A stretch of 64,000 nucleotides of DNA, taken from contig JBJHCC010000010.1 in assembly GCA_050485825.1 (NCBI GenBank), positions 23,895 to 87,894 on the forward strand, read 5' to 3'. The DNA is from Gammaproteobacteria bacterium (GTDB lineage Bacteria; Pseudomonadota; Gammaproteobacteria; Xanthomonadales; Wenzhouxiangellaceae). The notes beneath the pieces are model-generated. The model was given only the letters and a program-made list of their open reading frames with translations, did no database searches and was not told the DNA's origin. Both the position numbers and the translations under genes were made by a program. Position 1 is the first letter of the stretch; every line of letters begins with the position of its first letter. This document shows, one piece after another, positions 1 to 64,000 of the stretch.

Positions 1-2
1 CC

Positions 3-905
3 AAACCAGACCGAGATCAGAAAGGCCGCCACCACTACCAGTACCGCGGGCAGCAGCGCGACACCTTGAATGCGACCACGCAGCCGGGCCAGCAGGACAA
101 CCGCTGCCAGTGCCGCCACCAGGCCCGCTGCCGAGCCCAGGCGCGAGGCCGAGCTGAAAATGGCCGCCGCGATCAGTGCCCCGGCAATCACGCTGCCGGT
201 CAGCTTGAGCTCGGTCGGCAGCCTGCCCAGCAGCGGCATGTCGCGAATCCACCAGACGCAAACCGCCAGCACCCAGGTCAGCGCCAGGTAGGCGGAGAAC
301 AGATTGCGGTTGCTGAAGCTGCCCTGGACCCAGGTGGTCGAGTGGCGCGGCCAGATGCCCAGCACCGTTTGCGCGCCGGTGAACTGGCTGAACAGGCCGT
401 AGACCGCCTGAAAGCAGGCCATCGCCGCAACCGCCAGCAGCAGCCAGTTGCGCTCCATGCGACTCAAGCGGCTGCTGATCCAGGCGATCACGAACAGCGC
501 CATGAACACCGCCCAGGCGCGCCGGCTCGCCGCGGGATCGGGCGACCAGCGCTCCGGGGTGAACGACGGATGCTGCCACAGTGCCTCCGGATACGGCCCG
601 AACAGCGCGGCCAGGCCGGTGGACGGCCACAGTTGCAGGGCTGTCGGCAGCGACACCAGGGCCAGTACCAGCCACCAGCCCAGGCCCGGCGGGGTGGCAA
701 AGCGCGCGCGATCAGGGCTCAGCAGAGTCAAACCCAGGGCCAGGATTGCTCCGGCCACCATCACCAGGCTGCTCAGGCTCAGCGTTTCGGGGCTGCGGTT
801 GCCCATCATCAGCGGCAGAATCAGAACCAGCCCGATCAGCGCCAGCGGCGCGATCAGGGTGCTGGGCGACAGCGCCGGCGATGAACGATGACGGCTTGGC
901 GACAT
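3..905 (-). CDS. O-antigen ligase/Wzy_C family polytopic membrane protein (partial, runs off left edge)
   Basis: Not in the ORF track. Manual minus-strand translation from ATG at 905 (MSPSRHRSSPALSPSTLIAPLALIGLVLILPLMMG...) is open to the window edge, with many hydrophobic helices and the motifs GSFSNRNLFSAYL and SASRLG typical of this family. Confidence 0.7.
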   Translation of the reverse strand, partial: MSPSRHRSSPALSPSTLIAPLALIGLVLILPLMMGNRSPETLSLSSLVMVAGAILALGLTLLSPDRARFATPPGLGWWLVLALVSLPTALQLWPSTGLAALFGPYPEALWQHPSFTPERWSPDPAASRRAWAVFMALFVIAWISSRLSRMERNWLLLAVAAMACFQAVYGLFSQFTGAQTVLGIWPRHSTTWVQGSFSNRNLFSAYLALTWVLAVCVWWIRDMPLLGRLPTELKLTGSVIAGALIAAAIFSSASRLGSAAGLVAALAAVVLLARLRGRIQGVALLPAVLVVVAAFLISVWF

Positions 906-1020
906 GAGGCCGGGAGATCAGTTCAGGTAGGAGTCAATGGTAAGCCGGCAGGGCCGCGCCGTCAGTGCCGATGACGCGCTGTCGGCTGGCCAGCGGCTTG
1001 ATCGCCAGGCTGCGGGTGGT

Positions 1021-2445
1021 TCAATAGTCCACCGCGGCAATTCGAAAGACCAGCGGATCGGGCACGATCAACCAGGTGACCCGCCGGCTCAGCACTTCCA
1101 GCTCGCGGGTCTGACGATGAATCGCGCGCAGCTGGTAGTCCGCTTCCAGCACCCAGCCATCCGGATGGCGACGCGCGTCGGTCACCCGAATCGAGACCTG
1201 GCGCCGGTCAGTCAGCTCGAACAGGCGCGCATAGGACTCTTCGACCCAGCGTTGCCCCTGCTGCCAGTTGGCGCGCGGCCCCTGCACATGGCTGCGCAGC
1301 AGGCCTTCGAGGCTGCCGCTCTCGACGCTCTGACGATAGCGTTCCAGCGTTTCCCGGATCGGCTGATGGCTGAGCGGGCCCATGTCCACAGTGCCGAAAT
1401 CGGGTCGGCTGGCCGCGCTTTGCGGCTCCGCGCCCGGGCCGGCCGGGAACCAATCCGCCAGGCGCTGCGAGACTGGCGCCGTCTCCGGCGTATGGGCTGC
1501 AGCCGGTACGGCCGGGGCCTGTGCGTCGCGGGCAGGGGATGTCACCGCCGCTGCCGGTGCTGAAATCGCGCTGGCCGGAATTTCTGTGGGCCTGGCCGGG
1601 GCCGGTTCTGCAGCCCGAGCCGCTCGCTCCTGAGCGATCACGGCCGGAATCTCGTTCAGGCGCTGTCGCGCCTGAGCCAGCTGCTCGAGTTCAGCCTGCA
1701 GCCCCGTGCCCTGGGGGATGAGCCCGTCCGGCTCAGGCCGCAGCGGTTGCCCCACGGCGGGCAGGAAGGAAGCGGCGTTGGCCGGGTCGTTCGCGGTCTG
1801 CTGGCTGCGGCTTTCCAGATAAACACTCAGTAGCGGCAGCCCGACAATGGCAATCGGGACCAGCGCCAGCAGCAGAGTCCTCGGCTGGCCCAGCCGGGCC
1901 AGCAGCCGGCGTCGGGGCGGCGCGTCGCCGAACGGGGCGATGCCCCGGTAGGCGGCTCGCGCCTGCGCCTGGCGCTCGCTGGCCTCGGCCAGCGGCAGCA
2001 GTTCTGGCGGCGGGTCGATCCGGCCGGTCTTGCGGTAACGGCTGTAAGCCTCGTTGATGGCCTGCGAGCGCAGCGTCAGCCAGGCTGCATGCCAGGGGTA
2101 GCGGTCCGGATGAAAGGCCGCCTGCAGCAAGCGAAAGCGGCGCCGCACATGGACCTCGTCGCGAGGATCGCGAATACCGGCGGCCGCGCCATCAAGGCGA
2201 CCATCGAAAAACAGCAGGTCATCCAGGGCGTCAAAAATCAGGGTCAGCAGATCGCGCTCATCACCGGCCTGCCCGAGCAGACGCTGCAGCGCCCGCAGAT
2301 CGGTGCTGCCCTCGGCCGCGCCCAGCCAGCCCAGCACGATGCTCAGTTCTTCGTCGTCGCCGGCCCGGATGCGGCCATCCCGCAGCCGCCGCGCCAGATG
2401 CTCGGCGTTGCGATGCTCGAAGGCCCGGTCGGGCTGGCCGTTCAT
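1021..2445 (-). CDS. J-domain (DnaJ-like) membrane protein with Ala/Pro linker and C-terminal periplasmic domain
   Basis: FRLLQAAFHPDRY...SQAINEAY J-domain signature, one TM segment (LLLALVPIAIVGLPLLSVYL), Ala/Pro-rich linker. Start moved to MNGQPD, which overlaps the upstream stop. Confidence 0.7.
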   Translation of the reverse strand: MNGQPDRAFEHRNAEHLARRLRDGRIRAGDDEELSIVLGWLGAAEGSTDLRALQRLLGQAGDERDLLTLIFDALDDLLFFDGRLDGAAAGIRDPRDEVHVRRRFRLLQAAFHPDRYPWHAAWLTLRSQAINEAYSRYRKTGRIDPPPELLPLAEASERQAQARAAYRGIAPFGDAPPRRRLLARLGQPRTLLLALVPIAIVGLPLLSVYLESRSQQTANDPANAASFLPAVGQPLRPEPDGLIPQGTGLQAELEQLAQARQRLNEIPAVIAQERAARAAEPAPARPTEIPASAISAPAAAVTSPARDAQAPAVPAAAHTPETAPVSQRLADWFPAGPGAEPQSAASRPDFGTVDMGPLSHQPIRETLERYRQSVESGSLEGLLRSHVQGPRANWQQGQRWVEESYARLFELTDRRQVSIRVTDARRHPDGWVLEADYQLRAIHRQTRELEVLSRRVTWLIVPDPLVFRIAAVDY

Positions 2446-3692
2446 GGCCCCGCCTCCGGCGCCAGCGGCTCGATCACCACATCGTCCAGCCAAAGGATGC
2501 CGCCGAGGTTGCGATCGAATGCCGTCGTGCTGTCCCGGCGCAGGCTGATTCGTAGCCCATGCGCTTCGGCCGGCAGCTCAAACTCCCAGGCCCAGGGCGT
2601 CCAGTCAAAGCTGGCCCGCGGGGTTTCAATCTGTTCGCGAAGCCTCGCACCTTCGGCCTCGATCCTCAGATAGGGTCGGGCGCGTGTACTCAACGCCTCC
2701 GCGCGCCAGTAGCCGCTCAGCCGATAGCGTTGCCCGCCTTGCAGCGCAAAGCGCACCGACGGCGCGCGCAAATCGATGTTGTCGGTGCCGGCGAACCGTA
2801 CGGCCAGCGACGCGGGCGGGCTGCGATACCGGTCGACATCGCGATAGACGGTCACGCTTGCCGGAACCGGCCCATCGCGCCAATTGAGGCCGCGCCCGAC
2901 GTCCAGGGGCCTCTGGAAGCGCCCGTTCGGCACATCGCCGAAGGCATAGCTGGGGTCGAACTCGGCCCACAGCTCAGCGGCCTCGCGCCAGCGGCCTTGC
3001 CGCATCAGCAGTTCGACATAGCTCGACAGCATCGGGTCATCGAGCTCGGCCTCTGGCGCGGCCCGCCGCCATACCGCAGCGGCCAACACCACATCGCGCT
3101 GGCGGTCGGCATGGCGCATGGCAGCCTGCAGATACTCCCGCTGCGGCGGCAGCAGCTGGTCGAGGAGGGTATCCAGATCCGGATTCCAGCGCTGCGCGCT
3201 GGCCAGCGCCGTGGCGACAGCGCCAGGCTGGCCCTGCAGCCAGTGCTTCAGGCTGCTCGTGGCCTGCTCGAATTCGCCCATCTGCAGGGCGATCTGGGCG
3301 GCTTGCCAATGGCTGGCGCGCTGCGCCGGGGCCAGTGAGACGGCGGTGGCGCTGGTGGCCAGCATGGTGTCGGCGTCGGCTTGCAGGGAAGTGGCCTGCC
3401 GCCGCGCCAGTGCCCACCACAGGCCATGATCCAGCGGCAGCGTGCGGAGCAGTTCGAAAGCCGAGCCGTTCCAGTCCGGCAGTTCGGCGCTGGACCAGGC
3501 CGACGCCGTCACCCGGGCCAGATCGGCGCGGGCATGGCCACCGCGGATGTCGGCTGCTGCCGGCAGTGTGCGGGTCGCCGCTTGCCCCTGCGCCAGCGTC
3601 CGCAGGTCGCGAAACTCGATCACCGTCACCGCCAGGGCCAGAATCAGCCCGGCCAGCAGCAGCGAACGGCTCACCGTCGCGGCGGCCGTCAC
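2442..3692 (-). CDS. Membrane-anchored helical-repeat (TPR-like) protein with C-terminal carbohydrate-binding-like beta domain
   Basis: N-terminal hydrophobic anchor, helical repeats, and a C-terminal GNFE-like/LWLDDVVIEP beta-sandwich pattern; sits in the wzc operon. Confidence 0.5.
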   Translation of the reverse strand: MTAAATVSRSLLLAGLILALAVTVIEFRDLRTLAQGQAATRTLPAAADIRGGHARADLARVTASAWSSAELPDWNGSAFELLRTLPLDHGLWWALARRQATSLQADADTMLATSATAVSLAPAQRASHWQAAQIALQMGEFEQATSSLKHWLQGQPGAVATALASAQRWNPDLDTLLDQLLPPQREYLQAAMRHADRQRDVVLAAAVWRRAAPEAELDDPMLSSYVELLMRQGRWREAAELWAEFDPSYAFGDVPNGRFQRPLDVGRGLNWRDGPVPASVTVYRDVDRYRSPPASLAVRFAGTDNIDLRAPSVRFALQGGQRYRLSGYWRAEALSTRARPYLRIEAEGARLREQIETPRASFDWTPWAWEFELPAEAHGLRISLRRDSTTAFDRNLGGILWLDDVVIEPLAPEAGP

Positions 3693-3704
3693 GGCCTTAT
3701 TCCG

Positions 3705-6068
3705 TCAGCCTGAGCTGGCAGCCTTGGCCGGCCGAGCATCAGCTTCTTCCGAATCCCCTTCGTTGTAGTAGTTGTAGTAGTACGACGAGTAGTACGCGTA
3801 GTCCGGGTTGTCCAGGTCCACCTGGTTCAGCACCACCCCCAACAATGGTGCCTGCACCTGGGACAAGCGCCGAACGCTGGTCTTGATATTGTCCTTGCGC
3901 GTCCTGCCGGAGCTGGTCACCATGATCACCCCATCAACCAGGCGCGACAGCACCAGCGCGTCGGCCAGGCCCAGGATCGGCGCTGAATCGATGATCACAT
4001 GATCAAAGGCGCGTGCGGCCATGTCGATGATCTTGCGCATCCGCTCGGAGCCGAGCAGCTCGGCAGGGTTCGGCGCATGGCTGCCGCTGGGCATCAGGAA
4101 CAGGCCGTCGACGGTGGTGGCCACGATCGCCGAGCTGCTGCCGGCAACGTCCGCGCCGGCGATACGGTTCGACAGCCCGGGCGCTGCCGGAATGCCGAAA
4201 TCTCGATGCAGTCGCGGCTTGCGCAGGTCGGCGTCAATCAGCAGCACCCTGGCGCCGTTCTGGGCCATCACCGTCGCCAGGTTGATGGCGTTGGTGGTCT
4301 TGCCATCCCCCGGTCCGGGGCTGGTGACCAGAATCGTCCTGGGCATACCACTGGGTGTTGAGAACATCAGGCTGGTGCGCAGCGAACGGAAGGCCTCGGA
4401 CACGGCGGACTTCGGGTGCAGTTCGCTGTAGTGACTGACCGCGCGATCAGCCAGCCCTCGACTCAACGCGCTCATGCTGGCCCGATCACGTTGCTTGACC
4501 ATCGGCACCAGGCCAATGACGGGGCGGCGGACCAGCTTTTCGAGGTCTTCGACCCGGCGAATCGTCGTGTCGAGGAACTCCAGCATGACCGCCAGCCCAA
4601 CTGCCAGCGCAATCCCGATCGCCAGAGCCATGACGATATTCCGCTGAGTATTCGGCAGATAGGGCCGCCCGACCGGCAGGGCGCCGTCGATCAAGGCGAC
4701 ATTGTTTTCCTGGATCCCGGCCGCGATGCCGATTTCCTTCAGTCGCTGCAGCATGCCGTCATAGAGTTCCCGGCTGGTCTCGAACTCGCGCCGCAGAATG
4801 TTGTACTGCACACCTTGCTGGTTCAGAGTCAGCAGTTCGCCTTCGCGTTCCTCGATCGCCCGACCCAGCGTGCGAATCTCGGACTCGAGATTCCGGTAAT
4901 CCGTGATGACCCGGTCAATGATCTGGCGGCGCCGGTCTGCAATCTGTTGATCGATCTCCGCAATCCGCCCGCGGAGCTCCACCAGCGCTGGGAAGTCGTC
5001 CTGATAACGTTGCGAAAGGCTCACCTGTTCCAGGGCCAGGCTGGAACGTTGGGTGTTCAGGGCGCGAATGCGCTCGTCGTCAGCCACCAGGCGGATCTGG
5101 TTGCCCTGGCCGCTATCGATCAATTCGCGAAACGCCCGCAGCTGGATCAAGTCCCCCTGCGCGCGGGTCAGCTGAGCGTTGAGGTTGCGCAACGACTCGG
5201 TGCGCATCTGGATGCGCTCGCTGAGGTCGGCCACCCGCTGCTGCTGGGCAAAGTCCAGTAGCGACTGATCGGCCCGCTCCAGCGCGATGCGCATATCGTC
5301 GAGTTGCTCCTCCAGGAACGCTCGCGCCTCCTGGCCCGCATCATATCGACGCTGCATGCTCGAGCGCATGTATTCCTCAGCCACAGCGTTGGCTAGTTGA
5401 GCAGCGAACTGGGGATCGAAGGCCGAAACAGAAATATTCACCAGCCGCGAGTTGGGACGTCCGGCGACCTGAATCCGTCCCCGAAGAATCGATCCCGCCC
5501 GCCGAATCGCCCATTCCCTGGCTCGTTCTGGGTCAACCCCTGCCATCGGATCGCTACTGGCGTCGCGATTGAGTGCTTGCCGGATCCGCCACGGCAGCAT
5601 CCGCAGTTCCCCGCTGAGGCTGCGCTGATAGATCTCGCCGGACAGCTCAGGATGGTTTTCAATCCCCAGGCGACGGACCACATCTTCGGAAAGCTGACGC
5701 CCACGGAGGATCTCGAACTGCGTCTGGCGGAACTCTTCTACGCCTTGCCAGCTTCTCGGGGTGGCTTCGAAGTCCTCGATGCGCAGGATGCGGGCAGAGT
5801 CGTGGTTGATCTGGATAACGGCCGTGGAGCGGTAGGCGGGAACGGTCAGCATGGTTTGCAGAATGCCGATGCACAAGGCAACGGTGATCACGCTGGCTAC
5901 GATCCATCTGCGCTTGCGGACAGCGTTCCACAAGACCAGCAGATCAATGACTTCTTCGTTTGAGCTCTCTTCGCTCGCCCATTGGTACGGGTCGTACTTG
6001 GCGAGCGCGGTAGCGTTTTTTTCGACCGGCTTCAGGTGCCGCCCCGTCGATTCAGTATTGTCGGACAT
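3705..6068 (-). CDS. wzc: Polysaccharide co-polymerase / BY tyrosine kinase (Wzc/GumC/ExoP family)
   Basis: Two TM segments flanking a coiled coil, Walker A SPGPGDGKTT, LIDADLRKP, IIDSAP, and C-terminal Tyr cluster YAYYSSYYYNYY. Confidence 0.93.
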   Translation of the reverse strand: MSDNTESTGRHLKPVEKNATALAKYDPYQWASEESSNEEVIDLLVLWNAVRKRRWIVASVITVALCIGILQTMLTVPAYRSTAVIQINHDSARILRIEDFEATPRSWQGVEEFRQTQFEILRGRQLSEDVVRRLGIENHPELSGEIYQRSLSGELRMLPWRIRQALNRDASSDPMAGVDPERAREWAIRRAGSILRGRIQVAGRPNSRLVNISVSAFDPQFAAQLANAVAEEYMRSSMQRRYDAGQEARAFLEEQLDDMRIALERADQSLLDFAQQQRVADLSERIQMRTESLRNLNAQLTRAQGDLIQLRAFRELIDSGQGNQIRLVADDERIRALNTQRSSLALEQVSLSQRYQDDFPALVELRGRIAEIDQQIADRRRQIIDRVITDYRNLESEIRTLGRAIEEREGELLTLNQQGVQYNILRREFETSRELYDGMLQRLKEIGIAAGIQENNVALIDGALPVGRPYLPNTQRNIVMALAIGIALAVGLAVMLEFLDTTIRRVEDLEKLVRRPVIGLVPMVKQRDRASMSALSRGLADRAVSHYSELHPKSAVSEAFRSLRTSLMFSTPSGMPRTILVTSPGPGDGKTTNAINLATVMAQNGARVLLIDADLRKPRLHRDFGIPAAPGLSNRIAGADVAGSSSAIVATTVDGLFLMPSGSHAPNPAELLGSERMRKIIDMAARAFDHVIIDSAPILGLADALVLSRLVDGVIMVTSSGRTRKDNIKTSVRRLSQVQAPLLGVVLNQVDLDNPDYAYYSSYYYNYYNEGDSEEADARPAKAASSG

Positions 6069-6280
6069 TGCTGCTCTTGGGGCTCAGTGCGGCGGGCTGG
6101 GGTTTAAGCTTGGCCGTTGGCCTCCTGATTGAGGCTGGAACTGGCCCGGAACGAGCGCGTCAGGGAGCGGGCTCGCTCCAAGTACGCGCTGGACAAGACC
6201 TGGCTGTGGAAGACCCGAAACCGGAGCGCATGACGCTGCGCACTGAAGCTGCAAGAGTCCCCCTCAACCCGCCAGAGCGT

Positions 6281-6775
6281 TCAGGGGCTGATCGACTCCG
6301 GTCGGTTGTTTCCAGGCCGTTCCGGCACTAGGGCGCTGGCGGAAGCATCCGCGATTTCGACGGAAGCGTCGAGCAGACCATCCGCCACACGAACCTCTTG
6401 GCCGCTTTCGAGTGCTTTTCGGCTGCCAGTCACGTCTACAAACTCAGCGCGCCCGATGACTCGAAAGCCCGAGATTCCGCGTTCGGTGCCGTCTATCACC
6501 AGCAATTCTGAGTTTTCGGCCAGCCTAATAATGCCGCCGCCATTCAAACTGAGCGTGGCCGACCCGGCGCGAGTCGCAATCCGATCGTTGGCAAAGACCA
6601 CCTGCGGCTCACGTCCCGCCGCGACAACGCGTTCAGACCCGGCAGGTAACAGCTCGACGACGCCCGATCCTTCCAGATAGCCCGCTGGTCCAGCCCAGGC
6701 CGTAGCGGCGCCCAACAACAGGGCTAACGCCGAACCCAACCGAATTCCCTTCTCCGCGTCCGCGTTGATCTTCAT
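6281..6775 (-). CDS. Secreted FecR-like domain protein
   Basis: Signal peptide (LALLLGAATAWA) and TRAGSATLSLNGGGIIRLAENSEL, resembling the FecR periplasmic motif. Confidence 0.5.
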   Translation of the reverse strand: MKINADAEKGIRLGSALALLLGAATAWAGPAGYLEGSGVVELLPAGSERVVAAGREPQVVFANDRIATRAGSATLSLNGGGIIRLAENSELLVIDGTERGISGFRVIGRAEFVDVTGSRKALESGQEVRVADGLLDASVEIADASASALVPERPGNNRPESISP

Positions 6776-6850
6776 GACTAGCCCCTAGTGCTGAAAGTCT
6801 CAAAATACGCCAGACTCTGTCGACAGACCCGGCAAGTAGCAAGCATCTGT

Positions 6851-6879
6851 ATGCTACATGGGCGCCGGGGCAAGGTCAA
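6851..6879 (-). promoter_or_regulatory. sigma70-like promoter for the leftward export arm
   Basis: Minus strand TTGACC-17 bp-TAGCAT. Confidence 0.6.
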
Positions 6880-6902
6880 ACGACCGTCGGGGCAGCCGGC
6901 CG

Positions 6903-6931
6903 TTTACTTTGCAGGTGCCCCGCGGTACCAT
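6903..6931 (+). promoter_or_regulatory. sigma70-like promoter for the rightward glycan operon
   Basis: TTTACT-17 bp-TACCAT, about 70 bp upstream of the ops site. Confidence 0.6.
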
Positions 6932-6979
6932 TTTGCGGCGTTCATCCATTGAACAGATGCGCAAAAAGCCTTTAAATCC

Positions 6980-7014
6980 AAGCATTTGGGTGCTTTCCCA
7001 AGGGCGGTAGCGTG
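6980..7014 (+). promoter_or_regulatory. JUMPstart-like element with ops site (RfaH loading)
   Basis: GGCGGTAGCGTG at 7003-7014, preceded by a small AAGCA-TTTGGG-TGCTT hairpin, at the head of a polysaccharide operon. Confidence 0.85.
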
Positions 7015-7094
7015 CCTAGTGCTTGCTTAGGCAAAGTATCACAAGCCGGGCTTGACCGGCCTCACAGAGCCAATATTCAAGGCCAAAAGTCCAC

Positions 7095-7454
7095 TTGGAC
7101 CTCGAAACTCGACTGCAGCTGCTGCGCCTGCTCGACCGCAACCCGGACCTCAGCCAGCGCGACCTTGCCCGCGAACTGGGCATCAGTCTGGGCAAGACGC
7201 ACTATGCCCTGCGTGCATTGATCGAACGCGGTTGGGTCAAAGCCGGCAACTTTGGGCGCAGCCGAAGCAAGCACCGCTACCTCTACCAGCTCACCCCCAG
7301 CGGCCTCGCCGCCAAGGCCCGCATCACCCAGCGCTTCCTGAAGCGCAAGCTGGAAGAACACAAAGCCCTGACAAGGCAAATCGAAGAAATCCGCCGAGAA
7401 ATCCAGGAAAACGGCCTCCCAACCCTGGAAAAAGCCACCAATTCAGGCGGCTGA
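7095..7454 (+). CDS. EPS-associated MarR-family winged-helix regulator
   Basis: LSQRDLARELGISLGKTHYALRALIERGWVK...YLYQLTPSG; first gene of the operon. Confidence 0.88.
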   Translation: MDLETRLQLLRLLDRNPDLSQRDLARELGISLGKTHYALRALIERGWVKAGNFGRSRSKHRYLYQLTPSGLAAKARITQRFLKRKLEEHKALTRQIEEIRREIQENGLPTLEKATNSGG

Positions 7455-7458
7455 AAGA

Positions 7459-7513
7459 CCGGAAGCCTGAAACCGAAAACCGTTAGTTCCTGAACCCTGA
7501 GCCCTGAAACCCA
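7459..7513 (+). repeat. Degenerate heptamer tandem array (CCnnAAn)
   Basis: ccggaag cctgaaa ccgaaaa ... ccctgag ccctgaaa between the marR stop and the gmd start. Confidence 0.75.
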
Positions 7514-7521
7514 ATATCCCC

Positions 7522-8634
7522 GTGCCCAAATCCGCCCTAATCACCGGCATCACCGGCCAGGACGGCGCCTATCTCGCAGAATTCCTGCTGGAGAAGGGCT
7601 ATGTCGTCCACGGCATCAAACGCCGCGCGTCCTCCTTCAATACCGACCGCATCGACCACCTCTACCAGGACCCGCACGAGACCGACCGCCGCCTGATCCT
7701 GCACTATGGCGACCTGACCGACGCGACCAACCTGATTCGCATCCTTCAGCAGGTCCAGCCCGACGAGATCTACAACCTCGGTGCCCAGAGCCACGTCCAG
7801 GTCTCGTTCGAAACGCCGGAATACACCGCCAACAGCGACGCCGTCGGCACCCTGCGGCTGCTTGAAGCTATCCGCATTCTGGGCCTGGAGGGAAAGTCCC
7901 GCTTCTACCAGGCCAGTACCTCGGAGCTCTACGGCAAGGTGCAGGAAACCCCGCAGCGCGAAACGACGCCGTTCTACCCGCGCTCGCCCTATGGCGTGGC
8001 CAAGCTCTACGCCTACTGGATCACCGTCAACTACCGCGAGGCCTACGGCCTGCATGCCTGCAACGGCATCCTGTTCAATCACGAATCCCCGCTGCGCGGC
8101 GAAACCTTCGTCACCCGCAAGATCACCCGCGCCCTGGCAAGGATTCATCTGGGTCTGCAGAACTGCCTCTACCTCGGCAACCTTGACGCCCGCCGCGACT
8201 GGGGCCACGCCCGCGACTATGTTGAAGCCCAGTGGCTAATGCTGCAGCAGGAAAGCCCCGAAGATTTCGTCATCGCCACGGGTGTCCAGCACGCCGTGCG
8301 AGACTTCGTCAACCACGCCGCTGCCGAACTGAACGTGGACATCGACTGGAAGGGTGAGGGCAGGGAAGAAGTCGGCATCGTCGCCCGCGCCCCGCAAGGC
8401 TCGGCCATGAAGCCGGGCCAGACCGTCGTCGCCGTCGACCCCAAATACTTCCGCCCGGCCGAAGTAGAAACCCTCCTCGGCGACCCGACCAAAGCGCGCG
8501 AAAAACTCGGCTGGACCCCAAAAACCAGCTTCGAAAGCCTGGTCCGCGAAATGATGTCCGCCGACCTCGACCACGCCAAACGCGACGCCCTGGTCACCAA
8601 GGCCGGCTACCGCGCCCCGAATCATCATGAATAA
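7522..8634 (+). CDS. gmd: GDP-mannose 4,6-dehydratase
   Basis: [52 protein letters not shown]. Confidence 0.98.
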
Positions 8635-8729
8635 ACAAAGAGTTCCGGGTTCAGGTTTCGGGTTTCGGGTTTCGGGTGCAGAATTTGGCTTTAGAAACAG
8701 TAGAGTGCGTGTTTCTGGGGGCTGCTTAG
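8627..8729 (+). pseudogene. Possible vestigial 5' remnant of an earlier fcl allele, interrupted by heptamers
   Basis: ATG overlapping the gmd stop gives MNKQRV (E. coli Fcl starts MSKQRV). After the heptamer array, 8676-8729 reads VQNLALETVECVFLGAA*, compared with [18 protein letters not shown] in the intact fcl. Short match. Confidence 0.45.
8645..8677 (-). repeat. Heptamer tandem array, reverse orientation (GGTTTCG)n
   Basis: ccgggtt caggttt cgggttt cgggttt cgggt. Confidence 0.85.
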
Positions 8730-8757
8730 ATTGCACCAGAGCTTGAGAAGCGCACAT

Positions 8758-8777
8758 TGACACCGCATGTAGTGTCA
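8758..8777. promoter_or_regulatory. Inverted repeat, likely HicB operator
   Basis: TGACAC-N8-GTGTCA just upstream of the hicA start, overlapping a TTGACA at 8757. Confidence 0.55.
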
Positions 8778-8785
8778 CAGCTATA

Positions 8786-9082
8786 ATGACTGTCTCGGAA
8801 ATTATCGAGAAGCTGCAAAGCGCAGGCGCATCTATGCGCTGCGATGAAGTGAAGAGTCTGCTGGAGGAAATCGGGTTCGAAGTTCGCGATGGCAAAAAAG
8901 CTGGCCACAAATTGGTCCGGCACTCAGAGCTGTCTGCGGCGTCCGACTTTACGTCCACTTCATATACCTGTGGCCACGGAAAAAATCCTGAAGTCAAACG
9001 GGTCTACCTGGCGAAGTTGAGAAAGATCGTCGGCAAATACGAAGTTGAGCTACGAAAGATCAACGGAGAAGAGAATGACTGA
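8786..9082 (+). CDS. hicA: HicA-family toxin (mRNA interferase)
   Basis: LLEEIGFEVRDGKKAGHK (G-x-H-like catalytic motif), 98 aa, directly upstream of HicB. Confidence 0.8.
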   Translation: MTVSEIIEKLQSAGASMRCDEVKSLLEEIGFEVRDGKKAGHKLVRHSELSAASDFTSTSYTCGHGKNPEVKRVYLAKLRKIVGKYEVELRKINGEEND

Positions 9083-9560
9083 AGCGCAGGACTACAACAT
9101 CACACTGCGGCAAGTAACGGTCGATGGCGAGCGGCTGTTCGAAGCACGAGTTCACGAATTTCCGGATGCAACGGAGTATGCCGAAACCCCCGAGGAAGCC
9201 TATGAGCTCGCGCTCGAGACAGTTGCAGACAGCTTGGAAGTGCTCGCGGGGCTGGGCCGGCCAGCCCCTCAAGTGCATGTGCCGGCCGAAGAATTCAGCG
9301 GTCGAGTGACCCTTCGTCTTCCGAAAAACCTGCATGCCCGGCTTTCATCCACTGCCGACAATGAAGGGGTCAGCCTCAATCATTATCTCGTCACGCTGTT
9401 GGCTCACACTTGCGGAACCCGCTTCGACCCGGCCCGGCCCCAGGCTGAGCAGTGGAAGCGCCCTTCGGACCCGCCTCGAGAGGTCCGTTATGGGCAAACC
9501 CATTTGAAGGTCATTTCTTGCAACCAAGGCACTGACAACGGCTACCGCCGCGCCGGATGA
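9075..9560 (+). CDS. hicB: HicB-family antitoxin with C-terminal extension
   Basis: HEFPDATEYAETPEEAYELA, then RHH domain FSGRVTLRLPKNLHARL...GVSLNHY, then about 50 extra residues. Start at ATG 9075 overlapping the hicA end. Confidence 0.88.
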   Translation: MTEAQDYNITLRQVTVDGERLFEARVHEFPDATEYAETPEEAYELALETVADSLEVLAGLGRPAPQVHVPAEEFSGRVTLRLPKNLHARLSSTADNEGVSLNHYLVTLLAHTCGTRFDPARPQAEQWKRPSDPPREVRYGQTHLKVISCNQGTDNGYRRAG

Positions 9561-10084
9561 ATCAGACTCCACTGCAGCGCGCAATCGCCTGTCTCCGGAT
9601 CGCCGATATCTGGCAACACAGCGTAACGGCGTCGATCAGCGAGGAGCTCGAGGCACAAGAACGTTTCCCGGAAAACCCGGATACGCTCTACAAGCACATC
9701 GTGGTTCGTTCGTTGTGGGGCGGTACCGAAGGTGATTCCGGGCCATTTGTTTTCCGCGTCTACATTGCAGTCGGCGTTCGCTTTGTGGACAAGTCTGGAG
9801 ATTCAGTCGGCGAAGATTCGGCGGCTGATCACGACAAGCCTGGCGCGGACGGAAGTGTACTGGCCCAGATCGAGGCGACATACGTTGCCCAGTACCATTC
9901 TGACACCGATCCCGGCCAGGATGCCTTGGAGGCGTTCGCCCTCCAGAATGCCAGCTATCACGTCTGGCCCTACTGGCGAGAATTCCTGGCATCCCAATGC
10001 GCCCGCATGAACCTGCCAAGACTCAGCCTTCCACTGCAAAGCCTGGCAGGCAACCACGGCGCATCAAGAACAGAAGCTTCCTGA
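9557..10084 (+). CDS. SecB-like chaperone (third gene of a TAC module)
   Basis: C-terminal NASYHVWPYWREFLASQCARMNLPRLSLP matches the SecB pattern (PYxRE...R...P.L.L); ATGA-coupled to hicB. Confidence 0.75.
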   Translation: MNQTPLQRAIACLRIADIWQHSVTASISEELEAQERFPENPDTLYKHIVVRSLWGGTEGDSGPFVFRVYIAVGVRFVDKSGDSVGEDSAADHDKPGADGSVLAQIEATYVAQYHSDTDPGQDALEAFALQNASYHVWPYWREFLASQCARMNLPRLSLPLQSLAGNHGASRTEAS

Positions 10085-10101
10085 CCCGAAATCGATTGGG
10101 G

Positions 10102-10626
<525 letters not shown>

Positions 10627-11568
10627 GTGGAACTCGCCAAAGCCAAGATCTATGTTGCTGGCCACACCGGCCTTGTCGGAGCCGCCATAACCCGCCGTCT
10701 GCAAACCGAAGGCGCGGAAAAACTAATCCAGCGGACCAGCAAGGACCTGGACCTCCGCAACCAAGCCCAGGTCGAGACCTTCTTCGCGGCCGAAAAGCCC
10801 GAAATCGTCTTCCTCGCCGCCGCCAAAGTCGGCGGCATCCACGCCAACAACACCTATCCCGCCGAGTTTATCCACGACAATCTGGCCATCCAGACCAACG
10901 TCATCCACTCGGCCTGGAAAAACGGCGTGAAAAAACTCTGTTTCCTCGGCTCCTCCTGCATCTACCCCAAACATGCACCCCAGCCGATGAAAGAAGAACA
11001 CCTGCTCACCGGCTCGCTGGAACCCACCAACGAGTGGTACGCCATCGCCAAAATCGCCGGCATCAAAATGTGCCAGGCCTACCGCCGCCAGTACGGATTC
11101 GACGCCATCAGCCTGATGCCGACCAACCTGTACGGCCCCGGCGACAGCTTCCACCCGGAAAACAGCCACGTGCTGCCCGCCCTGATTCGCCGTTTCCACG
11201 AGGCAAAAGAGCAGGGCGCCGACAAGGTCACCATCTGGGGTACTGGTACGCCGAGGCGTGAATTCCTCCATGTCAACGACCTGGCTGAAGCCGCAGTGCA
11301 CATGGTCCAGCACTACAGCGACGAAGCAATCGTCAACATCGGCGCCAGTGAAGACATCACCATCCTCGAACTCGCCCACCTCATCGCCGAAATCATCGGC
11401 TATCAGGGCAAAATCGAAACCGACCCAAGCAAACCCGACGGCACCCCAAGAAAACTCCTGGACGTCACTCGGGCAAAAGAGTTGGGCTGGCAAGCCAAAG
11501 TCGACCTGCGAACCGGAATCGAACAAACCCACAACTGGTACAAAACCAGCCAATGGATCAGGATCTGA
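10627..11568 (+). CDS. fcl: GDP-L-fucose synthase
   Basis: [55 protein letters not shown]. Confidence 0.97.
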
Positions 11569-11570
11569 TC

Positions 11571-11703
11571 CCGTAAACCTGAACCCTGAACCCTGAACCC
11601 TGAACCCTGAACCCTGAACCCTGAACCCTGAACCCTGAACCCTGAAACCTGAAACCTGAAACCTGAAACCTGAAACCTGAAACCTGAAACCTGAAACCTG
11701 AAA
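11571..11703 (+). repeat. 19-unit heptamer array: CCGTAAA + (CCTGAAC)9 + (CCTGAAA)9
   Basis: Counted directly; ends 1 bp before the next ATG. Confidence 0.97.
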
Positions 11704-11704
11704 A

Positions 11705-12003
11705 ATGCGCCTAACCCCCACCCAAATCGACCTCATCAAGCAATCCGCCGAACAAACCTTCGGCCCTGAGGCTTCGGTCTGGCTGTTCGGCTCGCGGGTC
11801 GACGACACCCGGCGCGGCGGGGATATCGACCTCTACCTCGAACTCCCGCCCATGGATCCCGAGGCGCAGCGCAAACTGGAGACACGATTCTGGGTTCGCT
11901 TGCAACGCGTGCTGGGGGAGCGAAAAATCGACATCGTCAGCCACAGGCATGGCGCACCCCTTCGTCCCATAGACGAACAAGCGCGTAGCAGCGGCATCAG
12001 GCT

Positions 12004-12007
<4 letters not shown>
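11705..12007 (+). CDS. Minimal nucleotidyltransferase (MNT) antitoxin
   Basis: WLFGSRVDDTRRGGDIDL (GS...DxD) motif, 100 aa. Confidence 0.9.
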
Positions 12008-12595
<588 letters not shown>

Positions 12596-12599
12596 TCCC

Positions 12600-14372
12600 G
12601 TGTCCCCTCCCCCCCAATCCCTAAGCTCCCTCCTCCGCGCCTTCCTCCCCCATGTCCCCCAGCGGAGAAAAACACAGTTCGGCCTGCTGATGGTGCTGAT
12701 GCTGGTCGGGGCCGTGGCGGAGCTGGTGACGATCGGGGCGGTCATCCCATTCATTGCGCTGCTGGCTGATCCGGGCCGCGCGATGGAGTTTCAGCAGCTT
12801 CAACAGCTGTTCCAGGTCCTTGGCTGGACCGAGCCTGAGGACATGATGCTTCCAATGACGATCCTTTTCATTGCGATTGTCATCGTATCCTCCGCTATCC
12901 GCTTGTTGCTGACCTGGTCCAAGAATCGATTCACGTTTGGCTTGGGGTTCGATATCGGCGTTCAGCTCTACGAGAAGGTCCTGCTCCAGCCCTACCATTG
13001 GCATATCGCCCGCAATAGCAGCAAGACCATTGCAGCAGTCAACAAGGTCCAGTTTGTAGTCAACGGAGTGCTGACGCCGATCATGCAGGCCATCATCAGT
13101 TTGGTGACCGGATCGGCGATCGTTGCGCTGCTACTGTTCATTGAGCCTCGGGCTGCGTTGACGGCTGCGCTTGTATTTGGCATGTTCTACCTGACGGTGG
13201 TTCGCCTGATGCGCGTGCGCCTGCGACGCAATAGCAAGATTATTGCCGCGGCGCAAACGGCCCGGATAAAGGCGGTGCAAGAGGGCTTGGGCGGAATCCG
13301 GGATGTGCTGCTGGACTCGAGCCAGCCATTTTATAAGCAGCACTATGAGCGAGTTGACCAACGTTTGCGTCACGCCCAATCGATTAACGCCTTTATCGCG
13401 GCAGCGCCTCGCTTCATCATCGAACCGATCGGAATTACCTTGATCGTAGGGCTCGCGTTCTACCTTTCCCGAACGCCTGGCGGTCTGATTGCTGCGCTAC
13501 CGACTCTGGGCGCCCTTGCTCTGGGCGCCCAACGGCTTCTGCCCCTGCTCCAGGAGCTCTACAACGGCTGGTCCAAGGTCATGGGGAACCGCCAGAACTT
13601 TGCCGATGTTCTCGAATACCTTGACTTGCCTGTCCCTTCGGGCAGCGAAACTGAGCAAAGCAATGAACTTCCCTTCCAAAAGGGCATTCAGCTCGAGGGT
13701 GTTCGCTACCGCTACCGCGACGGCGCTCCCTGGGTCCTGGGCGGAATTGACCTGAGCATCCCGCGAGGATCCCGAATCGGAATCGCCGGCATTACCGGTA
13801 GCGGAAAAACAACCCTGATGGACGTATTGATGGGGCTGCTGGAGCCTGTTGAGGGCCGGATGCTCGTCGACGATGAACCACTGACCGCGAATAACCGAAA
13901 GGCCTGGCAACGGCGCGTGGCGCATGTGCCACAGGTGATTTTTCTGGCGGATGCCACAATCGCGGAGAACATCGCATTCGGAGTTCCTAAACGCAATATC
14001 GACATGGAGCGCGTGCGTCTTGCGGCGCAGCGCGCGCAAATCGCGGACTTCATCGAGGCCCGAGAAGGTGGTTACGAGGCACGAGTCGGGGAGCGCGGTA
14101 TCCAACTTTCTGGCGGGCAGCGCCAGCGCGTCGGTATTGCCCGAGCCCTTTACAAGAACGCAGATGTGCTGGTTTTCGACGAGGCGACCAGTGCGCTGGA
14201 CGACAAAACCGAAAACGCCGTCATGGACGCCATCAACAGTCTGGACACGGATCTGACCATCATGTTGATCGCACACCGCGTCAGTACCTTGAAGAGTTGC
14301 AGCCAGATTGTTGTGCTGCGAGAAGGTTACATCCTTGATTCGGGCTCGTATGAGCAGGTCTTTCCTCAATAG
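12600..14372 (+). CDS. ABC transporter, fused TMD+NBD (PglK/HetA-like glycan flippase)
   Basis: Six-TM domain, GITGSGKTT, LSGGQRQR, VFDEATSALD. Confidence 0.9.
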   Translation: MSPPPQSLSSLLRAFLPHVPQRRKTQFGLLMVLMLVGAVAELVTIGAVIPFIALLADPGRAMEFQQLQQLFQVLGWTEPEDMMLPMTILFIAIVIVSSAIRLLLTWSKNRFTFGLGFDIGVQLYEKVLLQPYHWHIARNSSKTIAAVNKVQFVVNGVLTPIMQAIISLVTGSAIVALLLFIEPRAALTAALVFGMFYLTVVRLMRVRLRRNSKIIAAAQTARIKAVQEGLGGIRDVLLDSSQPFYKQHYERVDQRLRHAQSINAFIAAAPRFIIEPIGITLIVGLAFYLSRTPGGLIAALPTLGALALGAQRLLPLLQELYNGWSKVMGNRQNFADVLEYLDLPVPSGSETEQSNELPFQKGIQLEGVRYRYRDGAPWVLGGIDLSIPRGSRIGIAGITGSGKTTLMDVLMGLLEPVEGRMLVDDEPLTANNRKAWQRRVAHVPQVIFLADATIAENIAFGVPKRNIDMERVRLAAQRAQIADFIEAREGGYEARVGERGIQLSGGQRQRVGIARALYKNADVLVFDEATSALDDKTENAVMDAINSLDTDLTIMLIAHRVSTLKSCSQIVVLREGYILDSGSYEQVFPQ

Positions 14373-14469
14373 CTGCGCCAGGGCTTTCACGAAGTGCCTA
14401 AGACGAAGCCGCGCCGGCGCGACAAAACCCCAAGCCAATAGTCTCCGCTAGAAATCGAAAGGAAGAACC

Positions 14470-15006
14470 ATGCTTTATCTTGGCAAGTCATTCCAAGGCC
14501 ATTGGGAGGATCGAATTGATGGCCTCTTTGACATGGGTGTTGAGTTTCAAGCCGCGTCCGTTCTTGATATCGGATGCAACATGGGTATTGTCGGTTACGA
14601 AGTTTGCAAGCATGGACCGGTAGCGTATTGCGGGGTCGAAGGCAGCCGAGTCCACGCCTTTGTTGCGGAAATGATATTCAAGGGCGTCAGTACCCCGAGC
14701 CGAATAGTATGGGGGAACATAACCAAGCCCTCCGTCCGCAAAAAGCTGTTTGAACAGCGTTACGATGTTGTTCTCTACCTGGCCGTTCATCAACACATCA
14801 GAAAGCAGGTGGGTCAGGCTGTCGCAGCAGATGTTCTGTCGGACTTGTTCGAGCACTGCACAAAAACACTTGTCTTCCGTGGACCAGACCTTGAAGAGGT
14901 TTCGGAGATGGCCAAGCGTCACGGATTCGTTCTCGGAGAAACTGGCGAGAAAAGCCGTGTCCATCGCCTGAGTCTTTTCCACCGCGAACAGACTACAGGA
15001 ACATAG
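14470..15006 (+). CDS. Class I SAM-dependent methyltransferase
   Basis: VLDIGCNMG motif I; YDVVLYLAV. Confidence 0.75.
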   Translation: MLYLGKSFQGHWEDRIDGLFDMGVEFQAASVLDIGCNMGIVGYEVCKHGPVAYCGVEGSRVHAFVAEMIFKGVSTPSRIVWGNITKPSVRKKLFEQRYDVVLYLAVHQHIRKQVGQAVAADVLSDLFEHCTKTLVFRGPDLEEVSEMAKRHGFVLGETGEKSRVHRLSLFHREQTTGT

Positions 15007-15110
15007 AGCGCAAGCTCGTCTCGAAGGTGTCGCGCCTGCTGACATGAATTCACATGGCGACAAGAAATCGGCCCCTTTTGTCTTTCATTAGCAATTGAAG
15101 AGTTCATTGA

Positions 15111-15941
15111 ATGTTCGTCAGCGAGAAGCTGGTCTTCCTGCAGATGCAGAAGTGTGCGGGTACCCACATCGCTGCTCTGTTGGAGCGCCATATCGGAGGA
15201 GAGCGGCGCGGCAAACACTCGCCCTTGGCCGTCCCCGCCCCCGAAAAGCTTGTAGTGGGTTCGATACGCAACCCTTGGGACTGGTATGTGTCCCTGTGGG
15301 CGTATGGCTGTAGCGACCGCGGGGGAGTCCAAGGCCGGCTCAAGAAAAGCCGCGCCGCCGCGGTTGAGCGCATTATGCGTACTTCCTACTCCCAGCCGGA
15401 ACGCTGGCGGCCCGCCTGGTTCGAGATCAAACAGCACCTGAGTCGTGATGTCGAGTTCTGGCGCGATTGCTATGCGGATGCCAACGATGCGGCTGCATTC
15501 CGTCGTTGGTTGATCGCCATTCTTTCTCCGGAGGGTCAGCGATTTATGGGGGCAGACTATGCGGAACGGCCGCTGGCGGAGTTCATGGGCTTCTTCACCT
15601 ACCGCTTTGCCACTGTGTTTACCCCGAAAGCGCTTTGGCAAAAGCACGCTGCAAGCATTCGAGCGCCTGCCGACGTCGCCGCCTTTCTCGAAGCTCACTG
15701 TGCGGTTCAGCGATTCATCCGGACCGAACGTCTCGAGGACGATCTTGCGGCTGTCCTGGCTGAAATCGGGCGGCCCGACATCACCGCCGAAACGCTGCGC
15801 GGAGATCGGATCAACGCTTCGCGCCGAAAAGGGATGGACGCCTACTATGACTCACAGACCCTAGACTTGGTGGCCCGGGCCGAGTCCGCTCTGATCGCGA
15901 AGTTCGACTATGCCCCTCCAGGCGAGATTTGCGAGGCTTGA
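15111..15941 (+). CDS. Sulfotransferase-like protein
   Basis: VFLQMQKCAGT (5'-PSB-like) and IRNPWDWYVS (3'-PB-like). Confidence 0.7.
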   Translation: MFVSEKLVFLQMQKCAGTHIAALLERHIGGERRGKHSPLAVPAPEKLVVGSIRNPWDWYVSLWAYGCSDRGGVQGRLKKSRAAAVERIMRTSYSQPERWRPAWFEIKQHLSRDVEFWRDCYADANDAAAFRRWLIAILSPEGQRFMGADYAERPLAEFMGFFTYRFATVFTPKALWQKHAASIRAPADVAAFLEAHCAVQRFIRTERLEDDLAAVLAEIGRPDITAETLRGDRINASRRKGMDAYYDSQTLDLVARAESALIAKFDYAPPGEICEA

Positions 15942-16014
15942 GCCATAAAGCTTCGCCAATTGAATGAGTGCCGGACCGCCGTGATGCTCAGAACGCCCAA
16001 AGTCGCCAGGCCTG

Positions 16015-16995
16015 ATGGGATTCTCAGGCTACATCGGCTGGCGTCGGCGCAGTCCTTCAAACGTAGTTGTTGAGACCAAGGCCGTGCTGTTTCATATTGG
16101 ATACCACAAAACCGGTACCACCTTCCTGCAGAAGAGCTTCTTCGAGCGCTTTGAATGCTTTCTTCGGGTGCCGCAGCGGAAGATTTTCCATGAGTTGATC
16201 TATCCTCACGATTTCACCTTCGATACGGCCAGAGCGACGGACTTCGTCCAGACCGCACAAAATTCCGCGGCCTCACGAAACGCAGTCGCTGTGTTCTCAA
16301 ACGAACGGCTTTCCGGCGGTCCGCACTCGGGAGGTTACGACTCGCTCCAGATTCTGCATCGAATCAAGGCCTGCGCGCCTGAGGCCAGAATTCTGGTTTT
16401 CGTACGTGAGCAGAAAGCGATGCTTCTCTCGATGTACGCGCAGTATGTCAGGGGCGTGGGATGCTTGTCGCTCCAGGAATACTGTGGATCGAGCAGAATC
16501 AACCATCGGAAGGAACTCTTTCAGCCGATCTATCTTGATTTCGAGCTGCTGGTCAGAGCCTACAAGAACGAATTCGAGCGCGTCATGGTTCTGCCCTTCG
16601 AGCAGCTGGTGGCGGACTACAAGTCGGTACTGCGGTCAGTGCTTGCCGTATCGGGTCTGCCTGAGGAGCACTGGCCCGATGTGGATGCAGTCAGCAGTGC
16701 GTCCAAGAACAAGTCTCGCGCCCCGTCGCAGCAGCGCCTGGATCGTTACCTGCACCCGCTGCGCTCCCCAATCATTCCGCATGTGGGCACGACCTACTAT
16801 TCCCGTTTTTCACGAATTGTCGCCGGCGGAATATCGAGGACCGCCGCCCTGCTTCCGTTGGGATGGTTGGACAATCGCTTGAAGCGAAAAGACAAGGCTT
16901 TCATCAACAGTTTTGTCGAGGACAGGTTCGAAGAGAGCAACAAGCGCCTCGCCGATCTGATCGGTGTAGACCTTTCTCAGTATGGCTACTATTGA
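16015..16995 (+). CDS. Sulfotransferase family protein
   Basis: FHIGYHKTGTTFLQ; VFVREQKAMLLSMY. Confidence 0.78.
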   Translation: MGFSGYIGWRRRSPSNVVVETKAVLFHIGYHKTGTTFLQKSFFERFECFLRVPQRKIFHELIYPHDFTFDTARATDFVQTAQNSAASRNAVAVFSNERLSGGPHSGGYDSLQILHRIKACAPEARILVFVREQKAMLLSMYAQYVRGVGCLSLQEYCGSSRINHRKELFQPIYLDFELLVRAYKNEFERVMVLPFEQLVADYKSVLRSVLAVSGLPEEHWPDVDAVSSASKNKSRAPSQQRLDRYLHPLRSPIIPHVGTTYYSRFSRIVAGGISRTAALLPLGWLDNRLKRKDKAFINSFVEDRFEESNKRLADLIGVDLSQYGYY

Positions 16996-17050
16996 GGCGC
17001 TCAAGGAGTCAGCCGGCTGTTGGCCGGTGACTGCGCCGTGTGCGGCCTGA

Positions 17051-17887
17051 ATGGGAAGTATCTTTTCCTATTGGCACCAGGGGTCCGCAGCGGCTCCCGA
17101 AGTCGTCAAGCTGTGTTTCAATTCGCTGGAACGATCGAGCGGAGACTGGAGTCTGCAGCTGCTGTCCGAGGACTCCGTCGCCCAGTATATCGACGACCTG
17201 GGTTTGCCGCCGGCAGTCCTGGAAAGGCTCTCGCTTGCACACCGATCCGACCTGCTCCGAACGCAGCTCCTCATCAGGTACGGCGGAATATGGGCCGATG
17301 CGACCGTCTTTTCCAATCAGGACTTTTCTTCCTGGGTCCCGCCGCTGCTCGAGCCGGCCGGCCTGTTCATGTTTCACCGTCCCGGCCCTGATCGTGAGAT
17401 TTCCAACTGGTTTATCGCTGCAGAAGCGCAGCACCCCATCTTGCTCAAGCTGAATGAACGCCTGCTGGATTTCTGGTCCGCCACCACTTTTCGAACCTAC
17501 GGACGCGATTACACCCAGCTCGACCGGCTCCTGTTTCGTGCTATCAATCGCAATCGCTGGGCGCCCCGATTCTGGACCTGGGCGCCGGTCCGCCGGGCGC
17601 TGCGGGTGTTTCCCTACATGATCTATCACTACCTGTTCTACGATCTGGTCTCAAGCGACCGCAGAATGAAGGCGCTATGGGCAAAGGTGCCGAAGCTCAG
17701 TGCCGACGGTCCGCACGCGCTGCTTCGGGCGGGATTGCTGTCTCCGGCCGGCCCTGCCGCTCGTCAGTTGATTGATGCCCCAGTTTCTCCGGTTTACAAG
17801 CTGAAGTGGCGTCTGGGCTCTGAGGCCATTCCGGAGGACTCGGTTCTGGGGCTGCTTCGCTCCAGTGCCAAGGCCGGGGTAGTTTGA
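17051..17887 (+). CDS. Capsular polysaccharide synthesis protein (DxD glycosyltransferase, GT32-like)
   Basis: YWHQG, RSDLLRTQLLIRYGGIWADAT, NWFIAA. Confidence 0.8.
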   Translation: MGSIFSYWHQGSAAAPEVVKLCFNSLERSSGDWSLQLLSEDSVAQYIDDLGLPPAVLERLSLAHRSDLLRTQLLIRYGGIWADATVFSNQDFSSWVPPLLEPAGLFMFHRPGPDREISNWFIAAEAQHPILLKLNERLLDFWSATTFRTYGRDYTQLDRLLFRAINRNRWAPRFWTWAPVRRALRVFPYMIYHYLFYDLVSSDRRMKALWAKVPKLSADGPHALLRAGLLSPAGPAARQLIDAPVSPVYKLKWRLGSEAIPEDSVLGLLRSSAKAGVV

Positions 17888-18627
17888 GTATGGCGCGCAA
17901 ACAAGCTCTCAAGCCCAGAGTCTTCTGTGTCGGCTGGCACAAAACCGGCACGACGACTTTGGGGCTGGCCCTGCTGCAGCTCGGCTATTCCGTTGTCGGG
18001 TGTCGGATGGATATGGTCCACCCGCTGGTGCGCGGGGATCTGGAGACGGTGATTCGGACCGCCGGCGAATTCGACGCGCTGCAGGATATTCCCTGGGCGG
18101 CCCTGTTCAGGGAGCTGGACGCCGCCTATCCGGGCAGCAAGTTCATACTGTTGGAGAGAGACGAGGAGTCCTGGCTGGCCAGCGCCACCCGGCATTTCAA
18201 GGACGCGGAGATACCGCTCCACAAGTGGCTGTACGGCGAAGGGCGGCTTGCTGGCAACGAAGCGCTCTACCTGGAGCGCTTCCGCCGCCATAACCGGGAA
18301 GTGAAGGCCTATTTTGCCGACCGCCCTAGAGACCTGTTGGTGATGAAGCTGGCCGACGGCGATTCCTGGCCGCTGCTCTGTGAGTTTCTCGATTGCCCCG
18401 TGCCCACTGCGCGGTTCCCCCACGAGAACAAGGGGCCGCAAAGCTGGACGGGTCAGGATCGAATGGTGCACGCGGCAAGGCGCTTTATCCCGGAGGTTAT
18501 CCGTAAACAAGTGTTCGCCATTCGGCTCGCCTTTCGGCGATGGACTGGGCGGCCCGACCCCCGCGATCGCTTCAACAACTATAACGAGAACCGCCGTGAG
18601 CGGGCGCGCCACAAGGTGGAGATCTAG
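17884..18627 (+). CDS. Sulfotransferase family protein
   Basis: VFCVGWHKTGTTTL, DIPW, FILLERDEESWLAS, WPLLCEFL, FPHEN. Start may be ATG 17890. Confidence 0.82.
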   Translation: MSMARKQALKPRVFCVGWHKTGTTTLGLALLQLGYSVVGCRMDMVHPLVRGDLETVIRTAGEFDALQDIPWAALFRELDAAYPGSKFILLERDEESWLASATRHFKDAEIPLHKWLYGEGRLAGNEALYLERFRRHNREVKAYFADRPRDLLVMKLADGDSWPLLCEFLDCPVPTARFPHENKGPQSWTGQDRMVHAARRFIPEVIRKQVFAIRLAFRRWTGRPDPRDRFNNYNENRRERARHKVEI

Positions 18628-18629
18628 CG

Positions 18630-19997
18630 ATGTTGCGACCACGGAGTCAACCGGGCGCTGCCAAAAGCATTCGCAACGAGCCGGCTGTAGAGAATGTTCT
18701 TCCGCACGGCAAGCAGTGGTACGCACAGGCCGTTTTGAAGGCGATGCTGATTCCGGCTTTGCTTCTTGTGGATCTATTTAAGCGCAAGACCGAAGGAGAG
18801 CAGCGCTTCCTGATTTGGCTGTTCTTTTTGGTCTTCGGTATAACCTTTGTCATGGGTGGGGATGCCATCCGTCATCAGGCTAGGGTCGAGTTTCACTTTT
18901 CCATAATGACCTTCGGGCAGTTTCTCGAAGACATTTGGCGAATGTTGACATTTCGCACGGCGCAGTATGGCGCACGTGATGTTTACAACCATGTCATCAG
19001 CTATTTGTTCGGCCGAATCCTGGGGGTTCCGGAGCTTTATATGCCATTCGTTTCGGCGTTCTATGGATACTTCTTCGCCGGATCGGTTGTGTTGGTGCTG
19101 CGTCACCTCAAGCTAAGCCGCTTGAATTATGTGTTGGTGGCCCTCATCCTGCTCTTCCTTTTCATCCAGGGTCTTCAGGGCGTTCAAACGGTCAGAACCT
19201 GGACCGGGATGTGGGTGTTGGTATACGCCTGCCTGAAATACTATGAAACGAGGCGCCTGGGATATCTGCTCCTGATGTTTACGCCGCCCTTGTTTCACTT
19301 TGGCTACTGGCTGATGGCGATCCCCGCCTGGATTGTCCTGGTGTATGGAAGCCGACCCCTGCTCTACACAAGTCTTTTGGCGGTTTCTTCCTTTACCGCA
19401 TTCATTCCGGCGCAGCCAGTAACTAGCCTGGTCGAACGAACTGAAAGAGGCGCTGATTCGCTGACCTGGTATCAGAGAGAGGAACAGATTGACCGCCTGG
19501 CAGCCTTCGAAACCCGGCTTGGCGAGACCAACTGGTATAACGCCTACCGGCGCGCTGGTTTGCAACGATGGGCGCCTACGATTCTGGTGCTGACCGTATT
19601 TCTTTCAGGTCTGTACAACAGGGGCATGAGTCCCTACCAGCGACGAATATTTTCAGTCGGGGTACTCACGCTCGCCTTTTCCAATCTGACCTGGTTCATT
19701 TGGGCCGTACATAATCGGACCTTGATCATCGCATCAATTTTTATTCTGGCCGGATTTCTGATGGCCAGGCTGGACCCGAGCACATCGGCCAACTTCCGTC
19801 GATTACCGCCCTACTACCAATGGGGTTTGCACCTGTCCTTGCTATTCTGGTTCCCGCTATTTCTGTTTGTCGTGTCTGTGACCTTCGATAGACTGAGCTT
19901 GTTCGCCTTCTTTGCGCCTTTTCTTGTTGTGATCGAACCCGGCCTCAATATGTCGATGAAAGAAGCTCTGAACCTGTTGCTCCGAAGAGGCGGTTAG
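18630..19997 (+). CDS. Polytopic membrane protein, EpsG/Wzy-like polymerase
   Basis: About 10 hydrophobic segments; FHFGYW pattern; mid-operon position. Confidence 0.6.
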   Translation: MLRPRSQPGAAKSIRNEPAVENVLPHGKQWYAQAVLKAMLIPALLLVDLFKRKTEGEQRFLIWLFFLVFGITFVMGGDAIRHQARVEFHFSIMTFGQFLEDIWRMLTFRTAQYGARDVYNHVISYLFGRILGVPELYMPFVSAFYGYFFAGSVVLVLRHLKLSRLNYVLVALILLFLFIQGLQGVQTVRTWTGMWVLVYACLKYYETRRLGYLLLMFTPPLFHFGYWLMAIPAWIVLVYGSRPLLYTSLLAVSSFTAFIPAQPVTSLVERTERGADSLTWYQREEQIDRLAAFETRLGETNWYNAYRRAGLQRWAPTILVLTVFLSGLYNRGMSPYQRRIFSVGVLTLAFSNLTWFIWAVHNRTLIIASIFILAGFLMARLDPSTSANFRRLPPYYQWGLHLSLLFWFPLFLFVVSVTFDRLSLFAFFAPFLVVIEPGLNMSMKEALNLLLRRGG

Positions 19998-20009
19998 GAG
20001 CTGGGGGTC

Positions 20010-21218
20010 GTGCAGTCCTTGCGGATACTTCAGGTTCTCACGCCGGTCCTCCATCCCAATGGTGGCGGCGTACAGATGTCTACCTGCAAGTTGGCCCGGT
20101 ACTTCATGGAGCAGGGCTTTGCGGCTGCGGCGTTTTCCTTTGGTCTGAGAGGGCACTCGCCCCCGGAAGGTCTCTCGCTGTTTTGCGCGACTGAAGCGGG
20201 TAGTAGCAGGAACCAAGCCAATATCAGAAGCCTGGTGGCAGCGGTGGAACGATTTCAGCCGGATATCGTGATCAATCATATGCCCTACGATCCGGCGATT
20301 ACCGATGCTTTGGGCGTTTCGGGGCGATCCTATGTGCTGGTTGCCTGCCTCCGGAATACCTTATTCTCGGTGAAGGGCGATCTGGAGTCCTTCATCAGAA
20401 AGACTACGCCCCGTTTGGCCTGGCCTGCCTTGCTCACGCGCCCGGGGCGGGCGCTCATGCTGCAGCGGCATCGGCTACGACATGCGGCGCAGCTTCGGAG
20501 CATTCTTGCAAGCTATGACCGTTTCATCATGTTCGGTCCGCCAAATTTGGATGAGCTGCGCTATTTTGTGCCGGACTTTGATCCTGCCCGGGTCGCCCTG
20601 ATTCCCAACTCGATCCCTGTGGTGGCTGATTCATTGGCGAACAAGCAAACGAAAATGCTTTGGCTCGGCCGGATTGCGCGCGCCCAGAAGCGGGTTGAAT
20701 TGATCCCGGAGATCTGGCGCCAGGTAAGTGCGCGGCTGCCGGACTGGGAGCTTGATGTGGTGGGCGAGGGGCCAGACCTTGACTGGCTCAAATCCCAGGC
20801 GCAGGCGATGAAGCTGGATCGAATCAGCTTCCATGGCAGGCAGGTTCCGGACGAGTATTTTTCTCGCGCTTCGATTTTTCTCATGACCTCTTCTTTCGAG
20901 GGCTTTCCCAATACCTTGGTAGAGGCCCAGAGCCGCGGGGCAGTGCCCGTCATCTTCGACTCCTATCCGGTGGCGCACTGGATCGTAGAAAACGGTCAAA
21001 ACGGCTGGCTGATTGAACCGTTTGACACGCACGCCATGAGTCATAAGCTGGTTGAACTCGCGCAGTCCCCCGTTCTTCCGCGCATGGGAGCGGCGGCAAT
21101 CCGCAGCGCTGAGCGCTTCCTCATTGCCAATGTCGGGACCCTCTGGAAGGCGCTGTTTGCGGAAGAGTTGGCCAGGAAGACATCATCAGGAGCCAGAGCT
21201 GAGCAGGCCTGTGCCTAG
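20010..21218 (+). CDS. Glycosyltransferase family 4
   Basis: MTSSFEGFPNTLVEAQ (Ex7E). Confidence 0.9.
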   Translation: MQSLRILQVLTPVLHPNGGGVQMSTCKLARYFMEQGFAAAAFSFGLRGHSPPEGLSLFCATEAGSSRNQANIRSLVAAVERFQPDIVINHMPYDPAITDALGVSGRSYVLVACLRNTLFSVKGDLESFIRKTTPRLAWPALLTRPGRALMLQRHRLRHAAQLRSILASYDRFIMFGPPNLDELRYFVPDFDPARVALIPNSIPVVADSLANKQTKMLWLGRIARAQKRVELIPEIWRQVSARLPDWELDVVGEGPDLDWLKSQAQAMKLDRISFHGRQVPDEYFSRASIFLMTSSFEGFPNTLVEAQSRGAVPVIFDSYPVAHWIVENGQNGWLIEPFDTHAMSHKLVELAQSPVLPRMGAAAIRSAERFLIANVGTLWKALFAEELARKTSSGARAEQACA

Positions 21219-22344
21219 ACTTTCAGCGCTCAAGTCCTCACTGAACCGCATCTGGACGAACTGGCGGGGTTGGAAAAGCAATCGAAAGCTTGTCGTTATC
21301 GAGTCTGACGACTGGGGCGCCACTCGCATGCCCGATCGGAAGGCTTTTGATGCATTGCTGGCCCAGGGATTGCGGGTTGACCAGTCGCGCTATGATTCGC
21401 TGGATTGCCTGGAGGACCGTGCGGATCTGGAGTTGCTGTTTGAAGTCGTCTCGCGCCATCGGGATGGCCATGGTCGGCCCGCGATCATTACCTTCAATAC
21501 GGTCATGGGCAATCCGGACTTTTCCGCAATCGCAGCCGATCGCTTCGAGCGCTTTCACTTGCAGCACTTTTTCGATTCCTACCGGCACTACCATTCAGAC
21601 TGTCTGGAGTCGATCTGGCGTCAGGCGATATCGGAGCGGCTGATCCGTCCCCAGTTTCATGCGCGAGAGCATCTGAACAGCCCGCTGTGGATGCGCGATC
21701 TCCGGGCTGGCCACGAGCAAGCCCGTATCGCATTCGAGCACCAGTTCTATGGGCTGAAGACCGACACCAGCGCGCCGGGAAGGCGCAGCTACCTCGCGAC
21801 CTACTGGCCAGGGCGGGAAGACGACATTCCTGAGATTCTGGCGATTCTCGACGACGGCCTGCGCCTGTTCCAGGATACTTTTGGATTTCGCTCTCGTTCC
21901 TTTATCGGCTGCAATTATGTCTGGCCGGAGCAGGTCGAGGAACGTCTCGCCGCCAACGACGTGGACTATCTGCAGGGGCAGCGCGCGCAGCTGATACCCG
22001 ATCCCGCGCGGCAGTGGCGGCGTCGCCCGGTTGCGCACTATGCGGGAAAGCGCAACCGCTACCGTCAGCGCTACGGTATCCGCAATGTGGTCTTTGAGCC
22101 CTACCAACGCCCGGACAGCGACTGGAGTCGCAAGGCGCTGCGCGAAGTGGGACAAGCCTTTCTGCTGCGTTGTCCGGCGGTGATCTGTTCGCACCGGATC
22201 AATTTTGTCGGCGGGATGGACCGCAGCCACCGGGACAGTACACTGCGCCAGTTTGACCATCTGCTCGGGGAGATCAGACGGCGCTGGCCGGACGTGGAGT
22301 TTGTTGCCAGCGACGACCTGGCCGCTGCGATGCAGGACGAATAA
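21211..22344 (+). CDS. Polysaccharide deacetylase-like protein (paralog A)
   Basis: IESDDWG, PQFHAREH, RNVVFEP, SHRINF. Start GTG 21211 chosen from overlap with the upstream gene. Confidence 0.6.
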   Translation: MPRLSALKSSLNRIWTNWRGWKSNRKLVVIESDDWGATRMPDRKAFDALLAQGLRVDQSRYDSLDCLEDRADLELLFEVVSRHRDGHGRPAIITFNTVMGNPDFSAIAADRFERFHLQHFFDSYRHYHSDCLESIWRQAISERLIRPQFHAREHLNSPLWMRDLRAGHEQARIAFEHQFYGLKTDTSAPGRRSYLATYWPGREDDIPEILAILDDGLRLFQDTFGFRSRSFIGCNYVWPEQVEERLAANDVDYLQGQRAQLIPDPARQWRRRPVAHYAGKRNRYRQRYGIRNVVFEPYQRPDSDWSRKALREVGQAFLLRCPAVICSHRINFVGGMDRSHRDSTLRQFDHLLGEIRRRWPDVEFVASDDLAAAMQDE

Positions 22345-23432
22345 TGATTGCGATCCACGACAGCGTGCACGGCTTCCACCCGGCTTGGGCAGCCTACTGC
22401 CAGGAGCAGGGTATCCCGTTCCGGCGCGTCAACTGCCACGCCAGCGATATCGTCGCGCAGCTTGAAGATTGCACGGCACTGATGTGGCACCACAGCCATT
22501 CACACCCGGCAGACATTCTGGCGGCCAAGCCCTTGTTGTTTGCGCTCGAGCATGCCGGAAAAGTGGTGTTCCCCGATTTTCGGACGGGCTGGCATTTTGA
22601 CGACAAGCTGGCCCAGAAGTACTTGTTTGAAGCGCTGGGGATCGATGCTGCACCGGCCTATGTCTTTACCGATCGCGCGGCGGCGTTGGCTTGGGCTGCC
22701 AAAACCAGCTACCCGAAGGTTTTCAAACTGCGCCGTGGGGCGGCCTCAGCCGGCGTTCGGCTGGTGCGGAACGAGACTCAGGCGAGGCAGCTGATTCGGC
22801 AGGCCTTTGTCCGGGGTTTTTCAGTCTATGATCCCCTGGGAAATTTACGCGAACGGCTCAGCAAATACCGTCGAGGGAAAGCTGGCCTCGCGGATGTGCT
22901 CAAGGGCGTCGCGAGACTGGCTCAGCCGCCGCGCTTCTCAAAAGTGCTGGGCCGCGAGCGGGGCTACGCGTACTTCCAGGAATTCATTCCCGGGAACGAT
23001 TCGGACCAGCGAGTTGTGGTTATCGGAGACCGGGCCTTCGGGATGCGCCGGTACGTCAGACCCGGGGATTTTCGGGCCTCCGGCAGCGGTCTCTCGCAGT
23101 ATGGTGAGGCCGCGGTGGATCGCCGATGTATCGCACATGCGTTCGAGGTGGCAAAGCGAACGGGGGCCTATTGTCTTGCCATGGATTTCGTCATTGACGG
23201 CAGACGGGGTCCGCTGCTGATTGAGTTCAGCTATGGATTTCGATCGCGACACCACGGCTACGCAGAGTTTGAAGGCTACTGGGATTCGAGCCTAAACTGG
23301 CATTCGGGGCCGATTAACCCGCCCGCTTGGATGGTAGACCAGGTTCTTGCCAAGGCTGCGGAATCCTGCCCTACGGGATTTGTTGATCCTGTGAACGTTT
23401 TGCTTCAAGTCTCGTCACTTCATTCTGGCTAA
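22344..23432 (+). CDS. RimK-like ATP-grasp ligase
   Basis: FDDKLAQKY, YPKVFKLRRGAASAGV, YFQEFIP, MDFV...LIEFS. Confidence 0.8.
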   Translation: MIAIHDSVHGFHPAWAAYCQEQGIPFRRVNCHASDIVAQLEDCTALMWHHSHSHPADILAAKPLLFALEHAGKVVFPDFRTGWHFDDKLAQKYLFEALGIDAAPAYVFTDRAAALAWAAKTSYPKVFKLRRGAASAGVRLVRNETQARQLIRQAFVRGFSVYDPLGNLRERLSKYRRGKAGLADVLKGVARLAQPPRFSKVLGRERGYAYFQEFIPGNDSDQRVVVIGDRAFGMRRYVRPGDFRASGSGLSQYGEAAVDRRCIAHAFEVAKRTGAYCLAMDFVIDGRRGPLLIEFSYGFRSRHHGYAEFEGYWDSSLNWHSGPINPPAWMVDQVLAKAAESCPTGFVDPVNVLLQVSSLHSG

Positions 23433-23437
23433 GCAGA

Positions 23438-24049
23438 ATGAATCCGTCTATCTGGACTCCGCGCTACTTGTTTCACCGCGTCCGACTCGCTGCGTTTGAG
23501 TATCGGAATCCAGATCTGCCTTGGCTGACAGCTGATGCCATCTCGTTTCTTGCAGCTTGGCTGAATGTGAAAGACTATGTGCTCGAATTTGGGTCCGGTC
23601 GTAGTACAGTTTGGCTGGCCAGCCGCTGCCAATTCGTCCTGAGTGTGGAGCACGATCCTGTTTGGTTCGGAATGATGTCCAAAAAGCTGGCCGATTGCGG
23701 GAATGTGCGCTATCGGCTTGCTGAACTGAGGTCTTCGATCGGGTCAGAGTCACCTTACTTGACAGTGCTCAACGAGGTTTCAGACGAGTCCTGCGATGTT
23801 CTCCTTAATGATGGCCGATTGCGCTGCCAGGTTGCACGCGAAGGGATTTCCAAACTCCGCCCAGGTGGGCTCCACGTTCTGGACAATGCGGAACGGTACC
23901 TTCCTAATGATCTCACGATCCCGTCATCGAGAGGCCGGGCCGAGCCGACCGCCGATTGGGCTCAGTTCATCGCGGCGACGGCGGACTGGAGACGGGTCTG
24001 GACGTCCAACGGTGTCACGGCCACCCTGTTGATGTTCAAGCCGTGTTGA
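23438..24049 (+). CDS. SAM-dependent methyltransferase
   Basis: VLEFGSGRST, SVEHDPVW, LLNDG...LDNA. Confidence 0.78.
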   Translation: MNPSIWTPRYLFHRVRLAAFEYRNPDLPWLTADAISFLAAWLNVKDYVLEFGSGRSTVWLASRCQFVLSVEHDPVWFGMMSKKLADCGNVRYRLAELRSSIGSESPYLTVLNEVSDESCDVLLNDGRLRCQVAREGISKLRPGGLHVLDNAERYLPNDLTIPSSRGRAEPTADWAQFIAATADWRRVWTSNGVTATLLMFKPC

Positions 24050-25065
24050 TTGCATTTCCGCATGCGCCTGGCATGGGCGGTCCGGGTAGCTTTCAGTCTC
24101 GGTTCGAGGCCGCGGTCCAGCAGCGGGGTTGGCGGACTCGTCACGGAACGGCAGCTGGAGGAGCACTGCCCGACATCGCGATGGTCGTCGGTGGGACTCG
24201 CCAGATTGGGTGGCTCTACAAGCTGAAGCGGCGGGGTGTTCCAATTGTGTATCGTCTGGATGGCCGGCTATGGCTGCATCGGCTTGTGTCCTTCAGGCGA
24301 GCGCCTGCTGATTGGATACATGCTGAGCTGCGCAATGCGCTGGCTCAGTGGTCGCATGGTCGCATGGCCGACTGCGTCGTCTACCAGAGTCGATTCGTTG
24401 AAAAGTGGTGGACCGAACAGGGTTGGTGGACTCCAGCTGAATCGGTTGTAATTTCAAACGGTCTCGATCTGGAGGAGTTCCGTCCAGGTGATGCCGGTTC
24501 GCCCGAGGCATCCATGCCGCCGGATGTGGTTTGCGTGGAGGGGCATATCGACTACTCCCCTTACGCGATGGAGCTGCTTGGTTTTGTGGCTGATGGTCTT
24601 GCCAAGCAGGGCGCTCGGCTGATTCTCTATGGCGGCTTTGGAGGGCGCGCTGGCAAGGAGCAGTTGGACAACAGAATCGACTACAGGGGAGCGGTTTCGC
24701 GAGAAGCCATCGCCCCGGTATATCGCAATCGAGTCTACTTGTCATTGGATATCAACCCTGCCTGCCCCAATACGGTTGCGGAGGCTCTCGCCTCAGGTGC
24801 TCCGGTCATTGGGTTTGATACCGGTGCGGTGAAGGAACTCGTCGGTCATCAGGCCGGATGCATTGTCTCCTATGGGGGGAACCCATGGAAAGGGGAGCGC
24901 CCCGACTTTCAGGGTCTGCTGTCGGCCTACCGCGAAGTATCAGGCAATTTTGCGGAATATAGTCGTGCTGCACGCCAACGTGCAGAAGACCATTACGGTA
25001 TTGACACGATGGTTGACGCTTATGCCGAGGTGCTGGAGCGCCTGGCTGCTCGACGGAAGCGCTGA
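24043..25065 (+). CDS. Glycosyltransferase family 4
   Basis: ACPNTVAEALASGAPVIGFDTGAVKE. Start adjusted to the overlapping GTG. Confidence 0.85.
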   Translation: MLIAFPHAPGMGGPGSFQSRFEAAVQQRGWRTRHGTAAGGALPDIAMVVGGTRQIGWLYKLKRRGVPIVYRLDGRLWLHRLVSFRRAPADWIHAELRNALAQWSHGRMADCVVYQSRFVEKWWTEQGWWTPAESVVISNGLDLEEFRPGDAGSPEASMPPDVVCVEGHIDYSPYAMELLGFVADGLAKQGARLILYGGFGGRAGKEQLDNRIDYRGAVSREAIAPVYRNRVYLSLDINPACPNTVAEALASGAPVIGFDTGAVKELVGHQAGCIVSYGGNPWKGERPDFQGLLSAYREVSGNFAEYSRAARQRAEDHYGIDTMVDAYAEVLERLAARRKR

Positions 25066-25312
25066 CCGCTGCCGGGCAGCCAGCTCTCGTTGAGCTGAAC
25101 GCAAGTGCTATGGAGAGCGCCTTGGCCCGTTCGCACTTAAGCGAGCTTGCTAGAGATGGCCGCCCAGCAAAGCAATTCGGTCTTGAGCTTGCAGTAAATT
25201 GCAGGTCGACCGGCTCTAAAGCAAGATCAGGTATGGCTTGCTGATGACCTGGCCATGTAGCCCCCCGATGCGGCTACTCTCACCGTAGACTCGCAAAGAT
25301 AAATAGACGCCA

Positions 25313-25990
25313 TTGAGAAAGCGAACACGCCAATACCTGTCCATTAAGCTCCGCCAGATCGAAGTGTCAGCGGTGCGGTTAAGGCGGGCAATCAATCCTT
25401 CGATGAGCGAACGTGGTCTGCTGGTTACCGGTTGCGGGAGAAGTGGCACAACCTATACAGCGAAGCTGCTGCAGACGCTTGGCCTGAAATTCGGGCACGA
25501 AAGGTTAGGGATGCATGGAATAGCGTCCTGGTATTTGGGGTCGAAGCAAAAAAAGGTGCCTTTTGGTCCTTCAATGCAGCAATTGGCTTGGCTAGACCTC
25601 CCGGTTGTGCATCAAGTGAGAGAGCCCCTCAGCGCTATCTCCTCTTGCCTGGCGATTGGCAAGAGTAGCCGACGCTTTCTGGAGGAGGAATCTGCTGTCT
25701 TTCGGGCGACCTCTCGCATCGGCTTTGCGATGCGGTATTGGCTCTACTGGAACCAGACTTGCGAACAACTCGGATCCTTTACCTATCAGATTGAGCGGCT
25801 GGATGAGACGCTCCCAAAAGTTCTGGCGATCGGCAAGCTTGATTTGCCGGAATCGCACAGATCTTCAGAAGTTAGCAAAAAAACTAACGCCAGAACGCAC
25901 ACAAGTCTCACATGGGATCAACTCTTCGATGAAGATCCGGTTCTCGCCACGGAAATTCGCGAGCTGGGAGGGCACTATGGATATCATTAA
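25313..25990 (+). CDS. Sulfotransferase-like protein
   Basis: LVTGCGRSGTT, HQVREPL. True start may be ATG 25403. Confidence 0.65.
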   Translation: MRKRTRQYLSIKLRQIEVSAVRLRRAINPSMSERGLLVTGCGRSGTTYTAKLLQTLGLKFGHERLGMHGIASWYLGSKQKKVPFGPSMQQLAWLDLPVVHQVREPLSAISSCLAIGKSSRRFLEEESAVFRATSRIGFAMRYWLYWNQTCEQLGSFTYQIERLDETLPKVLAIGKLDLPESHRSSEVSKKTNARTHTSLTWDQLFDEDPVLATEIRELGGHYGYH

Positions 25991-26050
25991 GGGTTGCCAA
26001 ACCAGTATCGCAAAATCCAGCTGCTTATCTGTGGTCTTCAATTCGAGTTC

Positions 26051-27202
26051 ATGCAGCGCTTGAGGGTTGATTTTTTCAGCAACCAGGCACCGCACTATCG
26101 AGCTGCCTTGTGGGAACGCTTGCTCAATGACGATATGTTGGATGTTCGTTTCCATTTCGGGGAAGGTGCAACCAACACCATTCGCTCAATCGACCTTGCA
26201 GAGACGCGCTGGTACGGTAAGGAGACGCGCTTTCATCTGATTCGAAACGTTTACGTCCGGCAGCTGCTGGTTTGGCAGCGCGGCGTATTGGGGCAGATTC
26301 GTAAAACCGATGCCCGCGTGCTGGTCCTGCTCGGGCAGATGTATATTCTTTCGATGTGGCTTGCCGTCTGGATTGCCCGTCGTCGGGGGATGGCAGTTCT
26401 GTTCTGGGGCCATGGAGCCTATGGCCGCGAAGGACCCTTGAAGCGCTGGTTTCGGAACCGCTTTTTGCGCTTGGCCGACGGTGTACTGGTCTACGGCGAG
26501 CATGCCCGTCGCTTGCTGATTGCCGACGGCTTCCCGCCAGAGCGGGTCCGAGTGGTTTACAACTCTCTGGACCACGCCCGGCAGCTTGCCATTCGAGATG
26601 CAGTGGTTCAGCCCGATTTCATCGCCGGGCAGGGCTGGTTCGTGACGGCAGACGTGCCGACCCTGCTTTTTATCGGTCGCCTGACGGCACAGAAGCGCCT
26701 CGACCAGTTGATCGACGCTGTTGCCCGGTTGCGGGACCAGGGTCGGATCTTCAACCTGTTGATAGTCGGCAGCGGCCCCGAATCAAAGCCTCTGCGCGCA
26801 CTCGCAGGCGCGCTTGCTGGGCAGGTCCACTTTTACGGCGCCTGCTACAACGAAGAGGAGCTTGGCCGATTAATCGCGAATGCAGATCTCTGTGTATCTC
26901 CGGGGGAGGTGGGCCTGACCGCCATGCATGCACTGGGCTACGGAACGCCGGTTTGCACACACAATGACCTGACCCGTCAGATGCCCGAGGCTGAAGCTAT
27001 AGTCGAGGGCCGAACAGGCGTGCTCTTCGACCACCGGACCATGGATATCGCTGGCGCCATACGCCGCTGGTTTGAAAGCGGTCAGGATCGAGCCGTCATC
27101 AGAGCCTTCTGCTACCAGGAGATCGACTTGAACTGGAATACGGAAAATCAGGCGCGCCGCATCCGCGACGCCATTGAGGAACTGGGTGCTCAGTCCGGAT
27201 GA
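26051..27202 (+). CDS. Glycosyltransferase family 4
   Basis: LFIGRLTAQKRLD, PGEVGLTAMHA, MPEAE. Confidence 0.87.
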   Translation: MQRLRVDFFSNQAPHYRAALWERLLNDDMLDVRFHFGEGATNTIRSIDLAETRWYGKETRFHLIRNVYVRQLLVWQRGVLGQIRKTDARVLVLLGQMYILSMWLAVWIARRRGMAVLFWGHGAYGREGPLKRWFRNRFLRLADGVLVYGEHARRLLIADGFPPERVRVVYNSLDHARQLAIRDAVVQPDFIAGQGWFVTADVPTLLFIGRLTAQKRLDQLIDAVARLRDQGRIFNLLIVGSGPESKPLRALAGALAGQVHFYGACYNEEELGRLIANADLCVSPGEVGLTAMHALGYGTPVCTHNDLTRQMPEAEAIVEGRTGVLFDHRTMDIAGAIRRWFESGQDRAVIRAFCYQEIDLNWNTENQARRIRDAIEELGAQSG

Positions 27203-28098
27203 ATTACCTGGTCATCGGCTCGGAAGGCTTCATTGGTGGTGCGCTGGTCAACTATCTGTCTCGGCTCGGTCGGGTGGTGGCGCGGGCTGATATTCAGCCG
27301 TGGTCTCATCCCGGCTACACCCGGCTTAATCCGCGCGCGCCCGATTTCGATGCGCTTCTTGCCGCCTACGACGGGGATGTGATCATCAATTGCGCCGGTG
27401 CGGCCAGCGTGCCGGACTCGCTGGCCGATCCGCTGCGGGACTTCGCCCTCAATGCGCATTGCGTGCTCCAGATGCTGGAGGCGATGCGCAGGTACGCGCC
27501 GCAGTCACGATTCATCAACCTGTCCAGTGCCGCCGTCTATGGCAATCCGGGCACGTTGCCGATCGCGGCATCGGCGCCAACAGCGCCGGTGTCGCCCTAT
27601 GGCTTTCACAAGCGCATGAGCGAGCTGGCCTGCGAGGAATACCACACGGTATTTGCTTTGCAGACGGTATCGCTGAGGATCTTCTCGGCCTACGGCGAGG
27701 GCCTGCGCAAGCAGCTGTTCTGGGACCTGCACCAGAAGGTGCAGGGCCCGCAACGGCCGATCGCGCTGTTTGGCACCGGCCAGGAGTCGCGGGACTTCAT
27801 CTACATTCAGGATCTGGTCCGCGCCATCGTGCTGGTTGCCGAGCACTACCCCATGAACGGCCGAGCCATCAACGTTGCTTCGGGCCGGGAGACTCGGATT
27901 GCTGACGCGGTCGAGCATTTCCTGGGGCTCTACGAGCCGCACCCCGAGTACCATTTCTCGGCCCAGGCGCGCGCGGGTGACCCGTTGAACTGGTGCGCGG
28001 ACATTTCAGAGCTGGATGCGCTGGGCTTCAAGCCTGAGTGGTCGATGGCCGAGGGCCTGGCCGCCTACCATCGCTGGTTGCATGAGACCGGGGTCTGA
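27199..28098 (+). CDS. NAD-dependent epimerase/dehydratase (extended SDR)
   Basis: VIGSEGFIG, SSAAVYG, PYGFHK (YxxxK). Confidence 0.9.
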   Translation: MNYLVIGSEGFIGGALVNYLSRLGRVVARADIQPWSHPGYTRLNPRAPDFDALLAAYDGDVIINCAGAASVPDSLADPLRDFALNAHCVLQMLEAMRRYAPQSRFINLSSAAVYGNPGTLPIAASAPTAPVSPYGFHKRMSELACEEYHTVFALQTVSLRIFSAYGEGLRKQLFWDLHQKVQGPQRPIALFGTGQESRDFIYIQDLVRAIVLVAEHYPMNGRAINVASGRETRIADAVEHFLGLYEPHPEYHFSAQARAGDPLNWCADISELDALGFKPEWSMAEGLAAYHRWLHETGV

Positions 28099-28112
28099 GC
28101 AGCCTCTGAAGC

Positions 28113-29258
28113 ATGCGGATCGGAATCCTGTTTACATTCAATCCCATTTGGATGGGTGGGCTGATCTATCTGCAGAACCTGCTGCGGACGCTGGATTTCC
28201 TCGATGAGTCCCAAAAGCCCCAGATCACAGCCTACTTCAAGCCCGAGCTGGCCGACATTGTGCAAAAGCTCGACTACCCCGATCTTCGCCGGGTGCCGAT
28301 CAATTATCCGGACGTCAAGCTGGGGACCTTGGGCTCCTGGCTGACGCGCAAGAATCGTTTTGTCGATCCACTTTGGGCTCGGGATGAAGTGGACGTGATC
28401 TTTCCGGTTCAGGACATGCCGGTCCGCTCGGACGCCCGGGCAGTGTCCTGGTATGCCGATCTGCAGCACCGCTACTATCCTGAGTTCTTTACTCGCAGCA
28501 ACCGTCTGGAGCGGGAGCTGCGAATTCAGCTGATACTCAGGCACAGCAGGCAGATGGTGGTGTCCAGCCAGGCCGTAGCTGACGACTTTCATCGCTTTTA
28601 CCGGGTCCCCGACTCGCTAAGAATGGACATTTATCGGTTCGTGAGCCCGCTCGAGTCCGTGAGCTCGCAATCGATAGAGTCGGCAAAGGCGCGATACGAA
28701 ATCCGGCAACCGTATTTCATCATCAGCAATCAATTTCACAAGCACAAGAACCATCGGACGGCCATCAAGGCTTTTGGAGCTGCCGCTGCTGAAATGAACG
28801 AGGTAGAGCTGGTCCTGACCGGCCGCCCGCCGCGATTGGCGGATTCGCCCTATCTGCGGGAGCTTCAAGACATCATCGAAGAGCACGGAGTGCAGAGCCG
28901 CGTCCGCTTCCTTGGCGCCATCCCGCGTAGTGACCAGGTTGCATTGATGCAGGGCGCTGTGGCGGTTGTCCAGCCCAGCCTGTTCGAGGGCTGGAGCACC
29001 GTCATAGAAGACGCCAAGAGCCTGCAGGTGCCGGTCATCGCCTCTGACTTGCCGGTTCATCGGGAACAGCTGGCGCAGCGCGCCAGCTACTTCCCTGCGC
29101 AGGACACGGATGCCCTGGCCGATTGTCTGGTAACCGCTTTCGCAGAGTCCAGCGGTGGTCAGACGCCACGCTATGAAAGTCTCGAGATTCGTGCCATTTC
29201 GGCTGCGAATTCCCTGCTGGAGACCTTGCGCTGGCAGGCCGGGGTCATCGGTGGCTAG
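28113..29258 (+). CDS. Glycosyltransferase family 4
   Basis: HKHKNH, PSLFEGWSTVIEDA. Confidence 0.88.
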   Translation: MRIGILFTFNPIWMGGLIYLQNLLRTLDFLDESQKPQITAYFKPELADIVQKLDYPDLRRVPINYPDVKLGTLGSWLTRKNRFVDPLWARDEVDVIFPVQDMPVRSDARAVSWYADLQHRYYPEFFTRSNRLERELRIQLILRHSRQMVVSSQAVADDFHRFYRVPDSLRMDIYRFVSPLESVSSQSIESAKARYEIRQPYFIISNQFHKHKNHRTAIKAFGAAAAEMNEVELVLTGRPPRLADSPYLRELQDIIEEHGVQSRVRFLGAIPRSDQVALMQGAVAVVQPSLFEGWSTVIEDAKSLQVPVIASDLPVHREQLAQRASYFPAQDTDALADCLVTAFAESSGGQTPRYESLEIRAISAANSLLETLRWQAGVIGG

Positions 29259-30405
29259 GCATCTGGTTATCATCAATCAGGCGGCCAACTACCTGACGGT
29301 CGGATTGTGCAACGCCTTCAATCGCAAGTTCGACACAGTCACCTTGATAGCGGGTAGCGTCCATGTTCAGGGAGAAGAGTTCGATCCTGATATCGCAGTC
29401 TGCTGGATCAATCGCTGGCATGAGCGGCCAGCCTGGAAAAAAGCGGGTTCCTATCTGCTGGCACTCGCGCGGATGTGGTGGCTGCTGCTGACACGCTACC
29501 GCAGCCACGAAGTCCTGTTTGTTTCCGTGCCGCCCATGGGATATCTGTTGAACCTCATTCTGCCGCACCGCTTCAGCATGGTGATCTGGGATATCTATCC
29601 CGACGCCTTCAAGGTAACCGGAATGCGGGAGTCCCATCCGATCTATCGGATCTGGTCCTGGCTGAACCGCCTTTCTTTCCGAAAGGCCTATCGTCTCTTC
29701 ACGATCAGCGACACCATGGCAGAGTCGCTGTCCCGTTACGTGGGGCGGGAGCGCATGATTGTCCAGCCCATCTGGTCGATTTTTACCCCGGAGGATCGGG
29801 TGCCCCGCGATCAGAATCGCTTTCTGGCAGCTCACGAATTGAAGGGTCGCTTCATTGTGCAGTACTCGGGCAATATTGGCCTGACCCACAACGTGGAACT
29901 GCTGATCGAGATTGCCGAACGCCTTAAGGCTAACCACCGCATTTTGTTCCAGATCATCGGCCGTGGCCCGCGCGAGCCGGCGATTCGACGCCGAGTCGAG
30001 GAATCCGGTTTGTCGAATGTGCAGATGCTCCCCTTTCAGTCCGACGAAATGTTTCCGCATTCTCTGTCGGCAGCTGACCTGGGCGTGGTGATTCTGGACG
30101 AGCGAGTCAGCACCGGCTCAGTTCCCAGCAAGGCCTATAACCTGATGAGTATCGGCATTCCAGCGCTATATGTGGCGGGTGAGCACAGTCAATTGGCGCG
30201 TGACGCGAAGCAGTTTGGCCATGCCGTCTGTTTTCAACACCATCAACTCGATGAGATTGCAAGTTTTGTCTCCCGTCTGGCGACTGACCCCAATTTGCGC
30301 GAATCGATGGCAGCGTCGGCCGTTGCGGCTGCAATGAACTTCGGCCGCCCCAACGCCGATCGTTTTGCCGAGCTGTACCTCACGTCTCGAGGCGCTGCGG
30401 CGTGA
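29251..30405 (+). CDS. Glycosyltransferase family 4 (WcaI/WbuB-like)
   Basis: DIYPD, YSGNIGLTHN, VPSKAYNLM. Confidence 0.87.
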   Translation: MARHLVIINQAANYLTVGLCNAFNRKFDTVTLIAGSVHVQGEEFDPDIAVCWINRWHERPAWKKAGSYLLALARMWWLLLTRYRSHEVLFVSVPPMGYLLNLILPHRFSMVIWDIYPDAFKVTGMRESHPIYRIWSWLNRLSFRKAYRLFTISDTMAESLSRYVGRERMIVQPIWSIFTPEDRVPRDQNRFLAAHELKGRFIVQYSGNIGLTHNVELLIEIAERLKANHRILFQIIGRGPREPAIRRRVEESGLSNVQMLPFQSDEMFPHSLSAADLGVVILDERVSTGSVPSKAYNLMSIGIPALYVAGEHSQLARDAKQFGHAVCFQHHQLDEIASFVSRLATDPNLRESMAASAVAAAMNFGRPNADRFAELYLTSRGAAA

Positions 30406-30487
30406 ATCCCCGGCCGAGAGATCATATTAATGGCCTGCCAGACTGGCCTTCCATTCCGCTTGGTTCTGCGATATTCCGACAGTTTCG

Positions 30488-31258
30488 ATGAACGCCACGA
30501 ATAATACAGTCAATCTGCTTTGGACCGGTGGCTGGGATTCGACGTTTCAGTTAATGAAGCTCGTTTTTGATGGTATACAAAGTATTCATCCGCATTACCT
30601 GATTGATGAAGATCGTAAGTCCACCAGGCTTGAACTGATGACGATGAGAAATATTCGCGCCGCTATATCGCGTATCGATCCTTCGTCAAGTCATCGCATA
30701 CTGCCCGCCAAACTTGCCGCGGTTAATGATGTCCCAGCCTGCGCTTCAATTTCTGATGCGTTTGGCCGAATCAAAGAGAAGAGCTTCATTGGAAGCAAAT
30801 ATGATTGGTTAGCGAGGTTTTGCAGCGGCTTTGACGTGCGCGACCTTCAGCTCTGCGTTCATCGTGATGATAGGGCCGCAAAGGTTATTGAGAACTTCAT
30901 TGTTCGCCGTGATTCCGGTGTGCGATGCGTGCCGCGTCCAACCGGGGGTGCTGGTGTTGATGAGTATCTCGTTTTCGGCTGGTTCGAGTTCCCCGTCTTT
31001 TACATCACAAAGCGCGAGATGCTTGAGATATCATTCAAGAGAGGCTGGATGCCAGTCATGCAATTGACCTGGTTCTGTCACGCGCCGCGAACGGGAAAGC
31101 CCTGTGGCCGCTGTAACCCCTGCGTCTACACTGCCCAAGAGGGGCTTTCTTGGAGAATACCCATGAGTCGGCGAATACTCGGGCGAGTCTACAACGGGAG
31201 CATCAAGCCGGTGAAGGAGTTCTTTCGATCTAAGGCTCGGCTGGTTCTTCGTCGGTAA
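30488..31258 (+). CDS. QueC-like PP-loop ATPase with C-terminal Cys cluster
   Basis: LLWTGGWDST PP-loop variant; TWFCH...PCGRCNPC. Confidence 0.6.
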   Translation: MNATNNTVNLLWTGGWDSTFQLMKLVFDGIQSIHPHYLIDEDRKSTRLELMTMRNIRAAISRIDPSSSHRILPAKLAAVNDVPACASISDAFGRIKEKSFIGSKYDWLARFCSGFDVRDLQLCVHRDDRAAKVIENFIVRRDSGVRCVPRPTGGAGVDEYLVFGWFEFPVFYITKREMLEISFKRGWMPVMQLTWFCHAPRTGKPCGRCNPCVYTAQEGLSWRIPMSRRILGRVYNGSIKPVKEFFRSKARLVLRR

Positions 31259-31325
31259 TAGTGAGAGTTCCGTTGCCATTGCGTGCCGCGCCTGCCTGCC
31301 ACTTCGGCATTGTGACATTGAACCG

Positions 31326-32462
31326 ATGAGTACTCGTTGGTTGCTGTCTGACTTCGCCAAGAATGTGCGTGGATGGCGTTCGCCGTGCCCGAGAGTCGCC
31401 TTTGCGGTCGATGACTATGCGGCCGTTCGCGTCGCCTCACGCAGCGCCTGGAGCGCACTGCATGACTCGGAGCTGGATGTTTCGCGGCCGATGGATCGGC
31501 TGGATGCCGTCGAGACCCGGGAGGACCTGGAGGCCCTGTATGAGGTGCTCGGATCGGTCGCTGACAGCCGCGGACGTCCTGCCGTATTCACGGCCTATGC
31601 ACTGTCCGCCAACCCGGATTTCGACGCCATCCTTTTGCACGGCGAGCGCTATCAGCATGAATCGGTTGATCAAACCTTTGCCCGTCTTGCCGCAGAGCAA
31701 CCGCAGGCCTACGAAGGGGCCTGGGCGGCCTGGCGGCACGGGATGGATGCAGGCCTGATCAGGCCGCAGTTCCATGGTCGCGAGCACTTCAACGTCGAGT
31801 TGATCGAATGCAAGCTTAAGCGCCGCTCCCCAGATTTGCTGGCCAATCTGGAAAACCGGTCGATGGCGGGTCTGGGCAAGGAGCCGATAATGCCAGGAGT
31901 CGGATTCACGGATGCGTTCGGGCTGAACGATCCGTCGTCGCTGCCGCGACATCGCGCCATTCTTGCGGAGGGACTGGATTTATTCGAGCAGGTTTGGGGC
32001 TTTCGTTCGGCAACCTTTACTCCGCCGGCGATGAAATTGCATCCTTCTCTGTTCGAAGTCGCCGAGCGTGGCGGGGTCAGGTCCATCGACAAGCCGCTGC
32101 GATTCCGTCGCGAATTGGGCAACGGCCGGTATCGAAAGGAGCTGAATCGTAGCGGGCAGCAGCGCGGCCAGAGTCATGTCACTGTGGTGCGTAACGTCGT
32201 GTTCGAACCTTGCCGCGATATGGGGTTTGAGCCGGTCAGTCGTGCCCTGCAGCAAATCTCCGCGGCCTTTTTCTGGGGCCGACCTGCGATCATCAGTTCC
32301 CATCGCGTCAATTTCGGCGGGCATTTGGACCAAAAGAACCGCAAGCGTGGCCTGGGCGCACTGAAGCGTTTGCTGGCAAGCATTGTGAAGCGATGGCCTG
32401 AGGTAGAATTCATCAGCGTTGATCGCCTGGTGCGGGAGATGAGCGTAAGGGCGACTGCGTGA
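31326..32462 (+). CDS. Polysaccharide deacetylase-like protein (paralog B)
   Basis: AVDDY, PQFHGREH, RNVVFEP, SHRVNF shared with 21211-22344. Confidence 0.6.
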   Translation: MSTRWLLSDFAKNVRGWRSPCPRVAFAVDDYAAVRVASRSAWSALHDSELDVSRPMDRLDAVETREDLEALYEVLGSVADSRGRPAVFTAYALSANPDFDAILLHGERYQHESVDQTFARLAAEQPQAYEGAWAAWRHGMDAGLIRPQFHGREHFNVELIECKLKRRSPDLLANLENRSMAGLGKEPIMPGVGFTDAFGLNDPSSLPRHRAILAEGLDLFEQVWGFRSATFTPPAMKLHPSLFEVAERGGVRSIDKPLRFRRELGNGRYRKELNRSGQQRGQSHVTVVRNVVFEPCRDMGFEPVSRALQQISAAFFWGRPAIISSHRVNFGGHLDQKNRKRGLGALKRLLASIVKRWPEVEFISVDRLVREMSVRATA

Positions 32463-33448
32463 AGCGTATTCTTTACCTGGCGTACTACTTTCGTCAAATG
32501 AACTGGCCGCTGCTGCGGCGCTTCATGCGCCACACGCGTGCCCAGACGGGTATGGGAGGGTCGCGCCAGGTGCTTGCTTTCCTCAGCGACTCTCTTCGCT
32601 ACAACATATCGCCGCTGGAATGGTACCAGTTTGGCTTTCCGGGCCTGGATGCCGCCGGGAAGGCCGCTTGGGCCGGTACCGGCACGATGTACGAGTTTCA
32701 GCGTCGGGTCAATCCTCTTTCCGGGCGCGAGATCCTTGCCGACAAGCGCCAGTTCTACAAGGCCTATCGTCAGTTCTGCCGGCACGGACTGTGGTCGCTG
32801 GATGAATTGCAGCGGGACCCGGCGCTGGTCGAGCGCATTCTGTCCGGGCATGAGCGGCTGGTGTTCAAGGACGCTGCCGGCAACTGCGGCGCCAGCGTGC
32901 GCATCGTCGAGACCGGGGTGCTGACTGCATCCGGCCTCACCGGGTGGATGGTTGAGAATGGCTACGACATGGTCGAGAGCCATATCCAACAGCATCCCGC
33001 GCTGCAGGCGCTGTCACCATCAGGTGTAAATACGGTTCGGATCTTCACCCTGCTAGATGATCGGAGCCAGTACCGGGTACTCGGCTGCCGGCTGCGGATT
33101 TCGGTCGACTCTCCGGTCGATAACCTGGCAGCGGGCAATTTGGCCGCCGCCATTGACGAACGAAGCGGTTTGGTCAACGGCCCTGGGGTTTACTCCGACA
33201 TCACCCGAGACCCGGAAACCGTCCATCCGGTCACCGGCGTTGCTATCGAGGGCTTCCAGATTCCGTATTGGAAAGAGACCCTGGAGATGATCGAGCAAGC
33301 GAGTCGCTTGCATCCCCAGAACCGATCGGTGGGATGGGACATTGCCATCACCGCAGACGGCCCGGACCTGATCGAGGGCAACCACGACTGGTGCAAGCTG
33401 GTTTGGCAGCTGCCTATTGGGCAGGGTCTCCGGCACTTGCTTTGTTAA
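32459..33448 (+). CDS. Sugar-transfer-associated ATP-grasp protein
   Basis: DKRQFY, VNTVRIFT, DNLAAG, VGWDIAIT...LIEGN. Confidence 0.85.
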   Translation: MKRILYLAYYFRQMNWPLLRRFMRHTRAQTGMGGSRQVLAFLSDSLRYNISPLEWYQFGFPGLDAAGKAAWAGTGTMYEFQRRVNPLSGREILADKRQFYKAYRQFCRHGLWSLDELQRDPALVERILSGHERLVFKDAAGNCGASVRIVETGVLTASGLTGWMVENGYDMVESHIQQHPALQALSPSGVNTVRIFTLLDDRSQYRVLGCRLRISVDSPVDNLAAGNLAAAIDERSGLVNGPGVYSDITRDPETVHPVTGVAIEGFQIPYWKETLEMIEQASRLHPQNRSVGWDIAITADGPDLIEGNHDWCKLVWQLPIGQGLRHLLC

Positions 33449-33503
33449 GATGAGCTTTCGGCACTTTGGTGCCGATGGAAAGTAACATTGAAGAGATATA
33501 GCG

Positions 33504-34277
33504 ATGACGCATGCTGAGTTCATAAGGAAGATGGTAAGCGAGTTCCTTCGAGATCAAAGTGCTTCGGTGCTCGTCGGCGCGAGCGCCAGAGCAGAAAGGG
33601 AACTCTTCAGCGATTTGGGGTTCGAGAATGTTCACTTCACCGGCATGGACCTCAGAGACGAGGTAAGCAAGAATGCTCCCTCTAGCTTCGAGAATCTTGA
33701 AAGCTTATCTTTTGCGGATGATTCGTTCGACTACGCATTCGTAAAGGATGCAGTTCATCACACGGCCCTGCCTCATAAGGTTCTGACCGAGCTTTTCCGA
33801 GTGAGTAGAAAAGGCTTTTTGGTTTTCGAGGGCAGAGATTCAGCACTGACGAGGCTTGCGTCGACCGCAGGCCTTACTGAAAACTACGAAGTGGCTGGCA
33901 ACCATAAGGGGCATGGTGTAAATGGTTCAGATATTCCGAACTTCATCTTTAGATGGACTGAAAGAGAGGTGTACAAAACCCTAAGGGCGTTTGCTCCTCA
34001 TCTCAATCATCGCGTTTCCTTCCGTTATCACACCAATTATCCAAATGGTCATGGTTTCGGTCGCTTAGGACGAGTTGTTATCCGAGCTCTCTATCCATGC
34101 TTTCGTCTTTTTACCGCACTATTTCCGAAGCAGCAGAATTTGATGGCGTTCTTCGTTGCTAAGCCAAAGATTCCCGAGGATTTGAAGCCGTGGCTGATCG
34201 TCGATCAAGGGAGCGGCGAGCTCATAGTAAACAAGCCTTGGATTAAAAGCCACTACTCTAAGCGCTTATCCAAATAG
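33504..34277 (+). CDS. SAM-dependent methyltransferase (low GC)
   Basis: ENLESLSFADDSFDYAF..DAVHH. Confidence 0.8.
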   Translation: MTHAEFIRKMVSEFLRDQSASVLVGASARAERELFSDLGFENVHFTGMDLRDEVSKNAPSSFENLESLSFADDSFDYAFVKDAVHHTALPHKVLTELFRVSRKGFLVFEGRDSALTRLASTAGLTENYEVAGNHKGHGVNGSDIPNFIFRWTEREVYKTLRAFAPHLNHRVSFRYHTNYPNGHGFGRLGRVVIRALYPCFRLFTALFPKQQNLMAFFVAKPKIPEDLKPWLIVDQGSGELIVNKPWIKSHYSKRLSK

Positions 34278-34381
34278 GGGAGCACGAAAATATGCATCGC
34301 ATGATGGCTGGCCTACTATTGGTTCCGAACAGACCAAAGCGATTTCAGAAAGTCGATTTGTAGACAGTTTAATCTGAGACA

Positions 34382-35011
34382 ATGATCGTCCGTCTTTTGC
34401 TACTGGTTAAACATCGGGTTCCACTGCTTTGGTGTCTCGTGGACTGGTTCAATGGTCGGTTTTTTTGCTTGCTTCATCGCAGGCGGATGGCGAGTGAAGT
34501 TGCCCAAGCCTTTGATGGTGCTTGTTTTGAAGAATTTAGGTTCGCCCCGCTGGCAGTCGAAGATCTCGATGCACTTGAAGCCCTGTTGCAGCGTCAGGGC
34601 GAAGGACGGCTGCGCTACTTCCAGCCGCACGGTTTTGATCGCTCGAGCCTGGGTCGAATGTTCCGCAATCCCGCGTTTCTGATGTTCGGGGCGTTCCGGG
34701 ACGGGGAACTGATTGGCTATTTCTTCCTGCGCTGCTTTTGGAATCGCAAGTGCTTCGTAGGCCGCTTGATTGACGAGCCGCATGAAGGGCAGGGCGTAGG
34801 CCGGGTGATGAACCAGATCATGTACCACATCGCCTGGCGCTCGAGATTTCGCTGCTTGACCACGATTTCCCGTAGCAACGCCGCCATCATGCGTTCGCAC
34901 CGCAATAACCCGCATGCTCGGGTGGTGGGAGATCTGGCCAATGGCTTTCTGCTCGTTGAGTTTGTCGAGCAGCCGGACAGTCGGGATCCAGCCGGTTTGC
35001 TCGGGCAATGA
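34382..35011 (+). CDS. GNAT-family acetyltransferase-like protein
   Basis: GRLIDEPHEGQGVGR acetyl-CoA-binding motif. Confidence 0.65.
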   Translation: MIVRLLLLVKHRVPLLWCLVDWFNGRFFCLLHRRRMASEVAQAFDGACFEEFRFAPLAVEDLDALEALLQRQGEGRLRYFQPHGFDRSSLGRMFRNPAFLMFGAFRDGELIGYFFLRCFWNRKCFVGRLIDEPHEGQGVGRVMNQIMYHIAWRSRFRCLTTISRSNAAIMRSHRNNPHARVVGDLANGFLLVEFVEQPDSRDPAGLLGQ

Positions 35012-36102
35012 AATGGTTTGTTCATATAGGTACTGAAAAGACGGGAAGCTCGCATTTGCAGAGCATCCTGAGCCTGGGCCGGGAGTCGCTTGCTGCCCAA
35101 GGCTTCGCCTTTCCCGCGGGCACGCCCCATGACGAGAGGTGCATGCAGAGCGGCCAGATTTCGGCGGGGAATGGCCGGCGCTTGGCGGCGTCGCTTGGGA
35201 GCCATGACCTGGCGTCCGCACGGGCCGAGATCAGCAATATGCTTGGCCTGGCAAAGCGAGCCCGGCAGGATCGCGTGATTGTCGCAACCGAGTGGTTGTT
35301 GCCAGTACTTGCGGTGCAGGGCGGGCTGAGCCGATTTCTGGGGCTGCTTCGTGAGCAGGGGTCTGATGCGGTGTCCTTGCTGCTGGTCCTGCGTGACCCG
35401 GTCGATCAGTGCCTGTCGCTGTACAAGCATCGGGCGAAGAGCGGCAAGCTGTCTGATATCGGGGAATGGTTGGACAAGGGCTATCGTCTGCCGTCAGAGT
35501 TGACTGGCTTGCGGGAGCAACTGGGCGGCTGCGAGGTGGATCTCCGCGTGCGCCGCTATTCGCGCGAGCCTGGAGCCTTGGAGAAACTTTTTTTCCAAGA
35601 GTGGCTGGGCGTTCAAGTTCCATTGGTGGACTTGCCAGCTACGGTCAATGCCTCGCTCAGCCTGTCCGAACTGGCTCTGATTCATCAGCTTGCGCTCAGC
35701 CGACCGGAGTTGGTTCAGCCGATGTTTGATTCCCTGGCGAGGATGCCTGCTGCTGACAAGGCGCGCCACGCTGGGCTGGAAGAGTATGCTCGGGCAATGG
35801 CAGCTGCAGCGGTCAGCGCCTACGCCGAGGAGTGGGCGGCATGGAACGATCGGCTCCCGGTGAACGAGCGCTTGTCTATTCCGGAGAGGCCAGTGACGCT
35901 GCCTCCGCGACCCAGGGAAGTGGCTTTCAGTGAGGCTCAGCTTGCAAGGATTGCTGCCGTCACCGCCGAGGCGGCTACGCTGAGCGCTCTGAGTCGCTCG
36001 TTCTGGCATTGGCGGCTGCGCCCGGCACTCGGGCGGATTGCTCGGCCATTCAGATCGAGTCGCAATCGGCAGGCCGTCAAGAGTTATGAAAATTCTCGGT
36101 GA
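35008..36102 (+). CDS. Sulfotransferase-like protein
   Basis: VHIGTEKTGSSHLQ; LVLRDPVD. Confidence 0.65.
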   Translation: MKWFVHIGTEKTGSSHLQSILSLGRESLAAQGFAFPAGTPHDERCMQSGQISAGNGRRLAASLGSHDLASARAEISNMLGLAKRARQDRVIVATEWLLPVLAVQGGLSRFLGLLREQGSDAVSLLLVLRDPVDQCLSLYKHRAKSGKLSDIGEWLDKGYRLPSELTGLREQLGGCEVDLRVRRYSREPGALEKLFFQEWLGVQVPLVDLPATVNASLSLSELALIHQLALSRPELVQPMFDSLARMPAADKARHAGLEEYARAMAAAAVSAYAEEWAAWNDRLPVNERLSIPERPVTLPPRPREVAFSEAQLARIAAVTAEAATLSALSRSFWHWRLRPALGRIARPFRSSRNRQAVKSYENSR

Positions 36103-37027
36103 TCAGTACGGTGCTGGCGCAGGCAGCCCGCAGCTGACTGTCCGCTACAAAGGGGACGAGCACGTTATCCGCTGGCCGCAAGCGCCGCTCGTCGCGCAGG
36201 TCCTGCAGGGCGCCTGCGACAATGCTCAGAATCCTCGGCTGCTCGCCGGACGCCAGCGACAGGGTCTGCCCGGCTTCGAGATTGACCTGGCGGATCCGGA
36301 ACTCCGGGCACTCGGCGATGATGCGCTCGCCGACGTCGGAAAAGCGGGGTTGTGGTTCTGGTTCGAAGTCGCTGAAGTCAATCGATTGCAGGCTTTGCTG
36401 GAGATGCAGCTGGCGCGGCCGGCCGTCGAGCCCTGTTCGGCCCCAGTCGTAGACGCGGTAGGTGGTGTCTGAGTTCTGCTGGATCTCGAGAATCAGGTTG
36501 CCCGCGTCGATGGCGTGCAGTCGGCCAGACTGCAGCAGCATGGCCTGACCCGGCTGGACAGGGAAGCGGTGGAGCAGGGGCTCCAGGGTTTCGCTTTCAA
36601 TAGCGCGCTCGAATTGCTGCCGGGTCACGCCGCGACGCAGGCCAACGATCAGCGCCGCATCGTCGACGGTGTCGGCCACGTACCAGCACTCGGTCTTGGG
36701 TTCGCCGCCCAGCTTTTCGGCGACGGCGGCTGGCGGATGCACCTGCAGGCTGAGTCGTTGACTGCAGTCCAGCCATTTGACGAGAACTGGGAAGGGCCTT
36801 TCGGGAACGTATCCGGGGCCCATGATTCTTTCTGGATCGGCCATCAGCAGCTGGCGCAGAGTCTTGCCGCTGCTCCGGTCCACGGACTGGGCTTCCGGAC
36901 GGTCGACGATTTCCCAAGACTCGCCGACCGGGCCGTCAAGCGGAAGTTTTCGGCCCAGGCGCTGGCTTAGGGCTCTGCCGCCCCAGACGCGGGCTTGGTA
37001 GATGGGGTGGAAGCGGAGTAGGGGCAT
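36077..37027 (-). CDS. manA: Type I phosphomannose isomerase (cupin)
   Basis: RVWGG, GESWE, LSLQVHP, KTECWY, HAI, EIQQNSDTTYRVYDW. Confidence 0.9.
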   Translation of the reverse strand: MPLLRFHPIYQARVWGGRALSQRLGRKLPLDGPVGESWEIVDRPEAQSVDRSSGKTLRQLLMADPERIMGPGYVPERPFPVLVKWLDCSQRLSLQVHPPAAVAEKLGGEPKTECWYVADTVDDAALIVGLRRGVTRQQFERAIESETLEPLLHRFPVQPGQAMLLQSGRLHAIDAGNLILEIQQNSDTTYRVYDWGRTGLDGRPRQLHLQQSLQSIDFSDFEPEPQPRFSDVGERIIAECPEFRIRQVNLEAGQTLSLASGEQPRILSIVAGALQDLRDERRLRPADNVLVPFVADSQLRAACASTVLITENFHNS

Positions 37028-37229
37028 GTTGGGAAAGGTTTCAGGTATCAGGGGCCGACTGGTGCCGACGATTGTATGACGAGATCAATGTCAGTCTTGC
37101 ACGGTTATTGGGTGGCCCTGATGTAGAAAACCCTGCGCCTTGAAAGGCAAGGTTTTGGCGGTGGACTTCGCCAGGCTAGGGCTGAAACAATCGCTGAAGT
37201 TCAGTTGGGTCGGGTGGCAGGTCCGTCGC

Positions 37230-37264
37230 TTGACAAGGACAGTTTCCTTGCTAGAGTAAGGAAA
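37230..37264 (+). promoter_or_regulatory. TA promoter with overlapping operator
   Basis: TTGACA (37230), 16 bp, extended -10 TGcTAGAGT; inverted repeat TTTCCTT-N8-AAGGAAA at 37243-37264. Confidence 0.65.
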
Positions 37265-37554
37265 TGGCCAAGATCACCAGCAAACTCCAGGTCACGCTGC
37301 CCAAGCGACTGGCCGAAAAGCACGGGATCGCACCCGGCGACGAGGTGCGCTTTGAGTCGGTCGCCGGGGTGATTCGCATGTTGCCGGGGAGCGCGCCGGC
37401 TGATCTGCTCGCCATGAACGAGCGGCTGCGGCTTTTTGATGAGGCCACCCGAAGAATCGATCAGCGGTCACGCGCACTTTCGGCGATGGCGGCACCGTCG
37501 TCGGATAGGGGCTGGACCCGCGATGAGCTGTATGAACGCGGCGCGCCTGATTGA
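37264..37554 (+). CDS. AbrB/MazE-family antitoxin (VapB-like)
   Basis: KITSKLQVTLPKRLAEKHGIAPGDEVRF. Confidence 0.9.
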   Translation: MAKITSKLQVTLPKRLAEKHGIAPGDEVRFESVAGVIRMLPGSAPADLLAMNERLRLFDEATRRIDQRSRALSAMAAPSSDRGWTRDELYERGAPD

Positions 37555-38014
37555 TACCAACGTGCTGGTGTATCGGTTTGACCCGCGCGATCCGGTCAAG
37601 CAGACAATTGCCACCGAGGTTTTGCGATCCGCTCTGATGGATTGCAGTGCGGTGCTGCCTCATCAGGCCCTGGTGGAGTTCGTGGCGGCAGTGTCGCGGC
37701 CCTGTCGTGATCTATCGGGTCAACCATTGCTGGCGCGGGCAGATGCATTGCTCGAGGCGGAATCCATGACCAGGCAGTTTCCGGTCGTGTACCCCGATTC
37801 CACTGTCCTCGCCACCGCCCTGCGGGGCTGTGCAATCTATCAGCTGTCCTGGTTTGATGCCCATCTCTGGGCTTACGCCGAATGCTTCGGGCTGCCGGAG
37901 ATTCTGTCCGAAGACTTCGAGCATGGTCGGCACTATGGCAGGGTTCGAGTGGTCAATCCTTTTCAGTCGAGTGGCGGTGCTGTTCAGGAATTGCCGGGGT
38001 TGTATTCAGATTAA
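37532..38014 (+). CDS. PIN-domain toxin (VapC-like)
   Basis: LIDTNVLVY, SWFDAHL, ILSEDF. Confidence 0.9.
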   Translation: MNAARLIDTNVLVYRFDPRDPVKQTIATEVLRSALMDCSAVLPHQALVEFVAAVSRPCRDLSGQPLLARADALLEAESMTRQFPVVYPDSTVLATALRGCAIYQLSWFDAHLWAYAECFGLPEILSEDFEHGRHYGRVRVVNPFQSSGGAVQELPGLYSD

Positions 38015-38029
38015 GGCGGGGTGATGGGA

Positions 38030-38090
38030 GGTTTCCGGGTTCGGGGTTCAGGGTTCAGGAAAAGACGGTTTCCGGGTTCCGGTTTCCGGG
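38030..38090 (-). repeat. Heptamer array, reverse orientation
   Basis: ggtttcc gggttcg gggttca gggttca ... ggtttcc gggttcc ggtttcc. Confidence 0.85.
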
Positions 38091-38135
38091 GTGCTGGGGG
38101 TTTGGTTTAGCTGGTTTTTGGGGGAGGGAGTCGGT

Positions 38136-38351
38136 TTGATTCGGGAATTGGTTGGTCTGGTACGAGAGATTTACCAGACGGGTGAGTTTGTGCCCCTGCA
38201 TCGCCCGGTCTTTGCCGGCACCGAGCGCGAGGACCTGATCGCCTGCATAGACTCCAACTTCGTGTCCTCCGTCGGTGAGAAAGTCACCGAGATGGAGCGG
38301 CGGGTGGCCGACTTTGCCGGGGCGCGTTTTGGGGTGGCGGTGGTCGCGTGA
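38136..38351 (+). pseudogene. Truncated 5' copy of the LegC-like aminotransferase
   Basis: TTG start after a GGAG SD; encodes FVPLHRPVFAGTEREDLIACIDSNFVSSVGEKVTEMERRVADFAGARFGVAVV then stops. 38286-38345 is identical to 39779-39838. Confidence 0.92.
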
Positions 38352-38374
38352 TCTGTTACCCGTGTTGCTCATTC

Positions 38375-38403
38375 TAGGCATTACGCCTATTTTTGCATAT
38401 AAT
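38375..38403 (+). promoter_or_regulatory. sigma70-like promoter of the XRE-AbiEii cassette
   Basis: TAGGCA-17 bp-TATAAT. Confidence 0.6.
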
Positions 38404-38434
38404 GAGAAACACTTTTTGAGAACGCTATTACAGC

Positions 38435-38920
38435 ATGCCCGCCAAAATCGAGCGTCTGAACAGTCAGGAGCTTGCCGATCGAGTCGCAGAGATCGCTGCG
38501 AGAATCAAGGCTCGCCGGAAGGCGATGGGAGTCAGTGCCACGGCCGCTGCTGAGGCGGCGGGGATGTCGCGGGTGACGTGGCATCGAATCGAAAGCGGCC
38601 AGACTTCGGTCACCATCGGCGCGTGGTTCAACGCGCTGGCGGTTCTTGGTCTGCGGTTTGATCTTGGAGACCGGTCCTCGCCGGAGGCAAAAGGTGACCC
38701 GTCCGAGTCCGGGGCGTTCCTGCCCGTCAGGATCAGCTTGGGCGATTATCCGCAGCTTGAAGCGCTCGCTTGGCAGATTGCTCCCGGAGAGACACTGAGT
38801 CCGCAAGAAGCCTTGGGCATTTATCGCAGAAATCGGCGCCATTTGGATGAAGCCGACGTTTCTCCCCGCGAACGTGCCCTGATCGATGCGTTGCAAAGTG
38901 TATTTGGGTCGGATGGCTGA
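38435..38920 (+). CDS. XRE-HTH antitoxin
   Basis: RIKARRKAMGVSATAAAEAAGMSRVTWHRIESG HTH; C-terminal DYPQL..LAW domain. Confidence 0.82.
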   Translation: MPAKIERLNSQELADRVAEIAARIKARRKAMGVSATAAAEAAGMSRVTWHRIESGQTSVTIGAWFNALAVLGLRFDLGDRSSPEAKGDPSESGAFLPVRISLGDYPQLEALAWQIAPGETLSPQEALGIYRRNRRHLDEADVSPRERALIDALQSVFGSDG

Positions 38921-39621
38921 TGTTCGAGCGGCCGCACCACCAAAGAATCCAACGCGTACTGGAAAGCCTCGACAGCCGATTGCTGACCGACCATTGCTGC
39001 TACTTTGGCGGAGGAACTGCAATCGTGCTTACCCGCGGCGAGTATCGGGAGTCGCTTGATCTGGATTTCCTGATCTCGAACCTCGACGCCTATCGCGAAT
39101 TGCGTCGGCTGCTGGGGCAGCGCGATGGTTTGGCCGCCCTGTTTCGATCCGGTTCTGAACTGTTTGCACAGTCCCGAGAGGTGCGGTCCGATCAATATGG
39201 AATCCGCACTTGGCTGCTTGTCGATGATGTCCAAGTCAAGTTTGAAATTGTGTTTGAGGCGCGCATCAATCTTGAAGCGCCAGCGGCGAGCGACGCGATC
39301 TGCGACGTCGCAACGCTGACTGGGCTGGATATGGCTGCAAGCAAGCTCTTGGCGAATTCCGATCGCTGGGCCGATGATGGGGTTTTTGGTCGCGACGTGA
39401 TCGATCTGGCCATGCTGGAGCCGACTTTGGGGGAACTGCGGTCGGCTTTACTCAAAGCAGAGACAGCATATGGGGACGCAATTCGTCGCGATCTCGCCAA
39501 GGCTGTTGAGCGGATGCGGTCCCGTCATGGCTGGATGGAGCGCTGCATGAGCAAACTGAAGATTGAGTTGCCCAAGGCTTATTTGTGGGAGCGTATGCGG
39601 CGACTTCGGGTGGATGATTGA
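38920..39621 (+). CDS. AbiEii-family nucleotidyltransferase toxin (type IV TA)
   Basis: YFGGGTAIVL...YRESLDLDF, KLLANSDR..D...RDVID. Confidence 0.87.
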   Translation: MFERPHHQRIQRVLESLDSRLLTDHCCYFGGGTAIVLTRGEYRESLDLDFLISNLDAYRELRRLLGQRDGLAALFRSGSELFAQSREVRSDQYGIRTWLLVDDVQVKFEIVFEARINLEAPAASDAICDVATLTGLDMAASKLLANSDRWADDGVFGRDVIDLAMLEPTLGELRSALLKAETAYGDAIRRDLAKAVERMRSRHGWMERCMSKLKIELPKAYLWERMRRLRVDD

Positions 39622-39622
39622 A

Positions 39623-40765
39623 ATGAGCACGACGGCCGGGTTGATTGCTCTGATCAGAGCGATTTACGGCACAAGCGGATTCGTCCCTTTGCACCGCCCG
39701 GTTTTTGCCGGCAGCGAGCGCGAGGACCTGATCGCCTGCATCGACTCCAACTTCGTCTCTTCGGTCGGCGAGAAGGTGACCGAGATGGAGCGGCGGGTGG
39801 CCGACTTTGCCGGGGCGCGTTTTGGGGTGGCGGTGGTCAACGGCACCAATGGCCTGCAGGTTGCCCTGCGGCTGGTCGGGGTGGGGCGCGACTGCGAGGT
39901 GATCACTCAGGCGCTGAGCTTTGTGGCGACTTGCAATGCCATCGCCTACCTGGGCGCCCATCCGGTGTTTGTTGATGTGGATCGGGCGACGCTGGGGATG
40001 AGTCCGGATGCCTTGCGGGCGTTTCTGGATGAGTTCGGCGATCGGCGCGAAGGTGGCTGCTACAACCGGTCCAGCGGCCGTCGGATCGGGGCTGTCCAGC
40101 CCATGCACAGCTTTGGCCACCCGGTGCGGATCGACGAGATTGCGGCGATCTGCGCCGAGTGGGGCATTCCGCTGGTCGAGGATGCGGCGGAGTCGCTGGG
40201 CAGCTACTTCCAGGGGCGCCACACTGGTACCTTCGGCCGGCTGGGCGTATTCAGCTTCAACGGCAACAAGATCATCACCACCGGCGGCGGCGGGATGATC
40301 GTGACAGATGATGAGGACCTGGCCCGGCAGGCCAAGCACCTGACCACCACGGCCAAGCTGCCGCACGCGTATGAATATGTCCACGACGAGCTGGGCTACA
40401 ACTTCCGCATGCCGAACCTGAACGCGGCGCTGGGATGTGCGCAGATGGAACAGCTGCCGGGCTTTCTGGCCGTCAAGCGCGAGATCGCAGGGCGCTATGC
40501 GGAGTTCTGCGCCGCGCATGGGATCGAGTTCGTGTCCGAGCCCGAGCATGCGCGCTCGAATTACTGGCTGAACGCCATCATCCTCGGCGATCGCGCCGAG
40601 CGCGACGCCTTTTTGAAGACCACCAACGACCAGGGCATCATGACCCGCCCGATCTGGCGACTCCTGAGCGAACTGCCGATGTATGCGGCCTGCCAGCACG
40701 ATGGCCTGGCGATGTCGCGGTGGTTGGAGGATCGGGTGGTGAATTTACCGTCTTCGGTGCCGTGA
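39623..40765 (+). CDS. PLP-dependent sugar aminotransferase (DegT/DnrJ/EryC1/StrS; LegC-like)
   Basis: VEDAAESLG, SFNGNKIITTGGGG, YNFRMPNLNAALG, VNLPSS. Confidence 0.93.
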   Translation: MSTTAGLIALIRAIYGTSGFVPLHRPVFAGSEREDLIACIDSNFVSSVGEKVTEMERRVADFAGARFGVAVVNGTNGLQVALRLVGVGRDCEVITQALSFVATCNAIAYLGAHPVFVDVDRATLGMSPDALRAFLDEFGDRREGGCYNRSSGRRIGAVQPMHSFGHPVRIDEIAAICAEWGIPLVEDAAESLGSYFQGRHTGTFGRLGVFSFNGNKIITTGGGGMIVTDDEDLARQAKHLTTTAKLPHAYEYVHDELGYNFRMPNLNAALGCAQMEQLPGFLAVKREIAGRYAEFCAAHGIEFVSEPEHARSNYWLNAIILGDRAERDAFLKTTNDQGIMTRPIWRLLSELPMYAACQHDGLAMSRWLEDRVVNLPSSVP

Positions 40766-40796
40766 ATCAGGATCAAGCTTCAAGGACTCGGTTTGC

Positions 40797-40998
40797 GTAG
40801 GTCGGCCCCACGCGGCCGACGGACCATGTGTGCCGAGGCCCCAACATCGTCCGTCGGGGACGTGGCCCCGACCTACGGGTGCCAGTCGATGCCCCGCAGA
40901 AAGGGTTGGCCCGGATGCCGTAGGTCGGCCCCACGCGGCCGACGGACCATGTTTGCCGAAGCCCCGCATCCCCCGTCGGGGACGTGGCCCCGACCTAC
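40797..40998. repeat. REP array 1: two inverted REP pairs
   Basis: GTAG-headed palindromes at 40797 and 40920, each followed by an inverted partner ending CTAC. Confidence 0.9.
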
Positions 40999-41066
40999 GG
41001 GTGCCGGGAAGCCACGGATTCAAGGTTCAGGGCTTCGGATTGCGCGGGGGTGGGTCGCGCTCTTTA

Positions 41067-41097
41067 TGCAAATTGTGAATAGGATTTACAATTTACA
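41067..41097. promoter_or_regulatory. AT-rich palindrome upstream of the AAA gene (putative operator)
   Basis: TGCAAATTGTGAAT-agg-ATTTACAATTTACA (12/14 complementary), containing TACAAT. Confidence 0.55.
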
Positions 41098-41119
41098 TTG
41101 ATTGCGATACGGTAGGCGG

Positions 41120-42271
41120 ATGATTCCGCGCGCAGCCGACGCTTTGGTGCACCAGCTTTTGGCGGGCTTTCCCATTGTGACCATTACCGGTCCGCGGCAG
41201 TCAGGCAAGACGACGCTGGCGCGGAAAGTCTTTGCCGATCGTCCCTACCGGTCGTTGGAGGACCCGGATCTAAGGGCTCTGGCCCTTGATGATCCGCGCG
41301 GATTCCTGGCACAGCTCCCGGATGGGGGCGTGTTGGACGAAGTCCAGCGGGCGCCGGACTTGTTGTCCTATCTGCAGTCAAACGTGGACGACGACGGCCG
41401 CATGGGCCGCTTCCTGCTCACCGGATCACAGCAGTTTGGTCTGATGTCCGGCATTTCGCAATCGCTGGCGGGGCGCAGTGCCTTTGTAGAACTGTTGCCG
41501 CTGAGCCATGCGGAGTTGGTCCGGGCTGGCAAGGCGTCGGCATCTCTCGACGCCAATCTGTTTACCGGAGGCTATCCAGCTTTGTATGACCGTCAGCTCG
41601 AGCCTCGGCGGTGGTTCCCGGCCTACGTTGCGGCGTATGTGGAGCGGGATGTGCGCCAGATGTTGAAGGTGCAGGACCTGGATGCGTTTCAACGCTTTGT
41701 GCGCCTTTGCGCTGGACGCAGCGGACAGATTCTCAATCTGTCGTCGCTGGCGGCCGACTGCGGGATTACCCACAACACGGCACGAGCCTGGATTTCGGTG
41801 CTGGAAGCCAGTTACGTTCTGTTCCTGTTGCAGCCGCACCATGCCAATTTCAACAAGCGCTTGATCAAGGCGCCCAAGTTGTATTTTCTGGACACCGGCC
41901 TGCTGTGCTGGTTGCTGGGGATCCAGGAGCAGGAGCAGCTGGCGGCTCACCCGCTGCGCGGCGCGATTTTCGAGTCCTGGGTGGTCAGCGAGTTGCGCAA
42001 GGCCTGGCTGAATCGCGGGGAGCGCCCGCTGTTCTATTTCTGGCGCGACAGCAACGGCAATGAGGTCGATCTATTGATTGAATCGGGTTCTGGCCTGATG
42101 CCAATCGAGATCAAGTCCGGGCAGACCTTGAACAGGGACTTTTTTACCGGCCTGGAGCGCTGGCTTGCGCTCGCCGGCTCGATGGCACAAAGCCCGACCC
42201 TGGTTTACGGGGGAGAGGGGGGCCATGAGCGACGGGGGGTGCGGGTGTTGGGCTGGCGGGAGATTCACTGA
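41120..42271 (+). CDS. AAA_14 ATPase with DUF4143 / C-terminal nuclease-like domain
   Basis: ITGPRQSGKTT, LDEVQ, LLTGSQ, PKLYFLDTGL, EVDLLIE...PIEIKSG. Confidence 0.9.
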   Translation: MIPRAADALVHQLLAGFPIVTITGPRQSGKTTLARKVFADRPYRSLEDPDLRALALDDPRGFLAQLPDGGVLDEVQRAPDLLSYLQSNVDDDGRMGRFLLTGSQQFGLMSGISQSLAGRSAFVELLPLSHAELVRAGKASASLDANLFTGGYPALYDRQLEPRRWFPAYVAAYVERDVRQMLKVQDLDAFQRFVRLCAGRSGQILNLSSLAADCGITHNTARAWISVLEASYVLFLLQPHHANFNKRLIKAPKLYFLDTGLLCWLLGIQEQEQLAAHPLRGAIFESWVVSELRKAWLNRGERPLFYFWRDSNGNEVDLLIESGSGLMPIEIKSGQTLNRDFFTGLERWLALAGSMAQSPTLVYGGEGGHERRGVRVLGWREIH

Positions 42272-42357
42272 GCGACTCTTGGCATGGCTTTCCGGATTCA
42301 TAGGTTCCGGTGCTCGGCTCCGCAATCGTCGCCGGCCAGCCGACGGGCTCGGTTTGG

Positions 42358-42876
42358 GTAGGTCGGCCCCACGCGGCCGACGGACCATGTTTGCCGAAGC
42401 CCCAGCATCGTTCGTCGGGGACGTGGCCCCGACCTGCGGGTGCCGGTCGATGCCTCGGAGAAAGGGTTGGGCGCGGATGCCGTCGGTCGGCCCCACGCGG
42501 CCGACGGACCATGTTTGCCGAAGCCCCAGCATCGCCCGTCGGGGACGTGGCCCCGACCTACGGGTGCCGGTCGATGTCTCGGAGAAAGGGTGGGGCGCGG
42601 ATGCCGTAGGTCGGCCCCACGCGGCCGACGGACCATGTTTGCCGAAGCCCCTACATCGTCCGTCGGGGACGTGGCCCCGACCTACGGGTGCCGGTCGATG
42701 CTTCGGAGCAATGATTGGCCTCGGATGCCGTAGGTCGGCCCCACGCGGCCGACGGACCATGTTTGCCGAAGCCCCGCATCCCCCGTCGGGGACGTGGCCC
42801 CGACCTACGGGTGCCGGTCGATGCCCCGGAGAAAGGGTTGGCCCGGATGCCGTAGGTCGGCCCCGCGCGGCCGACG
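42358..42876. repeat. REP array 2: four pairs plus one single, about 124-bp period
   Basis: Units start at 42358, 42482, 42606, 42730 and 42852. Confidence 0.93.
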
Positions 42877-42957
42877 GACCATGCTCGCCGAATCCCCACA
42901 TCCCTAATCTCGCCGCCTCGCCAACCCGAATCTGCCAAAAAACGACCCTCTAAAGTT

Positions 42958-43006
42958 CCGTAACCCGTAACCCGTAACCCGTAACCCGTAAGCCGTAAGC
43001 CAAAAA
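42958..43006 (+). repeat. Heptamer array (CCGTAAC)4 (CCGTAAG)2 CCAAAAA
   Basis: Counted directly; ends 8 bp before the ATG at 43015. Confidence 0.95.
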
Positions 43007-43014
43007 CCAGATCG

Positions 43015-44202
43015 ATGGAATTGCTAAACCTGATCGGCCGCACGGCGCCCCTCTTCACCCCCGACATCGCTCGGCACGAAGCCGAGTTGTCGGAGAAAGT
43101 GGCGTCCGGCAGTTTCCTCGTCATCGGCGGCGCCGGTTCGATCGGGCAGGCGGTTGCGCGGGAGATTTTCAAGCGCAATCCGCGCGTGCTGCACGTCGTC
43201 GACATTTCCGAGAACAACATGGTCGAGCTGGTGCGGGACTTGCGCTCGACGCTGGGCTACATCGACGGGGACTTTCGCACCTTCGCGATCGACTGCGGCG
43301 GCCGGGAGTTCGCGGCGCTGATGGCGGCGGAGTCGGGCTATGACTATGTACTGAACCTGTCGGCCTTGAAGCACGTCCGCTCCGAGAAAGATCCGTTCAC
43401 CCTGATGCGGATGATCGAAGTCAATGTTCTGAACACGATTTCGACCATCGCCCAGGCTCGCGACCAGGGCGCGGCCAAGTATTTCTGCGTATCGACCGAC
43501 AAGGCCGCCAACCCGGTCAACATGATGGGGGCGAGCAAGCGGATCATGGAAATGTTCCTGATGCGCGAGAGCGAAACCCTGCCGATCTCGACGGCGCGCT
43601 TCGCAAACGTCGCCTTTTCCGACGGCTCCCTGCTGCACGGCTTCAACCAGCGTTTTGCGAAGCGCCAGCCTATTTCGGCACCGAACGATGTGCGCCGCTA
43701 TTTCGTCACCCCGCAGGAGTCCGGCGAGCTGTGCCTGTCGTCCTGCCTGCTCGGCGACAACCGCGACATTTTCTTCCCCAAGCTGTCGGAGGCGCTACAC
43801 TTGACCCGCTTTTCCGACATTGCGGTTCGCTACCTGGAGAACCTGGGTTTCGAGCCGCACGAGTGCGCCAGCGAGGACGAGGCCCGCAGCCGCTCGGCCG
43901 AGCTGATCGCGCGGAAGAAGTGGCCGGTGTATTTCTTCGCCAGCGACACCACTGGCGAGAAGGATTTCGAGGAGTTTTTCATCGAAGGCCAGGACCTGGA
44001 CCTGGCGCGCTTCGAAACCATCGGCGTGATTCGCAATCCGGCTGACTACGACGCCGACTTGCTGGCCCATTTCCTGGCCGAGATCGAGCGCATTCGATCG
44101 CAGCCGACCTGGGACAAGCCTGAGCTGGTGGCTTTGTTCAATCACGTGATTCCGGAGTTCCAGCACAAGGACACCGGCAAGTATCTCGACGCGAGGATGT
44201 AG
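43015..44202 (+). CDS. NDP-GlcNAc 4,6-dehydratase (LegB/CapD-like short form)
   Basis: VIGGAGSIG, SALKHVRSE, STDKAANP.NMMGASK, ARFANVAFSDGSL. Confidence 0.92.
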   Translation: MELLNLIGRTAPLFTPDIARHEAELSEKVASGSFLVIGGAGSIGQAVAREIFKRNPRVLHVVDISENNMVELVRDLRSTLGYIDGDFRTFAIDCGGREFAALMAAESGYDYVLNLSALKHVRSEKDPFTLMRMIEVNVLNTISTIAQARDQGAAKYFCVSTDKAANPVNMMGASKRIMEMFLMRESETLPISTARFANVAFSDGSLLHGFNQRFAKRQPISAPNDVRRYFVTPQESGELCLSSCLLGDNRDIFFPKLSEALHLTRFSDIAVRYLENLGFEPHECASEDEARSRSAELIARKKWPVYFFASDTTGEKDFEEFFIEGQDLDLARFETIGVIRNPADYDADLLAHFLAEIERIRSQPTWDKPELVALFNHVIPEFQHKDTGKYLDARM

Positions 44203-44209
44203 GCCAAAG

Positions 44210-45439
44210 ATGGGGGGTCAATACGTGCTTGAAGAGTGGCGAACGGCCACACCAGAGCTGACGCCGGCGATTCGTCTGCTGCTTTTGTTTTCGCGTATTC
44301 GGCTCTCGGAAGACCAGGCAGCCCGTGCGCAGGCGCTGATGAAGGCTATTGAAGACTGGACCGATTTCGCGAATCGGGCCGCAGATCATTTTCTGGCCCC
44401 CTTGTGCCTCCATCATGTAGCCGCTTTCGCTGCGTCGCCGGAGGTGCTTGCGTGCAGGCGTGCGCTGGTGCCCCACGTGCGGCAAATGACGCTCCATGTT
44501 CTGAGGCTCGCTGCGATGCAGCGTAGATTCGTGCAGAAGCATGTTGCGCCGCTGCAGTGCCGCTATGTCGTCGTGAAGGGGAGAGCGCTTGCGGCTCGGT
44601 ACTATCCGGATTCCAATCTCCGTTATGCCCGCGATGTCGATATTCTTCTACCACGGCAGCGCATCGAAGCGCTCGTCATGTCAGCGCAGCAGGCGGGGTA
44701 TATGGTTTATCCACAACTTCGTCCGCTATCGGCAATAGAAGCGAAGATTGTGGCGGGCAATAGTGCGGTTGTCAGCTTGCTGGGGCCGGACAACATCTTT
44801 ATCGAAGTTCATGCCCAGCTCGACAAGGCCGGATTTCTGCTAGATCACCGGCGGGTGCTGGAGAACAGAAGTCTCCATCCTGTTGATGGCGTCGAGATCG
44901 GCATGCCCTCTACCCTTGACCACTTTGTCTACATCTGTCTGCATCACACCAAGCATTTTTGGTCCAGGCTGAACTGGTTGGCGGATCTGGACGCAATCGT
45001 TCAATCCCCGGATTTCGATGACGCGGCAACCCTCGACTTTGCCCGCTCCAGAGGGCTTGAGGCTACCGTTCGCGCCTGTTTGGCCTTCTACCGCGCCTGC
45101 GCGGAGGAAGATCCAGTCGAAGCGCTATCGGACAACACCGACGCCAGTGACCTTCTGCGGGCTTGCCTCGTCGTTCTGGGCGGTGGCACCGAAAGCGAGT
45201 TTCAGATGCGCCCTGACAGATTGAGCCCTGACTTCAATTTCGCCTGGCAGATTCCTGAAGGTTTCAGGAGCCGGCAGGCGATGTTTCGAGCGCTGTCCCT
45301 GCTGAAGCCCTCCCTACACGACTATGGAGCTTTGAAGTTGCCGCGTTCGATGTACTGGGCCTACTTTCCGATAAAGCCGGTGCTGGTTGGCTGGCGTCGT
45401 CTGATGCATCGTCGGCGATCGGGCGAGCGGTCGGCTTAG
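44210..45439 (+). CDS. Nucleotidyltransferase family protein (NTP_transf_5-like)
   Basis: VVVKGRALAARYYPDSNLRYARDVDILL, IEVH, HHTKH..SRLNWLADL. Confidence 0.85.
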   Translation: MGGQYVLEEWRTATPELTPAIRLLLLFSRIRLSEDQAARAQALMKAIEDWTDFANRAADHFLAPLCLHHVAAFAASPEVLACRRALVPHVRQMTLHVLRLAAMQRRFVQKHVAPLQCRYVVVKGRALAARYYPDSNLRYARDVDILLPRQRIEALVMSAQQAGYMVYPQLRPLSAIEAKIVAGNSAVVSLLGPDNIFIEVHAQLDKAGFLLDHRRVLENRSLHPVDGVEIGMPSTLDHFVYICLHHTKHFWSRLNWLADLDAIVQSPDFDDAATLDFARSRGLEATVRACLAFYRACAEEDPVEALSDNTDASDLLRACLVVLGGGTESEFQMRPDRLSPDFNFAWQIPEGFRSRQAMFRALSLLKPSLHDYGALKLPRSMYWAYFPIKPVLVGWRRLMHRRRSGERSA

Positions 45440-45454
45440 CGGGAGGCCGTTCGG

Positions 45455-46693
45455 ATGCGTTGGCTTGGGTTGAAGGACGGACTACGTTCTTCTCCGCATC
45501 TTCTGTGGTGGTTTTTACTTACCCCCGGGCGCAGCGGTGTCCTGCGCCGGCATGTGCTGCGCCTCAAAGTCGGATCCGCCGGGACGATTTGGAAATGGTT
45601 ATGGGCTGAGCTTCGACGAGCAGCGGTTTGGCCCCTGGTGGTATGGCATGAGCAGCGAGTGTGTCGCAGCGAGCTTGCATTTCGATTGTCAAAACCTCCC
45701 GTGAACTGGCCTGAACTGGTGCTGGTTTGCCTCTTCGCGGGCATCCTGCCCAGGGAGTACCTGATGCTGGAGCTGTATCGAAAGCGCTCCTCTCGCAACT
45801 TGCATCGATTCGTGTTTCCGCAGGAGTTCAAAACGATCTCACTGGCTTATCGGGACGAAAAAGAGGCGGCTTTGCTGGCCGACAAGGCCGCCTTTCATGC
45901 GCTATTGAGCGAAGCGAGTATTCCGACGGTCCCCATTCTCGCCCGCTTTGTCGACGGTACTTGGACGAGAAGGGCGGCGTTGGAAAATTATGGAAGCCTG
46001 TTTGCAAAGCCGACCCGTGGCCACGGTGGTCAGGGCTCCATTCGTATCGAAAGACGATCATCTGACGGTTACCAAGTGGTTGGATGTGGGAGCGCCGAGC
46101 TTGCCCACCCGGCGCTGTATCTTGGCTCCCGTCGGGAAATTGACTATGCGGCACTGCTGAACTATCTGGAGCGTGCGACCGGGTCGGCCGATGTGATCAT
46201 CCAGCCGAACCTTTTCAATGTTGAGTCCCTTCAGTCCATTGCGCCTTCTGGGCTGAGCATTGTAAGAATCGTGACCGTCCGGGCGACCGAAGAGCCCTTG
46301 GTGATCTGTGCCAGTTTCTGTATGCCTTGCAACCGTCAAATCATCAGCCAGCGGGGCTGCTTTGCCCAGATCGACCTTGGCAGTGGCAGGCTGTCGAGTG
46401 CCGCTGACTTCAGCGTCTCGGGTGAGAGACGAACGCATCATCCCGATTCCGGGCAGCTGATCGAGGGTGTTGGAATTCCCCGCTGGAGCGAGGTTGTCGA
46501 TCTGGCGCTAAGGGCGCATGGGCTCTTCCCCAAGACGGCCTTTATCGGCTGGGATATTGCTCCGACACCGCAGGGTCCCCTCGTGCTGGAAGGCAATCTC
46601 AACTTTTGCGTGCAGATGCTCCAGAAATGGCCGGCCAGGCCGCTTCTGGATACCCGCATGTTTCCCTTGCTGAGACAGCTCGCGACCACCTGA
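45455..46693 (+). CDS. Sugar-transfer-associated ATP-grasp protein
   Basis: LADKAAF, FAKPTRGHGGQG, IIQP, IGWDIAPT..GPLVLEGN. Confidence 0.8.
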   Translation: MRWLGLKDGLRSSPHLLWWFLLTPGRSGVLRRHVLRLKVGSAGTIWKWLWAELRRAAVWPLVVWHEQRVCRSELAFRLSKPPVNWPELVLVCLFAGILPREYLMLELYRKRSSRNLHRFVFPQEFKTISLAYRDEKEAALLADKAAFHALLSEASIPTVPILARFVDGTWTRRAALENYGSLFAKPTRGHGGQGSIRIERRSSDGYQVVGCGSAELAHPALYLGSRREIDYAALLNYLERATGSADVIIQPNLFNVESLQSIAPSGLSIVRIVTVRATEEPLVICASFCMPCNRQIISQRGCFAQIDLGSGRLSSAADFSVSGERRTHHPDSGQLIEGVGIPRWSEVVDLALRAHGLFPKTAFIGWDIAPTPQGPLVLEGNLNFCVQMLQKWPARPLLDTRMFPLLRQLATT

Positions 46694-46737
46694 GGCTTGC
46701 AGGGCGTGCACATCGTTTCTGTACGGAAGCCCACATA

Positions 46738-48564
46738 GTGAAGATACTTGAACCAGTTATCACGGTTCGGCGCGTCCTGCCGATTTTGTGGGAAAGTGCG
46801 CGCACGCTGGCGATCCTGACTGGCGTGCTGCTGTTGCTCGAGATCTCTCTTGGCCTGGCAGTGCTGTTCCTGATCAAGCAGTTGGTAGATGTTCTGACTA
46901 CGAATCTTGCGGTGGGGGGGCTGGGCACCGGGCTTGAATCGGTGCTGCGCGCAGTTGTTCTCGCGGGTTCAGCGACCCTCGCCTTGCTGATCGTTCGGGC
47001 AGCTAGTGGCTTGGCCCGGGAAGCACAGGGAATGCGGGTGGCAGACCATGTGGACAGGATGATCCACAATCGGGCGATAGCCGCGGATCTGGCCTTCTAT
47101 GAAAGTCCGCTGTATTTCGATACGCTGCAGCGAGCGCGGCAGTCAGGCAATCAGCGACCCGCCCAGGTTGTGTCCAACCTGCTGATGATGAGCAAGAACC
47201 TGATCATGCTGGTCGGGGTGATTGTCCTGCTGTCCAGCATCAGCTGGACGCTGTTACCGGTGCTACTTATCGCCATAGTACCGGCCTTGCTGGTACGCCT
47301 GTATTTCACCCGGATTCTCTATGAATGGCGAAAGCGGCGAACCCAGCTCGAGCGCCGCGCAGGCTATTTTGACTGGCTGCTTACCTCAGATCTACATGCC
47401 AAGGAGCTGCGCCTGAACCAGCTGGGTGCTGTCTTTCGGGATCTCTATTCGGATATCCGCCAGACGATCCGAAGTGAGCAATTCGGAATCAATCGTCGCC
47501 GCGCGCTCGTTGAGGGTTTGGTGGGTAGCGTGGCGACCCTCGTCTTCTTCGCCGCGCTCGCTTATCTGGCGTTCCAGACGGCTGAAGGTCGAAACACTGT
47601 TGGTGACCTCGTGCTTTTTTTGCTGATTCTGCAACGCGCCCAGGCCATGGGCCAGGAGCTGGTGGGTCAGGTTTCGAGGCTTTTTGAAGACCACCTATAC
47701 ATCAGCCAGCTGTTCGATTTTCTGGAGGTCCGGCCGCGGATTACCAGTCCCAAAAGCCCCGCTGCTCTACCCGAGGAAAAGGGCATCGAGGTCCGCCTCG
47801 AGGCCGTAGACTTCACTTATCCCGGCTGTCGAGATCAGGTCTTGAAGCAGGTCGATCTGCGCATCGCGCCGGGGCAGATCGTGGCGCTGGTCGGCTCCAA
47901 TGGTTCGGGAAAGACATCGCTGATCAAGCTTCTGTGTCGGCTCTACGATCCGAGCGCTGGCCGAGTGCTGGTCGACGGTCGGGATGCCGCGGATTACGAT
48001 CTGGAGGAGTACCGTTCGCTGTTCAGTGTGGTGTTTCAGGATTTTGCCCGCTACGCGTCTACAGTGCGGGAAAACATTCGCTTCGGCGATCTTGATTGCC
48101 CCGTCGATAGCCCGGCCATTCTCGAAGCGGCGAAACTGTCTGGGGCAGCCGACTTCATCGAGCTTTTGCCGAAAAAATATGATACTTTTCTCAATCGTTC
48201 GTTCGACGGTGGCGTGGAGCTCAGCGTCGGACAGTGGCAGAAAATCGCGCTTGCCAGGTCATTCCTGCGACCTTCACGGATCGCCATTCTGGACGAACCG
48301 ACCAGCGCGATCGATCCGAACGCGGAATTCGAACTGTTTGAGAATTTTCGGGAGCGTCTAGGGGGGCGATCGGCGCTGATCATCAGTCACCGGCTGTCGA
48401 CGATTCGCCTGGCGGACTACATTTATGTCCTTGAATCTGGGCGAATTGTTGAGGCCGGTGATCACGACGACCTGATGAGCCGCCAAGGCGTCTACTTCCA
48501 GGCCTTCAGCCGCCAGGGCAAATACTATCGGGATAAGGAAGCGCCGGCTGGAGCCGTGAGCTGA
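46738..48564 (+). CDS. ABC transporter, fused TMD+NBD (RiPP exporter type)
   Basis: GSNGSGKTS, LSVGQWQKIALAR, ILDEPTSAID. The LSxGQWQ form is typical of peptide-exporter ABCs. Start set to GTG 46738. Confidence 0.88.
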   Translation: MKILEPVITVRRVLPILWESARTLAILTGVLLLLEISLGLAVLFLIKQLVDVLTTNLAVGGLGTGLESVLRAVVLAGSATLALLIVRAASGLAREAQGMRVADHVDRMIHNRAIAADLAFYESPLYFDTLQRARQSGNQRPAQVVSNLLMMSKNLIMLVGVIVLLSSISWTLLPVLLIAIVPALLVRLYFTRILYEWRKRRTQLERRAGYFDWLLTSDLHAKELRLNQLGAVFRDLYSDIRQTIRSEQFGINRRRALVEGLVGSVATLVFFAALAYLAFQTAEGRNTVGDLVLFLLILQRAQAMGQELVGQVSRLFEDHLYISQLFDFLEVRPRITSPKSPAALPEEKGIEVRLEAVDFTYPGCRDQVLKQVDLRIAPGQIVALVGSNGSGKTSLIKLLCRLYDPSAGRVLVDGRDAADYDLEEYRSLFSVVFQDFARYASTVRENIRFGDLDCPVDSPAILEAAKLSGAADFIELLPKKYDTFLNRSFDGGVELSVGQWQKIALARSFLRPSRIAILDEPTSAIDPNAEFELFENFRERLGGRSALIISHRLSTIRLADYIYVLESGRIVEAGDHDDLMSRQGVYFQAFSRQGKYYRDKEAPAGAVS

Positions 48565-48611
48565 GCAAGCGGCGTCGCGCAGCCCGGGCCAAATGCTGAA
48601 ATAGCCAACAT

Positions 48612-49496
48612 TTGATGGATTATTGTATGAAGGTGTTTGTGGGTGGTTTGGTGTCCCTCTCTCTGGCATTCGGGCTGGTGGCTGAGAACTTTGCAGGCTC
48701 ACCCGAAGCTTTTGATTTTTCGGATCGAACAGAGCTGAAGACCGGTGGTCATGTGTTGCCTCCCGCTCCGGCCGTCAGGCGCGGTCAGCCGGTGGGTGGA
48801 TTCATCGTCTGGGATAACGGAGGGTTTATCACCCATCCAGGGGCGGGTGTCGATGGTGCGGATGTCAGCATGGCCTCTGAAGATCAAAATTCCGCCGGCG
48901 ACAATGTTCGAAAGCTGGAAAATAATGCCTATTTCCGAATCGCCGACCGGTTCGAGCTTTCGCAAAAGACCGGCCTGCTCACTCTGTCCACGTTCGGCTA
49001 CGAGCCCTTTGTGGCGCCACCAACGTGGACGTCCCGCAACCTCAGGATCTGGGCCGGGGTGCCTGGTGAACCAGGCAGCGAGGTTTTGTTTGAGCGGGAG
49101 TACAGCATTCTTGACGTTCAGTTCACTGGCGTCTATCGAGTGCTTCATCTCGAAAATCTTGATGATGTTCGGAGGCCGATCTATGAAATCTCCTGGGACT
49201 TGGCTGTGGCTGACAGCGCAGCTCCGCTGTGGCTAGAGGAAGGAGAGTACTGGATTGACTGGCAGGTCGTCGGCGGCGTAACCGGTTGGGCGATTTATGT
49301 CATGCAAGCCAATCCAGAGGATCCCGACTATCCGGTTACGCCTTTGGGAGATGCGCTGCAGTTGCGGCCGATCGGCTGGACTGCGAATGAGGTGTCGACA
49401 CCCTTTTTGCTGTTCGGCCTATCCGAGACGCTTTTCCAGGATCGATTCGAGGGGCTTGAACCGCCGGAGGCCAATGAGGAGTTTGTGGCCCCTTGA
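48612..49496 (+). CDS. Secreted beta-rich protein with C-terminal LFQDRFE motif
   Basis: Signal-like N-terminus (LVSLSLAFGLVA); near-terminal ETLFQDRFE. Confidence 0.55.
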   Translation: MMDYCMKVFVGGLVSLSLAFGLVAENFAGSPEAFDFSDRTELKTGGHVLPPAPAVRRGQPVGGFIVWDNGGFITHPGAGVDGADVSMASEDQNSAGDNVRKLENNAYFRIADRFELSQKTGLLTLSTFGYEPFVAPPTWTSRNLRIWAGVPGEPGSEVLFEREYSILDVQFTGVYRVLHLENLDDVRRPIYEISWDLAVADSAAPLWLEEGEYWIDWQVVGGVTGWAIYVMQANPEDPDYPVTPLGDALQLRPIGWTANEVSTPFLLFGLSETLFQDRFEGLEPPEANEEFVAP

Positions 49497-50410
49497 AGCA
49501 TTGGTTTAGTTGCTTCGGCCTCCTTGTGGCCAGCGACCTTGATCTGCGCGGTCAACCGGTTTCGCCAGGCCAGCCTGATTTGGCGCTCCGAGTCCAGCGA
49601 ATCCGGGATAAGCCCGCGCCAAGTCCGACTCAGCAGTGGGGGCGCGATCAGGCAAGGCAATCGAGTTGGGCGCTTTGCCCGGGGATTGCTCGTGTCGAGG
49701 CACATGACAGCGGTGATGTGCTGATCGAGGTGGATGAGGATCTTGATTCGGATAGTCTGCGCTTCGTAGCTGTCACAATTGCATTGCCCCTGGCGCTTCA
49801 GCAGCGCCCGGGATTGATGCTGGAGGCCAGTGCGGTTCGTTGGCACGGGCAGGTGCTGATCATCTGCGGTCGGGGGTACTGCGGCAAGTCGACTCTCGCC
49901 GCCTTGATGGCTGATTTGGGCGCTGAATTGCTGGCGGATTCGCACTGCTTGCTGACCCAAGGTGAATCGGGTGAACTGCTGCTGGGACCAGCTCTTCCAC
50001 ATGTCCGCCTTTGGCCTGCTCAATCGCAGCTGCTTGGGACTGAGTGGCCAGCGCCAGTCACACTCCGCCCCGGGCTTGGCAAGCGCCTGTTTGTCGTTCC
50101 GGAGCGCTTCGCCGCAGATCCCTCGCCCGTTAGCGGACTGATCGTTCTGCGCCGAGGTGTAGACGCCCAATTCAGGCACCATCGCCTCCCTGTTACCGAA
50201 TGCCTCCAGGCTCTGGCCGCGGCCGGCAGTCGTCTAGTCTGCTCTGTAACCCCGGCTCAGACTGCGCTTCGCTTCAGAATCATGACAAAGCTGGCGGCGC
50301 TTCCAATCTGTCACCTCCTGCAATGGCCGCGATGGGGTCAGAATGAACTCGAAACGCGTTCGAGGCTGCTGGAACTGCTGGCTGAGCAGGATTGGGGCGT
50401 TACGGCGTGA
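49493..50410 (+). CDS. HPr-kinase-related protein, degenerate active site
   Basis: LEASAV (usually LHASAV), GRGYCGKSTL Walker A, LLADS (usually DD). Confidence 0.75.
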   Translation: MKHWFSCFGLLVASDLDLRGQPVSPGQPDLALRVQRIRDKPAPSPTQQWGRDQARQSSWALCPGIARVEAHDSGDVLIEVDEDLDSDSLRFVAVTIALPLALQQRPGLMLEASAVRWHGQVLIICGRGYCGKSTLAALMADLGAELLADSHCLLTQGESGELLLGPALPHVRLWPAQSQLLGTEWPAPVTLRPGLGKRLFVVPERFAADPSPVSGLIVLRRGVDAQFRHHRLPVTECLQALAAAGSRLVCSVTPAQTALRFRIMTKLAALPICHLLQWPRWGQNELETRSRLLELLAEQDWGVTA

Positions 50411-51267
50411 TGGTCTTCGGCGCATTGATCTGGCTGGCCTCTTACCCGAAGTCGGGCAATACCTGGATGCGGGTCGTCCTCGGCGCGCTCCTGTTCGGTC
50501 GGGCGCGAGCTGGCGCGACCGACATCAACGAGTTGGAAATCATTGATCATGCCGGGAATCGGGGGCTGATTGAAGCCATTTCTGCCTGTCCGTCCTCGGA
50601 GTTGCACGCCGACGAGATCAATCATTTGCGTCCCGCTGGCTTCAGGCTCCTCGCCGAAAATCGGTCGGGGCTCAGCGTTGTCAAGGTTCATGATGCCTAT
50701 CGGACTCGGAGCGGCTTGGCGTCACCGTTCCCGACGGATGTGTCCGCCCAGGTCATCTACATTGTCCGGAATCCACTTGATGTCTCGGTCTCGTTGGCCG
50801 CTCATCTGGGCGTTAGCCTTGATGAGGCCATCGCAATCATGGATGACGACTTTATCCTCGGCCCCGAGGAGTCTGCCTTGGGTCCTCAGCTTCCTCAGCA
50901 TCTTGGAAGTTGGTCGGATCATGTCCGTAGCTGGACGGCCCAGGACGATTTCCCGATACAGGTCGTTCGCTACGAAGATATGATTCGCGATATCAAGGCG
51001 GAGCTGGTGCGCATCGTGAAGATGCTAGGGCTGCCGGCCACTTCGGATGATGTTTTGGCCGCAGCTGCGGCCGGTGACTTCGATCGACTTCAGCTGGCCG
51101 AGAGTCAGGCCGGTTTTCGTGAAAAACCCGCCAGCCTCAAGGGACGTTTCTTTCGCTCAGGTCGGGCAGGGGGCTGGAGAGAGATCTTGTCCAGTGGGCA
51201 AGTCGACCGCTTGACGGAGCGCCATTCTGACATGATGGATCAATTTGGCTATCTTGGTGCTTCTTGA
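50407..51267 (+). CDS. PAPS-dependent sulfotransferase
   Basis: IWLASYPKSGNTW, VKVH, YIVRNPLDVSVS, GSWSDH, RYED, FFRSG..GGW. Confidence 0.92.
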   Translation: MMVFGALIWLASYPKSGNTWMRVVLGALLFGRARAGATDINELEIIDHAGNRGLIEAISACPSSELHADEINHLRPAGFRLLAENRSGLSVVKVHDAYRTRSGLASPFPTDVSAQVIYIVRNPLDVSVSLAAHLGVSLDEAIAIMDDDFILGPEESALGPQLPQHLGSWSDHVRSWTAQDDFPIQVVRYEDMIRDIKAELVRIVKMLGLPATSDDVLAAAAAGDFDRLQLAESQAGFREKPASLKGRFFRSGRAGGWREILSSGQVDRLTERHSDMMDQFGYLGAS

Positions 51268-51314
51268 TTGGCAGAGCAGTCAGACATCCTGACTTTTGAT
51301 TGGGGAATATCGTA

Positions 51315-51596
51315 ATGAGGACGAAAAGAGTGTTGCGGACCGGAAATGTTCTATCCCACTCGATCGACGGGGAAACCGTCATCCTGAATCTAGATAACGA
51401 GAAATATTTCACCCTGGACACGGTCGGCACAAGATTCTGGGAGGTCATACTTGAGCATGGCGATGGCAAGGAGGCTGTCGATATCCTGCTAGAGGAGTAT
51501 GACGTCGACCGGACAACGCTGGTCGCGGACATGCAACGCTGGGTCGAGGAAGTCATCGAGCTTGGACTGCTAGTACCGACCGCTGAGGACGGCTGA
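51315..51596 (+). CDS. Lasso B1 / PqqD-like RiPP recognition element
   Basis: DGETVILNLDNEKYFTLDTVGTRFWE...EEYDVD...LGLL. Confidence 0.92.
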   Translation: MRTKRVLRTGNVLSHSIDGETVILNLDNEKYFTLDTVGTRFWEVILEHGDGKEAVDILLEEYDVDRTTLVADMQRWVEEVIELGLLVPTAEDG

Positions 51597-51693
51597 AGTC
51601 TGGCTTGTCCCGAATCTGTGCTCAGATTCCACCAGGGCGCCGCCCGATCATGCGCTTCTTGCCCGGATCATCTAGCAACCGATTGGTTTTGTC

Positions 51694-52131
51694 GTGAGAC
51701 GCCTGCGCTGGGCGCTGTATCTGAGCTTGGCATGGGTCGGCCTGCGACTGATTCGCTCGATGCTGAGGATTTTGGGCTATCGAAGGACCGTTCGGCTGCT
51801 GGCATGGCTCTCGCCAACTCCGAAACGATCGGGTTACACGAGGAGCATGCGGGTTGCTGCAAGTGCGATCGAGCGCGTGGATGGCTGGTGGCCAAGGCAG
51901 CCCCGCGGATGTCTGCGACGCTCCCTACTGTTCTGGTGGCTGTTTCGATGGTTGGGATACAGCAGCGAGATTCGAACGGGGGTGCGACGGGATGGCGCTG
52001 AAATCGAGCTCCACGCCTGGGTTGAGAGTCGCGGCTTGATCCTGAATGACCGGGCTGGAAAGGTCAGCCAGTACACAGTCCTTTGGGAGGATATTTCTTC
52101 GGCAGTCGTGGAGTCTGGGGGTAGACGGTGA
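51694..52131 (+). CDS. Lasso B2 leader peptidase (transglutaminase-like)
   Basis: GCLRRSL (catalytic Cys), GVRR, LHAWVE (catalytic His). Confidence 0.92.
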   Translation: MRRLRWALYLSLAWVGLRLIRSMLRILGYRRTVRLLAWLSPTPKRSGYTRSMRVAASAIERVDGWWPRQPRGCLRRSLLFWWLFRWLGYSSEIRTGVRRDGAEIELHAWVESRGLILNDRAGKVSQYTVLWEDISSAVVESGGRR

Positions 52132-53981
52132 GCGCCTTTGTGGCGGTTGTTCATTTTGATGACGCACCTGTTGACTCCAAGCTTGTTCAGGGGCTGGCAA
52201 ATATAGTAGCGTACCGAGGACCCGACGCCAGCGCGGTCTATTGCTCTGGTGCATTGGGTTTGGCGCATCACCTGATGCGCGTGACGCGATCCTGTGCGGA
52301 GGATGCACAACCGCTGGTATCCACTGCTGGTCAGTTTGCGCTTGTCTGCGATGCGCGGTTTGATCAGCGGCGCCTTTTGATCAATGCGCTGCGGGGTCAC
52401 GGGGTTGTTGTTTCGGAAAGATCTCCCAACTCGAGACTGCTGCTTGAAGCCTTGCAGCTTTGGGGGGAAGCGGCTCTTGACAGGATCAAGGGTGACTATT
52501 CCTTTGTGTTTTTTGATCAAGCTCGGCGGCGTGTCATTGCCGCCGTCGATCCTTTTGGACTGCGCACACTTTTCTACGGAACTTTTGAGAATGGACTGGT
52601 GATCAGTAATGATCCATTGCCAGTCCTGGCTCATCCAGCGCTTGATGTTGCTTTGGATCGAACAGCTTTGGCAGACTTTCTGATGACCGGTCGAGTGGGG
52701 GGAATTGACCCTGCGGCTACGCCCTTTCGATTGGTCCGGCAGCTGGTAGGGGGGCATCGAATCAGGCTCGACGTGGACTCAGGCAAGACCGACATTCGTC
52801 GGCACTGGCAGTTTCCGATACAAAGCAAGGCGCTCTATTACAGTTCCCTTGAGGACTACGGCGAGCACTTCCGCTGTGTTTTGAAGGAGGCTGTCAGCGA
52901 CCGCATTGACGCGCCGTCGGTAGTGGCCCCGATGAGCGGTGGGATGGACTCGACCACCGTGGTCGTCACGGCAGCCGAGCTCATAGCCGGTGGTTCTGGG
53001 CCGGATCTCTTCACCGCGGTAACGGCGGTGCAGCATGATCAAGACCCTGAGGGCCTGCTGGCCGCTGAGGTTTGTAGAGCGGCAGGTGTTCCCCATCATA
53101 AAATTGTCGCCAGCCCTGGTAGACCCTTGGCTGCTTGGCGGTGCATGCCGTTTCCGGCGACTGATTTTTTTGACCTATACGAGAACAACCAAAGAGTTTC
53201 GTCCCAGTTTGGTCGCCTGAGCATTAATGCCAGCAGCGCAGATTATGCGCTGTGCCCAGAGCCTTTCAGCATCTTGGGTCAGCTGCGCGCCTCAGGTCTG
53301 AGGGATACCTGGCGTGCTCTAAGGATCATGAAGTCCCAGTACCGGTTTCGTCCTCGGTTTGGGTCCGGGCTTTATTCCTGGTTAAGGCGAACACCGATCG
53401 TCAACCCATACACTCGGCCGCCGTATCCTTACCCGGACTGGTTGTCATCGGATCTTGAGCGGGATTTGGAGCTTCGGGAGCGCTGGGCTGCGCACTGGTC
53501 ACGCTGGCCTTCACCCCAGCACCCATTGCGGCCCACTGCCCATCGAATGATTACTGCAAAGGGGCGCCTCAGCATGCATTCGGTCGGTTGGCCCCTGGAT
53601 TTTGCCTTGCCGGCTCCAGCTGACCCGTTTCTGGACCAGCGCATGATCGAGTTTCTTTGGTCGCTCCCCCCTCTTCCCTGGTTCTATGACAAGCACTTGA
53701 CCCGGACTGCGATGCGAGGCTGGCTACCTGATTCGGTCGTTGATCGTCCGAAGACTCCAGCCCGTCGGTGGCTGCCATCCGCAACCCGTGACGGCGTAGA
53801 TTTTTCCTGGGACCCCGGTGGCTTGATCCTTGAGCTAGTCGACCGATCTCGGCTCAGGGAGCTTAACGACGACGGTGCCTCGGCGGCAGACTTCCACCCC
53901 ATGTTTCTGAATCGGTGGCTGACCTCCTTTGAGGCAGTTTTTGAGCAAATGACGGGGAAAAAGTGCCAACTCACTGTTTAA
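52128..53981 (+). CDS. Lasso cyclase C (asparagine synthase-like)
   Basis: MSGGMDST PP-loop, PFLDQRMIEF, K..RTAM..WLP..V..RPK; no N-terminal catalytic Cys; coupled to B2. Confidence 0.9.
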   Translation: MSAFVAVVHFDDAPVDSKLVQGLANIVAYRGPDASAVYCSGALGLAHHLMRVTRSCAEDAQPLVSTAGQFALVCDARFDQRRLLINALRGHGVVVSERSPNSRLLLEALQLWGEAALDRIKGDYSFVFFDQARRRVIAAVDPFGLRTLFYGTFENGLVISNDPLPVLAHPALDVALDRTALADFLMTGRVGGIDPAATPFRLVRQLVGGHRIRLDVDSGKTDIRRHWQFPIQSKALYYSSLEDYGEHFRCVLKEAVSDRIDAPSVVAPMSGGMDSTTVVVTAAELIAGGSGPDLFTAVTAVQHDQDPEGLLAAEVCRAAGVPHHKIVASPGRPLAAWRCMPFPATDFFDLYENNQRVSSQFGRLSINASSADYALCPEPFSILGQLRASGLRDTWRALRIMKSQYRFRPRFGSGLYSWLRRTPIVNPYTRPPYPYPDWLSSDLERDLELRERWAAHWSRWPSPQHPLRPTAHRMITAKGRLSMHSVGWPLDFALPAPADPFLDQRMIEFLWSLPPLPWFYDKHLTRTAMRGWLPDSVVDRPKTPARRWLPSATRDGVDFSWDPGGLILELVDRSRLRELNDDGASAADFHPMFLNRWLTSFEAVFEQMTGKKCQLTV

Positions 53982-54043
53982 GAAGAAAAAGTTCTTTTGC
54001 GAGTGGCCCTTGGCCTTTCAGTTGGAAGGATGGCTTGAAAAGC

Positions 54044-54072
54044 TTGACATCGGTCACGGATCTGAATAATCT
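54044..54072 (+). promoter_or_regulatory. sigma70 promoter of the precursor gene
   Basis: TTGACA-17 bp-TAATCT; SD AAGGGA at 54095-54100. Confidence 0.65.
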
Positions 54073-54108
54073 ACCTACGCTTGGCCGACTTTCAAAGGGA
54101 CCGATATC

Positions 54109-54270
54109 ATGAAAAAAGAGTACTCTACTCCGAAAATTGCCGCGCTGGGTCAGCACGCTGACTTGGTGGCGGCTGGTGGTGCGTCGTCTGATGTCGACGG
54201 CGTATTTTACCGAGATGGTGAGAAGTTTGCCTCGTTTGGCACCGATCCGAAGACGCCGCCGGTCAGCTGA
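54109..54270 (+). CDS. Lasso precursor peptide, 53 aa (below ORF-track cutoff)
   Basis: MKKEYSTPKIAALGQHADLVA-AGGASSDVDGVFYRDGEKFASFGTDPKTPPVS; leader YxxPxI-x3-G motif, Asp at core positions 7 and 9, C-terminal Ser. Confidence 0.88.
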   Translation: MKKEYSTPKIAALGQHADLVAAGGASSDVDGVFYRDGEKFASFGTDPKTPPVS

Positions 54271-54289
54271 TCGAGCCTTACGGTGGAAG

Positions 54290-54317
54290 AAAGCCGTCGT
54301 ATCGACGGCTTTTTTTT
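54290..54317 (+). terminator. Intrinsic terminator, possibly bidirectional
   Basis: AAAGCCGTCG-TAT-CGACGGCTTT followed by a T run, between convergent genes. Confidence 0.88.
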
Positions 54318-54364
54318 GCCCGGGCTTTGGGAAAACAATCGATATGAATTAGCTCTAAGTCTTA

Positions 54365-55324
54365 TCAAGCGATAGGGGATAGGCGCTTTCGGAATGATGA
54401 TTGATCAAATTGGCAAATCACCGACCCGTGCTTATCGCTCACTTCGCCTTTCCATTGCCATAGATAGGTCTGGTTAGTCCAGTGCGCATGAATTTGCGCC
54501 TCAATTTGGAAGCCTGGTCGAACCTCAATTGCGTGGGGCAGTGGCATAAATGCCTGTCCGTAGATCAGTTCCGGTTCAGCCGGATGGTTTGAAAACCCGA
54601 CCCCTGGAGCAAGCTCCGCATCAAACCATGTGGCAAGCCCATGAAGCAGGCCCGAACGCTTGATCTCCCAAGACATCAGGCCATGGGCGCTGGGTTCTGT
54701 GACGTTGTGGTAGTCGATAGTTAGCCAGTGCTGCGCTTCGCTTAGCATTTGCTCCGGCCGCAGTCTAACCTTGCTCCATCGATTGATCTCGAAATCGGCG
54801 CCCGCGGCTAAGTCCAGTCCGAACGGGTTGATTCGCCAGGGCTCTGTAACTCTGCGATACTCCTCAGGGTGCTCGACTGGAGCCGAGTATAGGTTGTCGC
54901 GGCGGCCAATCAGAATGCCGTCGGGTGCAAGCAGCCGTTCTCTGGCGTCGATGATGCTGGGAATATGTTGCGAGTAGAGTGGAAGAACGCTACGCAAATC
55001 AGAGATGATGACGTTGGCCGAGGTGTCAAGTTCAAGATTACTGGAGACGCCTTCGATGCAGCTCACTCGATCCTGCATGTCGTTTTGCTGAACAAGTCTT
55101 TTCGCCAGTCTGATCGACGGGTTGCATTCAACCGCTATGACCTGTCGGGCCCCCATACGTGCTGCCAGCATGGCAAAAACGCCCGGGCCGGCACCAATTT
55201 CCAGCACTAGATCGCCTGGCTTTATCAGCTTCTGCATGGCAGCCAGGTAGGCCTCCACGCGGGGCTGGTTCAGCACCATGTGACCGAAATGAGTCAGCGT
55301 GTAGCCCGGATCGTGCATATCCAT
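54365..55324 (-). CDS. PRMT-like SAM methyltransferase
   Basis: HMVLNQPRVEAY, VLEIGAGPG, AVECN, then a beta-barrel half (HGLATWFDAEL). Start ATG 55324 after a TAAGG SD. Confidence 0.78.
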   Translation of the reverse strand: MDMHDPGYTLTHFGHMVLNQPRVEAYLAAMQKLIKPGDLVLEIGAGPGVFAMLAARMGARQVIAVECNPSIRLAKRLVQQNDMQDRVSCIEGVSSNLELDTSANVIISDLRSVLPLYSQHIPSIIDARERLLAPDGILIGRRDNLYSAPVEHPEEYRRVTEPWRINPFGLDLAAGADFEINRWSKVRLRPEQMLSEAQHWLTIDYHNVTEPSAHGLMSWEIKRSGLLHGLATWFDAELAPGVGFSNHPAEPELIYGQAFMPLPHAIEVRPGFQIEAQIHAHWTNQTYLWQWKGEVSDKHGSVICQFDQSSFRKRLSPIA

Positions 55325-55326
55325 CC

Positions 55327-56355
55327 TTAAACGTTGGGCTGGAGCGAAAGCGCCTGGCAGAGTTCGCGCGCGCTGGAATCCAGCGTAGATAGCTCCCATG
55401 GCCTGCGGTATTCATAGACCTCTATTTGGCGGGCGATCCGGCCACCAAAGTCGTGAAGTCGAGTTTGGTCGAAATACAACTGGCACAAGGCAGGTCGGTA
55501 GATCGAGTGCATGAATGCCCGGTAGGCGCCTATGCCCCGAATGCGTCGGATTGTTGCCGGCTGATCAGGCTCGCCTCGTGTCAGGATGACGAGCTTCGTC
55601 AATGGCGCAGGTTGATTATGAGAGCCAGACTTCTGCCGTATGTGGAACTTGTCTTCACGGGCCAGATCGCGGCTGAGTCCAGATTTGCTCAGCCCTAGGG
55701 CGTCGAGCGCGCTGGTCCATAGCTTAAGTCGGGGCGGTCCAGGATGCAGCAAGGGATCCGGATCCTCAGGCCTCAGTACGGCAAGATCGTCGCTGACCAG
55801 TGAAAATCCCAGCCGATAATGAAGATAGGCTATAAGCGTTGATTTCCCGGCGCCGGATGGGCCCGTGAACGCCACAGCGCCGTCACCGGTCCTGATGGCA
55901 CTGACGTGTATCGGCAACTGTTGCCGTTGGTGAAGAAGCGCCCCGAGCACCGTGCCGAGCAAATAGGTTCTGACGTCACCTTCCGCCGCTCGTGTCTCCG
56001 CAGTGGTCTGGTCGCGCCGATCCACCGTAATTGTTCTGCCGTCTTCTACAAGGTACCGGGCCACATTGGGGCTTCCAACAATGCATTGTCGAGCGTTAAA
56101 CAGAAGCCACGGCGCGCCCGCGCGACCATTTGGCAGCGTGGTAGGCACCTCGCCAAGGATAATCTCTACGACGTCCTCTTCTTCCGGCTCCGGATGTGAC
56201 GGGCTCAGTTCAGGGATTTCGAGCTGCGATCGTATCGTAAGTCCGCATGTCCGATACACGTGCCACACGGGCTGTCGACTGCGCTTGCCGCGCCTCTCAA
56301 TGGGGCGCGACTCGCGTCCTTCGCTATTGGTCCCGGACGCGGCTATGCTGTTCAT
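55327..56355 (-). CDS. HPr-kinase-related (PadeK-like) kinase, intact motifs
   Basis: IHVSAI, FTGPSGAGKSTL, LVSDD, PRLKLW. Confidence 0.87.
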   Translation of the reverse strand: MNSIAASGTNSEGRESRPIERRGKRSRQPVWHVYRTCGLTIRSQLEIPELSPSHPEPEEEDVVEIILGEVPTTLPNGRAGAPWLLFNARQCIVGSPNVARYLVEDGRTITVDRRDQTTAETRAAEGDVRTYLLGTVLGALLHQRQQLPIHVSAIRTGDGAVAFTGPSGAGKSTLIAYLHYRLGFSLVSDDLAVLRPEDPDPLLHPGPPRLKLWTSALDALGLSKSGLSRDLAREDKFHIRQKSGSHNQPAPLTKLVILTRGEPDQPATIRRIRGIGAYRAFMHSIYRPALCQLYFDQTRLHDFGGRIARQIEVYEYRRPWELSTLDSSARELCQALSLQPNV

Positions 56356-56545
56356 GGTGGGCTCACTCGGGACCGCTCGCTCTCTGGAGATTCTCCGGAT
56401 TCAATAATTTTAAACTCATATCTTCGAAGATAGTGAATCACAGGAGTTTGTACTCGAAAACTCGCTGCTGCGGCTGGGGGACGGCTATTCGGCCTCGGTT
56501 GGACAGGGGTAATTGGTCAGCCCTGTGTTACGCTGATGCCAACTG

Positions 56546-57811
56546 GTGGCTAGGCGAATTCTTTCCGTAATGTCCGGCTTACAATCCTCGACCACCCTCG
56601 GCGTCTCTGCCGATTCGATATTGCAGCGTGCATTCGAGTTGACGCTGTCCATACAGGGCGAGAAAGTGGTCCTCCTGGCCGGCGGCCGGTTTGCCAGCGT
56701 GAGCGCGCATACGCTGGCCATTCTTGATGCATTCGCGACTCCCAAAACCCTGGCGGCCGGCCTCCAGCAGCTTTCTTGCCGATCAAGAGGCTTGCGGGAC
56801 TGGATTCGGCTTAACAACCAGGTTTTAGCGCTAGTTCAGGCCGGGATCCTCGTTGAACCGGATAGCCGCGATGTGCTTTTCCCGTCTCATTCCGGCAGTT
56901 TTTCGAGCCCGGATATTCACATCCGGATGCTCAATGATCAGGTCCGCACCTTGGCATATCAGCAGGCGCTTCGGGAAGTTGTGCGGCCCGGTGACGTGGT
57001 AGTGGATGTCGGGACTGGCACCGGGGTGCTTGCGGCATCCGCTGCGCTTGCGGGGGCTCGGCAGGTCTACGCAGTGGAGCGGACCGGGAATATGCCCAAG
57101 CTCGCTCGGGAGTTTTTCCGGGCGAACGGTCTGGATGGCAGAATTACGTTGATAGAAGGTGACTCTACCGGTGTTCAGTTGCCGGAGCCGGCCGATGTGA
57201 TGGTCAGCGAGATTATCGGAAACGACCCGCTGGCCGAGGGGATAGTTTCAACTACTGCAGATGCGCGCCGAAGGTTGCTGGCAAGCAAGGCCCGGATCAT
57301 CCCCTCTGTGTTGCGGCTTTATGCGCTGCCGTTGACTGCCCCGGACGCGCTCTACCAACAGGCGGTCTTTACGGTCGACCAGGCCGAGAATTGGCGGAAC
57401 CGCTATGGGCTTGATTTTTCAGGATTCGTCGCTGATTGCTCCGCCAGGACCTTCACGACGACAGTCAACACTGCGCGGGTCAAGGCGTGGCCGCGGCTGG
57501 CAGCGCCCATTCTCTTGGAGTCGATTGATTTGGCCGAAGCAACGGTTGAGGCGATCGAAGTGACGCGCGAGTTTGCCGTCGAAGCTTCAGGTCAAATCAA
57601 CTGTATTGTCTTGTACTTCGAGGCTCAGCTCTCGCCTGCGGTTTGTTTGTCCGTTCATCCGGATCACGCCGATGCGGCGAACAGCTGGGCCAGTTGGGCT
57701 TGGTTGCCCGGCCAACCCTTGGCGGTCCGAGCCGGGCAGCGCATGCGGTTGAACTATCGCTTCGACGTGCGCAATAAGTCCTCCATGCTCCTCAGCGAGT
57801 TCCTGCCCTGA
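56546..57811 (+). CDS. PRMT-like methyltransferase with N-terminal RRE/wHTH-like domain
   Basis: HIRMLNDQVRTLAY, VVDVGTGTG, double-E loop VSEIIGNDPLAEG; N-terminal three-strand/three-helix pattern ending LVQAGILVE. Confidence 0.8.
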   Translation: MARRILSVMSGLQSSTTLGVSADSILQRAFELTLSIQGEKVVLLAGGRFASVSAHTLAILDAFATPKTLAAGLQQLSCRSRGLRDWIRLNNQVLALVQAGILVEPDSRDVLFPSHSGSFSSPDIHIRMLNDQVRTLAYQQALREVVRPGDVVVDVGTGTGVLAASAALAGARQVYAVERTGNMPKLAREFFRANGLDGRITLIEGDSTGVQLPEPADVMVSEIIGNDPLAEGIVSTTADARRRLLASKARIIPSVLRLYALPLTAPDALYQQAVFTVDQAENWRNRYGLDFSGFVADCSARTFTTTVNTARVKAWPRLAAPILLESIDLAEATVEAIEVTREFAVEASGQINCIVLYFEAQLSPAVCLSVHPDHADAANSWASWAWLPGQPLAVRAGQRMRLNYRFDVRNKSSMLLSEFLP

Positions 57812-57891
57812 TTGCTGAGCCTTGAATAGCCGTGCTTATTTGGGTGCAGCGGAGTGGGGCGCATGGCATGGGCCATGACCTTTACATCCTT

Positions 57892-58157
57892 TACTAGTAC
57901 CTGCACAAGTATTGCCACATTCAGCTTGTCTCTCGGCGTTGGTGGCAAGGCGTCGGCGCGCCGATGTAGCCACCCTACATCAAGCGCCGAGAACGAAGTC
58001 CACGGACGCCGAGAGGCAAGCCCGAAGGGGGCTCCTGACGAATCCGCCCGCGGCGTTAAAGTGGCTCGACGTAGACTGACTATGCCTTCACCACTTTGCC
58101 TTGCAGGCGAATCCGTCAGGAGCCCTGAATGAGGCAATGCTTATGCAGGTACTAGTA
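57892..58157. mobile_element. 266-bp MITE-like element with 33-bp terminal inverted repeats
   Basis: 57892-57924 versus 58125-58157 are complementary at 30/33 positions; CTAG near both ends; nested internal hairpins; no credible ORF. Confidence 0.75.
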
Positions 58158-58533
58158 TGTCCTGACCAGGAGACGTGCATCTCATCGAGCCAGTCTTGCC
58201 CGTGGCTGAAGTGACAGCGTCGGGCGGGAACCTTGAAGATGGGTGGCAGTCGGCTCGGTGATTGCGAGAGAACCGGGCTTGGCAAGAACGTTCATGGAGT
58301 AGATGTTTCGGCAAGCTGCATTGAGATCACGCCGGGTGGGGAGTACCATCCATCTCAAGGAAGGCCGGTTGTGGGCTGAGTTATCAGTTTCTCGCTGGTG
58401 CGGACTGGTTTTTATTTACAGTCACTGTTAAGATGTGGCTAGAAAGTGCTGACTTGTAAGGTTTTTGTCGTGATCTTGCAGTTGGGGATGGGTGGTTTAT
58501 CAATTTGAATGACCCGAGATGTAGGAGAGGGGT

Positions 58534-59784
58534 ATGTTGAATTTTGAGTGTGGTTTGGTCCTGCGTAGGCGTCGCCGCTCTTCCTTGGCGCTGGTGGTTT
58601 TTCTCATTTTTTCAGTTGGTTGGACGAGTAACGCTGCGGCCAATCCGGCCTTCGATCAGTTCCTGGCCAGCGCCGGTGAGTGGCTGGAGGCTCGACAGCT
58701 GCCAAGCGGCGCTTTCCCCTACTCGGAAGCGGATCCGACAGTTTTTCCCAGTGTCCAGTCGGTTTCTGGCCTGGCGATGCTGGCTGCCTATGAGGCCACT
58801 TGCCGCCTTGGCAACTGCAATACCGACTTTCTGGACTCGGCGGTTTTGGCCGGCGATTACATGATCGGGGGCGGCTTTGGTAATTTTTCACCTAACACAG
58901 GCCTTCCACGTATTCGGACGTTTGACCCGCTGCTTTTGGTGCGCCTGTCAGAGGCAACTGGGGATCCCCAGTACGCCGACTTTATCCAGGTGAACTTCTG
59001 GCAGCGTCTGGAAGACGGCATCTACGGGCCGCAGAACAATTGGGATATCGACGACTATGTAGCCTCCGAACTCGCTCGTCGCGCGGGTGCCCCGAGCACC
59101 GGGCCGATCGTGGCCGCCTGGGACTTGGCTCTGATAGCAGCTGCCGCCCGGGAAGCAGGTATCAACCAGTTCAATGCCTCGCTGGCCGTCGGCGCCAGCA
59201 CGGCCCTGGAGTCTGCTACCGACGCCGGGACCTCGATCGGCGCGAGCGGCTTTGATGTTCTGGGCTTGACCGGTGCAGTGTGGATGGGCGCATTGACTGG
59301 CCTCTCGACCGTGCCGGGCTCTGGTCCCTGGTCGGGCGTTGCCGGGAATTCGGGGCTTGCCAGCCTGCTGATGCAGTACCAAGGCCCGCAGGGTGGGTTC
59401 CTGCAGAGTTCGGCGGCCGGCTCTTCTCCTGTTCAGGATGTGGATACAGTTAGCCAGAATACTGCTTTTGCAATTGTGGGGCTCCATCAGTTGAATCGCG
59501 TCGCCTATGGCCACTCGATTCTGCGGGGTCAGGAGGCGCTGGTTGAGGTCTTCCAGGAGCCCAGTGGGCGAGTCAACTACTATCATCCGGACGTTGATCT
59601 GAGCTCGGTGGCTGATCCCAAGCCTTACTTGCATGTCCACGCCTATGCGTTGTTCGCCTTGGCCGACACCCGCGACCTGCCGGATCCGGCCCCGGTTCCG
59701 GTCAATGATTGGCGCCTGCTTTCGCTGCTGGCGCTGCTGATGCTGGTGCTCGGCTGGACGGGCTTGGTGGTTCGCCGGCAGTAG
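58534..59784 (+). CDS. Exported alpha/alpha-barrel-like protein with IPTL-CTERM-like C-terminal anchor
   Basis: Signal peptide; Q..SGAF / Q.PQGGF QW-like repeats; tail PVPVNDWRLLSLLALLMLVLGWTGLVVRRQ. Confidence 0.6.
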   Translation: MLNFECGLVLRRRRRSSLALVVFLIFSVGWTSNAAANPAFDQFLASAGEWLEARQLPSGAFPYSEADPTVFPSVQSVSGLAMLAAYEATCRLGNCNTDFLDSAVLAGDYMIGGGFGNFSPNTGLPRIRTFDPLLLVRLSEATGDPQYADFIQVNFWQRLEDGIYGPQNNWDIDDYVASELARRAGAPSTGPIVAAWDLALIAAAAREAGINQFNASLAVGASTALESATDAGTSIGASGFDVLGLTGAVWMGALTGLSTVPGSGPWSGVAGNSGLASLLMQYQGPQGGFLQSSAAGSSPVQDVDTVSQNTAFAIVGLHQLNRVAYGHSILRGQEALVEVFQEPSGRVNYYHPDVDLSSVADPKPYLHVHAYALFALADTRDLPDPAPVPVNDWRLLSLLALLMLVLGWTGLVVRRQ

Positions 59785-59813
59785 TCGCCGCGAATCGGCA
59801 ATGATCGATACAG

Positions 59814-59846
59814 AACGCCCGGATGCTTCGGTATCCGGGCGTTTTG
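59814..59846 (+). terminator. Intrinsic terminator with C(UUCG)G loop
   Basis: AACGCCCGGATGC-TTCG-GTATCCGGGCGTT-TT. Confidence 0.8.
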
Positions 59847-59955
59847 CTTGTCTGGCCCCAGCCTGAGCCGCGGCCGCCTGGCGTTAGCTGGGGAAGACCC
59901 CGGCAGTTTTTTCGCTATCCTTCTTGCCCAATACTTTCGCCGCAGGGTGTGGGTC

Positions 59956-60615
59956 ATGCAGCGTTTTTTTGACATCGTGTTCTCGGCGCTGGCGCTGTTG
60001 GTTCTGGCGCCCCTGCTGGTTCCTATTGTTGTTCTGCTGCGCCTGACCGGGGAGGGCGAGGTTTTTTTCGGTCAGCTGCGGATAGGGCAGGGCGGTCGGC
60101 CGTTTCGCCTGCTGAAGTTCGCGACCATGCTCAAGGACAGCCCCAATCTCGGGACGGGCACCCTGACCGTCAAGAACGACCCGCGGGTGCTGCCGATGGG
60201 GCGATTCCTGCGCAAGACCAAGCTCAATGAACTGCCGCAGCTGATCAATATCCTCGCCGGCGACATGAGCGTGATTGGGCCCCGGCCGCAGACTCAGCGC
60301 TGCTTTGACGCGTTTCCGGCACGTTCTCAGATGGAGATCATCAAGGTCCGGCCGGGCTTGTCCGGGATCGGGTCGATCGTGTTTCGCGACGAAGAGGAGC
60401 TGATGGCCCATGCCCGCGACCCCGACGCCTACTATGACCAGGTGGTCATGCCCTACAAAGGGCGGCTGGAAGAGTGGTTCGTCGCCCGTCGCTCTCTTTA
60501 TGTGTATTTCGCCCTGATTGCCTTGACGGTCTGGGTGATTCTGTTTCCCAACAGCGAAGCGGTGTTCCGGGTTTTCCCGGACTTGCCCCCGCGCCCCCCC
60601 GAGATGGACGGGTGA
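59956..60615 (+). CDS. Priming phosphoglycosyltransferase (Bac_transf, PglC/WcaJ-like)
   Basis: RFFD, FRLLKFATM, FLRKTKLNELPQL.N...GDMSVIGPRP, RPGLSG. Confidence 0.92.
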   Translation: MQRFFDIVFSALALLVLAPLLVPIVVLLRLTGEGEVFFGQLRIGQGGRPFRLLKFATMLKDSPNLGTGTLTVKNDPRVLPMGRFLRKTKLNELPQLINILAGDMSVIGPRPQTQRCFDAFPARSQMEIIKVRPGLSGIGSIVFRDEEELMAHARDPDAYYDQVVMPYKGRLEEWFVARRSLYVYFALIALTVWVILFPNSEAVFRVFPDLPPRPPEMDG

Positions 60616-60668
60616 GGCAAATCCCTCGCCGGTGGCGCGATCCTCGTTCGACGGAAACCGTCGGTCGA

Positions 60669-60995
60669 GTATGTCGGCCCTACGCGGCTGACGGACCATG
60701 TGTGCCGCAACCCGATATCGTCCGTCGGGGACGTGGCCCCGACCTACTCGGTGCCAGTCGATGCCGCAGAGAATTCATTGGGCGCGGTTTACGTAGGTCG
60801 GCCCCACGTGGCCGACGGACCGTGTATGCCGAAGCCCGATATCGTCCGTCGGGGACGTGGCCCCGACCAACTCGGTGCCGGTCGATACCTCGGAGCATTC
60901 ATTGGGCGCGGTTTGCGTAGGTCGGCCCCACGCGGCCGACGGACCAGGATTGCCGAAGCCCCACATCTTCCGTCGGGGACGTGGCCCCGACCGAC
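60669..60995. repeat. REP array 3: three pairs, 124-bp period
   Basis: Units at 60669 (degenerate), 60793 and 60917. Confidence 0.9.
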
Positions 60996-61085
60996 TCGGT
61001 GTCGGTCGATGAATCGGAGATCTGGTTGGGCCGGGTTTGGGTGGGATCCCGGCCTGCCACGTCGCCCGTATTCGGGTGATCTGAT

Positions 61086-61856
61086 TTGAACGCCGCCCTT
61101 CGCGCCCTGCGCCGTCTGGTCTATCCGCTGGGTTTCAGCAGCCTGTTAATTGGCTCGGGTGCTTTGCTGTGGCTGCTTCGATGGCGGCGTGTCGGGCCGA
61201 TGCTGGTGTTTGCTGGTCTAACCGCCCTGTGGTTGTTTTCGACGCCTATGTTCGCCAACCAGCTCGGTCTGGCGCTCGAAAGCCGCTACCCGGAGCGTCC
61301 CATACACACGCTGCCCACGGCCGAGGTCATCGTCGTGCTGGGCGGTGCGTTCAGTCATCGGGCGGGGCGGGCTCATCCTGATATGAGCGGATCGGCCGAT
61401 CGTTATTGGCATGCGGCGCGGCTGTACCACGCCGGTCGCGCCGAGCGCATCATTCTGTCCGGCGGCCGTTACCCCTGGCGTGGGCCGGGCTTGACTGGGG
61501 CGGCCGCCGGCGTCGTCTTTCTGCGTGACCTTGGCGTATCCGAGCAGGCGCTGTGGCTGGACGATCAGGCACTATCGACGCGCGAGAACGCGGTCAATGT
61601 TGCTGCCATGCTCGCAGACGAGGGTTTGGACACCATCTTGCTGGTGACCTCCGCATCGCACATGCCGCGCTCGATGGGCGCCTTCCGCGCGCTCGGGCTG
61701 GAGCCGATTCCGGTGCCCACGGATTTTCGCCACGAGCGCCTGTGCCCGCGCGCGTCCGTGAACTGGCTGCCCAGCGCGGATGCGCTGGCGTTGAGCACGC
61801 GCGCAGTCCATGAATATGTCGGGTGGTGGCTGTATGCCCGCCGCGGTTGGATCTGA
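61086..61856 (+). CDS. YdcF/DUF218 (ElyC/SanA-like) envelope protein
   Basis: IVVLGG, IILSGG, STRENA, LVTSASHMPRS, P.PTDF, EYVG. Confidence 0.9.
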   Translation: MNAALRALRRLVYPLGFSSLLIGSGALLWLLRWRRVGPMLVFAGLTALWLFSTPMFANQLGLALESRYPERPIHTLPTAEVIVVLGGAFSHRAGRAHPDMSGSADRYWHAARLYHAGRAERIILSGGRYPWRGPGLTGAAAGVVFLRDLGVSEQALWLDDQALSTRENAVNVAAMLADEGLDTILLVTSASHMPRSMGAFRALGLEPIPVPTDFRHERLCPRASVNWLPSADALALSTRAVHEYVGWWLYARRGWI

Positions 61857-62919
61857 GGGCCGCGCCGAGTTGAACCGGCCGCTGGATGACAGTCTGGCCG
61901 AGCTGCGCGGCGCTTCCGAGCGGCTGCACTGGTTGAGCGAGCATCGCCTGCTTGGCGTCGCTGGCATGCTGTCCGAGCGCGGTCAGATGTCCCGAGATCT
62001 GGCCGTTCTCGCGGAACGACTGGTCAGCGCCAGACCGATGGTGCCTGATATTCAGCTTGCCAATGAGGTTTCAGTACTCTGTGCGCTTCGGGACAACGCC
62101 GTCCCGGCGCTGGCACTAAAGGGCTGCTTGCTGGCGCACGCGGTCTACCCGGCTCCGAACCGCCGCTGGCGCGCCGACCTCGACGTGCTGGTCGCGCCCG
62201 AGGCCGTGGCCTCCGCGCGGGTTACCCTCACTGAACTCGGGTTTCGACCGTTATGGACGGTGCCCGGAGGGACGCCGATGGACCAGGAGTCCTGGCTGCT
62301 GGGGCAGGGTGCCTCTCGCCAGGTGGTCGATTTGCATTGGGATCTACGCAATCATCCCGTACTGCGGCGGCGCTTGTCATTTGCAGAGCAGTGGGCCGCG
62401 GCGATTGAGCTGCCCTCGCTGGGCGTTGGCATCAAGGGCCAGGGGCCGGTGCACGCGCTGTTGAGCGCCGCGATGCACTGGTTTGATGATCTCTACAATC
62501 AGCCGCGTCCGCTGGGCTGGCTGCTGGATATCGATCTGCTTTGGCGTCGCCTCGATTCTCAGTCGCAGGCTGAAATGATCGATCTGGCGGGCGAGCGGGA
62601 GTTGGCCGGGCTGGTCGCCGAATGCCTCCGTATGGCACGCGCGGTGTTCGCAACCCCGATCAGTACGGATGCGATCGAGTCCCTGGCTGCCGTGGGGGGG
62701 CGCCAAAAACCAACTAGACTGATCCAGGCTGGTCGCGGTCCATACCGGGCCTGGTGGTTTGCGCTCAACAGCGAGCCTGGCCTGGCCGGAAAGCTGCATC
62801 GGCTACGCGCCAGCCTGCTGCCGCCGGTCGCCCATTTGCGCGAGCGCTATCCGAAGGGTTCGCGTCTCGGTTTGCCCGGACTGTATCTGAGGCGCCTGAT
62901 TAAGCGCATGCGTCGTTGA
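61810..62919 (+). CDS. Nucleotidyltransferase family protein (NTP_transf_5-like); start uncertain
   Basis: LALKGCLLAHAVYP.PNRRWRADLDVLV, VDLHW, LGWLLDI. Confidence 0.83.
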   Translation: MNMSGGGCMPAAVGSEGRAELNRPLDDSLAELRGASERLHWLSEHRLLGVAGMLSERGQMSRDLAVLAERLVSARPMVPDIQLANEVSVLCALRDNAVPALALKGCLLAHAVYPAPNRRWRADLDVLVAPEAVASARVTLTELGFRPLWTVPGGTPMDQESWLLGQGASRQVVDLHWDLRNHPVLRRRLSFAEQWAAAIELPSLGVGIKGQGPVHALLSAAMHWFDDLYNQPRPLGWLLDIDLLWRRLDSQSQAEMIDLAGERELAGLVAECLRMARAVFATPISTDAIESLAAVGGRQKPTRLIQAGRGPYRAWWFALNSEPGLAGKLHRLRASLLPPVAHLRERYPKGSRLGLPGLYLRRLIKRMRR

Positions 62920-62954
62920 CCAGGGAAGGCTTCGGCCGAGCCCGGCCCATTCGG

Positions 62955-63227
62955 GTAGGTCGGCCCCACGCGGCCGACGGACCATGTGTGCCGCAACCCG
63001 ATATCGTCCGTCGGGGACGTGGCCCCGACCTACTCGGTGCCGGTCGATACCTCGGAGAATTCATTGGGTGCGGTTTGCGTAGGTCGGTCCCACGCGGCCG
63101 ACGGACCATGCCTGCCGAAGCCCCGCATCGTCCGTCGGGGACGTGGCCCCGACCTACTCGGTGCCGGTCGATGCCGCAGAGAATTCATTGGGCTCGATTG
63201 GCGTAGGTCGGCCCCACGCGGCCGACG
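62955..63227. repeat. REP array 4: two pairs plus one single
   Basis: Units at 62955, 63079 and 63203, between convergent genes. Confidence 0.9.
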
Positions 63228-63306
63228 GACCATGCCTGCCGAAGTCCCCAAGGTCAAAGGTCTGCGCCCGGACAGGCTACCGGTCTCGGTCTGCCGGGGG
63301 CAGATC

Positions 63307-63999
63307 TCACAGCGGTTTCAGCAATTGCTTGAGCGTCCGGCCAGGCTGCTCAACAAGGTCAATGCCGGTTTCGATGACCTGGGCGGGTGATGTTGCCAGC
63401 AAGCCCTGGAGCATGGCCATCAAAGCCTGCCGTTCATGGGGGAAATGTTTTGAGAACAGGATTGGCATTCCGGCCTTGATCAGCTCGGCCAGGGCCAGAT
63501 GCGGCGGCAAGTGTTCCATGGTGCTGGCCGGCGGGCGCCCGGCCCGGGGCCGGCGCAGCAGCCAGATGCGGTGGATGGGGCTGCTGATGGGAAAGCGCGG
63601 ATTGTCCTCCGGTATCCGCAGTACGCACTTTGTAGACTTGGCGCCCTTCGCCAGTGGCCAATCAGCCGCCAGGCGATCCGTTGCCCAGCCTGACCGAAAC
63701 ATCAGAAATCCGCGCAGGCGCTCGGCCGCAAAGCCGGCCTCGGTCGCGCCGGCCAGCACCCAGTCATCGCTGACCACCTTTGCCCCGCCGGTCAGGGCGG
63801 CTGCCGTCAGTACAGATTTGCCACTGCCGCGTCCTCCCAATGCCAGCACCCCCAGGCCGTCAACGCGGATCACCGCGGCATGCAGCGTCATCAGGCCAAG
63901 GCGCGCCCATTGCTGGGCTAGGAGCAAGTTGAGGGACTGCGGGATCAGCAGATGGCTGGGTCGGCGATGATGGGCTTCCAGCTGCAGCGCGCCGGCAGC
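63307..63999 (-). CDS. HPr-kinase-related protein (partial, runs off right edge)
   Basis: LHAAVI, GGRGSGKS, VVSDD; frame stays open to the window edge. Confidence 0.75.
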   Translation of the reverse strand, partial: AAGALQLEAHHRRPSHLLIPQSLNLLLAQQWARLGLMTLHAAVIRVDGLGVLALGGRGSGKSVLTAAALTGGAKVVSDDWVLAGATEAGFAAERLRGFLMFRSGWATDRLAADWPLAKGAKSTKCVLRIPEDNPRFPISSPIHRIWLLRRPRAGRPPASTMEHLPPHLALAELIKAGMPILFSKHFPHERQALMAMLQGLLATSPAQVIETGIDLVEQPGRTLKQLLKPL

Positions 64000-64000
64000 G

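Follow-up and report, generated by a model that had tools for sequence, protein, structure and literature searches.

Three main toxin-antitoxin families, HicAB among them, occur together with SecB-like chaperones, and toxin-antitoxin-chaperone (TAC) modules of the HicAB type were catalogued in 2012-13 (PMC3581621). The only studied member of this branch, Mmet-TAC of Methylomonas methanica MC09 (Metme_2813, hicA; Metme_2812, hicB; and a SecB-TA gene), was shown experimentally in 2016 to need its chaperone (Bordes et al., PMC5105189). Its antitoxin consists of a ribbon-helix-helix and, beyond it, a tail some 40 residues long that confers chaperone dependence; this tail, the functional chaperone-addiction (ChAD) segment at residues 119 to 159, transfers chaperone specificity (PMC5105189). 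The initial annotation of the DNA analyzed here called HicAB-type TACs less studied, a fair description of a class that has been described (PMC3581621) and of which one member has been tested (PMC5105189); chaperones go unmentioned in a 2024 survey that covers 14 gene contexts of HicA.

Other TAC modules join SecB-like chaperones to toxins and antitoxins of other families. Mtb-TAC (HigB1-HigA1-Rv1957; PDB 5mtw) combines a HigB toxin with a helix-turn-helix HigA antitoxin whose ChAD is anchored by W108, R110, and Y114 (PMC6377645), and MqsRA-type modules include Vcho-TAC of Vibrio cholerae RC385 and related loci carried by plasmids of Acinetobacter and Vibrio; cross-control has been published for the chaperones of Mmet-TAC and Vcho-TAC (PMC5105189). 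HigBAC and CmdTAC of Escherichia coli have the same toxin-antitoxin-SecB-like chaperone architecture and a ChAD tail, with HigB and the ADP-ribosyltransferase CmdT, respectively, as toxins, and it is only for these two that phage defense, with the chaperone as sensor of a phage protein, has been shown (10.1101/2024.02.24.581848; PMC11618068; PMC9519451). Here we analyze a chromosomal locus within a 64-kb stretch of DNA (the window) that, with good confidence, we identify as a HicAB-type TAC module, an interpretation made in the initial annotation and supported, in its molecular part, by all of the tests that we ran. The class is already described, and the locus adds one further member to it.

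Gene order and comparison with Mmet-TAC

The module comprises three co-directional, mutually overlapping open reading frames, hicA, hicB, and a SecB-like gene, that together span positions 8786 to 10084 (Table 1). The hicA and hicB frames overlap by 8 nt, with a GGAG located 6 nt upstream of the hicB ATG at 9075, and hicB and the third gene meet in an ATGA with a 4-nt overlap; these junctions bear out the earlier proposal that the three genes are translationally coupled. The tightly linked order of toxin, antitoxin, and chaperone is that of Mmet-TAC, and of the 80 genome loci that we retained from a scan for related chaperones, 28 have it as well. Protein sizes also agree, as the 773-nt Mmet hicA-hicB amplicon and the end of the ChAD at residue 159 imply lengths of about 159 aa for HicB and about 97 aa for HicA, compared with 161 and 98 aa in the window. 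The end of Mmet-HicB (...QYA) and its fusion point (...GYAQG), which we translated from the published primers, closely resemble the HicB of Methylobacter tundripaludum (P0205), a protein that is included in our HicB alignment and is encoded in a hicA-hicB-secB-like locus of its own; the window HicB is approximately 35% identical to this Methylococcales antitoxin. All three genes of the module are under purifying selection, with dN/dS values of 0.09 to 0.15 against relatives at dS values of 0.4 to 1.7.

Table 1. Features of the TAC module and its surroundings (positions in the window; strand given as + or, where not assigned, as a point)
Feature	Positions	Strand	Description
Left heptamer array	8642-8677	.	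GTTTCGG x5.3 (TRF); directly 3' of gmd stop; left insertion edge
Putative hicA promoter	8743-8787	+	TTGAGA (8743-8748), 17 nt, CATGTA (8766-8771) inside palindrome spacer; read from sequence
Alternative hicA promoter		+	TTGACA (8757-8762), 19 nt, TATAAT (8782-8787) overlapping ATG
Operator-like palindrome	8758-8777	.	TGACAC-N8-GTGTCA; arms 8758-8763 and 8772-8777; proposed HicB (ribbon-helix-helix) binding site
hicA	8786-9082	+	98 aa; divergent HicA-type toxin, presumed RNase
hicB	9075-9560	+	161 aa; antitoxin with N-terminal toxin-binding domain, ribbon-helix-helix, and C-terminal tail
Proposed ChAD tail of HicB	9417-9557	+	residues 115-161; W127-K-R129, L144-K-V-I147, Y157
SecB-like TA chaperone (SecB-TA)	9557-10084	+	175 aa
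Four-helix-bundle "23S rRNA intervening sequence" protein	10105-10626	+	PF05635, E 2e-34; neighbor
Right heptamer array	10512-10621	.	CCGGAAA units, 39-nt super-repeat (TRF, sequence, repeat search); right insertion edge

HicA and HicB

The toxin is divergent, matching the Pfam HicA_toxin family (PF07927) with an E value of 0.015 and 15.8 bits, below the cutoff of 27, and the same profile is matched by 17 of the 22 members of its family at E values of 0.1 or lower (best, 4e-6). A profile of this family matches the HicA-like structure 1whz weakly (E value of 0.2) across the G-H motif, aligning G40-H41 with GGH, and an AlphaFold2 model (pLDDT of 91) superposes on chain B of Streptococcus pneumoniae HicA (5yrz_B) with a target-normalized TM score of 0.71. 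The Foldseek E value of the match is poor (0.66), and the assignment to HicA therefore draws on several individually weak lines of evidence in combination. The conserved histidine of the G-x-H strand motif is catalytic in HicA toxins that have been studied. This residue is kept in the window protein as H41 and is predicted to be catalytic; G40 and H41 are invariant in all 22 sequences, and H46, C62, and H64 are among the other invariant positions. Over all 98 codons, hicA has a dN/dS of ∼0.10, and the low values include the first 16 codons. The database gene caller placed the hicA start at M17, yielding a protein of 82 aa.

The antitoxin is assigned directly, as HicB matches PF05534 with an E value of 1.3e-9 and 38.3 bits, above the cutoff of 21, and nearly all of its 87 homologues match this family as well; hicB has a dN/dS of about 0.10. 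A ribbon-helix-helix is present in all TAC-linked HicB proteins (Sala et al., PMC3581621) and occupies approximately residues 76 to 114 of the window protein; the HicB family profile gives only weak HicB matches among PDB sequences (E value of about 1), and we therefore took the end of this domain from the alignment. The initial annotation had described an extension of about 50 aa beyond it, and although the extension is present its length is 46 to 47 residues. The short HLKVIS strand noted within it lies at residues 143 to 148 (nucleotides 9501 to 9518) and proved to match L-[KR]-V-[IV], the core that relatives conserve within a tail motif, W...L-[KR]-V-[IV]...[WY]. Chaperone-linked HicB proteins retain this motif, and the tail is under purifying selection (dN/dS of 0.09 to 0.12). 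Four close relatives of HicB do not have the motif, and none of them is followed by a chaperone gene.

The layout of a ribbon-helix-helix followed by a tail is shared with Mmet-HicB, and the C-terminal ChAD logic extends to Mtb-HigA1, where the aromatic and basic anchors W108, R110, and Y114 have a counterpart in W127-x-R129...Y157 of the window HicB, although the two tails have no alignable sequence. The W...L-[KR]-V-[IV]...[WY] pattern extends to MqsA antitoxins whose loci encode a chaperone of this family; an MqsA is present in 41 of the 80 kept loci. The common tail pattern agrees with the cross-control published for the Mmet and Vcho chaperones and provides a sequence basis for it. The toxin and DNA-binding domain of MqsRA-type TACs are unrelated to those of the window module.

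The SecB-like chaperone

Searched by itself, the third protein matches nothing in Pfam, PF02556 included, or in NCBIfam, and its homology to SecB therefore had to be established by a phmmer search of the PDB, a family profile, and a fold search. The sole phmmer match in the PDB was Rv1957 (5mtw_C; E value of 7e-4), and a profile built from 35 homologues of the chaperone improved this match to 3.8e-7; 12 of the 35 also match PF02556 weakly. An AlphaFold2 model (pLDDT of 84) recovered 5mtw as its best Foldseek match (E value of 1.9e-8), followed by the SecB structures 1ozb, 1fx3, and 1qyn at approximately 1e-6, and the top 17 matches are all Rv1957 or SecB (E values of 1.9e-8 to 1.2e-5). Absence of the SecB fold had been named beforehand as an outcome that would overturn the TAC interpretation, and the model and fold search found the fold. 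The protein is distinct from the housekeeping SecB encoded elsewhere in the genome, which scores 147 bits to PF02556, and although Rv1957 is its best match in both sequence and fold, the two are only about 20% identical in a structural alignment.

In the related loci that we examined, this chaperone family always lies behind a HicB or MqsA antitoxin with the common tail motif. A phylogenetic analysis placed 28 of 29 HicAB-linked chaperones, including that of the window, on one side of a split with 99/99 support, albeit with a long branch (1.66) leading to the window protein. The sole Methylococcales HicAB-linked chaperone sampled (L039) falls outside this clade, among the MqsA-linked chaperones, in a tree whose sequence set left out Mmet-TAC itself.

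Operator-like palindrome and promoter

The palindrome TGACAC-N8-GTGTCA that the initial annotation had noted upstream of hicA is exact and unique in the window, where shuffled sequences are expected to yield 0.06 matches with up to 1 mismatch. All 27 related HicAB-chaperone loci in which the upstream DNA is included carry it, 20 as an exact copy and 7 with a single mismatch. Its spacing from hicB varies little (-311 to -343 nt, with one locus at -490), and it also occurs in 3 of 4 chaperone-less HicAB relatives. Loci of the same chaperone family with the other, MqsA-type antitoxin essentially lack it, with a single one-mismatch match in 52 loci (298 kb). This recurrence in the sequences compared is not due to chance.

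No Shine-Dalgarno motif is present in the sequence before hicA, and a consensus promoter scan with spacings of 16 to 18 nt returned nothing above its thresholds. The putative promoter in Table 1, whose -10 candidate lies between the palindrome arms, is an assignment that we base on comparison with relatives; the two closest (L095 and L092) have the same -35/17-nt/-10 geometry with better -10 hexamers (TATATG and TATGTG). Expression of the module is uncertain because the -10 candidate CATGTA is weaker than in these relatives.

Insertion between gmd and fcl

The initial annotation had placed the module in a locus that makes likely phage receptors. Its flanks are indeed the GDP-fucose genes gmd and fcl; to call the region a phage receptor locus is an inference. 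The spacing between gmd and fcl is 1,992 nt here, compared with 2 nt in two congeners and a heptamer array alone in a third, and we therefore regard this roughly 2-kb stretch as an insertion. It is bounded by heptamer-repeat arrays, the right one ending 5 nt 5' of the fcl GTG, and the two arrays form an inverted pair (8644 to 8662 and 10513 to 10531, 84% complementary). A search for direct repeats between positions 8635 to 8790 and the fcl start recovered none, the sole match being the inverted arrays. The insertion contains no recombinase or mobility gene, and the stretch from the module to fcl revealed no terminator-like site. Downstream of the chaperone, the frame of a four-helix-bundle gene continues into the right array; we rejected this gene as a part of the module, as it is missing from the 80 related chaperone loci and from the closest gmd-TAC-fcl relatives.

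The 18 genomes of the same genus that we searched yielded no member of the chaperone family. The closest metagenomic relatives carry the TAC at the same gmd-fcl junction with 77 to 82% nucleotide identity, indicating that it is stably inherited there. A second toxin-antitoxin-like pair, of MNT/HEPN-like open reading frames, lies at positions 11705 to 12510 between further heptamer arrays. The genome also encodes a second TAC, on another contig.

Proposed mechanism and possible roles

By comparison with the described systems, we infer a mechanism in which HicA would act as a small RNase toxin that is bound and neutralized by the N-terminal domain of HicB, and the ribbon-helix-helix of HicB would repress the operon through the palindrome that brackets the likely -10 element of the near-leaderless hicA. 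The 47-residue tail would make the antitoxin unstable or prone to aggregation unless it is held by the SecB-like chaperone, with W127/R129, L144 to I147, and Y157 as the likely anchors. If the chaperone were titrated or disabled, by a flood of unfolded clients or, by analogy with E. coli HigBAC, by a phage structural protein, the tail would be freed, HicB would be degraded, and HicA would cleave RNA and stop growth.

What such a module is selected for is a separate question. With a probability that we judge to be not far short of even, the TAC persists as a selfish addiction cassette, one of several toxin-antitoxin pairs that a variable surface-polysaccharide locus would have acquired at its heptamer arrays, and at most stabilizes that locus against deletion. 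The insertion relative to congeners, the lack of the chaperone family in the same-genus genomes searched, the MNT/HEPN-like pair between further arrays, and the retention of the TAC at this junction in the closest metagenomic relatives all point in this direction, but the insertion carries no recombinase or mobility gene, and purifying selection on the three genes fits addiction and defense alike, which moreover can coexist.

A role in phage defense is plausible by analogy, but it is context at the level of the family alone that favors it, and an addiction cassette accounts for the data equally well; as a statement of the selected function of the module, namely, abortive infection in which the chaperone would act as sensor by binding a structural protein of the phage in competition with the HicB tail, we hold it only tentatively. 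Its precedent is the E. coli systems, in particular lambda gpV and HigBAC, and relatives of the window chaperone are carried by small mobilizable plasmids and by a lambdoid phage, where the position is between cI and kil. Among 94 flanking open reading frames of 28 HicAB-TAC loci, strong matches included type III methyltransferase (3), AbiLi (3), Old (2), DrmB (2), JetD, and a Cas protein, a raw count without a genome baseline that includes several closely related loci and is hence a hint only. The chaperone also weakly resembles the CmdTAC chaperone model PD-T4-9_C (E value of 0.061), its best hit in a PADLOC search that gave no significant match for it and no matches for HicA or HicB. Against defense, many flanks of the related loci are housekeeping genes (tRNA synthetase, RNase PH, and YchF), the neighbors in the source genome are sugar-pathway genes and other toxin-antitoxin pairs rather than defense genes, and no link between the module and a phage was found within this genome. 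The literature that we searched yielded no HicAB-type TAC tested against phages, and none is among the systems tested in the phage-defense preprint (10.1101/2024.02.24.581848).

We regard as unlikely a more far-reaching scenario, with the chaperone as a phage sensor in a HicA-armed counterpart of HigBAC, the arrays as capture sites, and the module coupled to fcl. It includes the idea that loss of repression by HicB could raise fcl transcription, since we found no terminator-like site ahead of that gene. Were it true, the arrays around the module, the MNT/HEPN-like pair, and other cassettes would be recombinase-free capture sites that load defense and toxin-antitoxin cassettes into a surface-glycan operon, and toxin release would be coupled to surface-fucose synthesis.

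That the locus is a decaying, nonfunctional TAC remnant is very improbable. In its favor are a -10 candidate in the palindrome spacer that is inferior to those of relatives, the long branch of the chaperone, and a database start that shortens hicA, but the three frames are intact, none of the residues that are invariant in the three family alignments has been lost, and the low dN/dS values include the first 16 hicA codons and the tail. Hardly credible is an ordinary two-component HicAB pair beside a functionally unlinked paralogue of the export SecB: the third protein does have a SecB fold, and in some sources its homologues go by the name "preprotein translocase subunit SecB," but a canonical SecB is encoded elsewhere while the third protein has no Pfam match, its gene overlaps hicB by ATGA, its family consistently accompanies tail-bearing antitoxins and is absent behind tail-less HicB relatives, and its best PDB match is a toxin-antitoxin chaperone and not an export SecB.

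Significance

As a HicAB-type TAC, the module is a typical case of a class already described and will not surprise a specialist, but it belongs to a branch of which only Mmet-TAC has been studied, and the comparison brings out two directly testable features of the family as a whole. The first is an operator, strictly conserved, whose arms flank the likely -10 element beside a hicA with little or no leader, and the second is a tail motif common to the otherwise unrelated HicB and MqsA antitoxins that use the same chaperone family. The family is also a natural setting in which to test whether phage sensing by a chaperone reaches beyond HigBAC and CmdTAC.

Gene organization and identity of the module

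The three genes studied here are overlapping open reading frames on the plus strand (see the table), in line with the initial annotation, which had described them as coupled: hicA and hicB share 8 nt, with GGAG placed 6 nt 5' of the hicB ATG, and hicB and the chaperone gene share the junction ATGA. Positions 9440-9458, which encode the part of the HicB tail around W127, form a 19-nt inverted repeat (89% complementary) with 10028-10046 at the 3' end of the chaperone gene; the match may reflect chance or long-range mRNA pairing.

Coordinates of the toxin-antitoxin-chaperone (TAC) module, its flanking genes, and the heptamer arrays
Feature	Position	Strand	Description
Palindrome, left arm	8758-8763		TGACAC, exact, upstream of hicA
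Palindrome, right arm	8772-8777		GTGTCA, exact, after N8
hicA	8786-9082	+	ORF, 98 codons
hicB	9075-9560	+	ORF
SecB-like chaperone gene	9557-10084	+	
Four-helix-bundle gene	10105-10626		"23S rRNA intervening sequence" (PF05635), 20 nt after chaperone stop
gmd	7522-8634		GDP-mannose 4,6-dehydratase, flanks the module
fcl	10627-11568		GDP-fucose synthase, flanks the module
Arrays of 7-nt units	7489-7508, 8642-8677, 10512-10621, 11575-11703, 12510-12595, 38029-38090, 42958-42998		CCNGAAA-like, either orientation

The third protein had no match in Pfam or NCBIfam, and its sole sequence match in the PDB was Rv1957, the SecB-like toxin-antitoxin chaperone of Mycobacterium tuberculosis (E value of 7e-4 with the single sequence); a profile of 35 sequences searched against the PDB also recovered Rv1957 (E value of 3.8e-7). 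An AlphaFold model (pLDDT 84) has SecB topology, and its 17 significant Foldseek matches are confined to Rv1957, at an E value of 1.9e-8, and structures of export SecB, at about 1e-6. The SecB fold proposed earlier for this gene, whose absence the initial annotation had named as refuting its interpretation, thus held in these comparisons. Because a different contig of the genome carries a gene for canonical SecB (147 bits), the chaperone in the window is an extra, specialized paralogue. The genome also carries a second TAC module (contig C65, locus L005:1456-2702, minus strand), composed of a Gp49/HigB-like toxin (PF05973), a helix-turn-helix antitoxin extended at its C terminus, and a SecB-like protein (PF02556, 30 bits).

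The antitoxin matches the Pfam HicB family (PF05534; E value of 1.3e-9, 38.3 bits against a cutoff of 21), and the HicA_toxin match of its partner is weak (15.8 bits against a cutoff of 27). The latter belongs to a tight family of 95- to 98-residue proteins that are always encoded upstream of such hicB genes, and 17 of 22 family members match PF07927 (best E value of 4e-6). A profile of this family contains an invariant G-H motif that aligns with the HicA-like structure 1whz, albeit as a weak match (E value of 0.2), and the model of the window protein (pLDDT 91) superposes on Streptococcus pneumoniae HicA (5yrz_B) with a target-normalized TM score of 0.71 and a poor Foldseek E value. The subfamily has invariant or near-invariant Cys and His residues (C19, H46, C62, and H64) that could form a metal site; these include a T-C-G-H-G motif that is not known from canonical short HicA toxins.

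Related loci and the predicted operator

Chaperone relatives were sought in a single genome for each species. Of the 192 recovered, the best 80 loci were examined, and their comparison gave evidence that the three genes act together. In 28 of these, hicA and hicB lie directly 5' of the chaperone gene, while 41 encode an MqsA antitoxin instead (PF15731 matched by all 41). In a maximum-likelihood tree of the chaperones, 28 of 29 HicAB-linked members lie to the same side of a 99/99-supported split; that of the window is among them and forms a long branch. The sole exception, from a Methylococcales genome (L039), is nearly identical to its neighbor in the tree, the MqsRA-linked chaperone of another Methylococcales genome (L043), which looks like a swap of toxin-antitoxin pairs on one chaperone. 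Searches of 18 genomes of the same genus did not find the chaperone family. Two further loci were recorded: in Escherichia phage PhiR70_1 (L097, 760-2282), cI and kil flank three genes, the last of which encodes a relative of the SecB-like chaperone, in the interval where lambda carries rexAB; and at L099:1892-2441, several PhdYeFM/PIN pairs accompany a hicB gene that has the conserved palindrome some 110 nt 5' of it but no detectable hicA, and that may encode an orphan antitoxin.

The operator-like TGACAC-N8-GTGTCA noted earlier upstream of hicA is exact and, even with one mismatch allowed, is the single match in 64 kb (0.06 expected from shuffles). All 27 HicAB-chaperone loci for which upstream DNA is available carry it with no more than one mismatch, and relative to the hicB start it lies at -311 to -343 nt (-317 in the window) except for one at -490; 52 other chaperone loci, totaling 298 kb, gave one match, with one mismatch. 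Because three of four chaperone-less HicAB relatives also carry it, the palindrome tracks the HicA/HicB lineage and not the chaperone, a distribution as expected for a predicted operator of the HicB ribbon-helix-helix domain. The spacer is TATATATG or similar in most loci, and in most the hicA ATG begins 1 to 3 nt 3' of the right arm with no Shine-Dalgarno motif, which together suggest that a -10 element lies inside the operator and that the hicA mRNA is leaderless or nearly so. A hexamer resembling a -35 element (TTGAGA or TTGACA) precedes the spacer hexamer by 17 nt both in the window and in its closest relatives; the spacer hexamer of the window, CATGTA, is the weakest of this set. A consensus promoter scan found nothing, and these putative -35 and -10 assignments are our inference from comparison with relatives.

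A tail motif common to two antitoxin families

The extension of HicB reported in the initial annotation is present, but it measures 47 residues and not about 50. In chaperone-linked HicB proteins this tail has a W followed by basic residues, a gap of 13 to 20 residues, L-[KR]-V-[IV], a second gap of about 10 residues, and, close to its end, W or Y; the window HicB fits with W127-K-R129, L144-K-V-I147 (part of HLKVIS), and Y157. The same W...L-[KR]-V-[IV]...[WY] pattern occurs in the C-terminal 50 to 65 residues of MqsA antitoxins linked to the same chaperone family, on an unrelated DNA-binding domain (HicB alignment A3 versus MqsA alignment A4). A 2016 study described the tails of chaperone-linked antitoxins as lacking significant similarity (PMC5105189), and in the structure of Rv1957 the HigA1 tail is anchored by W108, R110, and Y114 (PMC6377645). 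In four close HicB relatives (50 to 56% identity in the core) the tail is short and the pattern missing, and none of the four has a SecB-like gene downstream of hicB. Compared with three metagenomic relatives, dN/dS was 0.10 for hicA (all 98 codons), 0.09 to 0.10 for hicB, 0.09 to 0.12 for the HicB tail alone, and 0.13 to 0.15 for the chaperone gene.

Insertion between gmd and fcl

In two congeners just 2 nt separate the gmd stop from the start of fcl, and a third (L088) has a heptamer array alone at this junction. In the window the gap is 1,992 nt and holds a heptamer array, the TAC module, the four-helix-bundle gene, and another, oppositely oriented array; a search 5' of the insertion for a remnant of the fcl start found none. 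The closest relatives of the module, three metagenomic contigs with 77 to 82% DNA identity, keep it 3' of gmd, 5' of fcl, or both (both flanks are visible in L092 and L093; arrays occur in L092 and L095), so the module has been stable at this junction in a sublineage. Since the four-helix-bundle gene is absent from all three, it is a later, separate arrival; its frame runs through the heptamer array to the fcl start.

Within the glycan locus, the heptamer arrays lie at intergenic junctions, which they mark, and enclose inserted cassettes, among them a neighboring MNT/HEPN-like pair. Genome-wide they occur at about 10 sites on eight contigs, and a reversed control pattern gave none. This pair consists of overlapping ORFs of 100 and 168 amino acids (11705-12510) between two long arrays, the former with a nucleotidyltransferase-like GS...D-x-D motif resembling that of MNT-HEPN pairs. 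Separately, a 124-nt tandem repeat forms three arrays with one consensus (87 to 91% matches) at 42358-42902, 60669-61020, and 62955-63250.

Discussion

Sala et al. catalogued the SecB-like chaperones that accompany HigBA, MqsRA, and HicAB pairs and noted a ribbon-helix-helix domain in all chaperone-linked HicB proteins (PMC3581621). For the HicAB-type TAC of Methylomonas methanica MC09, Bordes et al. demonstrated that the chaperone is required, that HicB residues 119-159 are a transferable addiction tail, and that the chaperone cross-controls a Vibrio MqsRA-type TAC (PMC5105189). In all features that can be judged from sequence, the window module matches this published class, which bears out its earlier reading as a HicAB-type TAC; on these grounds it is one more member of a class already described, and it very probably operates by the TAC mechanism. 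A 2024 survey of 14 HicA contexts did not mention chaperones (PMC10865869); a likely reason would be that this HicA subfamily falls mostly below the Pfam threshold.

The biological role is a separate question, for which a selfish or stabilizing cassette is a tentative reading, and phage defence, the candidate role first put forward, is slightly less probable still. Phage defence is established for E. coli HigBAC, whose chaperone senses lambda gpV, and for CmdTAC (10.1101/2024.02.24.581848). At the level of the family there are hints: relatives of the chaperone occur on small plasmids, and one is located between the cI and kil genes of a lambdoid phage. Several defence genes are also found among the flanks of related loci, in a tally that has no baseline and includes housekeeping genes. 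However, PADLOC did not recognize the window module, and its neighbors are sugar genes and other toxin-antitoxin pairs. The main value of the module would lie in its conserved operator and in the tail motif common to the antitoxins, both of which are directly testable.

Follow-up and report, generated by a model that had tools for sequence, protein, structure and literature searches.

The locus lies in a window of 64,000 nucleotides, the whole stretch of DNA that was analysed, and consists of a truncated legC-like copy, a promoter, an XRE-type antitoxin gene, an AbiEii toxin gene and a full-length legC gene (Table 1). This order, which an earlier note on the same DNA had described, is borne out by the coordinates and the domain matches, and the two legC copies indeed differ in their N-termini. 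The insert (38346-39778) comprises 1433 bp, and its gene content is restricted to the XRE/AbiEi-like and AbiEii genes; Rfam gave no match across 36-43.5 kb of the window. The downstream gene is a member of the LegC family by its full-length, above-cut-off match to TIGR04181 ('LegC family aminotransferase'; 529 bits versus a cut-off of 420, profile positions 1-359 of 359), in addition to a DegT_DnrJ_EryC1 match at 1.4e-85. Its replaced N-terminal 20 residues fall outside the TIGR04181 profile and are variable among homologues. The upstream copy is an ORF of 216 nt (71 aa) running from the TTG at 38136 to a TGA at 38349-38351, with a weak DegT match. In the native spacer, which contains period-7 arrays at 38029-38059 and 38066-38090 (TRF), a Shine-Dalgarno sequence, GGGAGGGAG, can be read before the TTG of this stump.

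Table 1. Features of the legC locus, with coordinates in the window.
Feature	Coordinates	Strand	Basis or remark
MazE/AbrB-type antitoxin gene of VapBC-like neighbour pair	37264..37554	+	PF04014 8.5e-10
PIN-domain toxin gene, partner of the MazE/AbrB-type antitoxin	37532..38014	+	PF01850 4.5e-9
Native legC upstream spacer	38015..38135	+	period-7 arrays; colinear with L172 and L173
Resident legC stump	38136..38345	+	native TTG and first 210 nt, corresponding to gene nt 7-216
60-nt identical tract, left copy	38286..38345	+	exact run
16-nt filler, stump/cassette left junction	38346..38361	+	non-homologous; L081 homology starts only at 38362
Cassette promoter/operator	38362..38434	+	promoter scan; block conservation
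XRE-type HTH antitoxin gene, AbiEi-like C-terminal part	38435..38920	+	PF13560, PADLOC AbiEi
AbiEii-family nucleotidyltransferase toxin gene	38920..39621	+	PF08843, PADLOC AbiEii
Incoming legC 5' arm	39623..39778	+	ATG 1 nt past toxin stop
60-nt identical tract, right copy	39779..39838	+	exact run
Full-length chimeric LegC-family aminotransferase gene	39623..40765	+	TIGR04181, DegT_DnrJ_EryC1

The inserted gene pair resembles AbiE systems, which are type IV toxin-antitoxin (TA) or abortive-infection systems reportedly built of AbiEi and AbiEii; the MenAT systems of mycobacteria are a further point of comparison. As in AbiE systems, the toxin fits both the Pfam and the PADLOC models for AbiEii (PF08843, 7.8e-18; PDLC02298, 2.5e-68), and the C-terminal part of the antitoxin (residues 100-159) fits the PADLOC AbiEi model PDLC02278 (2.3e-15). 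The two genes overlap, with 1 nt shared between the antitoxin stop and the toxin start, and the promoter is enclosed by a palindromic operator. The operator sequences, TGTTGCTCATT (38363-38373) and AATGAGAAACA (38401-38411), lie around the TATAAT at 38398-38403 of a sigma-70-like site (TAGGCA-17-TATAAT, 38375-38403) that a promoter scan placed 5' of the XRE gene. The promoter block GTGTTTCT..TATAATGAG[A/C]AACA is kept in L081, the closest relative of the cassette, and in L165-L170. Unlike in AbiE systems, the N-terminus of the antitoxin is an XRE-type HTH (PF13560, HTH_31; 1.5e-11) instead of the AbiEi winged-helix domain, and a biosynthetic gene is joined to the operon. A GGGTA...DLD motif can be read from the translation of the toxin, which has more than 6800 homologues; a PDB sequence search returned no relative of the toxin, hence no solved structure related to it by sequence. 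The antitoxin has 161 aa, equal in length to its counterpart in L081, and the differences between the two are mostly at third codon positions. Purifying selection on both genes relative to L081 suggests that the genes are functional, and nothing more.

The two legC copies form a direct repeat of 198 nt (38148-38345 and 39641-39838; 86% identical, spacing 1493 nt) that brackets the intact TA pair. The last 60 nt of this repeat are the stretch that had been reported as identical in both copies and diverged upstream, and the identical run (38286-38345 = 39779-39838) is exactly 60 nt long, with a mismatch as its left boundary and the point where homology ends as its right one. Since it is only 78-92% identical to the corresponding sequence of relatives, the tract is not an invariant segment. 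Divergence along the repeat is strongly heterogeneous: given the 13.5% divergence of the adjacent 96 nt, 60 straight matches would arise by chance with a probability of 1.6e-4, which falls to 4e-8 if the divergence of the entire remaining repeat is assumed. Within nt 67-156, 10 of the 11 differing codons are synonymous (p = 5e-5 under neutrality), and this 10:1 excess indicates that the two copies are functional alleles and not products of decay. Most simply, the 60-nt tract at the end of the arm is a crossover or heteroduplex-repair tract. It could also be an att core, and homologous exchange would equally yield it. Other cassettes of the window and its relatives are also enclosed by long direct repeats (43-133 nt).

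Comparison with related genomes assigns the two 5' ends to separate lineages, as the earlier note had supposed, and also supplied the empty-site alleles that it had proposed to look for. The closest legC relatives (L172-L174; 85-89% aa identity) have a MazE/VapB-PIN pair followed directly by legC, without XRE-AbiEii between them, with N-termini of the stump type and a single copy of the repeat each; L001 is a further empty site, where PMI adjoins legC. The MazE/AbrB-type antitoxin gene of the window has orthologues in L172 and L173 and is also present at empty sites, and window positions 37224-38344 align with positions 136-1243 of L172 at 82%. The stump peptide, IRELVGLVREIYQTGEFVPLHRPVFAGTEREDL, recurs unchanged as the N-terminus of P0127. 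Over nt 1-156, the stump is 86-89% identical to L172-L174 at the nucleotide level, which compares with 82-86% for the legC body, whereas the 156 nt at the 5' end of the current legC reach only 72-75% (Fisher p 0.002-0.01). Taking the stump and the empty-site relatives L172-L174 as the resident (R) lineage, 23 of the 26 informative sites in nt 1-66 group the stump with R and the current copy with the legC fragment of L081; beyond nt 66, informative sites split 5 to 4. A maximum chi-square breakpoint (permutation p = 5e-4) likewise identifies legC as chimeric. In the current legC, nt 1-66 (39623-39688) are clearly foreign, and nt 67-156 represent a second functional allele whose origin is uncertain.

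The foreign start goes together with the cassette. Homology with L081 (80% nt) extends from 38362 to 39707 and thus past the toxin stop into the legC start, and L081 contains the same TGA-A-ATGAGCACGAC junction together with 90 nt of the current legC start, but no legC body. This start was seen nowhere else, so that the claim of a TA cassette carrying a foreign gene start holds, and the combination of cassette and start is known in just two copies. In a search of 5.8 billion clusters with the N-terminal region, no other protein shared this N-terminus and no other legC with an MSTT-type start was found, the best match being P0126 with 78% identity over 93% of the first 40 residues. Among loci with toxin relatives, neither six at 67-74% identity nor 80 from metagenomes at 55-63% contain a legC fragment. 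In L081, cassette and fragment lie in a non-legC context and adjoin an IS630-family transposase, and the fragment has an in-frame stop; L081 may be a decayed site instead of a second homology-guided insertion. These observations bear on the idea that the legC 5' end was locally duplicated in tandem, with later divergence and insertion of the TA cassette between the copies. Such an origin would agree with the direct orientation and the common register of the copies, but the copies come from different lineages, in L081 the foreign start accompanies the cassette, the differences are synonymous, unlike those expected from decay, and divergence is heterogeneous along the repeat. The lineage split, the informative sites and the synonymous bias effectively refute a simple tandem duplication, and we give this explanation hardly any credence.

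The arrangement could be an artefact if two co-occurring strains, one with the native legC and one with TA-legC, had been fused in the assembly via their common 60-mer. The only independent sequence, the Logan unitig L082 (run SRR31311414, k=31), extends from 38316 to 39808 and is broken off at the 60-mer, which would be compatible with a fusion. The unitig nevertheless contains the left junction (38345/38346), with legC nt 187-216 joined to the left flank of the cassette, so a legC fragment 5' of the cassette is real in the reads; the physical joining of the R-type 5' part to this junction is as given by the submitted assembly. A 60-nt repeat is moreover shorter than an ordinary read and normally resolved by assemblers, and the contig spans 96.9 kb; we consider a fusion of strains very improbable. 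The length of the unitig, 1493 nt, equals the repeat spacing and was considered as evidence for a circle; we dropped this argument because a break at the 60-mer is required of a k=31 graph.

As the earlier note had stated, no recombinase gene is nearby: in the ORFs that were scanned (about 25.3 to 57.8 kb of the window), no integrase or transposase domain was found, and the nearest 13 kb or so on either side of the cassette are free of recombinase genes. No short target duplication flanks the cassette. An inverted repeat of 14 nt (38360-38373 and 39622-39635; 12/14 matching) is present, and an IS- or transposon-like unit was considered and rejected, given the lack of a transposase and of a short duplication and the absence of the 3' inverted repeat in more distant cassette relatives. 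Compared with an integron cassette, the borders consist of legC coding sequence, and there is no integrase among the ORFs scanned. The phage records searched contained no match to the cassette and viral contigs no relative of the toxin, and plasmid records yielded two short matches (~77%) to the toxin gene only. The 39 viral matches to a 16-mer from the junction are chance matches, as none of the three genes occurs in those contigs.

An identical core, diverged arms and a target rebuilt by the element are the classical signature of gene-end integration. The locus might accordingly be the remnant of an island inserted by an integrase into the 5' end of legC in the manner of a CIME, with a replacement start and the 60 nt as att core, which was later reduced to the TA module or was mobilised in trans. 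The identical core with diverged homologous arms on one side and unrelated DNA on the other, together with the rebuilt target gene, would fit such an origin, and TA modules are typically the last survivors in decayed islands. However, the ORFs scanned (25.3-57.8 kb) include no integrase, the 16 nt between the core and the TA promoter are too little for arm-type sites, L081 retains the start without the core, and relatives of the cassette are absent from phage records and viral contigs, with plasmid records limited to the two short toxin-gene matches. We therefore regard a CIME-like remnant as quite unlikely.

In our opinion, the locus probably arose by Campbell-type entry of a recombinase-free AbiE cassette with a foreign legC start into the resident legC. 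The 1.43-kb cassette, consisting of promoter/operator, XRE/AbiEi-like antitoxin and AbiEii toxin and bearing at its 3' end a legC start from another lineage, would have entered the 5' end of the resident gene by homologous recombination without a recombinase of its own. The simplest route would involve a cassette copy looped out as a circle, whose legC arm underwent a single crossover with the chromosome. Such a crossover would duplicate the arm, leaving the native start and the first 216 nt upstream as a stump followed by the cassette, and would rebuild legC from the incoming 5' end and the resident body. A single crossover with a circle by its nature yields a duplicate of the whole arm, which begins at the gene start and ends at one fixed position. 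A plain crossover is insufficient to explain the 60-nt identity, which requires that donor and recipient were already identical in this tract, that a heteroduplex was mismatch-repaired or that gene conversion followed later. The legC gene, whose ATG follows the toxin stop by 1 nt, would come third in the TA operon and be readable from the autoregulated TA promoter. RecA-dependent recombination between the repeats would restore the native legC and release a circle of 1493 bp, and the toxin would be expected to penalise this loss of the cassette.

The identity of the 60-nt tract would be explained without repair by a one-step duplicative insertion from linear DNA, either as a long target duplication or by homology-facilitated illegitimate recombination. 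The right end would have recombined homologously within legC and the left end illegitimately at legC nt 216, and the 60 nt (up to ~150 nt) would be a true duplication of recipient sequence. The structure can indeed be written as R(1-216) // 16 nt + TA + foreign 5' // R(157-end), with R for the resident legC, and the 16-nt filler at the left junction resembles neither legC nor the L081 upstream flank. The other cassettes here are likewise flanked by direct repeats of 43-133 nt. However, homology-facilitated illegitimate recombination of the type studied by de Vries and Wackernagel normally leads to loss and not to duplication of the recipient DNA between the joints, and here this DNA is duplicated. 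In addition, the right copy is not pure target sequence, since it has 11 mostly synonymous differences from the stump in nt 67-156, and long target duplications themselves still lack an explained mechanism. The locus fits the operational description by Furuta, Abe and Kobayashi (2010; PMC2853133), namely addiction genes in an insert of <20 kb without a mobility gene, and a repeat of >30 bp with which an empty site aligns: the 1433-bp insert lacks a mobility gene, and the 198-nt repeat with its 60 identical nt occurs as a single copy in L172, L173 and L174. Only the derivation of both repeat copies from the target does not apply, as nt 1-66 of the downstream copy belong to another, cassette-linked lineage. 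Altogether, we consider a one-step insertion unlikely, albeit less so than a CIME-like remnant.

Going beyond a single Campbell-type entry, the cassette might be an autonomous recombinase-free element that uses its legC start as homing arm, loops out as a 1.5-kb circle through RecA, re-enters legC genes of other strains by homeologous single crossover and each time captures a surface-sugar gene into its autoregulated operon. We put this forward tentatively, as a possibility that we doubt more than we believe. If true, neither the cassette nor its promoter could be lost without cost, and the same mode of long-repeat recombination would explain the movement of other TA and defence cassettes in these polysaccharide loci. 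Chromosomal TA modules move horizontally, but their mode of movement is poorly understood and, to our knowledge, most of them are without recognisable mobility machinery. The locus keeps the stump and both junctions, and there are relatives with empty sites and a second cassette copy that bears the same hitch-hiked start; it thereby offers a testable route for the movement of TA modules, in which homology arms and the RecA of the host take the place of a recombinase. Surface-glycan loci of this kind often decide phage-host interactions, and a selfish cassette would here rewire the expression of a gene for surface-glycan biosynthesis of the legionaminic-acid type.

Among known systems, the proposed integration has an experimental counterpart in Campbell-type insertion-duplication, in which a circular plasmid with a 5' gene fragment replaces a promoter, as with pMUTIN. 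Both have a truncated 5' copy under native signals, then vector DNA and finally an intact gene behind the vector promoter. In contrast to pMUTIN-style integration, the present case is natural, the 'vector' would be the TA operon alone, its circular topology is proposed from sequence, and the arm is a diverged allele (~75-86% identical), so that the recombination would be homeologous. Phages, ICEs and CIMEs integrate in tRNA genes or the ends of protein genes and bring a replacement end. The locus resembles these elements in a target rebuilt by element sequence, a displaced end at the other junction and an identical core shared by both junctions, but it differs in the small size of the element (1.4 kb) without an integrase among the ORFs scanned or space for recombinase arm sites, and in the replacement of the 5' end, where usually the 3' end is replaced. 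The closest known class is the 'insertion with long target duplication' of restriction-modification (RM) gene units (Nobusato et al. 2000, as cited in PMC3874152). There, too, an addiction-type pair is inserted without a linked mobility gene, the flanking direct repeats are long (tens to hundreds of bp) and correspond to one copy at the empty site of a related genome, and a life cycle of insertion, use of the repeat and release has been proposed. Unlike in this class, the cargo here is a TA pair of the AbiE type instead of an RM unit, the insertion lies within a coding region, and the downstream repeat opens with a foreign gene-start allele that takes the place of the native start and makes the gene part of the cassette's operon.

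The earlier note had described a truncated legC copy followed by a promoter, an XRE gene, an AbiEii gene and the full legC gene, and this order is borne out by gene and domain calls (see the table). The long gene encodes a LegC-family aminotransferase that covers the full TIGR04181 profile with 529 bits (cut-off 420 bits), the toxin matches PF08843 and the PADLOC AbiEii model, and the antitoxin combines an XRE HTH with a C-terminal part matching a PADLOC AbiEi model. The truncated copy (stump) is an ORF corresponding to the first 210 nt of the legC gene. The two copies form a direct repeat (38148-38345 and 39641-39838) with 86% identity across 198 nt, in which identity is perfect in exactly the last 60 nt and homology ends sharply at 38345/38346, confirming the shared 60 bp and diverged upstream parts noted before. 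In relatives, the equivalent stretch is just 78-92% identical to the 60-nt tract. Because 60 consecutive matches at the divergence of the adjacent sequence have a probability of 1.6e-4 or less, the repeat with its identical tract is real and beyond chance.

Features of the legC locus in the window and in related contigs (L numbers)
Feature	Sequence	Position	Strand
Phosphomannose-isomerase-like gene	window	36077-37027	minus
MazE/PIN pair	window	37264-38014	+
Spacer with period-7 repeats and strong Shine-Dalgarno sequence	window	between PIN gene and TTG 38136	+
Stump, 71-codon ORF	window	start TTG 38136	+
Promoter/operator	window	between stump ORF and XRE gene	+
XRE-type HTH gene	window	38435-38920	+
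AbiEii gene	window	38920-39621	+
legC, 380 codons, starting one base past AbiEii gene	window	39623-40765	+
Direct repeats at TA cassettes	L172	2176-2237 / 4320-4381	
Direct repeats at TA cassettes	L173	677-720 / 1527-1570	
Direct repeats at TA cassettes	L174	438-506 / 1300-1418	
Direct repeats at TA cassettes	L081	2159-2201 / 2943-2985	
TA pairs of leg locus	L069	5243-5928	
TA pairs of leg locus	L174	605-1197, 2717-3377	
TA pairs of leg locus	L172	2436-4278	
Period-7 arrays	window	7489-7508, 8642-8677, 10512-10621, 11575-11703, 12510-12595, 38029-38090, 42958-42998	
Period-7 arrays	L081, L165-L174, L214		
REP-like arrays	window	42358-42902, 60669-61020, 62955-63250	

When one genome per species was scanned, the closest legC genes lay in Wenzhouxiangella assemblies, which points to this group as the probable source of the window; a search of a large protein collection returned closer relatives at 85-89% identity (P0122, P0123, P0127). 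The N-termini of these three proteins, MIRELVGLVREIYQTGEF..., match the stump and not the MSTT-type start of the present gene, in agreement with the different N-termini previously ascribed to the two copies. On the contigs carrying the closest legC relatives (L172, L173, L174), a MazE-PIN or VapB-PIN pair is directly followed by legC and XRE-AbiEii is absent; L172 is colinear with the window over 37224-38344 and again from 39640 on. These contigs are empty sites, the alleles that had been proposed as a check, and L001 holds even less, its isomerase gene adjoining legC. Over gene nt 1-156, DNA identity to L172-L174 is 86-89% for the stump but only 72-75% for the present legC, the body of which reaches 82-86%. 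The excess of 5' divergence is significant in Fisher tests (p 0.002-0.01), a maximum chi-square test on the present legC gave a permutation p of 5e-4, and the stump groups with the relatives at 23/26 informative sites in nt 1-66. The divergence tests and the informative sites indicate that the present legC is chimeric, a foreign start having been joined to a resident body, with the stump as the resident start, and the two 5' variants thus fall into different lineages.

The middle of the repeat (nt 67-156) carries a signal unlike that of nt 1-66, as its informative sites are divided almost evenly between the copies (4 to 5). A decaying stump would gather mainly nonsynonymous changes, whereas 10 of the 11 differing sites lie in synonymously changed codons (p = 5e-5 for a decaying stump) and the eleventh is a Ser/Thr exchange with each residue seen in functional homologues. 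This pattern argues that the differences predate the event and arose in two functional alleles, and therefore that the incoming arm probably extended to nt 156 at least. The change to perfect identity at nt 157 is a real mosaic boundary.

The toxin family is very large (>6800 matches), and its closest member (81% aa) lies on metagenome contig L081. DNA homology to L081 (38362-39707, 80%) begins just 5' of the operator, passes the toxin stop and enters the legC start, which supports the earlier view of a cassette carrying a foreign gene start. Both sequences share the junction TGA-A-ATGAGCACGAC and, after it, the initial 90 nt of the MSTT-type start of legC. The L081 fragment (2022-2111, 90 nt) contains an in-frame TGA stop and ends in heptamer (period-7) repeats, after which comes a VapBC pair in convergent orientation instead of a legC body. 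An IS630-family transposase gene (L081 2-556, minus strand) abuts the left end of the cassette relative upstream. Less similar cassette loci (six at 67-74%, eighty at 55-63%) lack the fragment, and among 5.8 billion protein clusters searched with the N-terminus, no further legC with an MSTT-type start was found. Given the linkage in L081 and these negative searches, the foreign start is known only alongside the XRE-AbiEii cassette, and both have diverged in step. Third codon positions hold most of the differences that separate the TA genes of the window from those of L081, suggesting that both genes are functional.

A circle entering the chromosome by a single reciprocal crossover would place its non-homologous DNA between two copies of the arm, duplicated from the gene start to a fixed nt 216. 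Such a circle would have formed from a previously integrated copy, by recombination between its direct repeats, and would measure 1493 bp in this genome. In laboratory insertion-duplication with a 5' fragment, a truncated copy is left and the intact gene lies behind the promoter of the vector, and the window locus has the same topology. The main weakness of the circle model is that a bare crossover does not predict the 60-nt identity beside the arm end, which could most simply reflect heteroduplex that mismatch repair has fixed, or gene conversion at a later time. The earlier evolutionary reading, which placed the crossover of a circle in this tract, stands in part, namely for the foreign-start cassette, the native stump, the empty sites and the absence of a recombinase gene nearby. 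Its chief rival supposes that linear DNA inserted in one duplicative step, which would make the 60 nt a true duplication of recipient sequence. For restriction-modification units, Kobayashi's group has called this class 'insertion with long target duplication' (PMC2853133; PMC3874152), and the window locus agrees with its operational criteria in all points but one, as the downstream repeat opens with foreign sequence. No integrase or transposase domains were found in the ORFs scanned over ~25.3-57.8 kb of the window, consistent with the earlier remark that no recombinase gene is nearby; the cassette also lacks a short target duplication, and no close relatives of it occurred on the plasmid or phage records or viral contigs searched. 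A site-specific island that has since shrunk is a possible origin, though without positive support. An independent k=31 unitig joins legC nt 187-216 to the left flank of the cassette and makes an assembly chimera unlikely, a support that stops short of the 5' part typical of the stump and the empty-site relatives. Local tandem duplication was refuted.

The legC ATG lies 1 nt past the toxin stop with GGTGGA 8 nt 5' of it, the antitoxin gene has a sigma-70-like promoter and a conserved palindromic operator in front of it, and no terminator was found between toxin and legC. On these grounds, legC can be read from the TA operon as its third cistron, in addition to any upstream read-through. The swap of the N-terminal ~20 residues is likely tolerated, since the LegC profile does not include them and homologues differ there in length and sequence. 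Loss of the cassette by recombination in the 60-nt tract would restore a native gene, and the TA pair, if functional, would select against cassette-less segregants. A 14-nt inverted repeat (12/14; 38360-38373 / 39622-39635) lies exactly at both cassette ends. Its right arm AATGAGCACGACGG, in which the new legC ATG lies, is similar to the operator half-site AATGAGAAACA (38401-38411) and may be a third site of operator type or a chance match; the repeat is absent at the 3' ends of more distant cassette relatives.

Around legC, TA types differ between strains (Phd-PIN, VapB-PIN or MazE-PIN at the 5' site; further Gp49/HTH, Phd and AbiE pairs downstream), which argues that the leg (sugar) locus is a hotspot of TA turnover. 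Every TA cassette of this locus in relatives is flanked by direct repeats (43-120 nt, 72-90% identical) made up of intergenic and heptamer sequence from the site, suggesting a common repeat-mediated mode of insertion. In L214 (3573-6152; 989-kb JGI contig), a different AbiEi/AbiEii pair (178 aa + 300 aa) directly precedes a legC with 85% identity, sharing 4 nt (ATGA) with the legC start, with heptamer arrays upstream and no stump; fusion of a TA operon with legC thus arose more than once, independently in L214. A DUF4143/AAA_14 ATPase gene (41102-42271; PADLOC candidate PDC-S01) lies between 124-nt REP-like arrays (region 40766-43014), flanked by a 133-nt direct repeat with 92% identity (40840-40972 and 42772-42904). 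It is another inserted cassette, since in L071 and L003, which lack it, legC is directly followed by the Polysacc_synt_2 gene. Period-7 tandem arrays (AAACCTG x18, AACCGGA x12, GGTTTCC, GGTTCAG, CCGTAAC) occupy many intergenic gaps in this genome and its relatives and resemble the heptamer STRR repeats of cyanobacteria. The 124-nt palindromic REP-like unit (GTAGGTCGGCCCCACGCGGCCGACGG...) likewise forms intergenic tandem arrays.

The window locus suggests how TA cassettes could move without a recombinase, by a route open to testing. Among known systems, its nearest counterparts are restriction-modification-type insertions with long target duplication, together with integrative elements by which the target gene is rebuilt.

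Follow-up and report, generated by a model that had tools for sequence, protein, structure and literature searches.

A lasso-peptide gene cluster of the phosphorylated kind within a Wenzhouxiangella surface-polysaccharide locus, and its possible link to locus sugars

Gene content and boundaries of the lasso cassette

We analyzed a 64,000-nt stretch of DNA (the window) containing a surface-polysaccharide locus of Wenzhouxiangella, in which a complete lasso-peptide gene set is wedged between two sugar-pathway genes (Table 1). The cassette spans 15.7 kb, with a dehydratase gene on its left and a PglC-like priming sugar transferase beyond its right end; the lasso gene cluster proper occupies positions 44210-57811. 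The dehydratase was matched to PDB 3PVZ, a UDP-GlcNAc 4,6-dehydratase (E 4.5e-178). Because of this match and of the Polysacc_synt_2 match, the label "LegB-like" given to it in an earlier, sequence-only reading is acceptable, at the family level only. That reading had also placed the RiPP block 7 bp after the dehydratase stop on the same strand, separating it from the priming transferase at 59956. We confirmed both flanks: the two ORFs are 7 nt apart, the junction reads TAG (44200-44202), gccaaag and ATG (44210), and homology supports the start at 59956 within the transferase ORF (59848-60615). No terminator-like site was found at the junction between the dehydratase and NTase1, and the lasso cluster is probably co-transcribed with the dehydratase. 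The latter is the final conserved gene of the glycan locus ahead of the cassette, and toxin-antitoxin (TA) modules and a DUF4143 ATPase gene lie nearby on this left side.

Table 1. Features of the lasso cassette and its flanks (window coordinates)
Feature	Position	Strand	Basis
NDP-HexNAc 4,6-dehydratase (predicted)	43015..44202	+	Polysacc_synt_2 Pfam match; PDB 3PVZ type
NTase1, PF14907 NTP_transf_5 nucleotidyltransferase, PsmN-type tailoring enzyme (predicted)	44210..45439	+	Pfam E 1.5e-28
ATP-grasp, "sugar-transfer associated" family, PF14397 ATPgrasp_ST	45455..46693	+	Pfam
MsbA/McjD-like ABC exporter (predicted)	46606..48564	+	family matches
294-aa protein, signal-like N-terminal helix	48612..49496	+	conserved in L001 and L008
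Second HprK-related kinase-like protein, 305 aa	49493..50410	+	TIGR04352 E 5.7e-5; Walker A GRGYCGKST
PAPS-type sulfotransferase, Sulfotransfer_1	50392..51267	+	Pfam
B1, PqqD-type leader-recognition protein	51300..51596	+	PF05402, NF033536
B2, lasso leader peptidase (transglutaminase-like)	51694..52131	+	PF13471; NF033537
C, lasso macrolactam cyclase, asparagine-synthase fold	52128..53981	+	PF00733, PF13537, NF033535
Precursor peptide, 53 aa	54109..54270	+	YxxP leader, conserved ring Asp, C-terminal Ser
PRMT-like methyltransferase MT1	54365..55399	-	hallmark of the lasso family
HprK-like peptide kinase, 342 aa (predicted)	55327..56355	-	TIGR04352 E 1.6e-8, under cut-off; Walker A GPSGAGKST
Second PRMT-like methyltransferase MT2	56546..57811	+	family match
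MITE-like repeat, right edge of cassette	57892..58157	.	~10 genome copies
416-aa exported protein (predicted)	58534..59784	+	N-terminal signal, C-terminal hydrophobic helix and RRQ tail
Small PglC-like polyprenyl-phosphate sugar-phosphate transferase, Bac_transf	59956..60615	+	PF02397 E 2e-47; TIGR03025
DUF218 / ElyC-like envelope protein	61086..61856	+	family matches
NTase2, second PF14907 nucleotidyltransferase, first gene of lasso cluster 2	61810..62919	+	family match
Third HprK-like kinase, 311 aa, lasso cluster 2	63307..64000 (extends past window end to 64242)	-	sequence

The genes at 44210-57811 make up a complete class-II lasso-peptide cluster, which belongs with those of the phosphorylated paeninodin/pseudomycoidin kind. 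It encodes the cyclase C, the peptidase B2 and B1 with its PqqD-type RRE, as class II lasso clusters do. B2 scored 68 bits against NF033537 (cut-off 33). The matches of C cover its N-terminal half (E 2.7e-50) with a score under the equivalog cut-off, and the protein presents the ATP motif SGGMDS; a search of 5.8 billion proteins yielded only about seven close homologues (51-69% identity). The precursor reads MKKEYSTPKIAALGQHADLV-AAGGASSDVDG... and combines the YxxP leader with a small first core residue and an Asp/Glu at positions 7-9, the features of class II. The ring Asp is conserved in the alignment of six precursor homologues, where the register Gly1-Asp8 fits all six and Ala1-Asp9 fits some only. 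A C-terminal Ser, the candidate phosphate acceptor, ends 6/6 close precursors in spite of their differing tails. The HPr-kinase-like enzyme typical of paeninodin and pseudomycoidin is represented by the 342-aa kinase and its 305-aa paralogue (GxxxxGKST). A linear polyphosphorylated peptide (LPP) cluster was ruled out, as the cyclase and B2 are present and no match to a signal-peptidase family, such as the SipW-like signal peptidase I of LPP clusters, was found in the lasso block.

The DxD motif of NTase1 (D142/D144) is invariant across 30 homologues. A fold search with its AF2 model (pLDDT 86.6) returned weak NTase-fold matches only, LnuA and ANT(2'')-Ia, all with E > 0.001; the weak fold relatives reported for PsmN are the same (PMC6993621), and NTase1 is a candidate enzyme of the PsmN type. 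The ATP-grasp gene also adjoins lasso genes in L001, L003 and G077. The earlier remark that this gene type occurs in glycan loci as well was borne out by a second ATPgrasp_ST gene (32459-33448) in the glycan part of the window, whose orthologues lie in lasso-free glycan loci of relatives. The ABC exporter has counterparts of 60-84% identity in L001, L008, G081 and G066, and its true start probably lies close to 46740. No family match was found for the 294-aa protein. Our contig search yielded 227 relatives of MT1, almost all of them next to genes for C, a kinase and an NTase. A davasin-type lasso tailored by a glycosyltransferase (GT) was rejected, since no GT family match was found between 44210 and 57811. 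O-glycosylation of the PglL/PilO type was likewise rejected: no Wzy_C match, and hence no such transferase beside an acceptor gene, was found among the window genes scanned.

At the right edge, the MITE-like repeat has an inverted copy at window-coordinate 68915-69170. The 416-aa protein accompanies Bac_transf and DUF218 in relatives, and the DUF218 gene is also found beside lasso loci in G358, G370 and G395. A second lasso cluster, unrelated to the first, lies just beyond the window and runs to the contig end; the Bac_transf and DUF218 genes are therefore sandwiched between two lasso clusters. The PF14907 gene at 61810 is part of this second cluster and not of the glycan pathway, and NTase2 is found together with C2 and B2b in W. 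marina (G061).

The slot in relatives and the neighbours of related clusters

In the lasso-less relative G082, the dehydratase is joined directly to the transferase: homology ends at 44203 and restarts at 60037, and the empty site carries another small insert. The dehydratase is conserved at 74-91% identity in 13 of the 59 genomes of the genus and in L001, and the cassette is present in only 2-3 of the 59. The slot is reused in L001 (dehydratase 91%, cyclase C 68% identity) and in L008, where MT2 is followed by Bac_transf; it is also used in G066. Another Wenzhouxiangella, G081, carries a divergent cassette in the slot (C 33%, precursor 50%, flanks 53-85%). Overall, divergence is much greater in the lasso genes (C 33-69% identical) than in the flanks (dehydratase 85-91%), which fits an exchange of cassettes via conserved flanks, as in O-antigen loci. 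The cassette sits in a variable part of the Wenzhouxiangella surface-glycan locus. The site is a hotspot, with the small insert of G082, the MITE-like repeat at its edge and the TA modules and DUF4143 ATPase nearby.

We searched for glycan genes within 10 kb of lasso loci by tblastn with proteobacterial queries, and counts outside Proteobacteria are therefore a floor. Glycan genes were present at 8/8 of the other lasso loci of this kind identified in the order (four families) relative to 2/31 control regions (p ~7e-7), and at 10/31 long loci of the methyltransferase-anchored family across phyla relative to 2/31 controls (p 0.011), both p-values being overstated because related genomes are not independent. 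A small class-wide sample gave one locus out of four. About two thirds of the family members across phyla present no glycan marker within 10 kb, and in L012 the lasso relative lies between housekeeping genes. The enrichment in glycan loci that the sequence-only reading had proposed to look for is thus positive but lineage-dependent. Eight of the 31 long loci have a full-length Wzc gene no more than 10 kb away.

Some of these neighbours are packed as tightly with the lasso genes as in an operon. In G152, GMD abuts MT1, with GMD and two epimerases directly behind and a carbamoyltransferase, a GT2 and a GT4 on the opposite side. The lasso cluster is adjoined by Wzx and epimerases in G163, by Wzy_C, a WecA-like transferase, an epimerase and DUF218 in G370, and by ManC and a dehydratase in G276. 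The immediate neighbour of the PF14907 gene is an NDP-sugar dehydratase or epimerase in the window, G066, G370, G276, G013 and G081:C51, which represent several genera. A GT4 lies inside the lasso cluster of G198, and a GT4 or Bac_transf is likewise found inside those of L104 and L137. In Terriglobia, Wzy_C/O-antigen-ligase-like genes lie between NTase and Wzc, and Acidobacteriota and Chloroflexota show the association with glycan genes as well. Glycan loci and RiPP clusters are both accessory DNA, and both tend to gather in variable regions.

Probable sugar decoration and its alternatives

Our best explanation overall, to which we give an even chance, is that a sugar made by the locus decorates the phospho-Ser tail of the product of a self-contained lasso cassette. 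From family precedent, B1 would recognise the 53-aa precursor by its YxxP leader and bind it there, B2 would cut the leader off and C would close the macrolactam onto the conserved Asp, most simply as Gly1-Asp8. One or both HprK-like kinases would then phosphorylate the invariant C-terminal Ser and the PF14907 nucleotidyltransferase would place a sugar on the Ser phosphate, as PsmN does. The ATP-grasp enzyme, the sulfotransferase and the two PRMT-like methyltransferases may attach further groups, and the ABC pump would export the product. Since lasso clusters are paired with sugar genes in other lineages too, the likeliest functional link with the glycan locus would be a shared supply of sugar nucleotides. 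Related clusters adjoin sugar genes far above chance, which suggests that the peptide is probably sugar-decorated. Sugar decoration of the phospho-Ser tail is a reasonable inference because some of the neighbouring sugar genes are operon-tight, the close precursors end in Ser (6/6) and the DxD essential in PsmN is kept. The sequence-only reading had proposed that this tail links the peptide to locus-made sugars or to the cell surface, in place of a free antibiotic; these observations support it in part, namely as to sugar decoration, and lend no support to the stronger claims of a peptide that primes a surface polymer, is bound to one or is not released in free form.

Against this explanation, the cluster has its own exporter and a full tailoring set and so requires nothing from the neighbouring genes. 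Its position might then be a coincidence, a self-sufficient, horizontally exchanged cassette in a recombination-prone part of the glycan locus yielding a free exported phospho-lasso (antimicrobial or signal) whose sugar, if any, comes from common pools. The scarcity of the cassette in the genus, the divergence of its genes relative to the flanks, the insert at the empty site of G082, the MITE-like repeat at the right edge and the TA modules and DUF4143 gene to the left are consistent with such a coincidence, as are the many family members elsewhere with no detectable glycan neighbours, L012 included. In addition, pseudomycoidin was glycosylated in E. coli without dedicated sugar genes (PMC6993621). 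However, coincidence does not readily account for the glycan genes at all eight other lasso loci identified in the order, for spacings as tight as 7 nt here and the abutting genes of G152, for transferase genes inside clusters, or for the recurrence of the association in two further phyla and also in Bacilli (PMC13381572). We regard it as a possible account, though not the favoured one.

We also considered that the poly-phosphorylated Ser behaves like a nucleotide's triphosphate and that the PF14907 enzyme, or else an O-antigen-ligase-like or phosphoglycosyl-transferase partner, joins the peptide through a phosphodiester to a sugar of the polymer or lipid-linked glycan of the locus, so that the surface polysaccharide would be decorated or capped by the lasso peptide. 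HprK-like kinases yield di- and tri-phospho-Ser (PMC8498205), and in PsmN products, which retain one or two phosphates, the hexose is carried by the phosphate (PMC6993621). LnuA and ANT(2'')-Ia, the nearest, albeit weak (E > 0.001), folds of NTase1, move a phosphoryl-linked group to sugar hydroxyls. The ligase-like genes of Terriglobia and G370 and the priming transferases inside or beside lasso clusters point in the same direction. A comparable phosphodiester logic, from phospho-Thr to GlcNAc, was proposed for the type A flagellin glycan of C. difficile, whose CD0240-CD0244 set includes a nucleotidyltransferase and a methyltransferase, as here (PMC10714395). That pathway is itself a model without proven mechanism, in which a free amino acid serves as donor and a GlcNAc bound to protein as acceptor, and its enzymes are unrelated to those found here. 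As this support comes purely from neighbourhood and analogy, the MsbA-like pump suggests a small exported product and the window shows no recognisable dedicated ligase, we consider such a conjugate quite unlikely. Unlikely too is a more specific proposal, in which the kinase/PF14907 pair acts as a peptide-to-glycan coupling device. The poly-phospho-Ser would mimic a nucleoside triphosphate and the peptidyl-phosphate would be transferred to a sugar hydroxyl of a glycan, polymeric or lipid-linked, whose synthesis starts with the neighbouring priming transferase, both lasso peptides of the locus becoming phosphodiester-linked caps or decorations. Such a device would account for the presence of these clusters in the glycan loci of at least four phyla. 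Were the conjugate idea to hold, peptide-decorated surface glycans would form a new class, and the large PF14907 family would gain a new type of reaction.

Inhibition of envelope or polymerase targets is known for several lasso peptides. The peptide might accordingly act on the glycan machinery: it could inhibit or regulate how the polymer is assembled or how long its chains grow, or be a toxin against a rival's envelope synthesis that is kept beside the locus for co-regulation. Wzc is often a neighbour, and in P. alginolyticus a paeninodin-like cluster and an eps gene are induced together (PMC13381572). This possibility is without specific support, however, and would leave the conserved kinase and nucleotidyltransferase chemistry and the sugar-nucleotide genes inside operons unexplained; we hold it to be very improbable.

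Comparison with known systems

The cluster resembles psmCAKB1B2ND of Bacillus pseudomycoides, which encodes pseudomycoidin, in its split B1/B2, C, ABC exporter and HprK-like kinase for a C-terminal Ser (PMC6993621). Both present an NTP-transferase with a DxD: PsmN-dependent hexose goes onto the phospho-Ser, the DxD is essential for this step and its mutant is inactive, and ANT(2'')-Ia is among the weak structural relatives of PsmN as of NTase1 (PMC6993621). Unlike pseudomycoidin, the present cluster belongs to a Gram-negative gammaproteobacterium, is flanked by a sugar dehydratase gene on one side and a priming transferase gene on the other, and has a predicted longer core (~31-33 aa) as well as an extra kinase-like gene, an ATP-grasp, a sulfotransferase and two PRMT-like methyltransferases. 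Its leader carries YxxP, whereas WxxP was reported for paeninodin-like leaders of Bacillota (PMC13381572). In paeninodin (pade) and the proteobacterial kinase clusters of Zhu et al. 2016, an HPr-kinase homologue (poly-)phosphorylates the C-terminal Ser before folding, and sulfotransferase and nucleotidyltransferase genes recur as they do here (PMC8498205). In contrast to those clusters, PRMT-like methyltransferases are a constant hallmark of the present family, and the cluster lies within a glycan locus.

In the davasins, the glycosyltransferase IgtG glycosylates the lasso iteratively on one Ser (PMC11912497). The likeness is a cluster-encoded enzyme and a sugar, putative here, on a single Ser of a lasso. 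However, a conventional GT acts in davasins directly on the Ser of the mature lasso, whereas the cassette holds no GT and its route would pass through phospho-Ser and the PF14907 enzyme.

[quoted passage not shown] The present locus constitutes a compact Gram-negative case in which to ask whether locus sugars reach the peptide and whether the peptide reaches the polymer. Both questions can be asked directly, given the base-exact bounds, the abutting sugar-nucleotide and priming genes and the relatives with empty, alternative or double cassettes. The cluster also hints at unexplored lasso tailoring by PRMT-like methylation, sulfation and ATP-grasp ligation. Relative to the Bacilli clusters, it belongs to another phylum and envelope type and is without the SipW-like peptidase; moreover, two unrelated lasso clusters flank the priming transferase here, and one insertion slot is reused by divergent cassettes.

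The lasso cassette and its setting

A homologue search placed RecA at 93-95% identity to named Wenzhouxiangella RecA proteins and, on sequence grounds, we assign the source of the window to a Wenzhouxiangella species (Gammaproteobacteria). A large, lower-GC surface-glycan locus spans approximately 3.7-44.2 kb of the window and encodes a Wzc-like co-polymerase/kinase, a GDP-mannose dehydratase, five GT4 enzymes, sulfotransferases, an ATPgrasp_ST and a RimK-like ligase, a DegT aminotransferase and a UDP-GlcNAc 4,6-dehydratase. GC3-based gene calling was unreliable in the lower-GC cassettes, where we assigned genes from tblastn labels and selected Pfam scans. Between PMI and the DegT and dehydratase genes (37436-42271), the sugar pathway is interrupted by genes for a PIN-domain protein, an AbiEii toxin and a DUF4143 AAA ATPase; these insertions further suggest that accessory DNA tends to land at this end of the glycan locus.

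The lasso block starts 7 bases past the stop codon of the dehydratase, on the same strand, and the junction contains no terminator-like site. The sequence-only reading had described this junction, the types of the first two genes (nucleotidyltransferase and sugar-transfer ATP-grasp) and the priming transferase Bac_transf at 59956; all were confirmed, the start at 59956 by homology, so that its observation was correct in every particular. Both kinase-like proteins of the block (305 and 342 aa) keep a Walker A motif, which reads GRGYCGKST (GxxxxGKST) in the 305-aa protein. Pfam returned no match for the 294-aa, 416-aa, 364-aa, 378-aa and 276-aa flank proteins of the window, nor for a 470-aa protein of the related locus L003. 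The 416-aa protein, also without a family match, carries a signal peptide and, at its C-terminus, a hydrophobic helix with RRQ after it, an end that looks like a sorting signal; it repeatedly adjoins Bac_transf/DUF218 and lasso clusters (L001, G081, G029, G079).

Features of the two lasso clusters and their flanks, in window coordinates continued along the contig for cluster 2
Feature	Position	Strand	Context
UDP-GlcNAc 4,6-dehydratase	43015-44202		glycan locus; 3PVZ type, PDB match E 4.5e-178
PF14907 nucleotidyltransferase (NTase1)	44210-45439		lasso block, gene 1
PF14397 ATP-grasp			after PF14907 gene
MsbA-like ABC exporter			after ATP-grasp
294-aa signal-bearing protein			after ABC exporter
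305-aa HprK-like protein	49493-50410		after 294-aa gene
PAPS sulfotransferase			after 305-aa HprK-like gene
B1, B2, C (cyclase C1)			after sulfotransferase
53-aa precursor	54109-54270		after C
PRMT-like methyltransferase (MT1)	54365-55399	-	after precursor, convergent
342-aa HprK-like kinase			with MT1, convergent
Second PRMT-like methyltransferase (MT2)	56546-57811	+	after 342-aa kinase, divergent
MITE-like repeat	57892-58157		right side, after lasso block
416-aa exported protein	58534-59784		after repeat
PglC-like Bac_transf	59956-60615		after 416-aa gene
DUF218			after Bac_transf
Second PF14907 gene (NTase2)	61810-62919		after DUF218; cluster 2
Third HprK-like kinase	63307-64242	-	cluster 2
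1461-aa secreted Peptidase_C25/GEVED protein			cluster 2, beyond window
Inverted MITE-like copy	68915-69170		beyond window
Precursor candidate (A2)			cluster 2; leader ...YVPPAFERHPLQLITL, core GGSPGLAD...; C-terminal residue not Ser
B2 homologue (B2b)			cluster 2; PF13471, E 2e-20
Cyclase C2			cluster 2; PF00733, E 6e-34

Close homologues of C1 number only about seven (51-69%) among 5.8 billion proteins, and among 59 Wenzhouxiangella genomes only the window's own carries one. The metagenome contig L001 repeats the entire arrangement, from the dehydratase (91%) through Bac_transf-DUF218 (70% and 60%), with lasso genes merely 45-85% identical to those of the window. In the relative G081, the same slot holds a far more divergent lasso set (cyclase 33%, precursor 50%, ABC 60%) flanked by a dehydratase and a Bac_transf that are 85% and 63% identical. 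Locus L008 presents MT2 followed by Bac_transf, and in G066 the dehydratase is followed by the NTase and ABC genes up to the contig end. The arrangement is empty in the lasso-less relative G082, where DNA homology to the window ends at 44203 and restarts at 60037. Conserved flanks around divergent or absent lasso genes argue that the block is a 15.7-kb variable cassette, akin to the variable center of an O-antigen locus. The 650-bp spacer that separates dehydratase from Bac_transf in G082 (L039, G082:C191) contains an unrelated small ORF bordered by repeats; the ORF is of the GxxExxY / PD-(D/E)XK-like kind and the repeats are of the CTCGCGAAGGCGCGAAGGCGCTAAG type. This junction therefore accepts other inserts too. 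The lasso-less genomes G013 and G068 retain the remaining glycan locus (ATPgrasp2, RimK-like gene, GMD and DegT at 53-78%). We rejected the dehydratase, Bac_transf and DUF218 as lasso-dedicated genes: they remain together in lasso-less G082, G072, G015 and G068.

Association with glycan genes across genomes

We searched 401 genomes of the same order for cyclase relatives (E <= 1e-32) and found them in eight further genomes, from seven genera and four families. Glycan-type genes lie within 10 kb at every one of these loci. GMD and two epimerases abut MT1 in G152, with a carbamoyltransferase, a GT2 and a GT4 on the opposite side; a GT4 lies between MT2 and the NTase in G198; G163 presents Wzx and two epimerases; Sel1, Wzy_C, a WecA-like transferase and an epimerase precede the NTase in G370, with DUF218 after B2; ManC and a dehydratase lie beside the NTase in G276; and G358 and G395 present DUF218. 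For comparison, markers were found in 2 of 31 random 20-kb regions of the same or sampled genomes and in 3.4% of the 20-kb windows across the rest of the window's genome. The contrast between the order loci and the controls (P ~7e-7; Fisher test) is overstated because related genomes are not independent.

A search across phyla, anchored on the PRMT-like methyltransferase with an alignment of seven sequences as the query, yielded 227 relatives in 185,579 species genomes. Of these 227, the 80 best are nearly all part of B1-(B2)-C-kinase-MT-ABC-NTase clusters, which occur in Acidobacteriota, Chromatiaceae, Chloroflexota and Cyanobacteria. A glycan marker is present in 17 of these 80 best loci and in 10 of the 31 loci that span 18 kb or more (P = 0.011 relative to 2/31 controls); eight of the latter carry a full-length Wzc-like gene, and Terriglobia loci present Wzy_C-like genes between the NTase and Wzc. 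A priming transferase within such a cluster is seen most clearly in L104 and L137 (MAGs of Deltaproteobacteria and Binatia), where Bac_transf lies mid-cluster among the lasso genes, which include two or three for cyclases as well as kinase, MT and NTase genes.

Among 400 other Gammaproteobacteria sampled class-wide, we obtained five cyclase matches, four with usable flanks, and the association was not reproduced, with a single weak marker in one of the four. Locus L012 is flanked by a GGDEF/EAL gene on one side and argR/asd on the other. The enrichment in glycan loci that the sequence-only reading had proposed to check was found in the order and in part across phyla, but not in the class-wide sample or at L012. 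The association is real, strong in this order and partial elsewhere, and it is no general property of lasso clusters. Mere co-location of a self-sufficient cassette, which the order-wide counts speak against and the class-wide sample speaks for, is possible in our view, if somewhat doubtful.

Predicted precursor chemistry and possible sugar supply

The window's precursor aligns well with homologues from five related loci. The six share the leader KEYxxPKxxxLGQHADLV and a conserved putative ring-closing Asp, and all end in Ser despite differing tails. A Gly1-Asp8 register is compatible with all six, and an Ala1-Asp9 register only with those having Ala at that position. The invariant terminal Ser and the kinase match the paeninodin/pseudomycoidin paradigm (PMC8498205, PMC6993621). 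At its core, the gene cluster is a typical split-B class II lasso cluster and falls in the phosphorylated sub-kind. Placement of one or two hexoses on the phosphate of pseudomycoidin depends on PsmN and its DxD (PMC6993621). D142 and D144 of NTase1 are invariant among 30 homologues. NTase1 has no sequence match in the PDB, and a fold search with its model (pLDDT 86.6) returned only weak NTase-core matches, all with E > 0.001 (ANT(2'')-Ia, LnuA and small NTases), the same weak structural relatives as reported for PsmN.

Gene families, motifs, junctions and neighbourhoods are read directly from the sequence. Judging from characterized relatives, B1 would bind the leader, B2 would cleave and C would close the ring. 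The HprK-like kinase would phosphorylate the terminal Ser, possibly several times (PMC8498205), and the PF14907 enzyme may then add sugar onto the phosphate, following the PsmN precedent (PMC6993621). What the ATP-grasp, the sulfotransferase and the two methyltransferases would act on is speculative. A PF14907 gene stands immediately beside an NDP-sugar dehydratase or epimerase in the window, G066, G370, G276, G013 and G081:C51. This recurring adjacency and the tight dehydratase spacing suggest that the sugar is drawn from the surrounding pathway. The sequence-only proposal of a glyco-lasso or a peptide-primed surface polymer is supported in part: we retain as likely the link of the lasso peptide to sugar metabolism. 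For a peptide decorated with locus-supplied sugar, we see about even chances, and we consider a covalent conjugate of peptide and polymer unlikely.

Relative to known phosphorylated lasso clusters, the tailoring set here differs, with two PRMT-like methyltransferases, an ATP-grasp, a sulfotransferase and a second kinase. The host is Gram-negative, the position is base-precise from sugar dehydratase to priming transferase, the slot is reused by divergent cassettes and a second cluster lies across the transferase. In Bacilli, paeninodin-like and LPP clusters co-localize with capsular loci, and the authors noted that adjacent sugar genes might modify the peptides, with roles unknown (PMC13381572). 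The lasso Ser of davasins is glycosylated by a conventional GT (PMC11912497). Our literature search found no paper on Wenzhouxiangella lasso peptides. The chief value of the locus is to offer a well-delimited system for an open question.

A second lasso cluster and dispersed repeats

Reading the contig beyond the window end revealed that cluster 2 extends over 61810-64000 and on to approximately 72970, so that a different lasso cluster lies on either side of the priming transferase and DUF218. The two clusters are unrelated in sequence, and BLAST found no similarity between C2 and C1. The second PF14907 gene belongs to cluster 2 and not to the glycan pathway. An initial reading that took it to prove PF14907 native to glycan loci was withdrawn once this cluster was found downstream. 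PF14907 still adjoins sugar genes, with no lasso gene within reach, only in G081:C51 and G013.

Homologues of C2 are found in 10 of the 59 genus genomes, W. marina included, and the accompanying precursors share YExPxFxxHxLxxITL-GG(S/T)PGxGDSG. The order in W. marina is C25 peptidase, A2, C2, B2b, NTase2, ABC, DUF218, DegT and GT4. Genome G029 presents a lasso-1-like set, the 416-aa protein, Bac_transf (78%), the C25 protein and cluster 2 all together.

The MITE-like repeat has about ten copies in the genome. Two copies in inverted orientation bracket 10.8 kb containing the 416-aa protein, Bac_transf, DUF218, NTase2, the third kinase and the C25 peptidase, which suggests a mobilizable or invertible unit. 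At 63143-63970, a 275-aa ORF is unlikely to be a gene, since the kinase occupies the opposite strand there. Short stretches of ~34 residues, ~80% identical, recur in this and other overlapping ORFs around DUF218/NTase2 (60700-61089 and 62986-63390), which points to another small dispersed DNA repeat.
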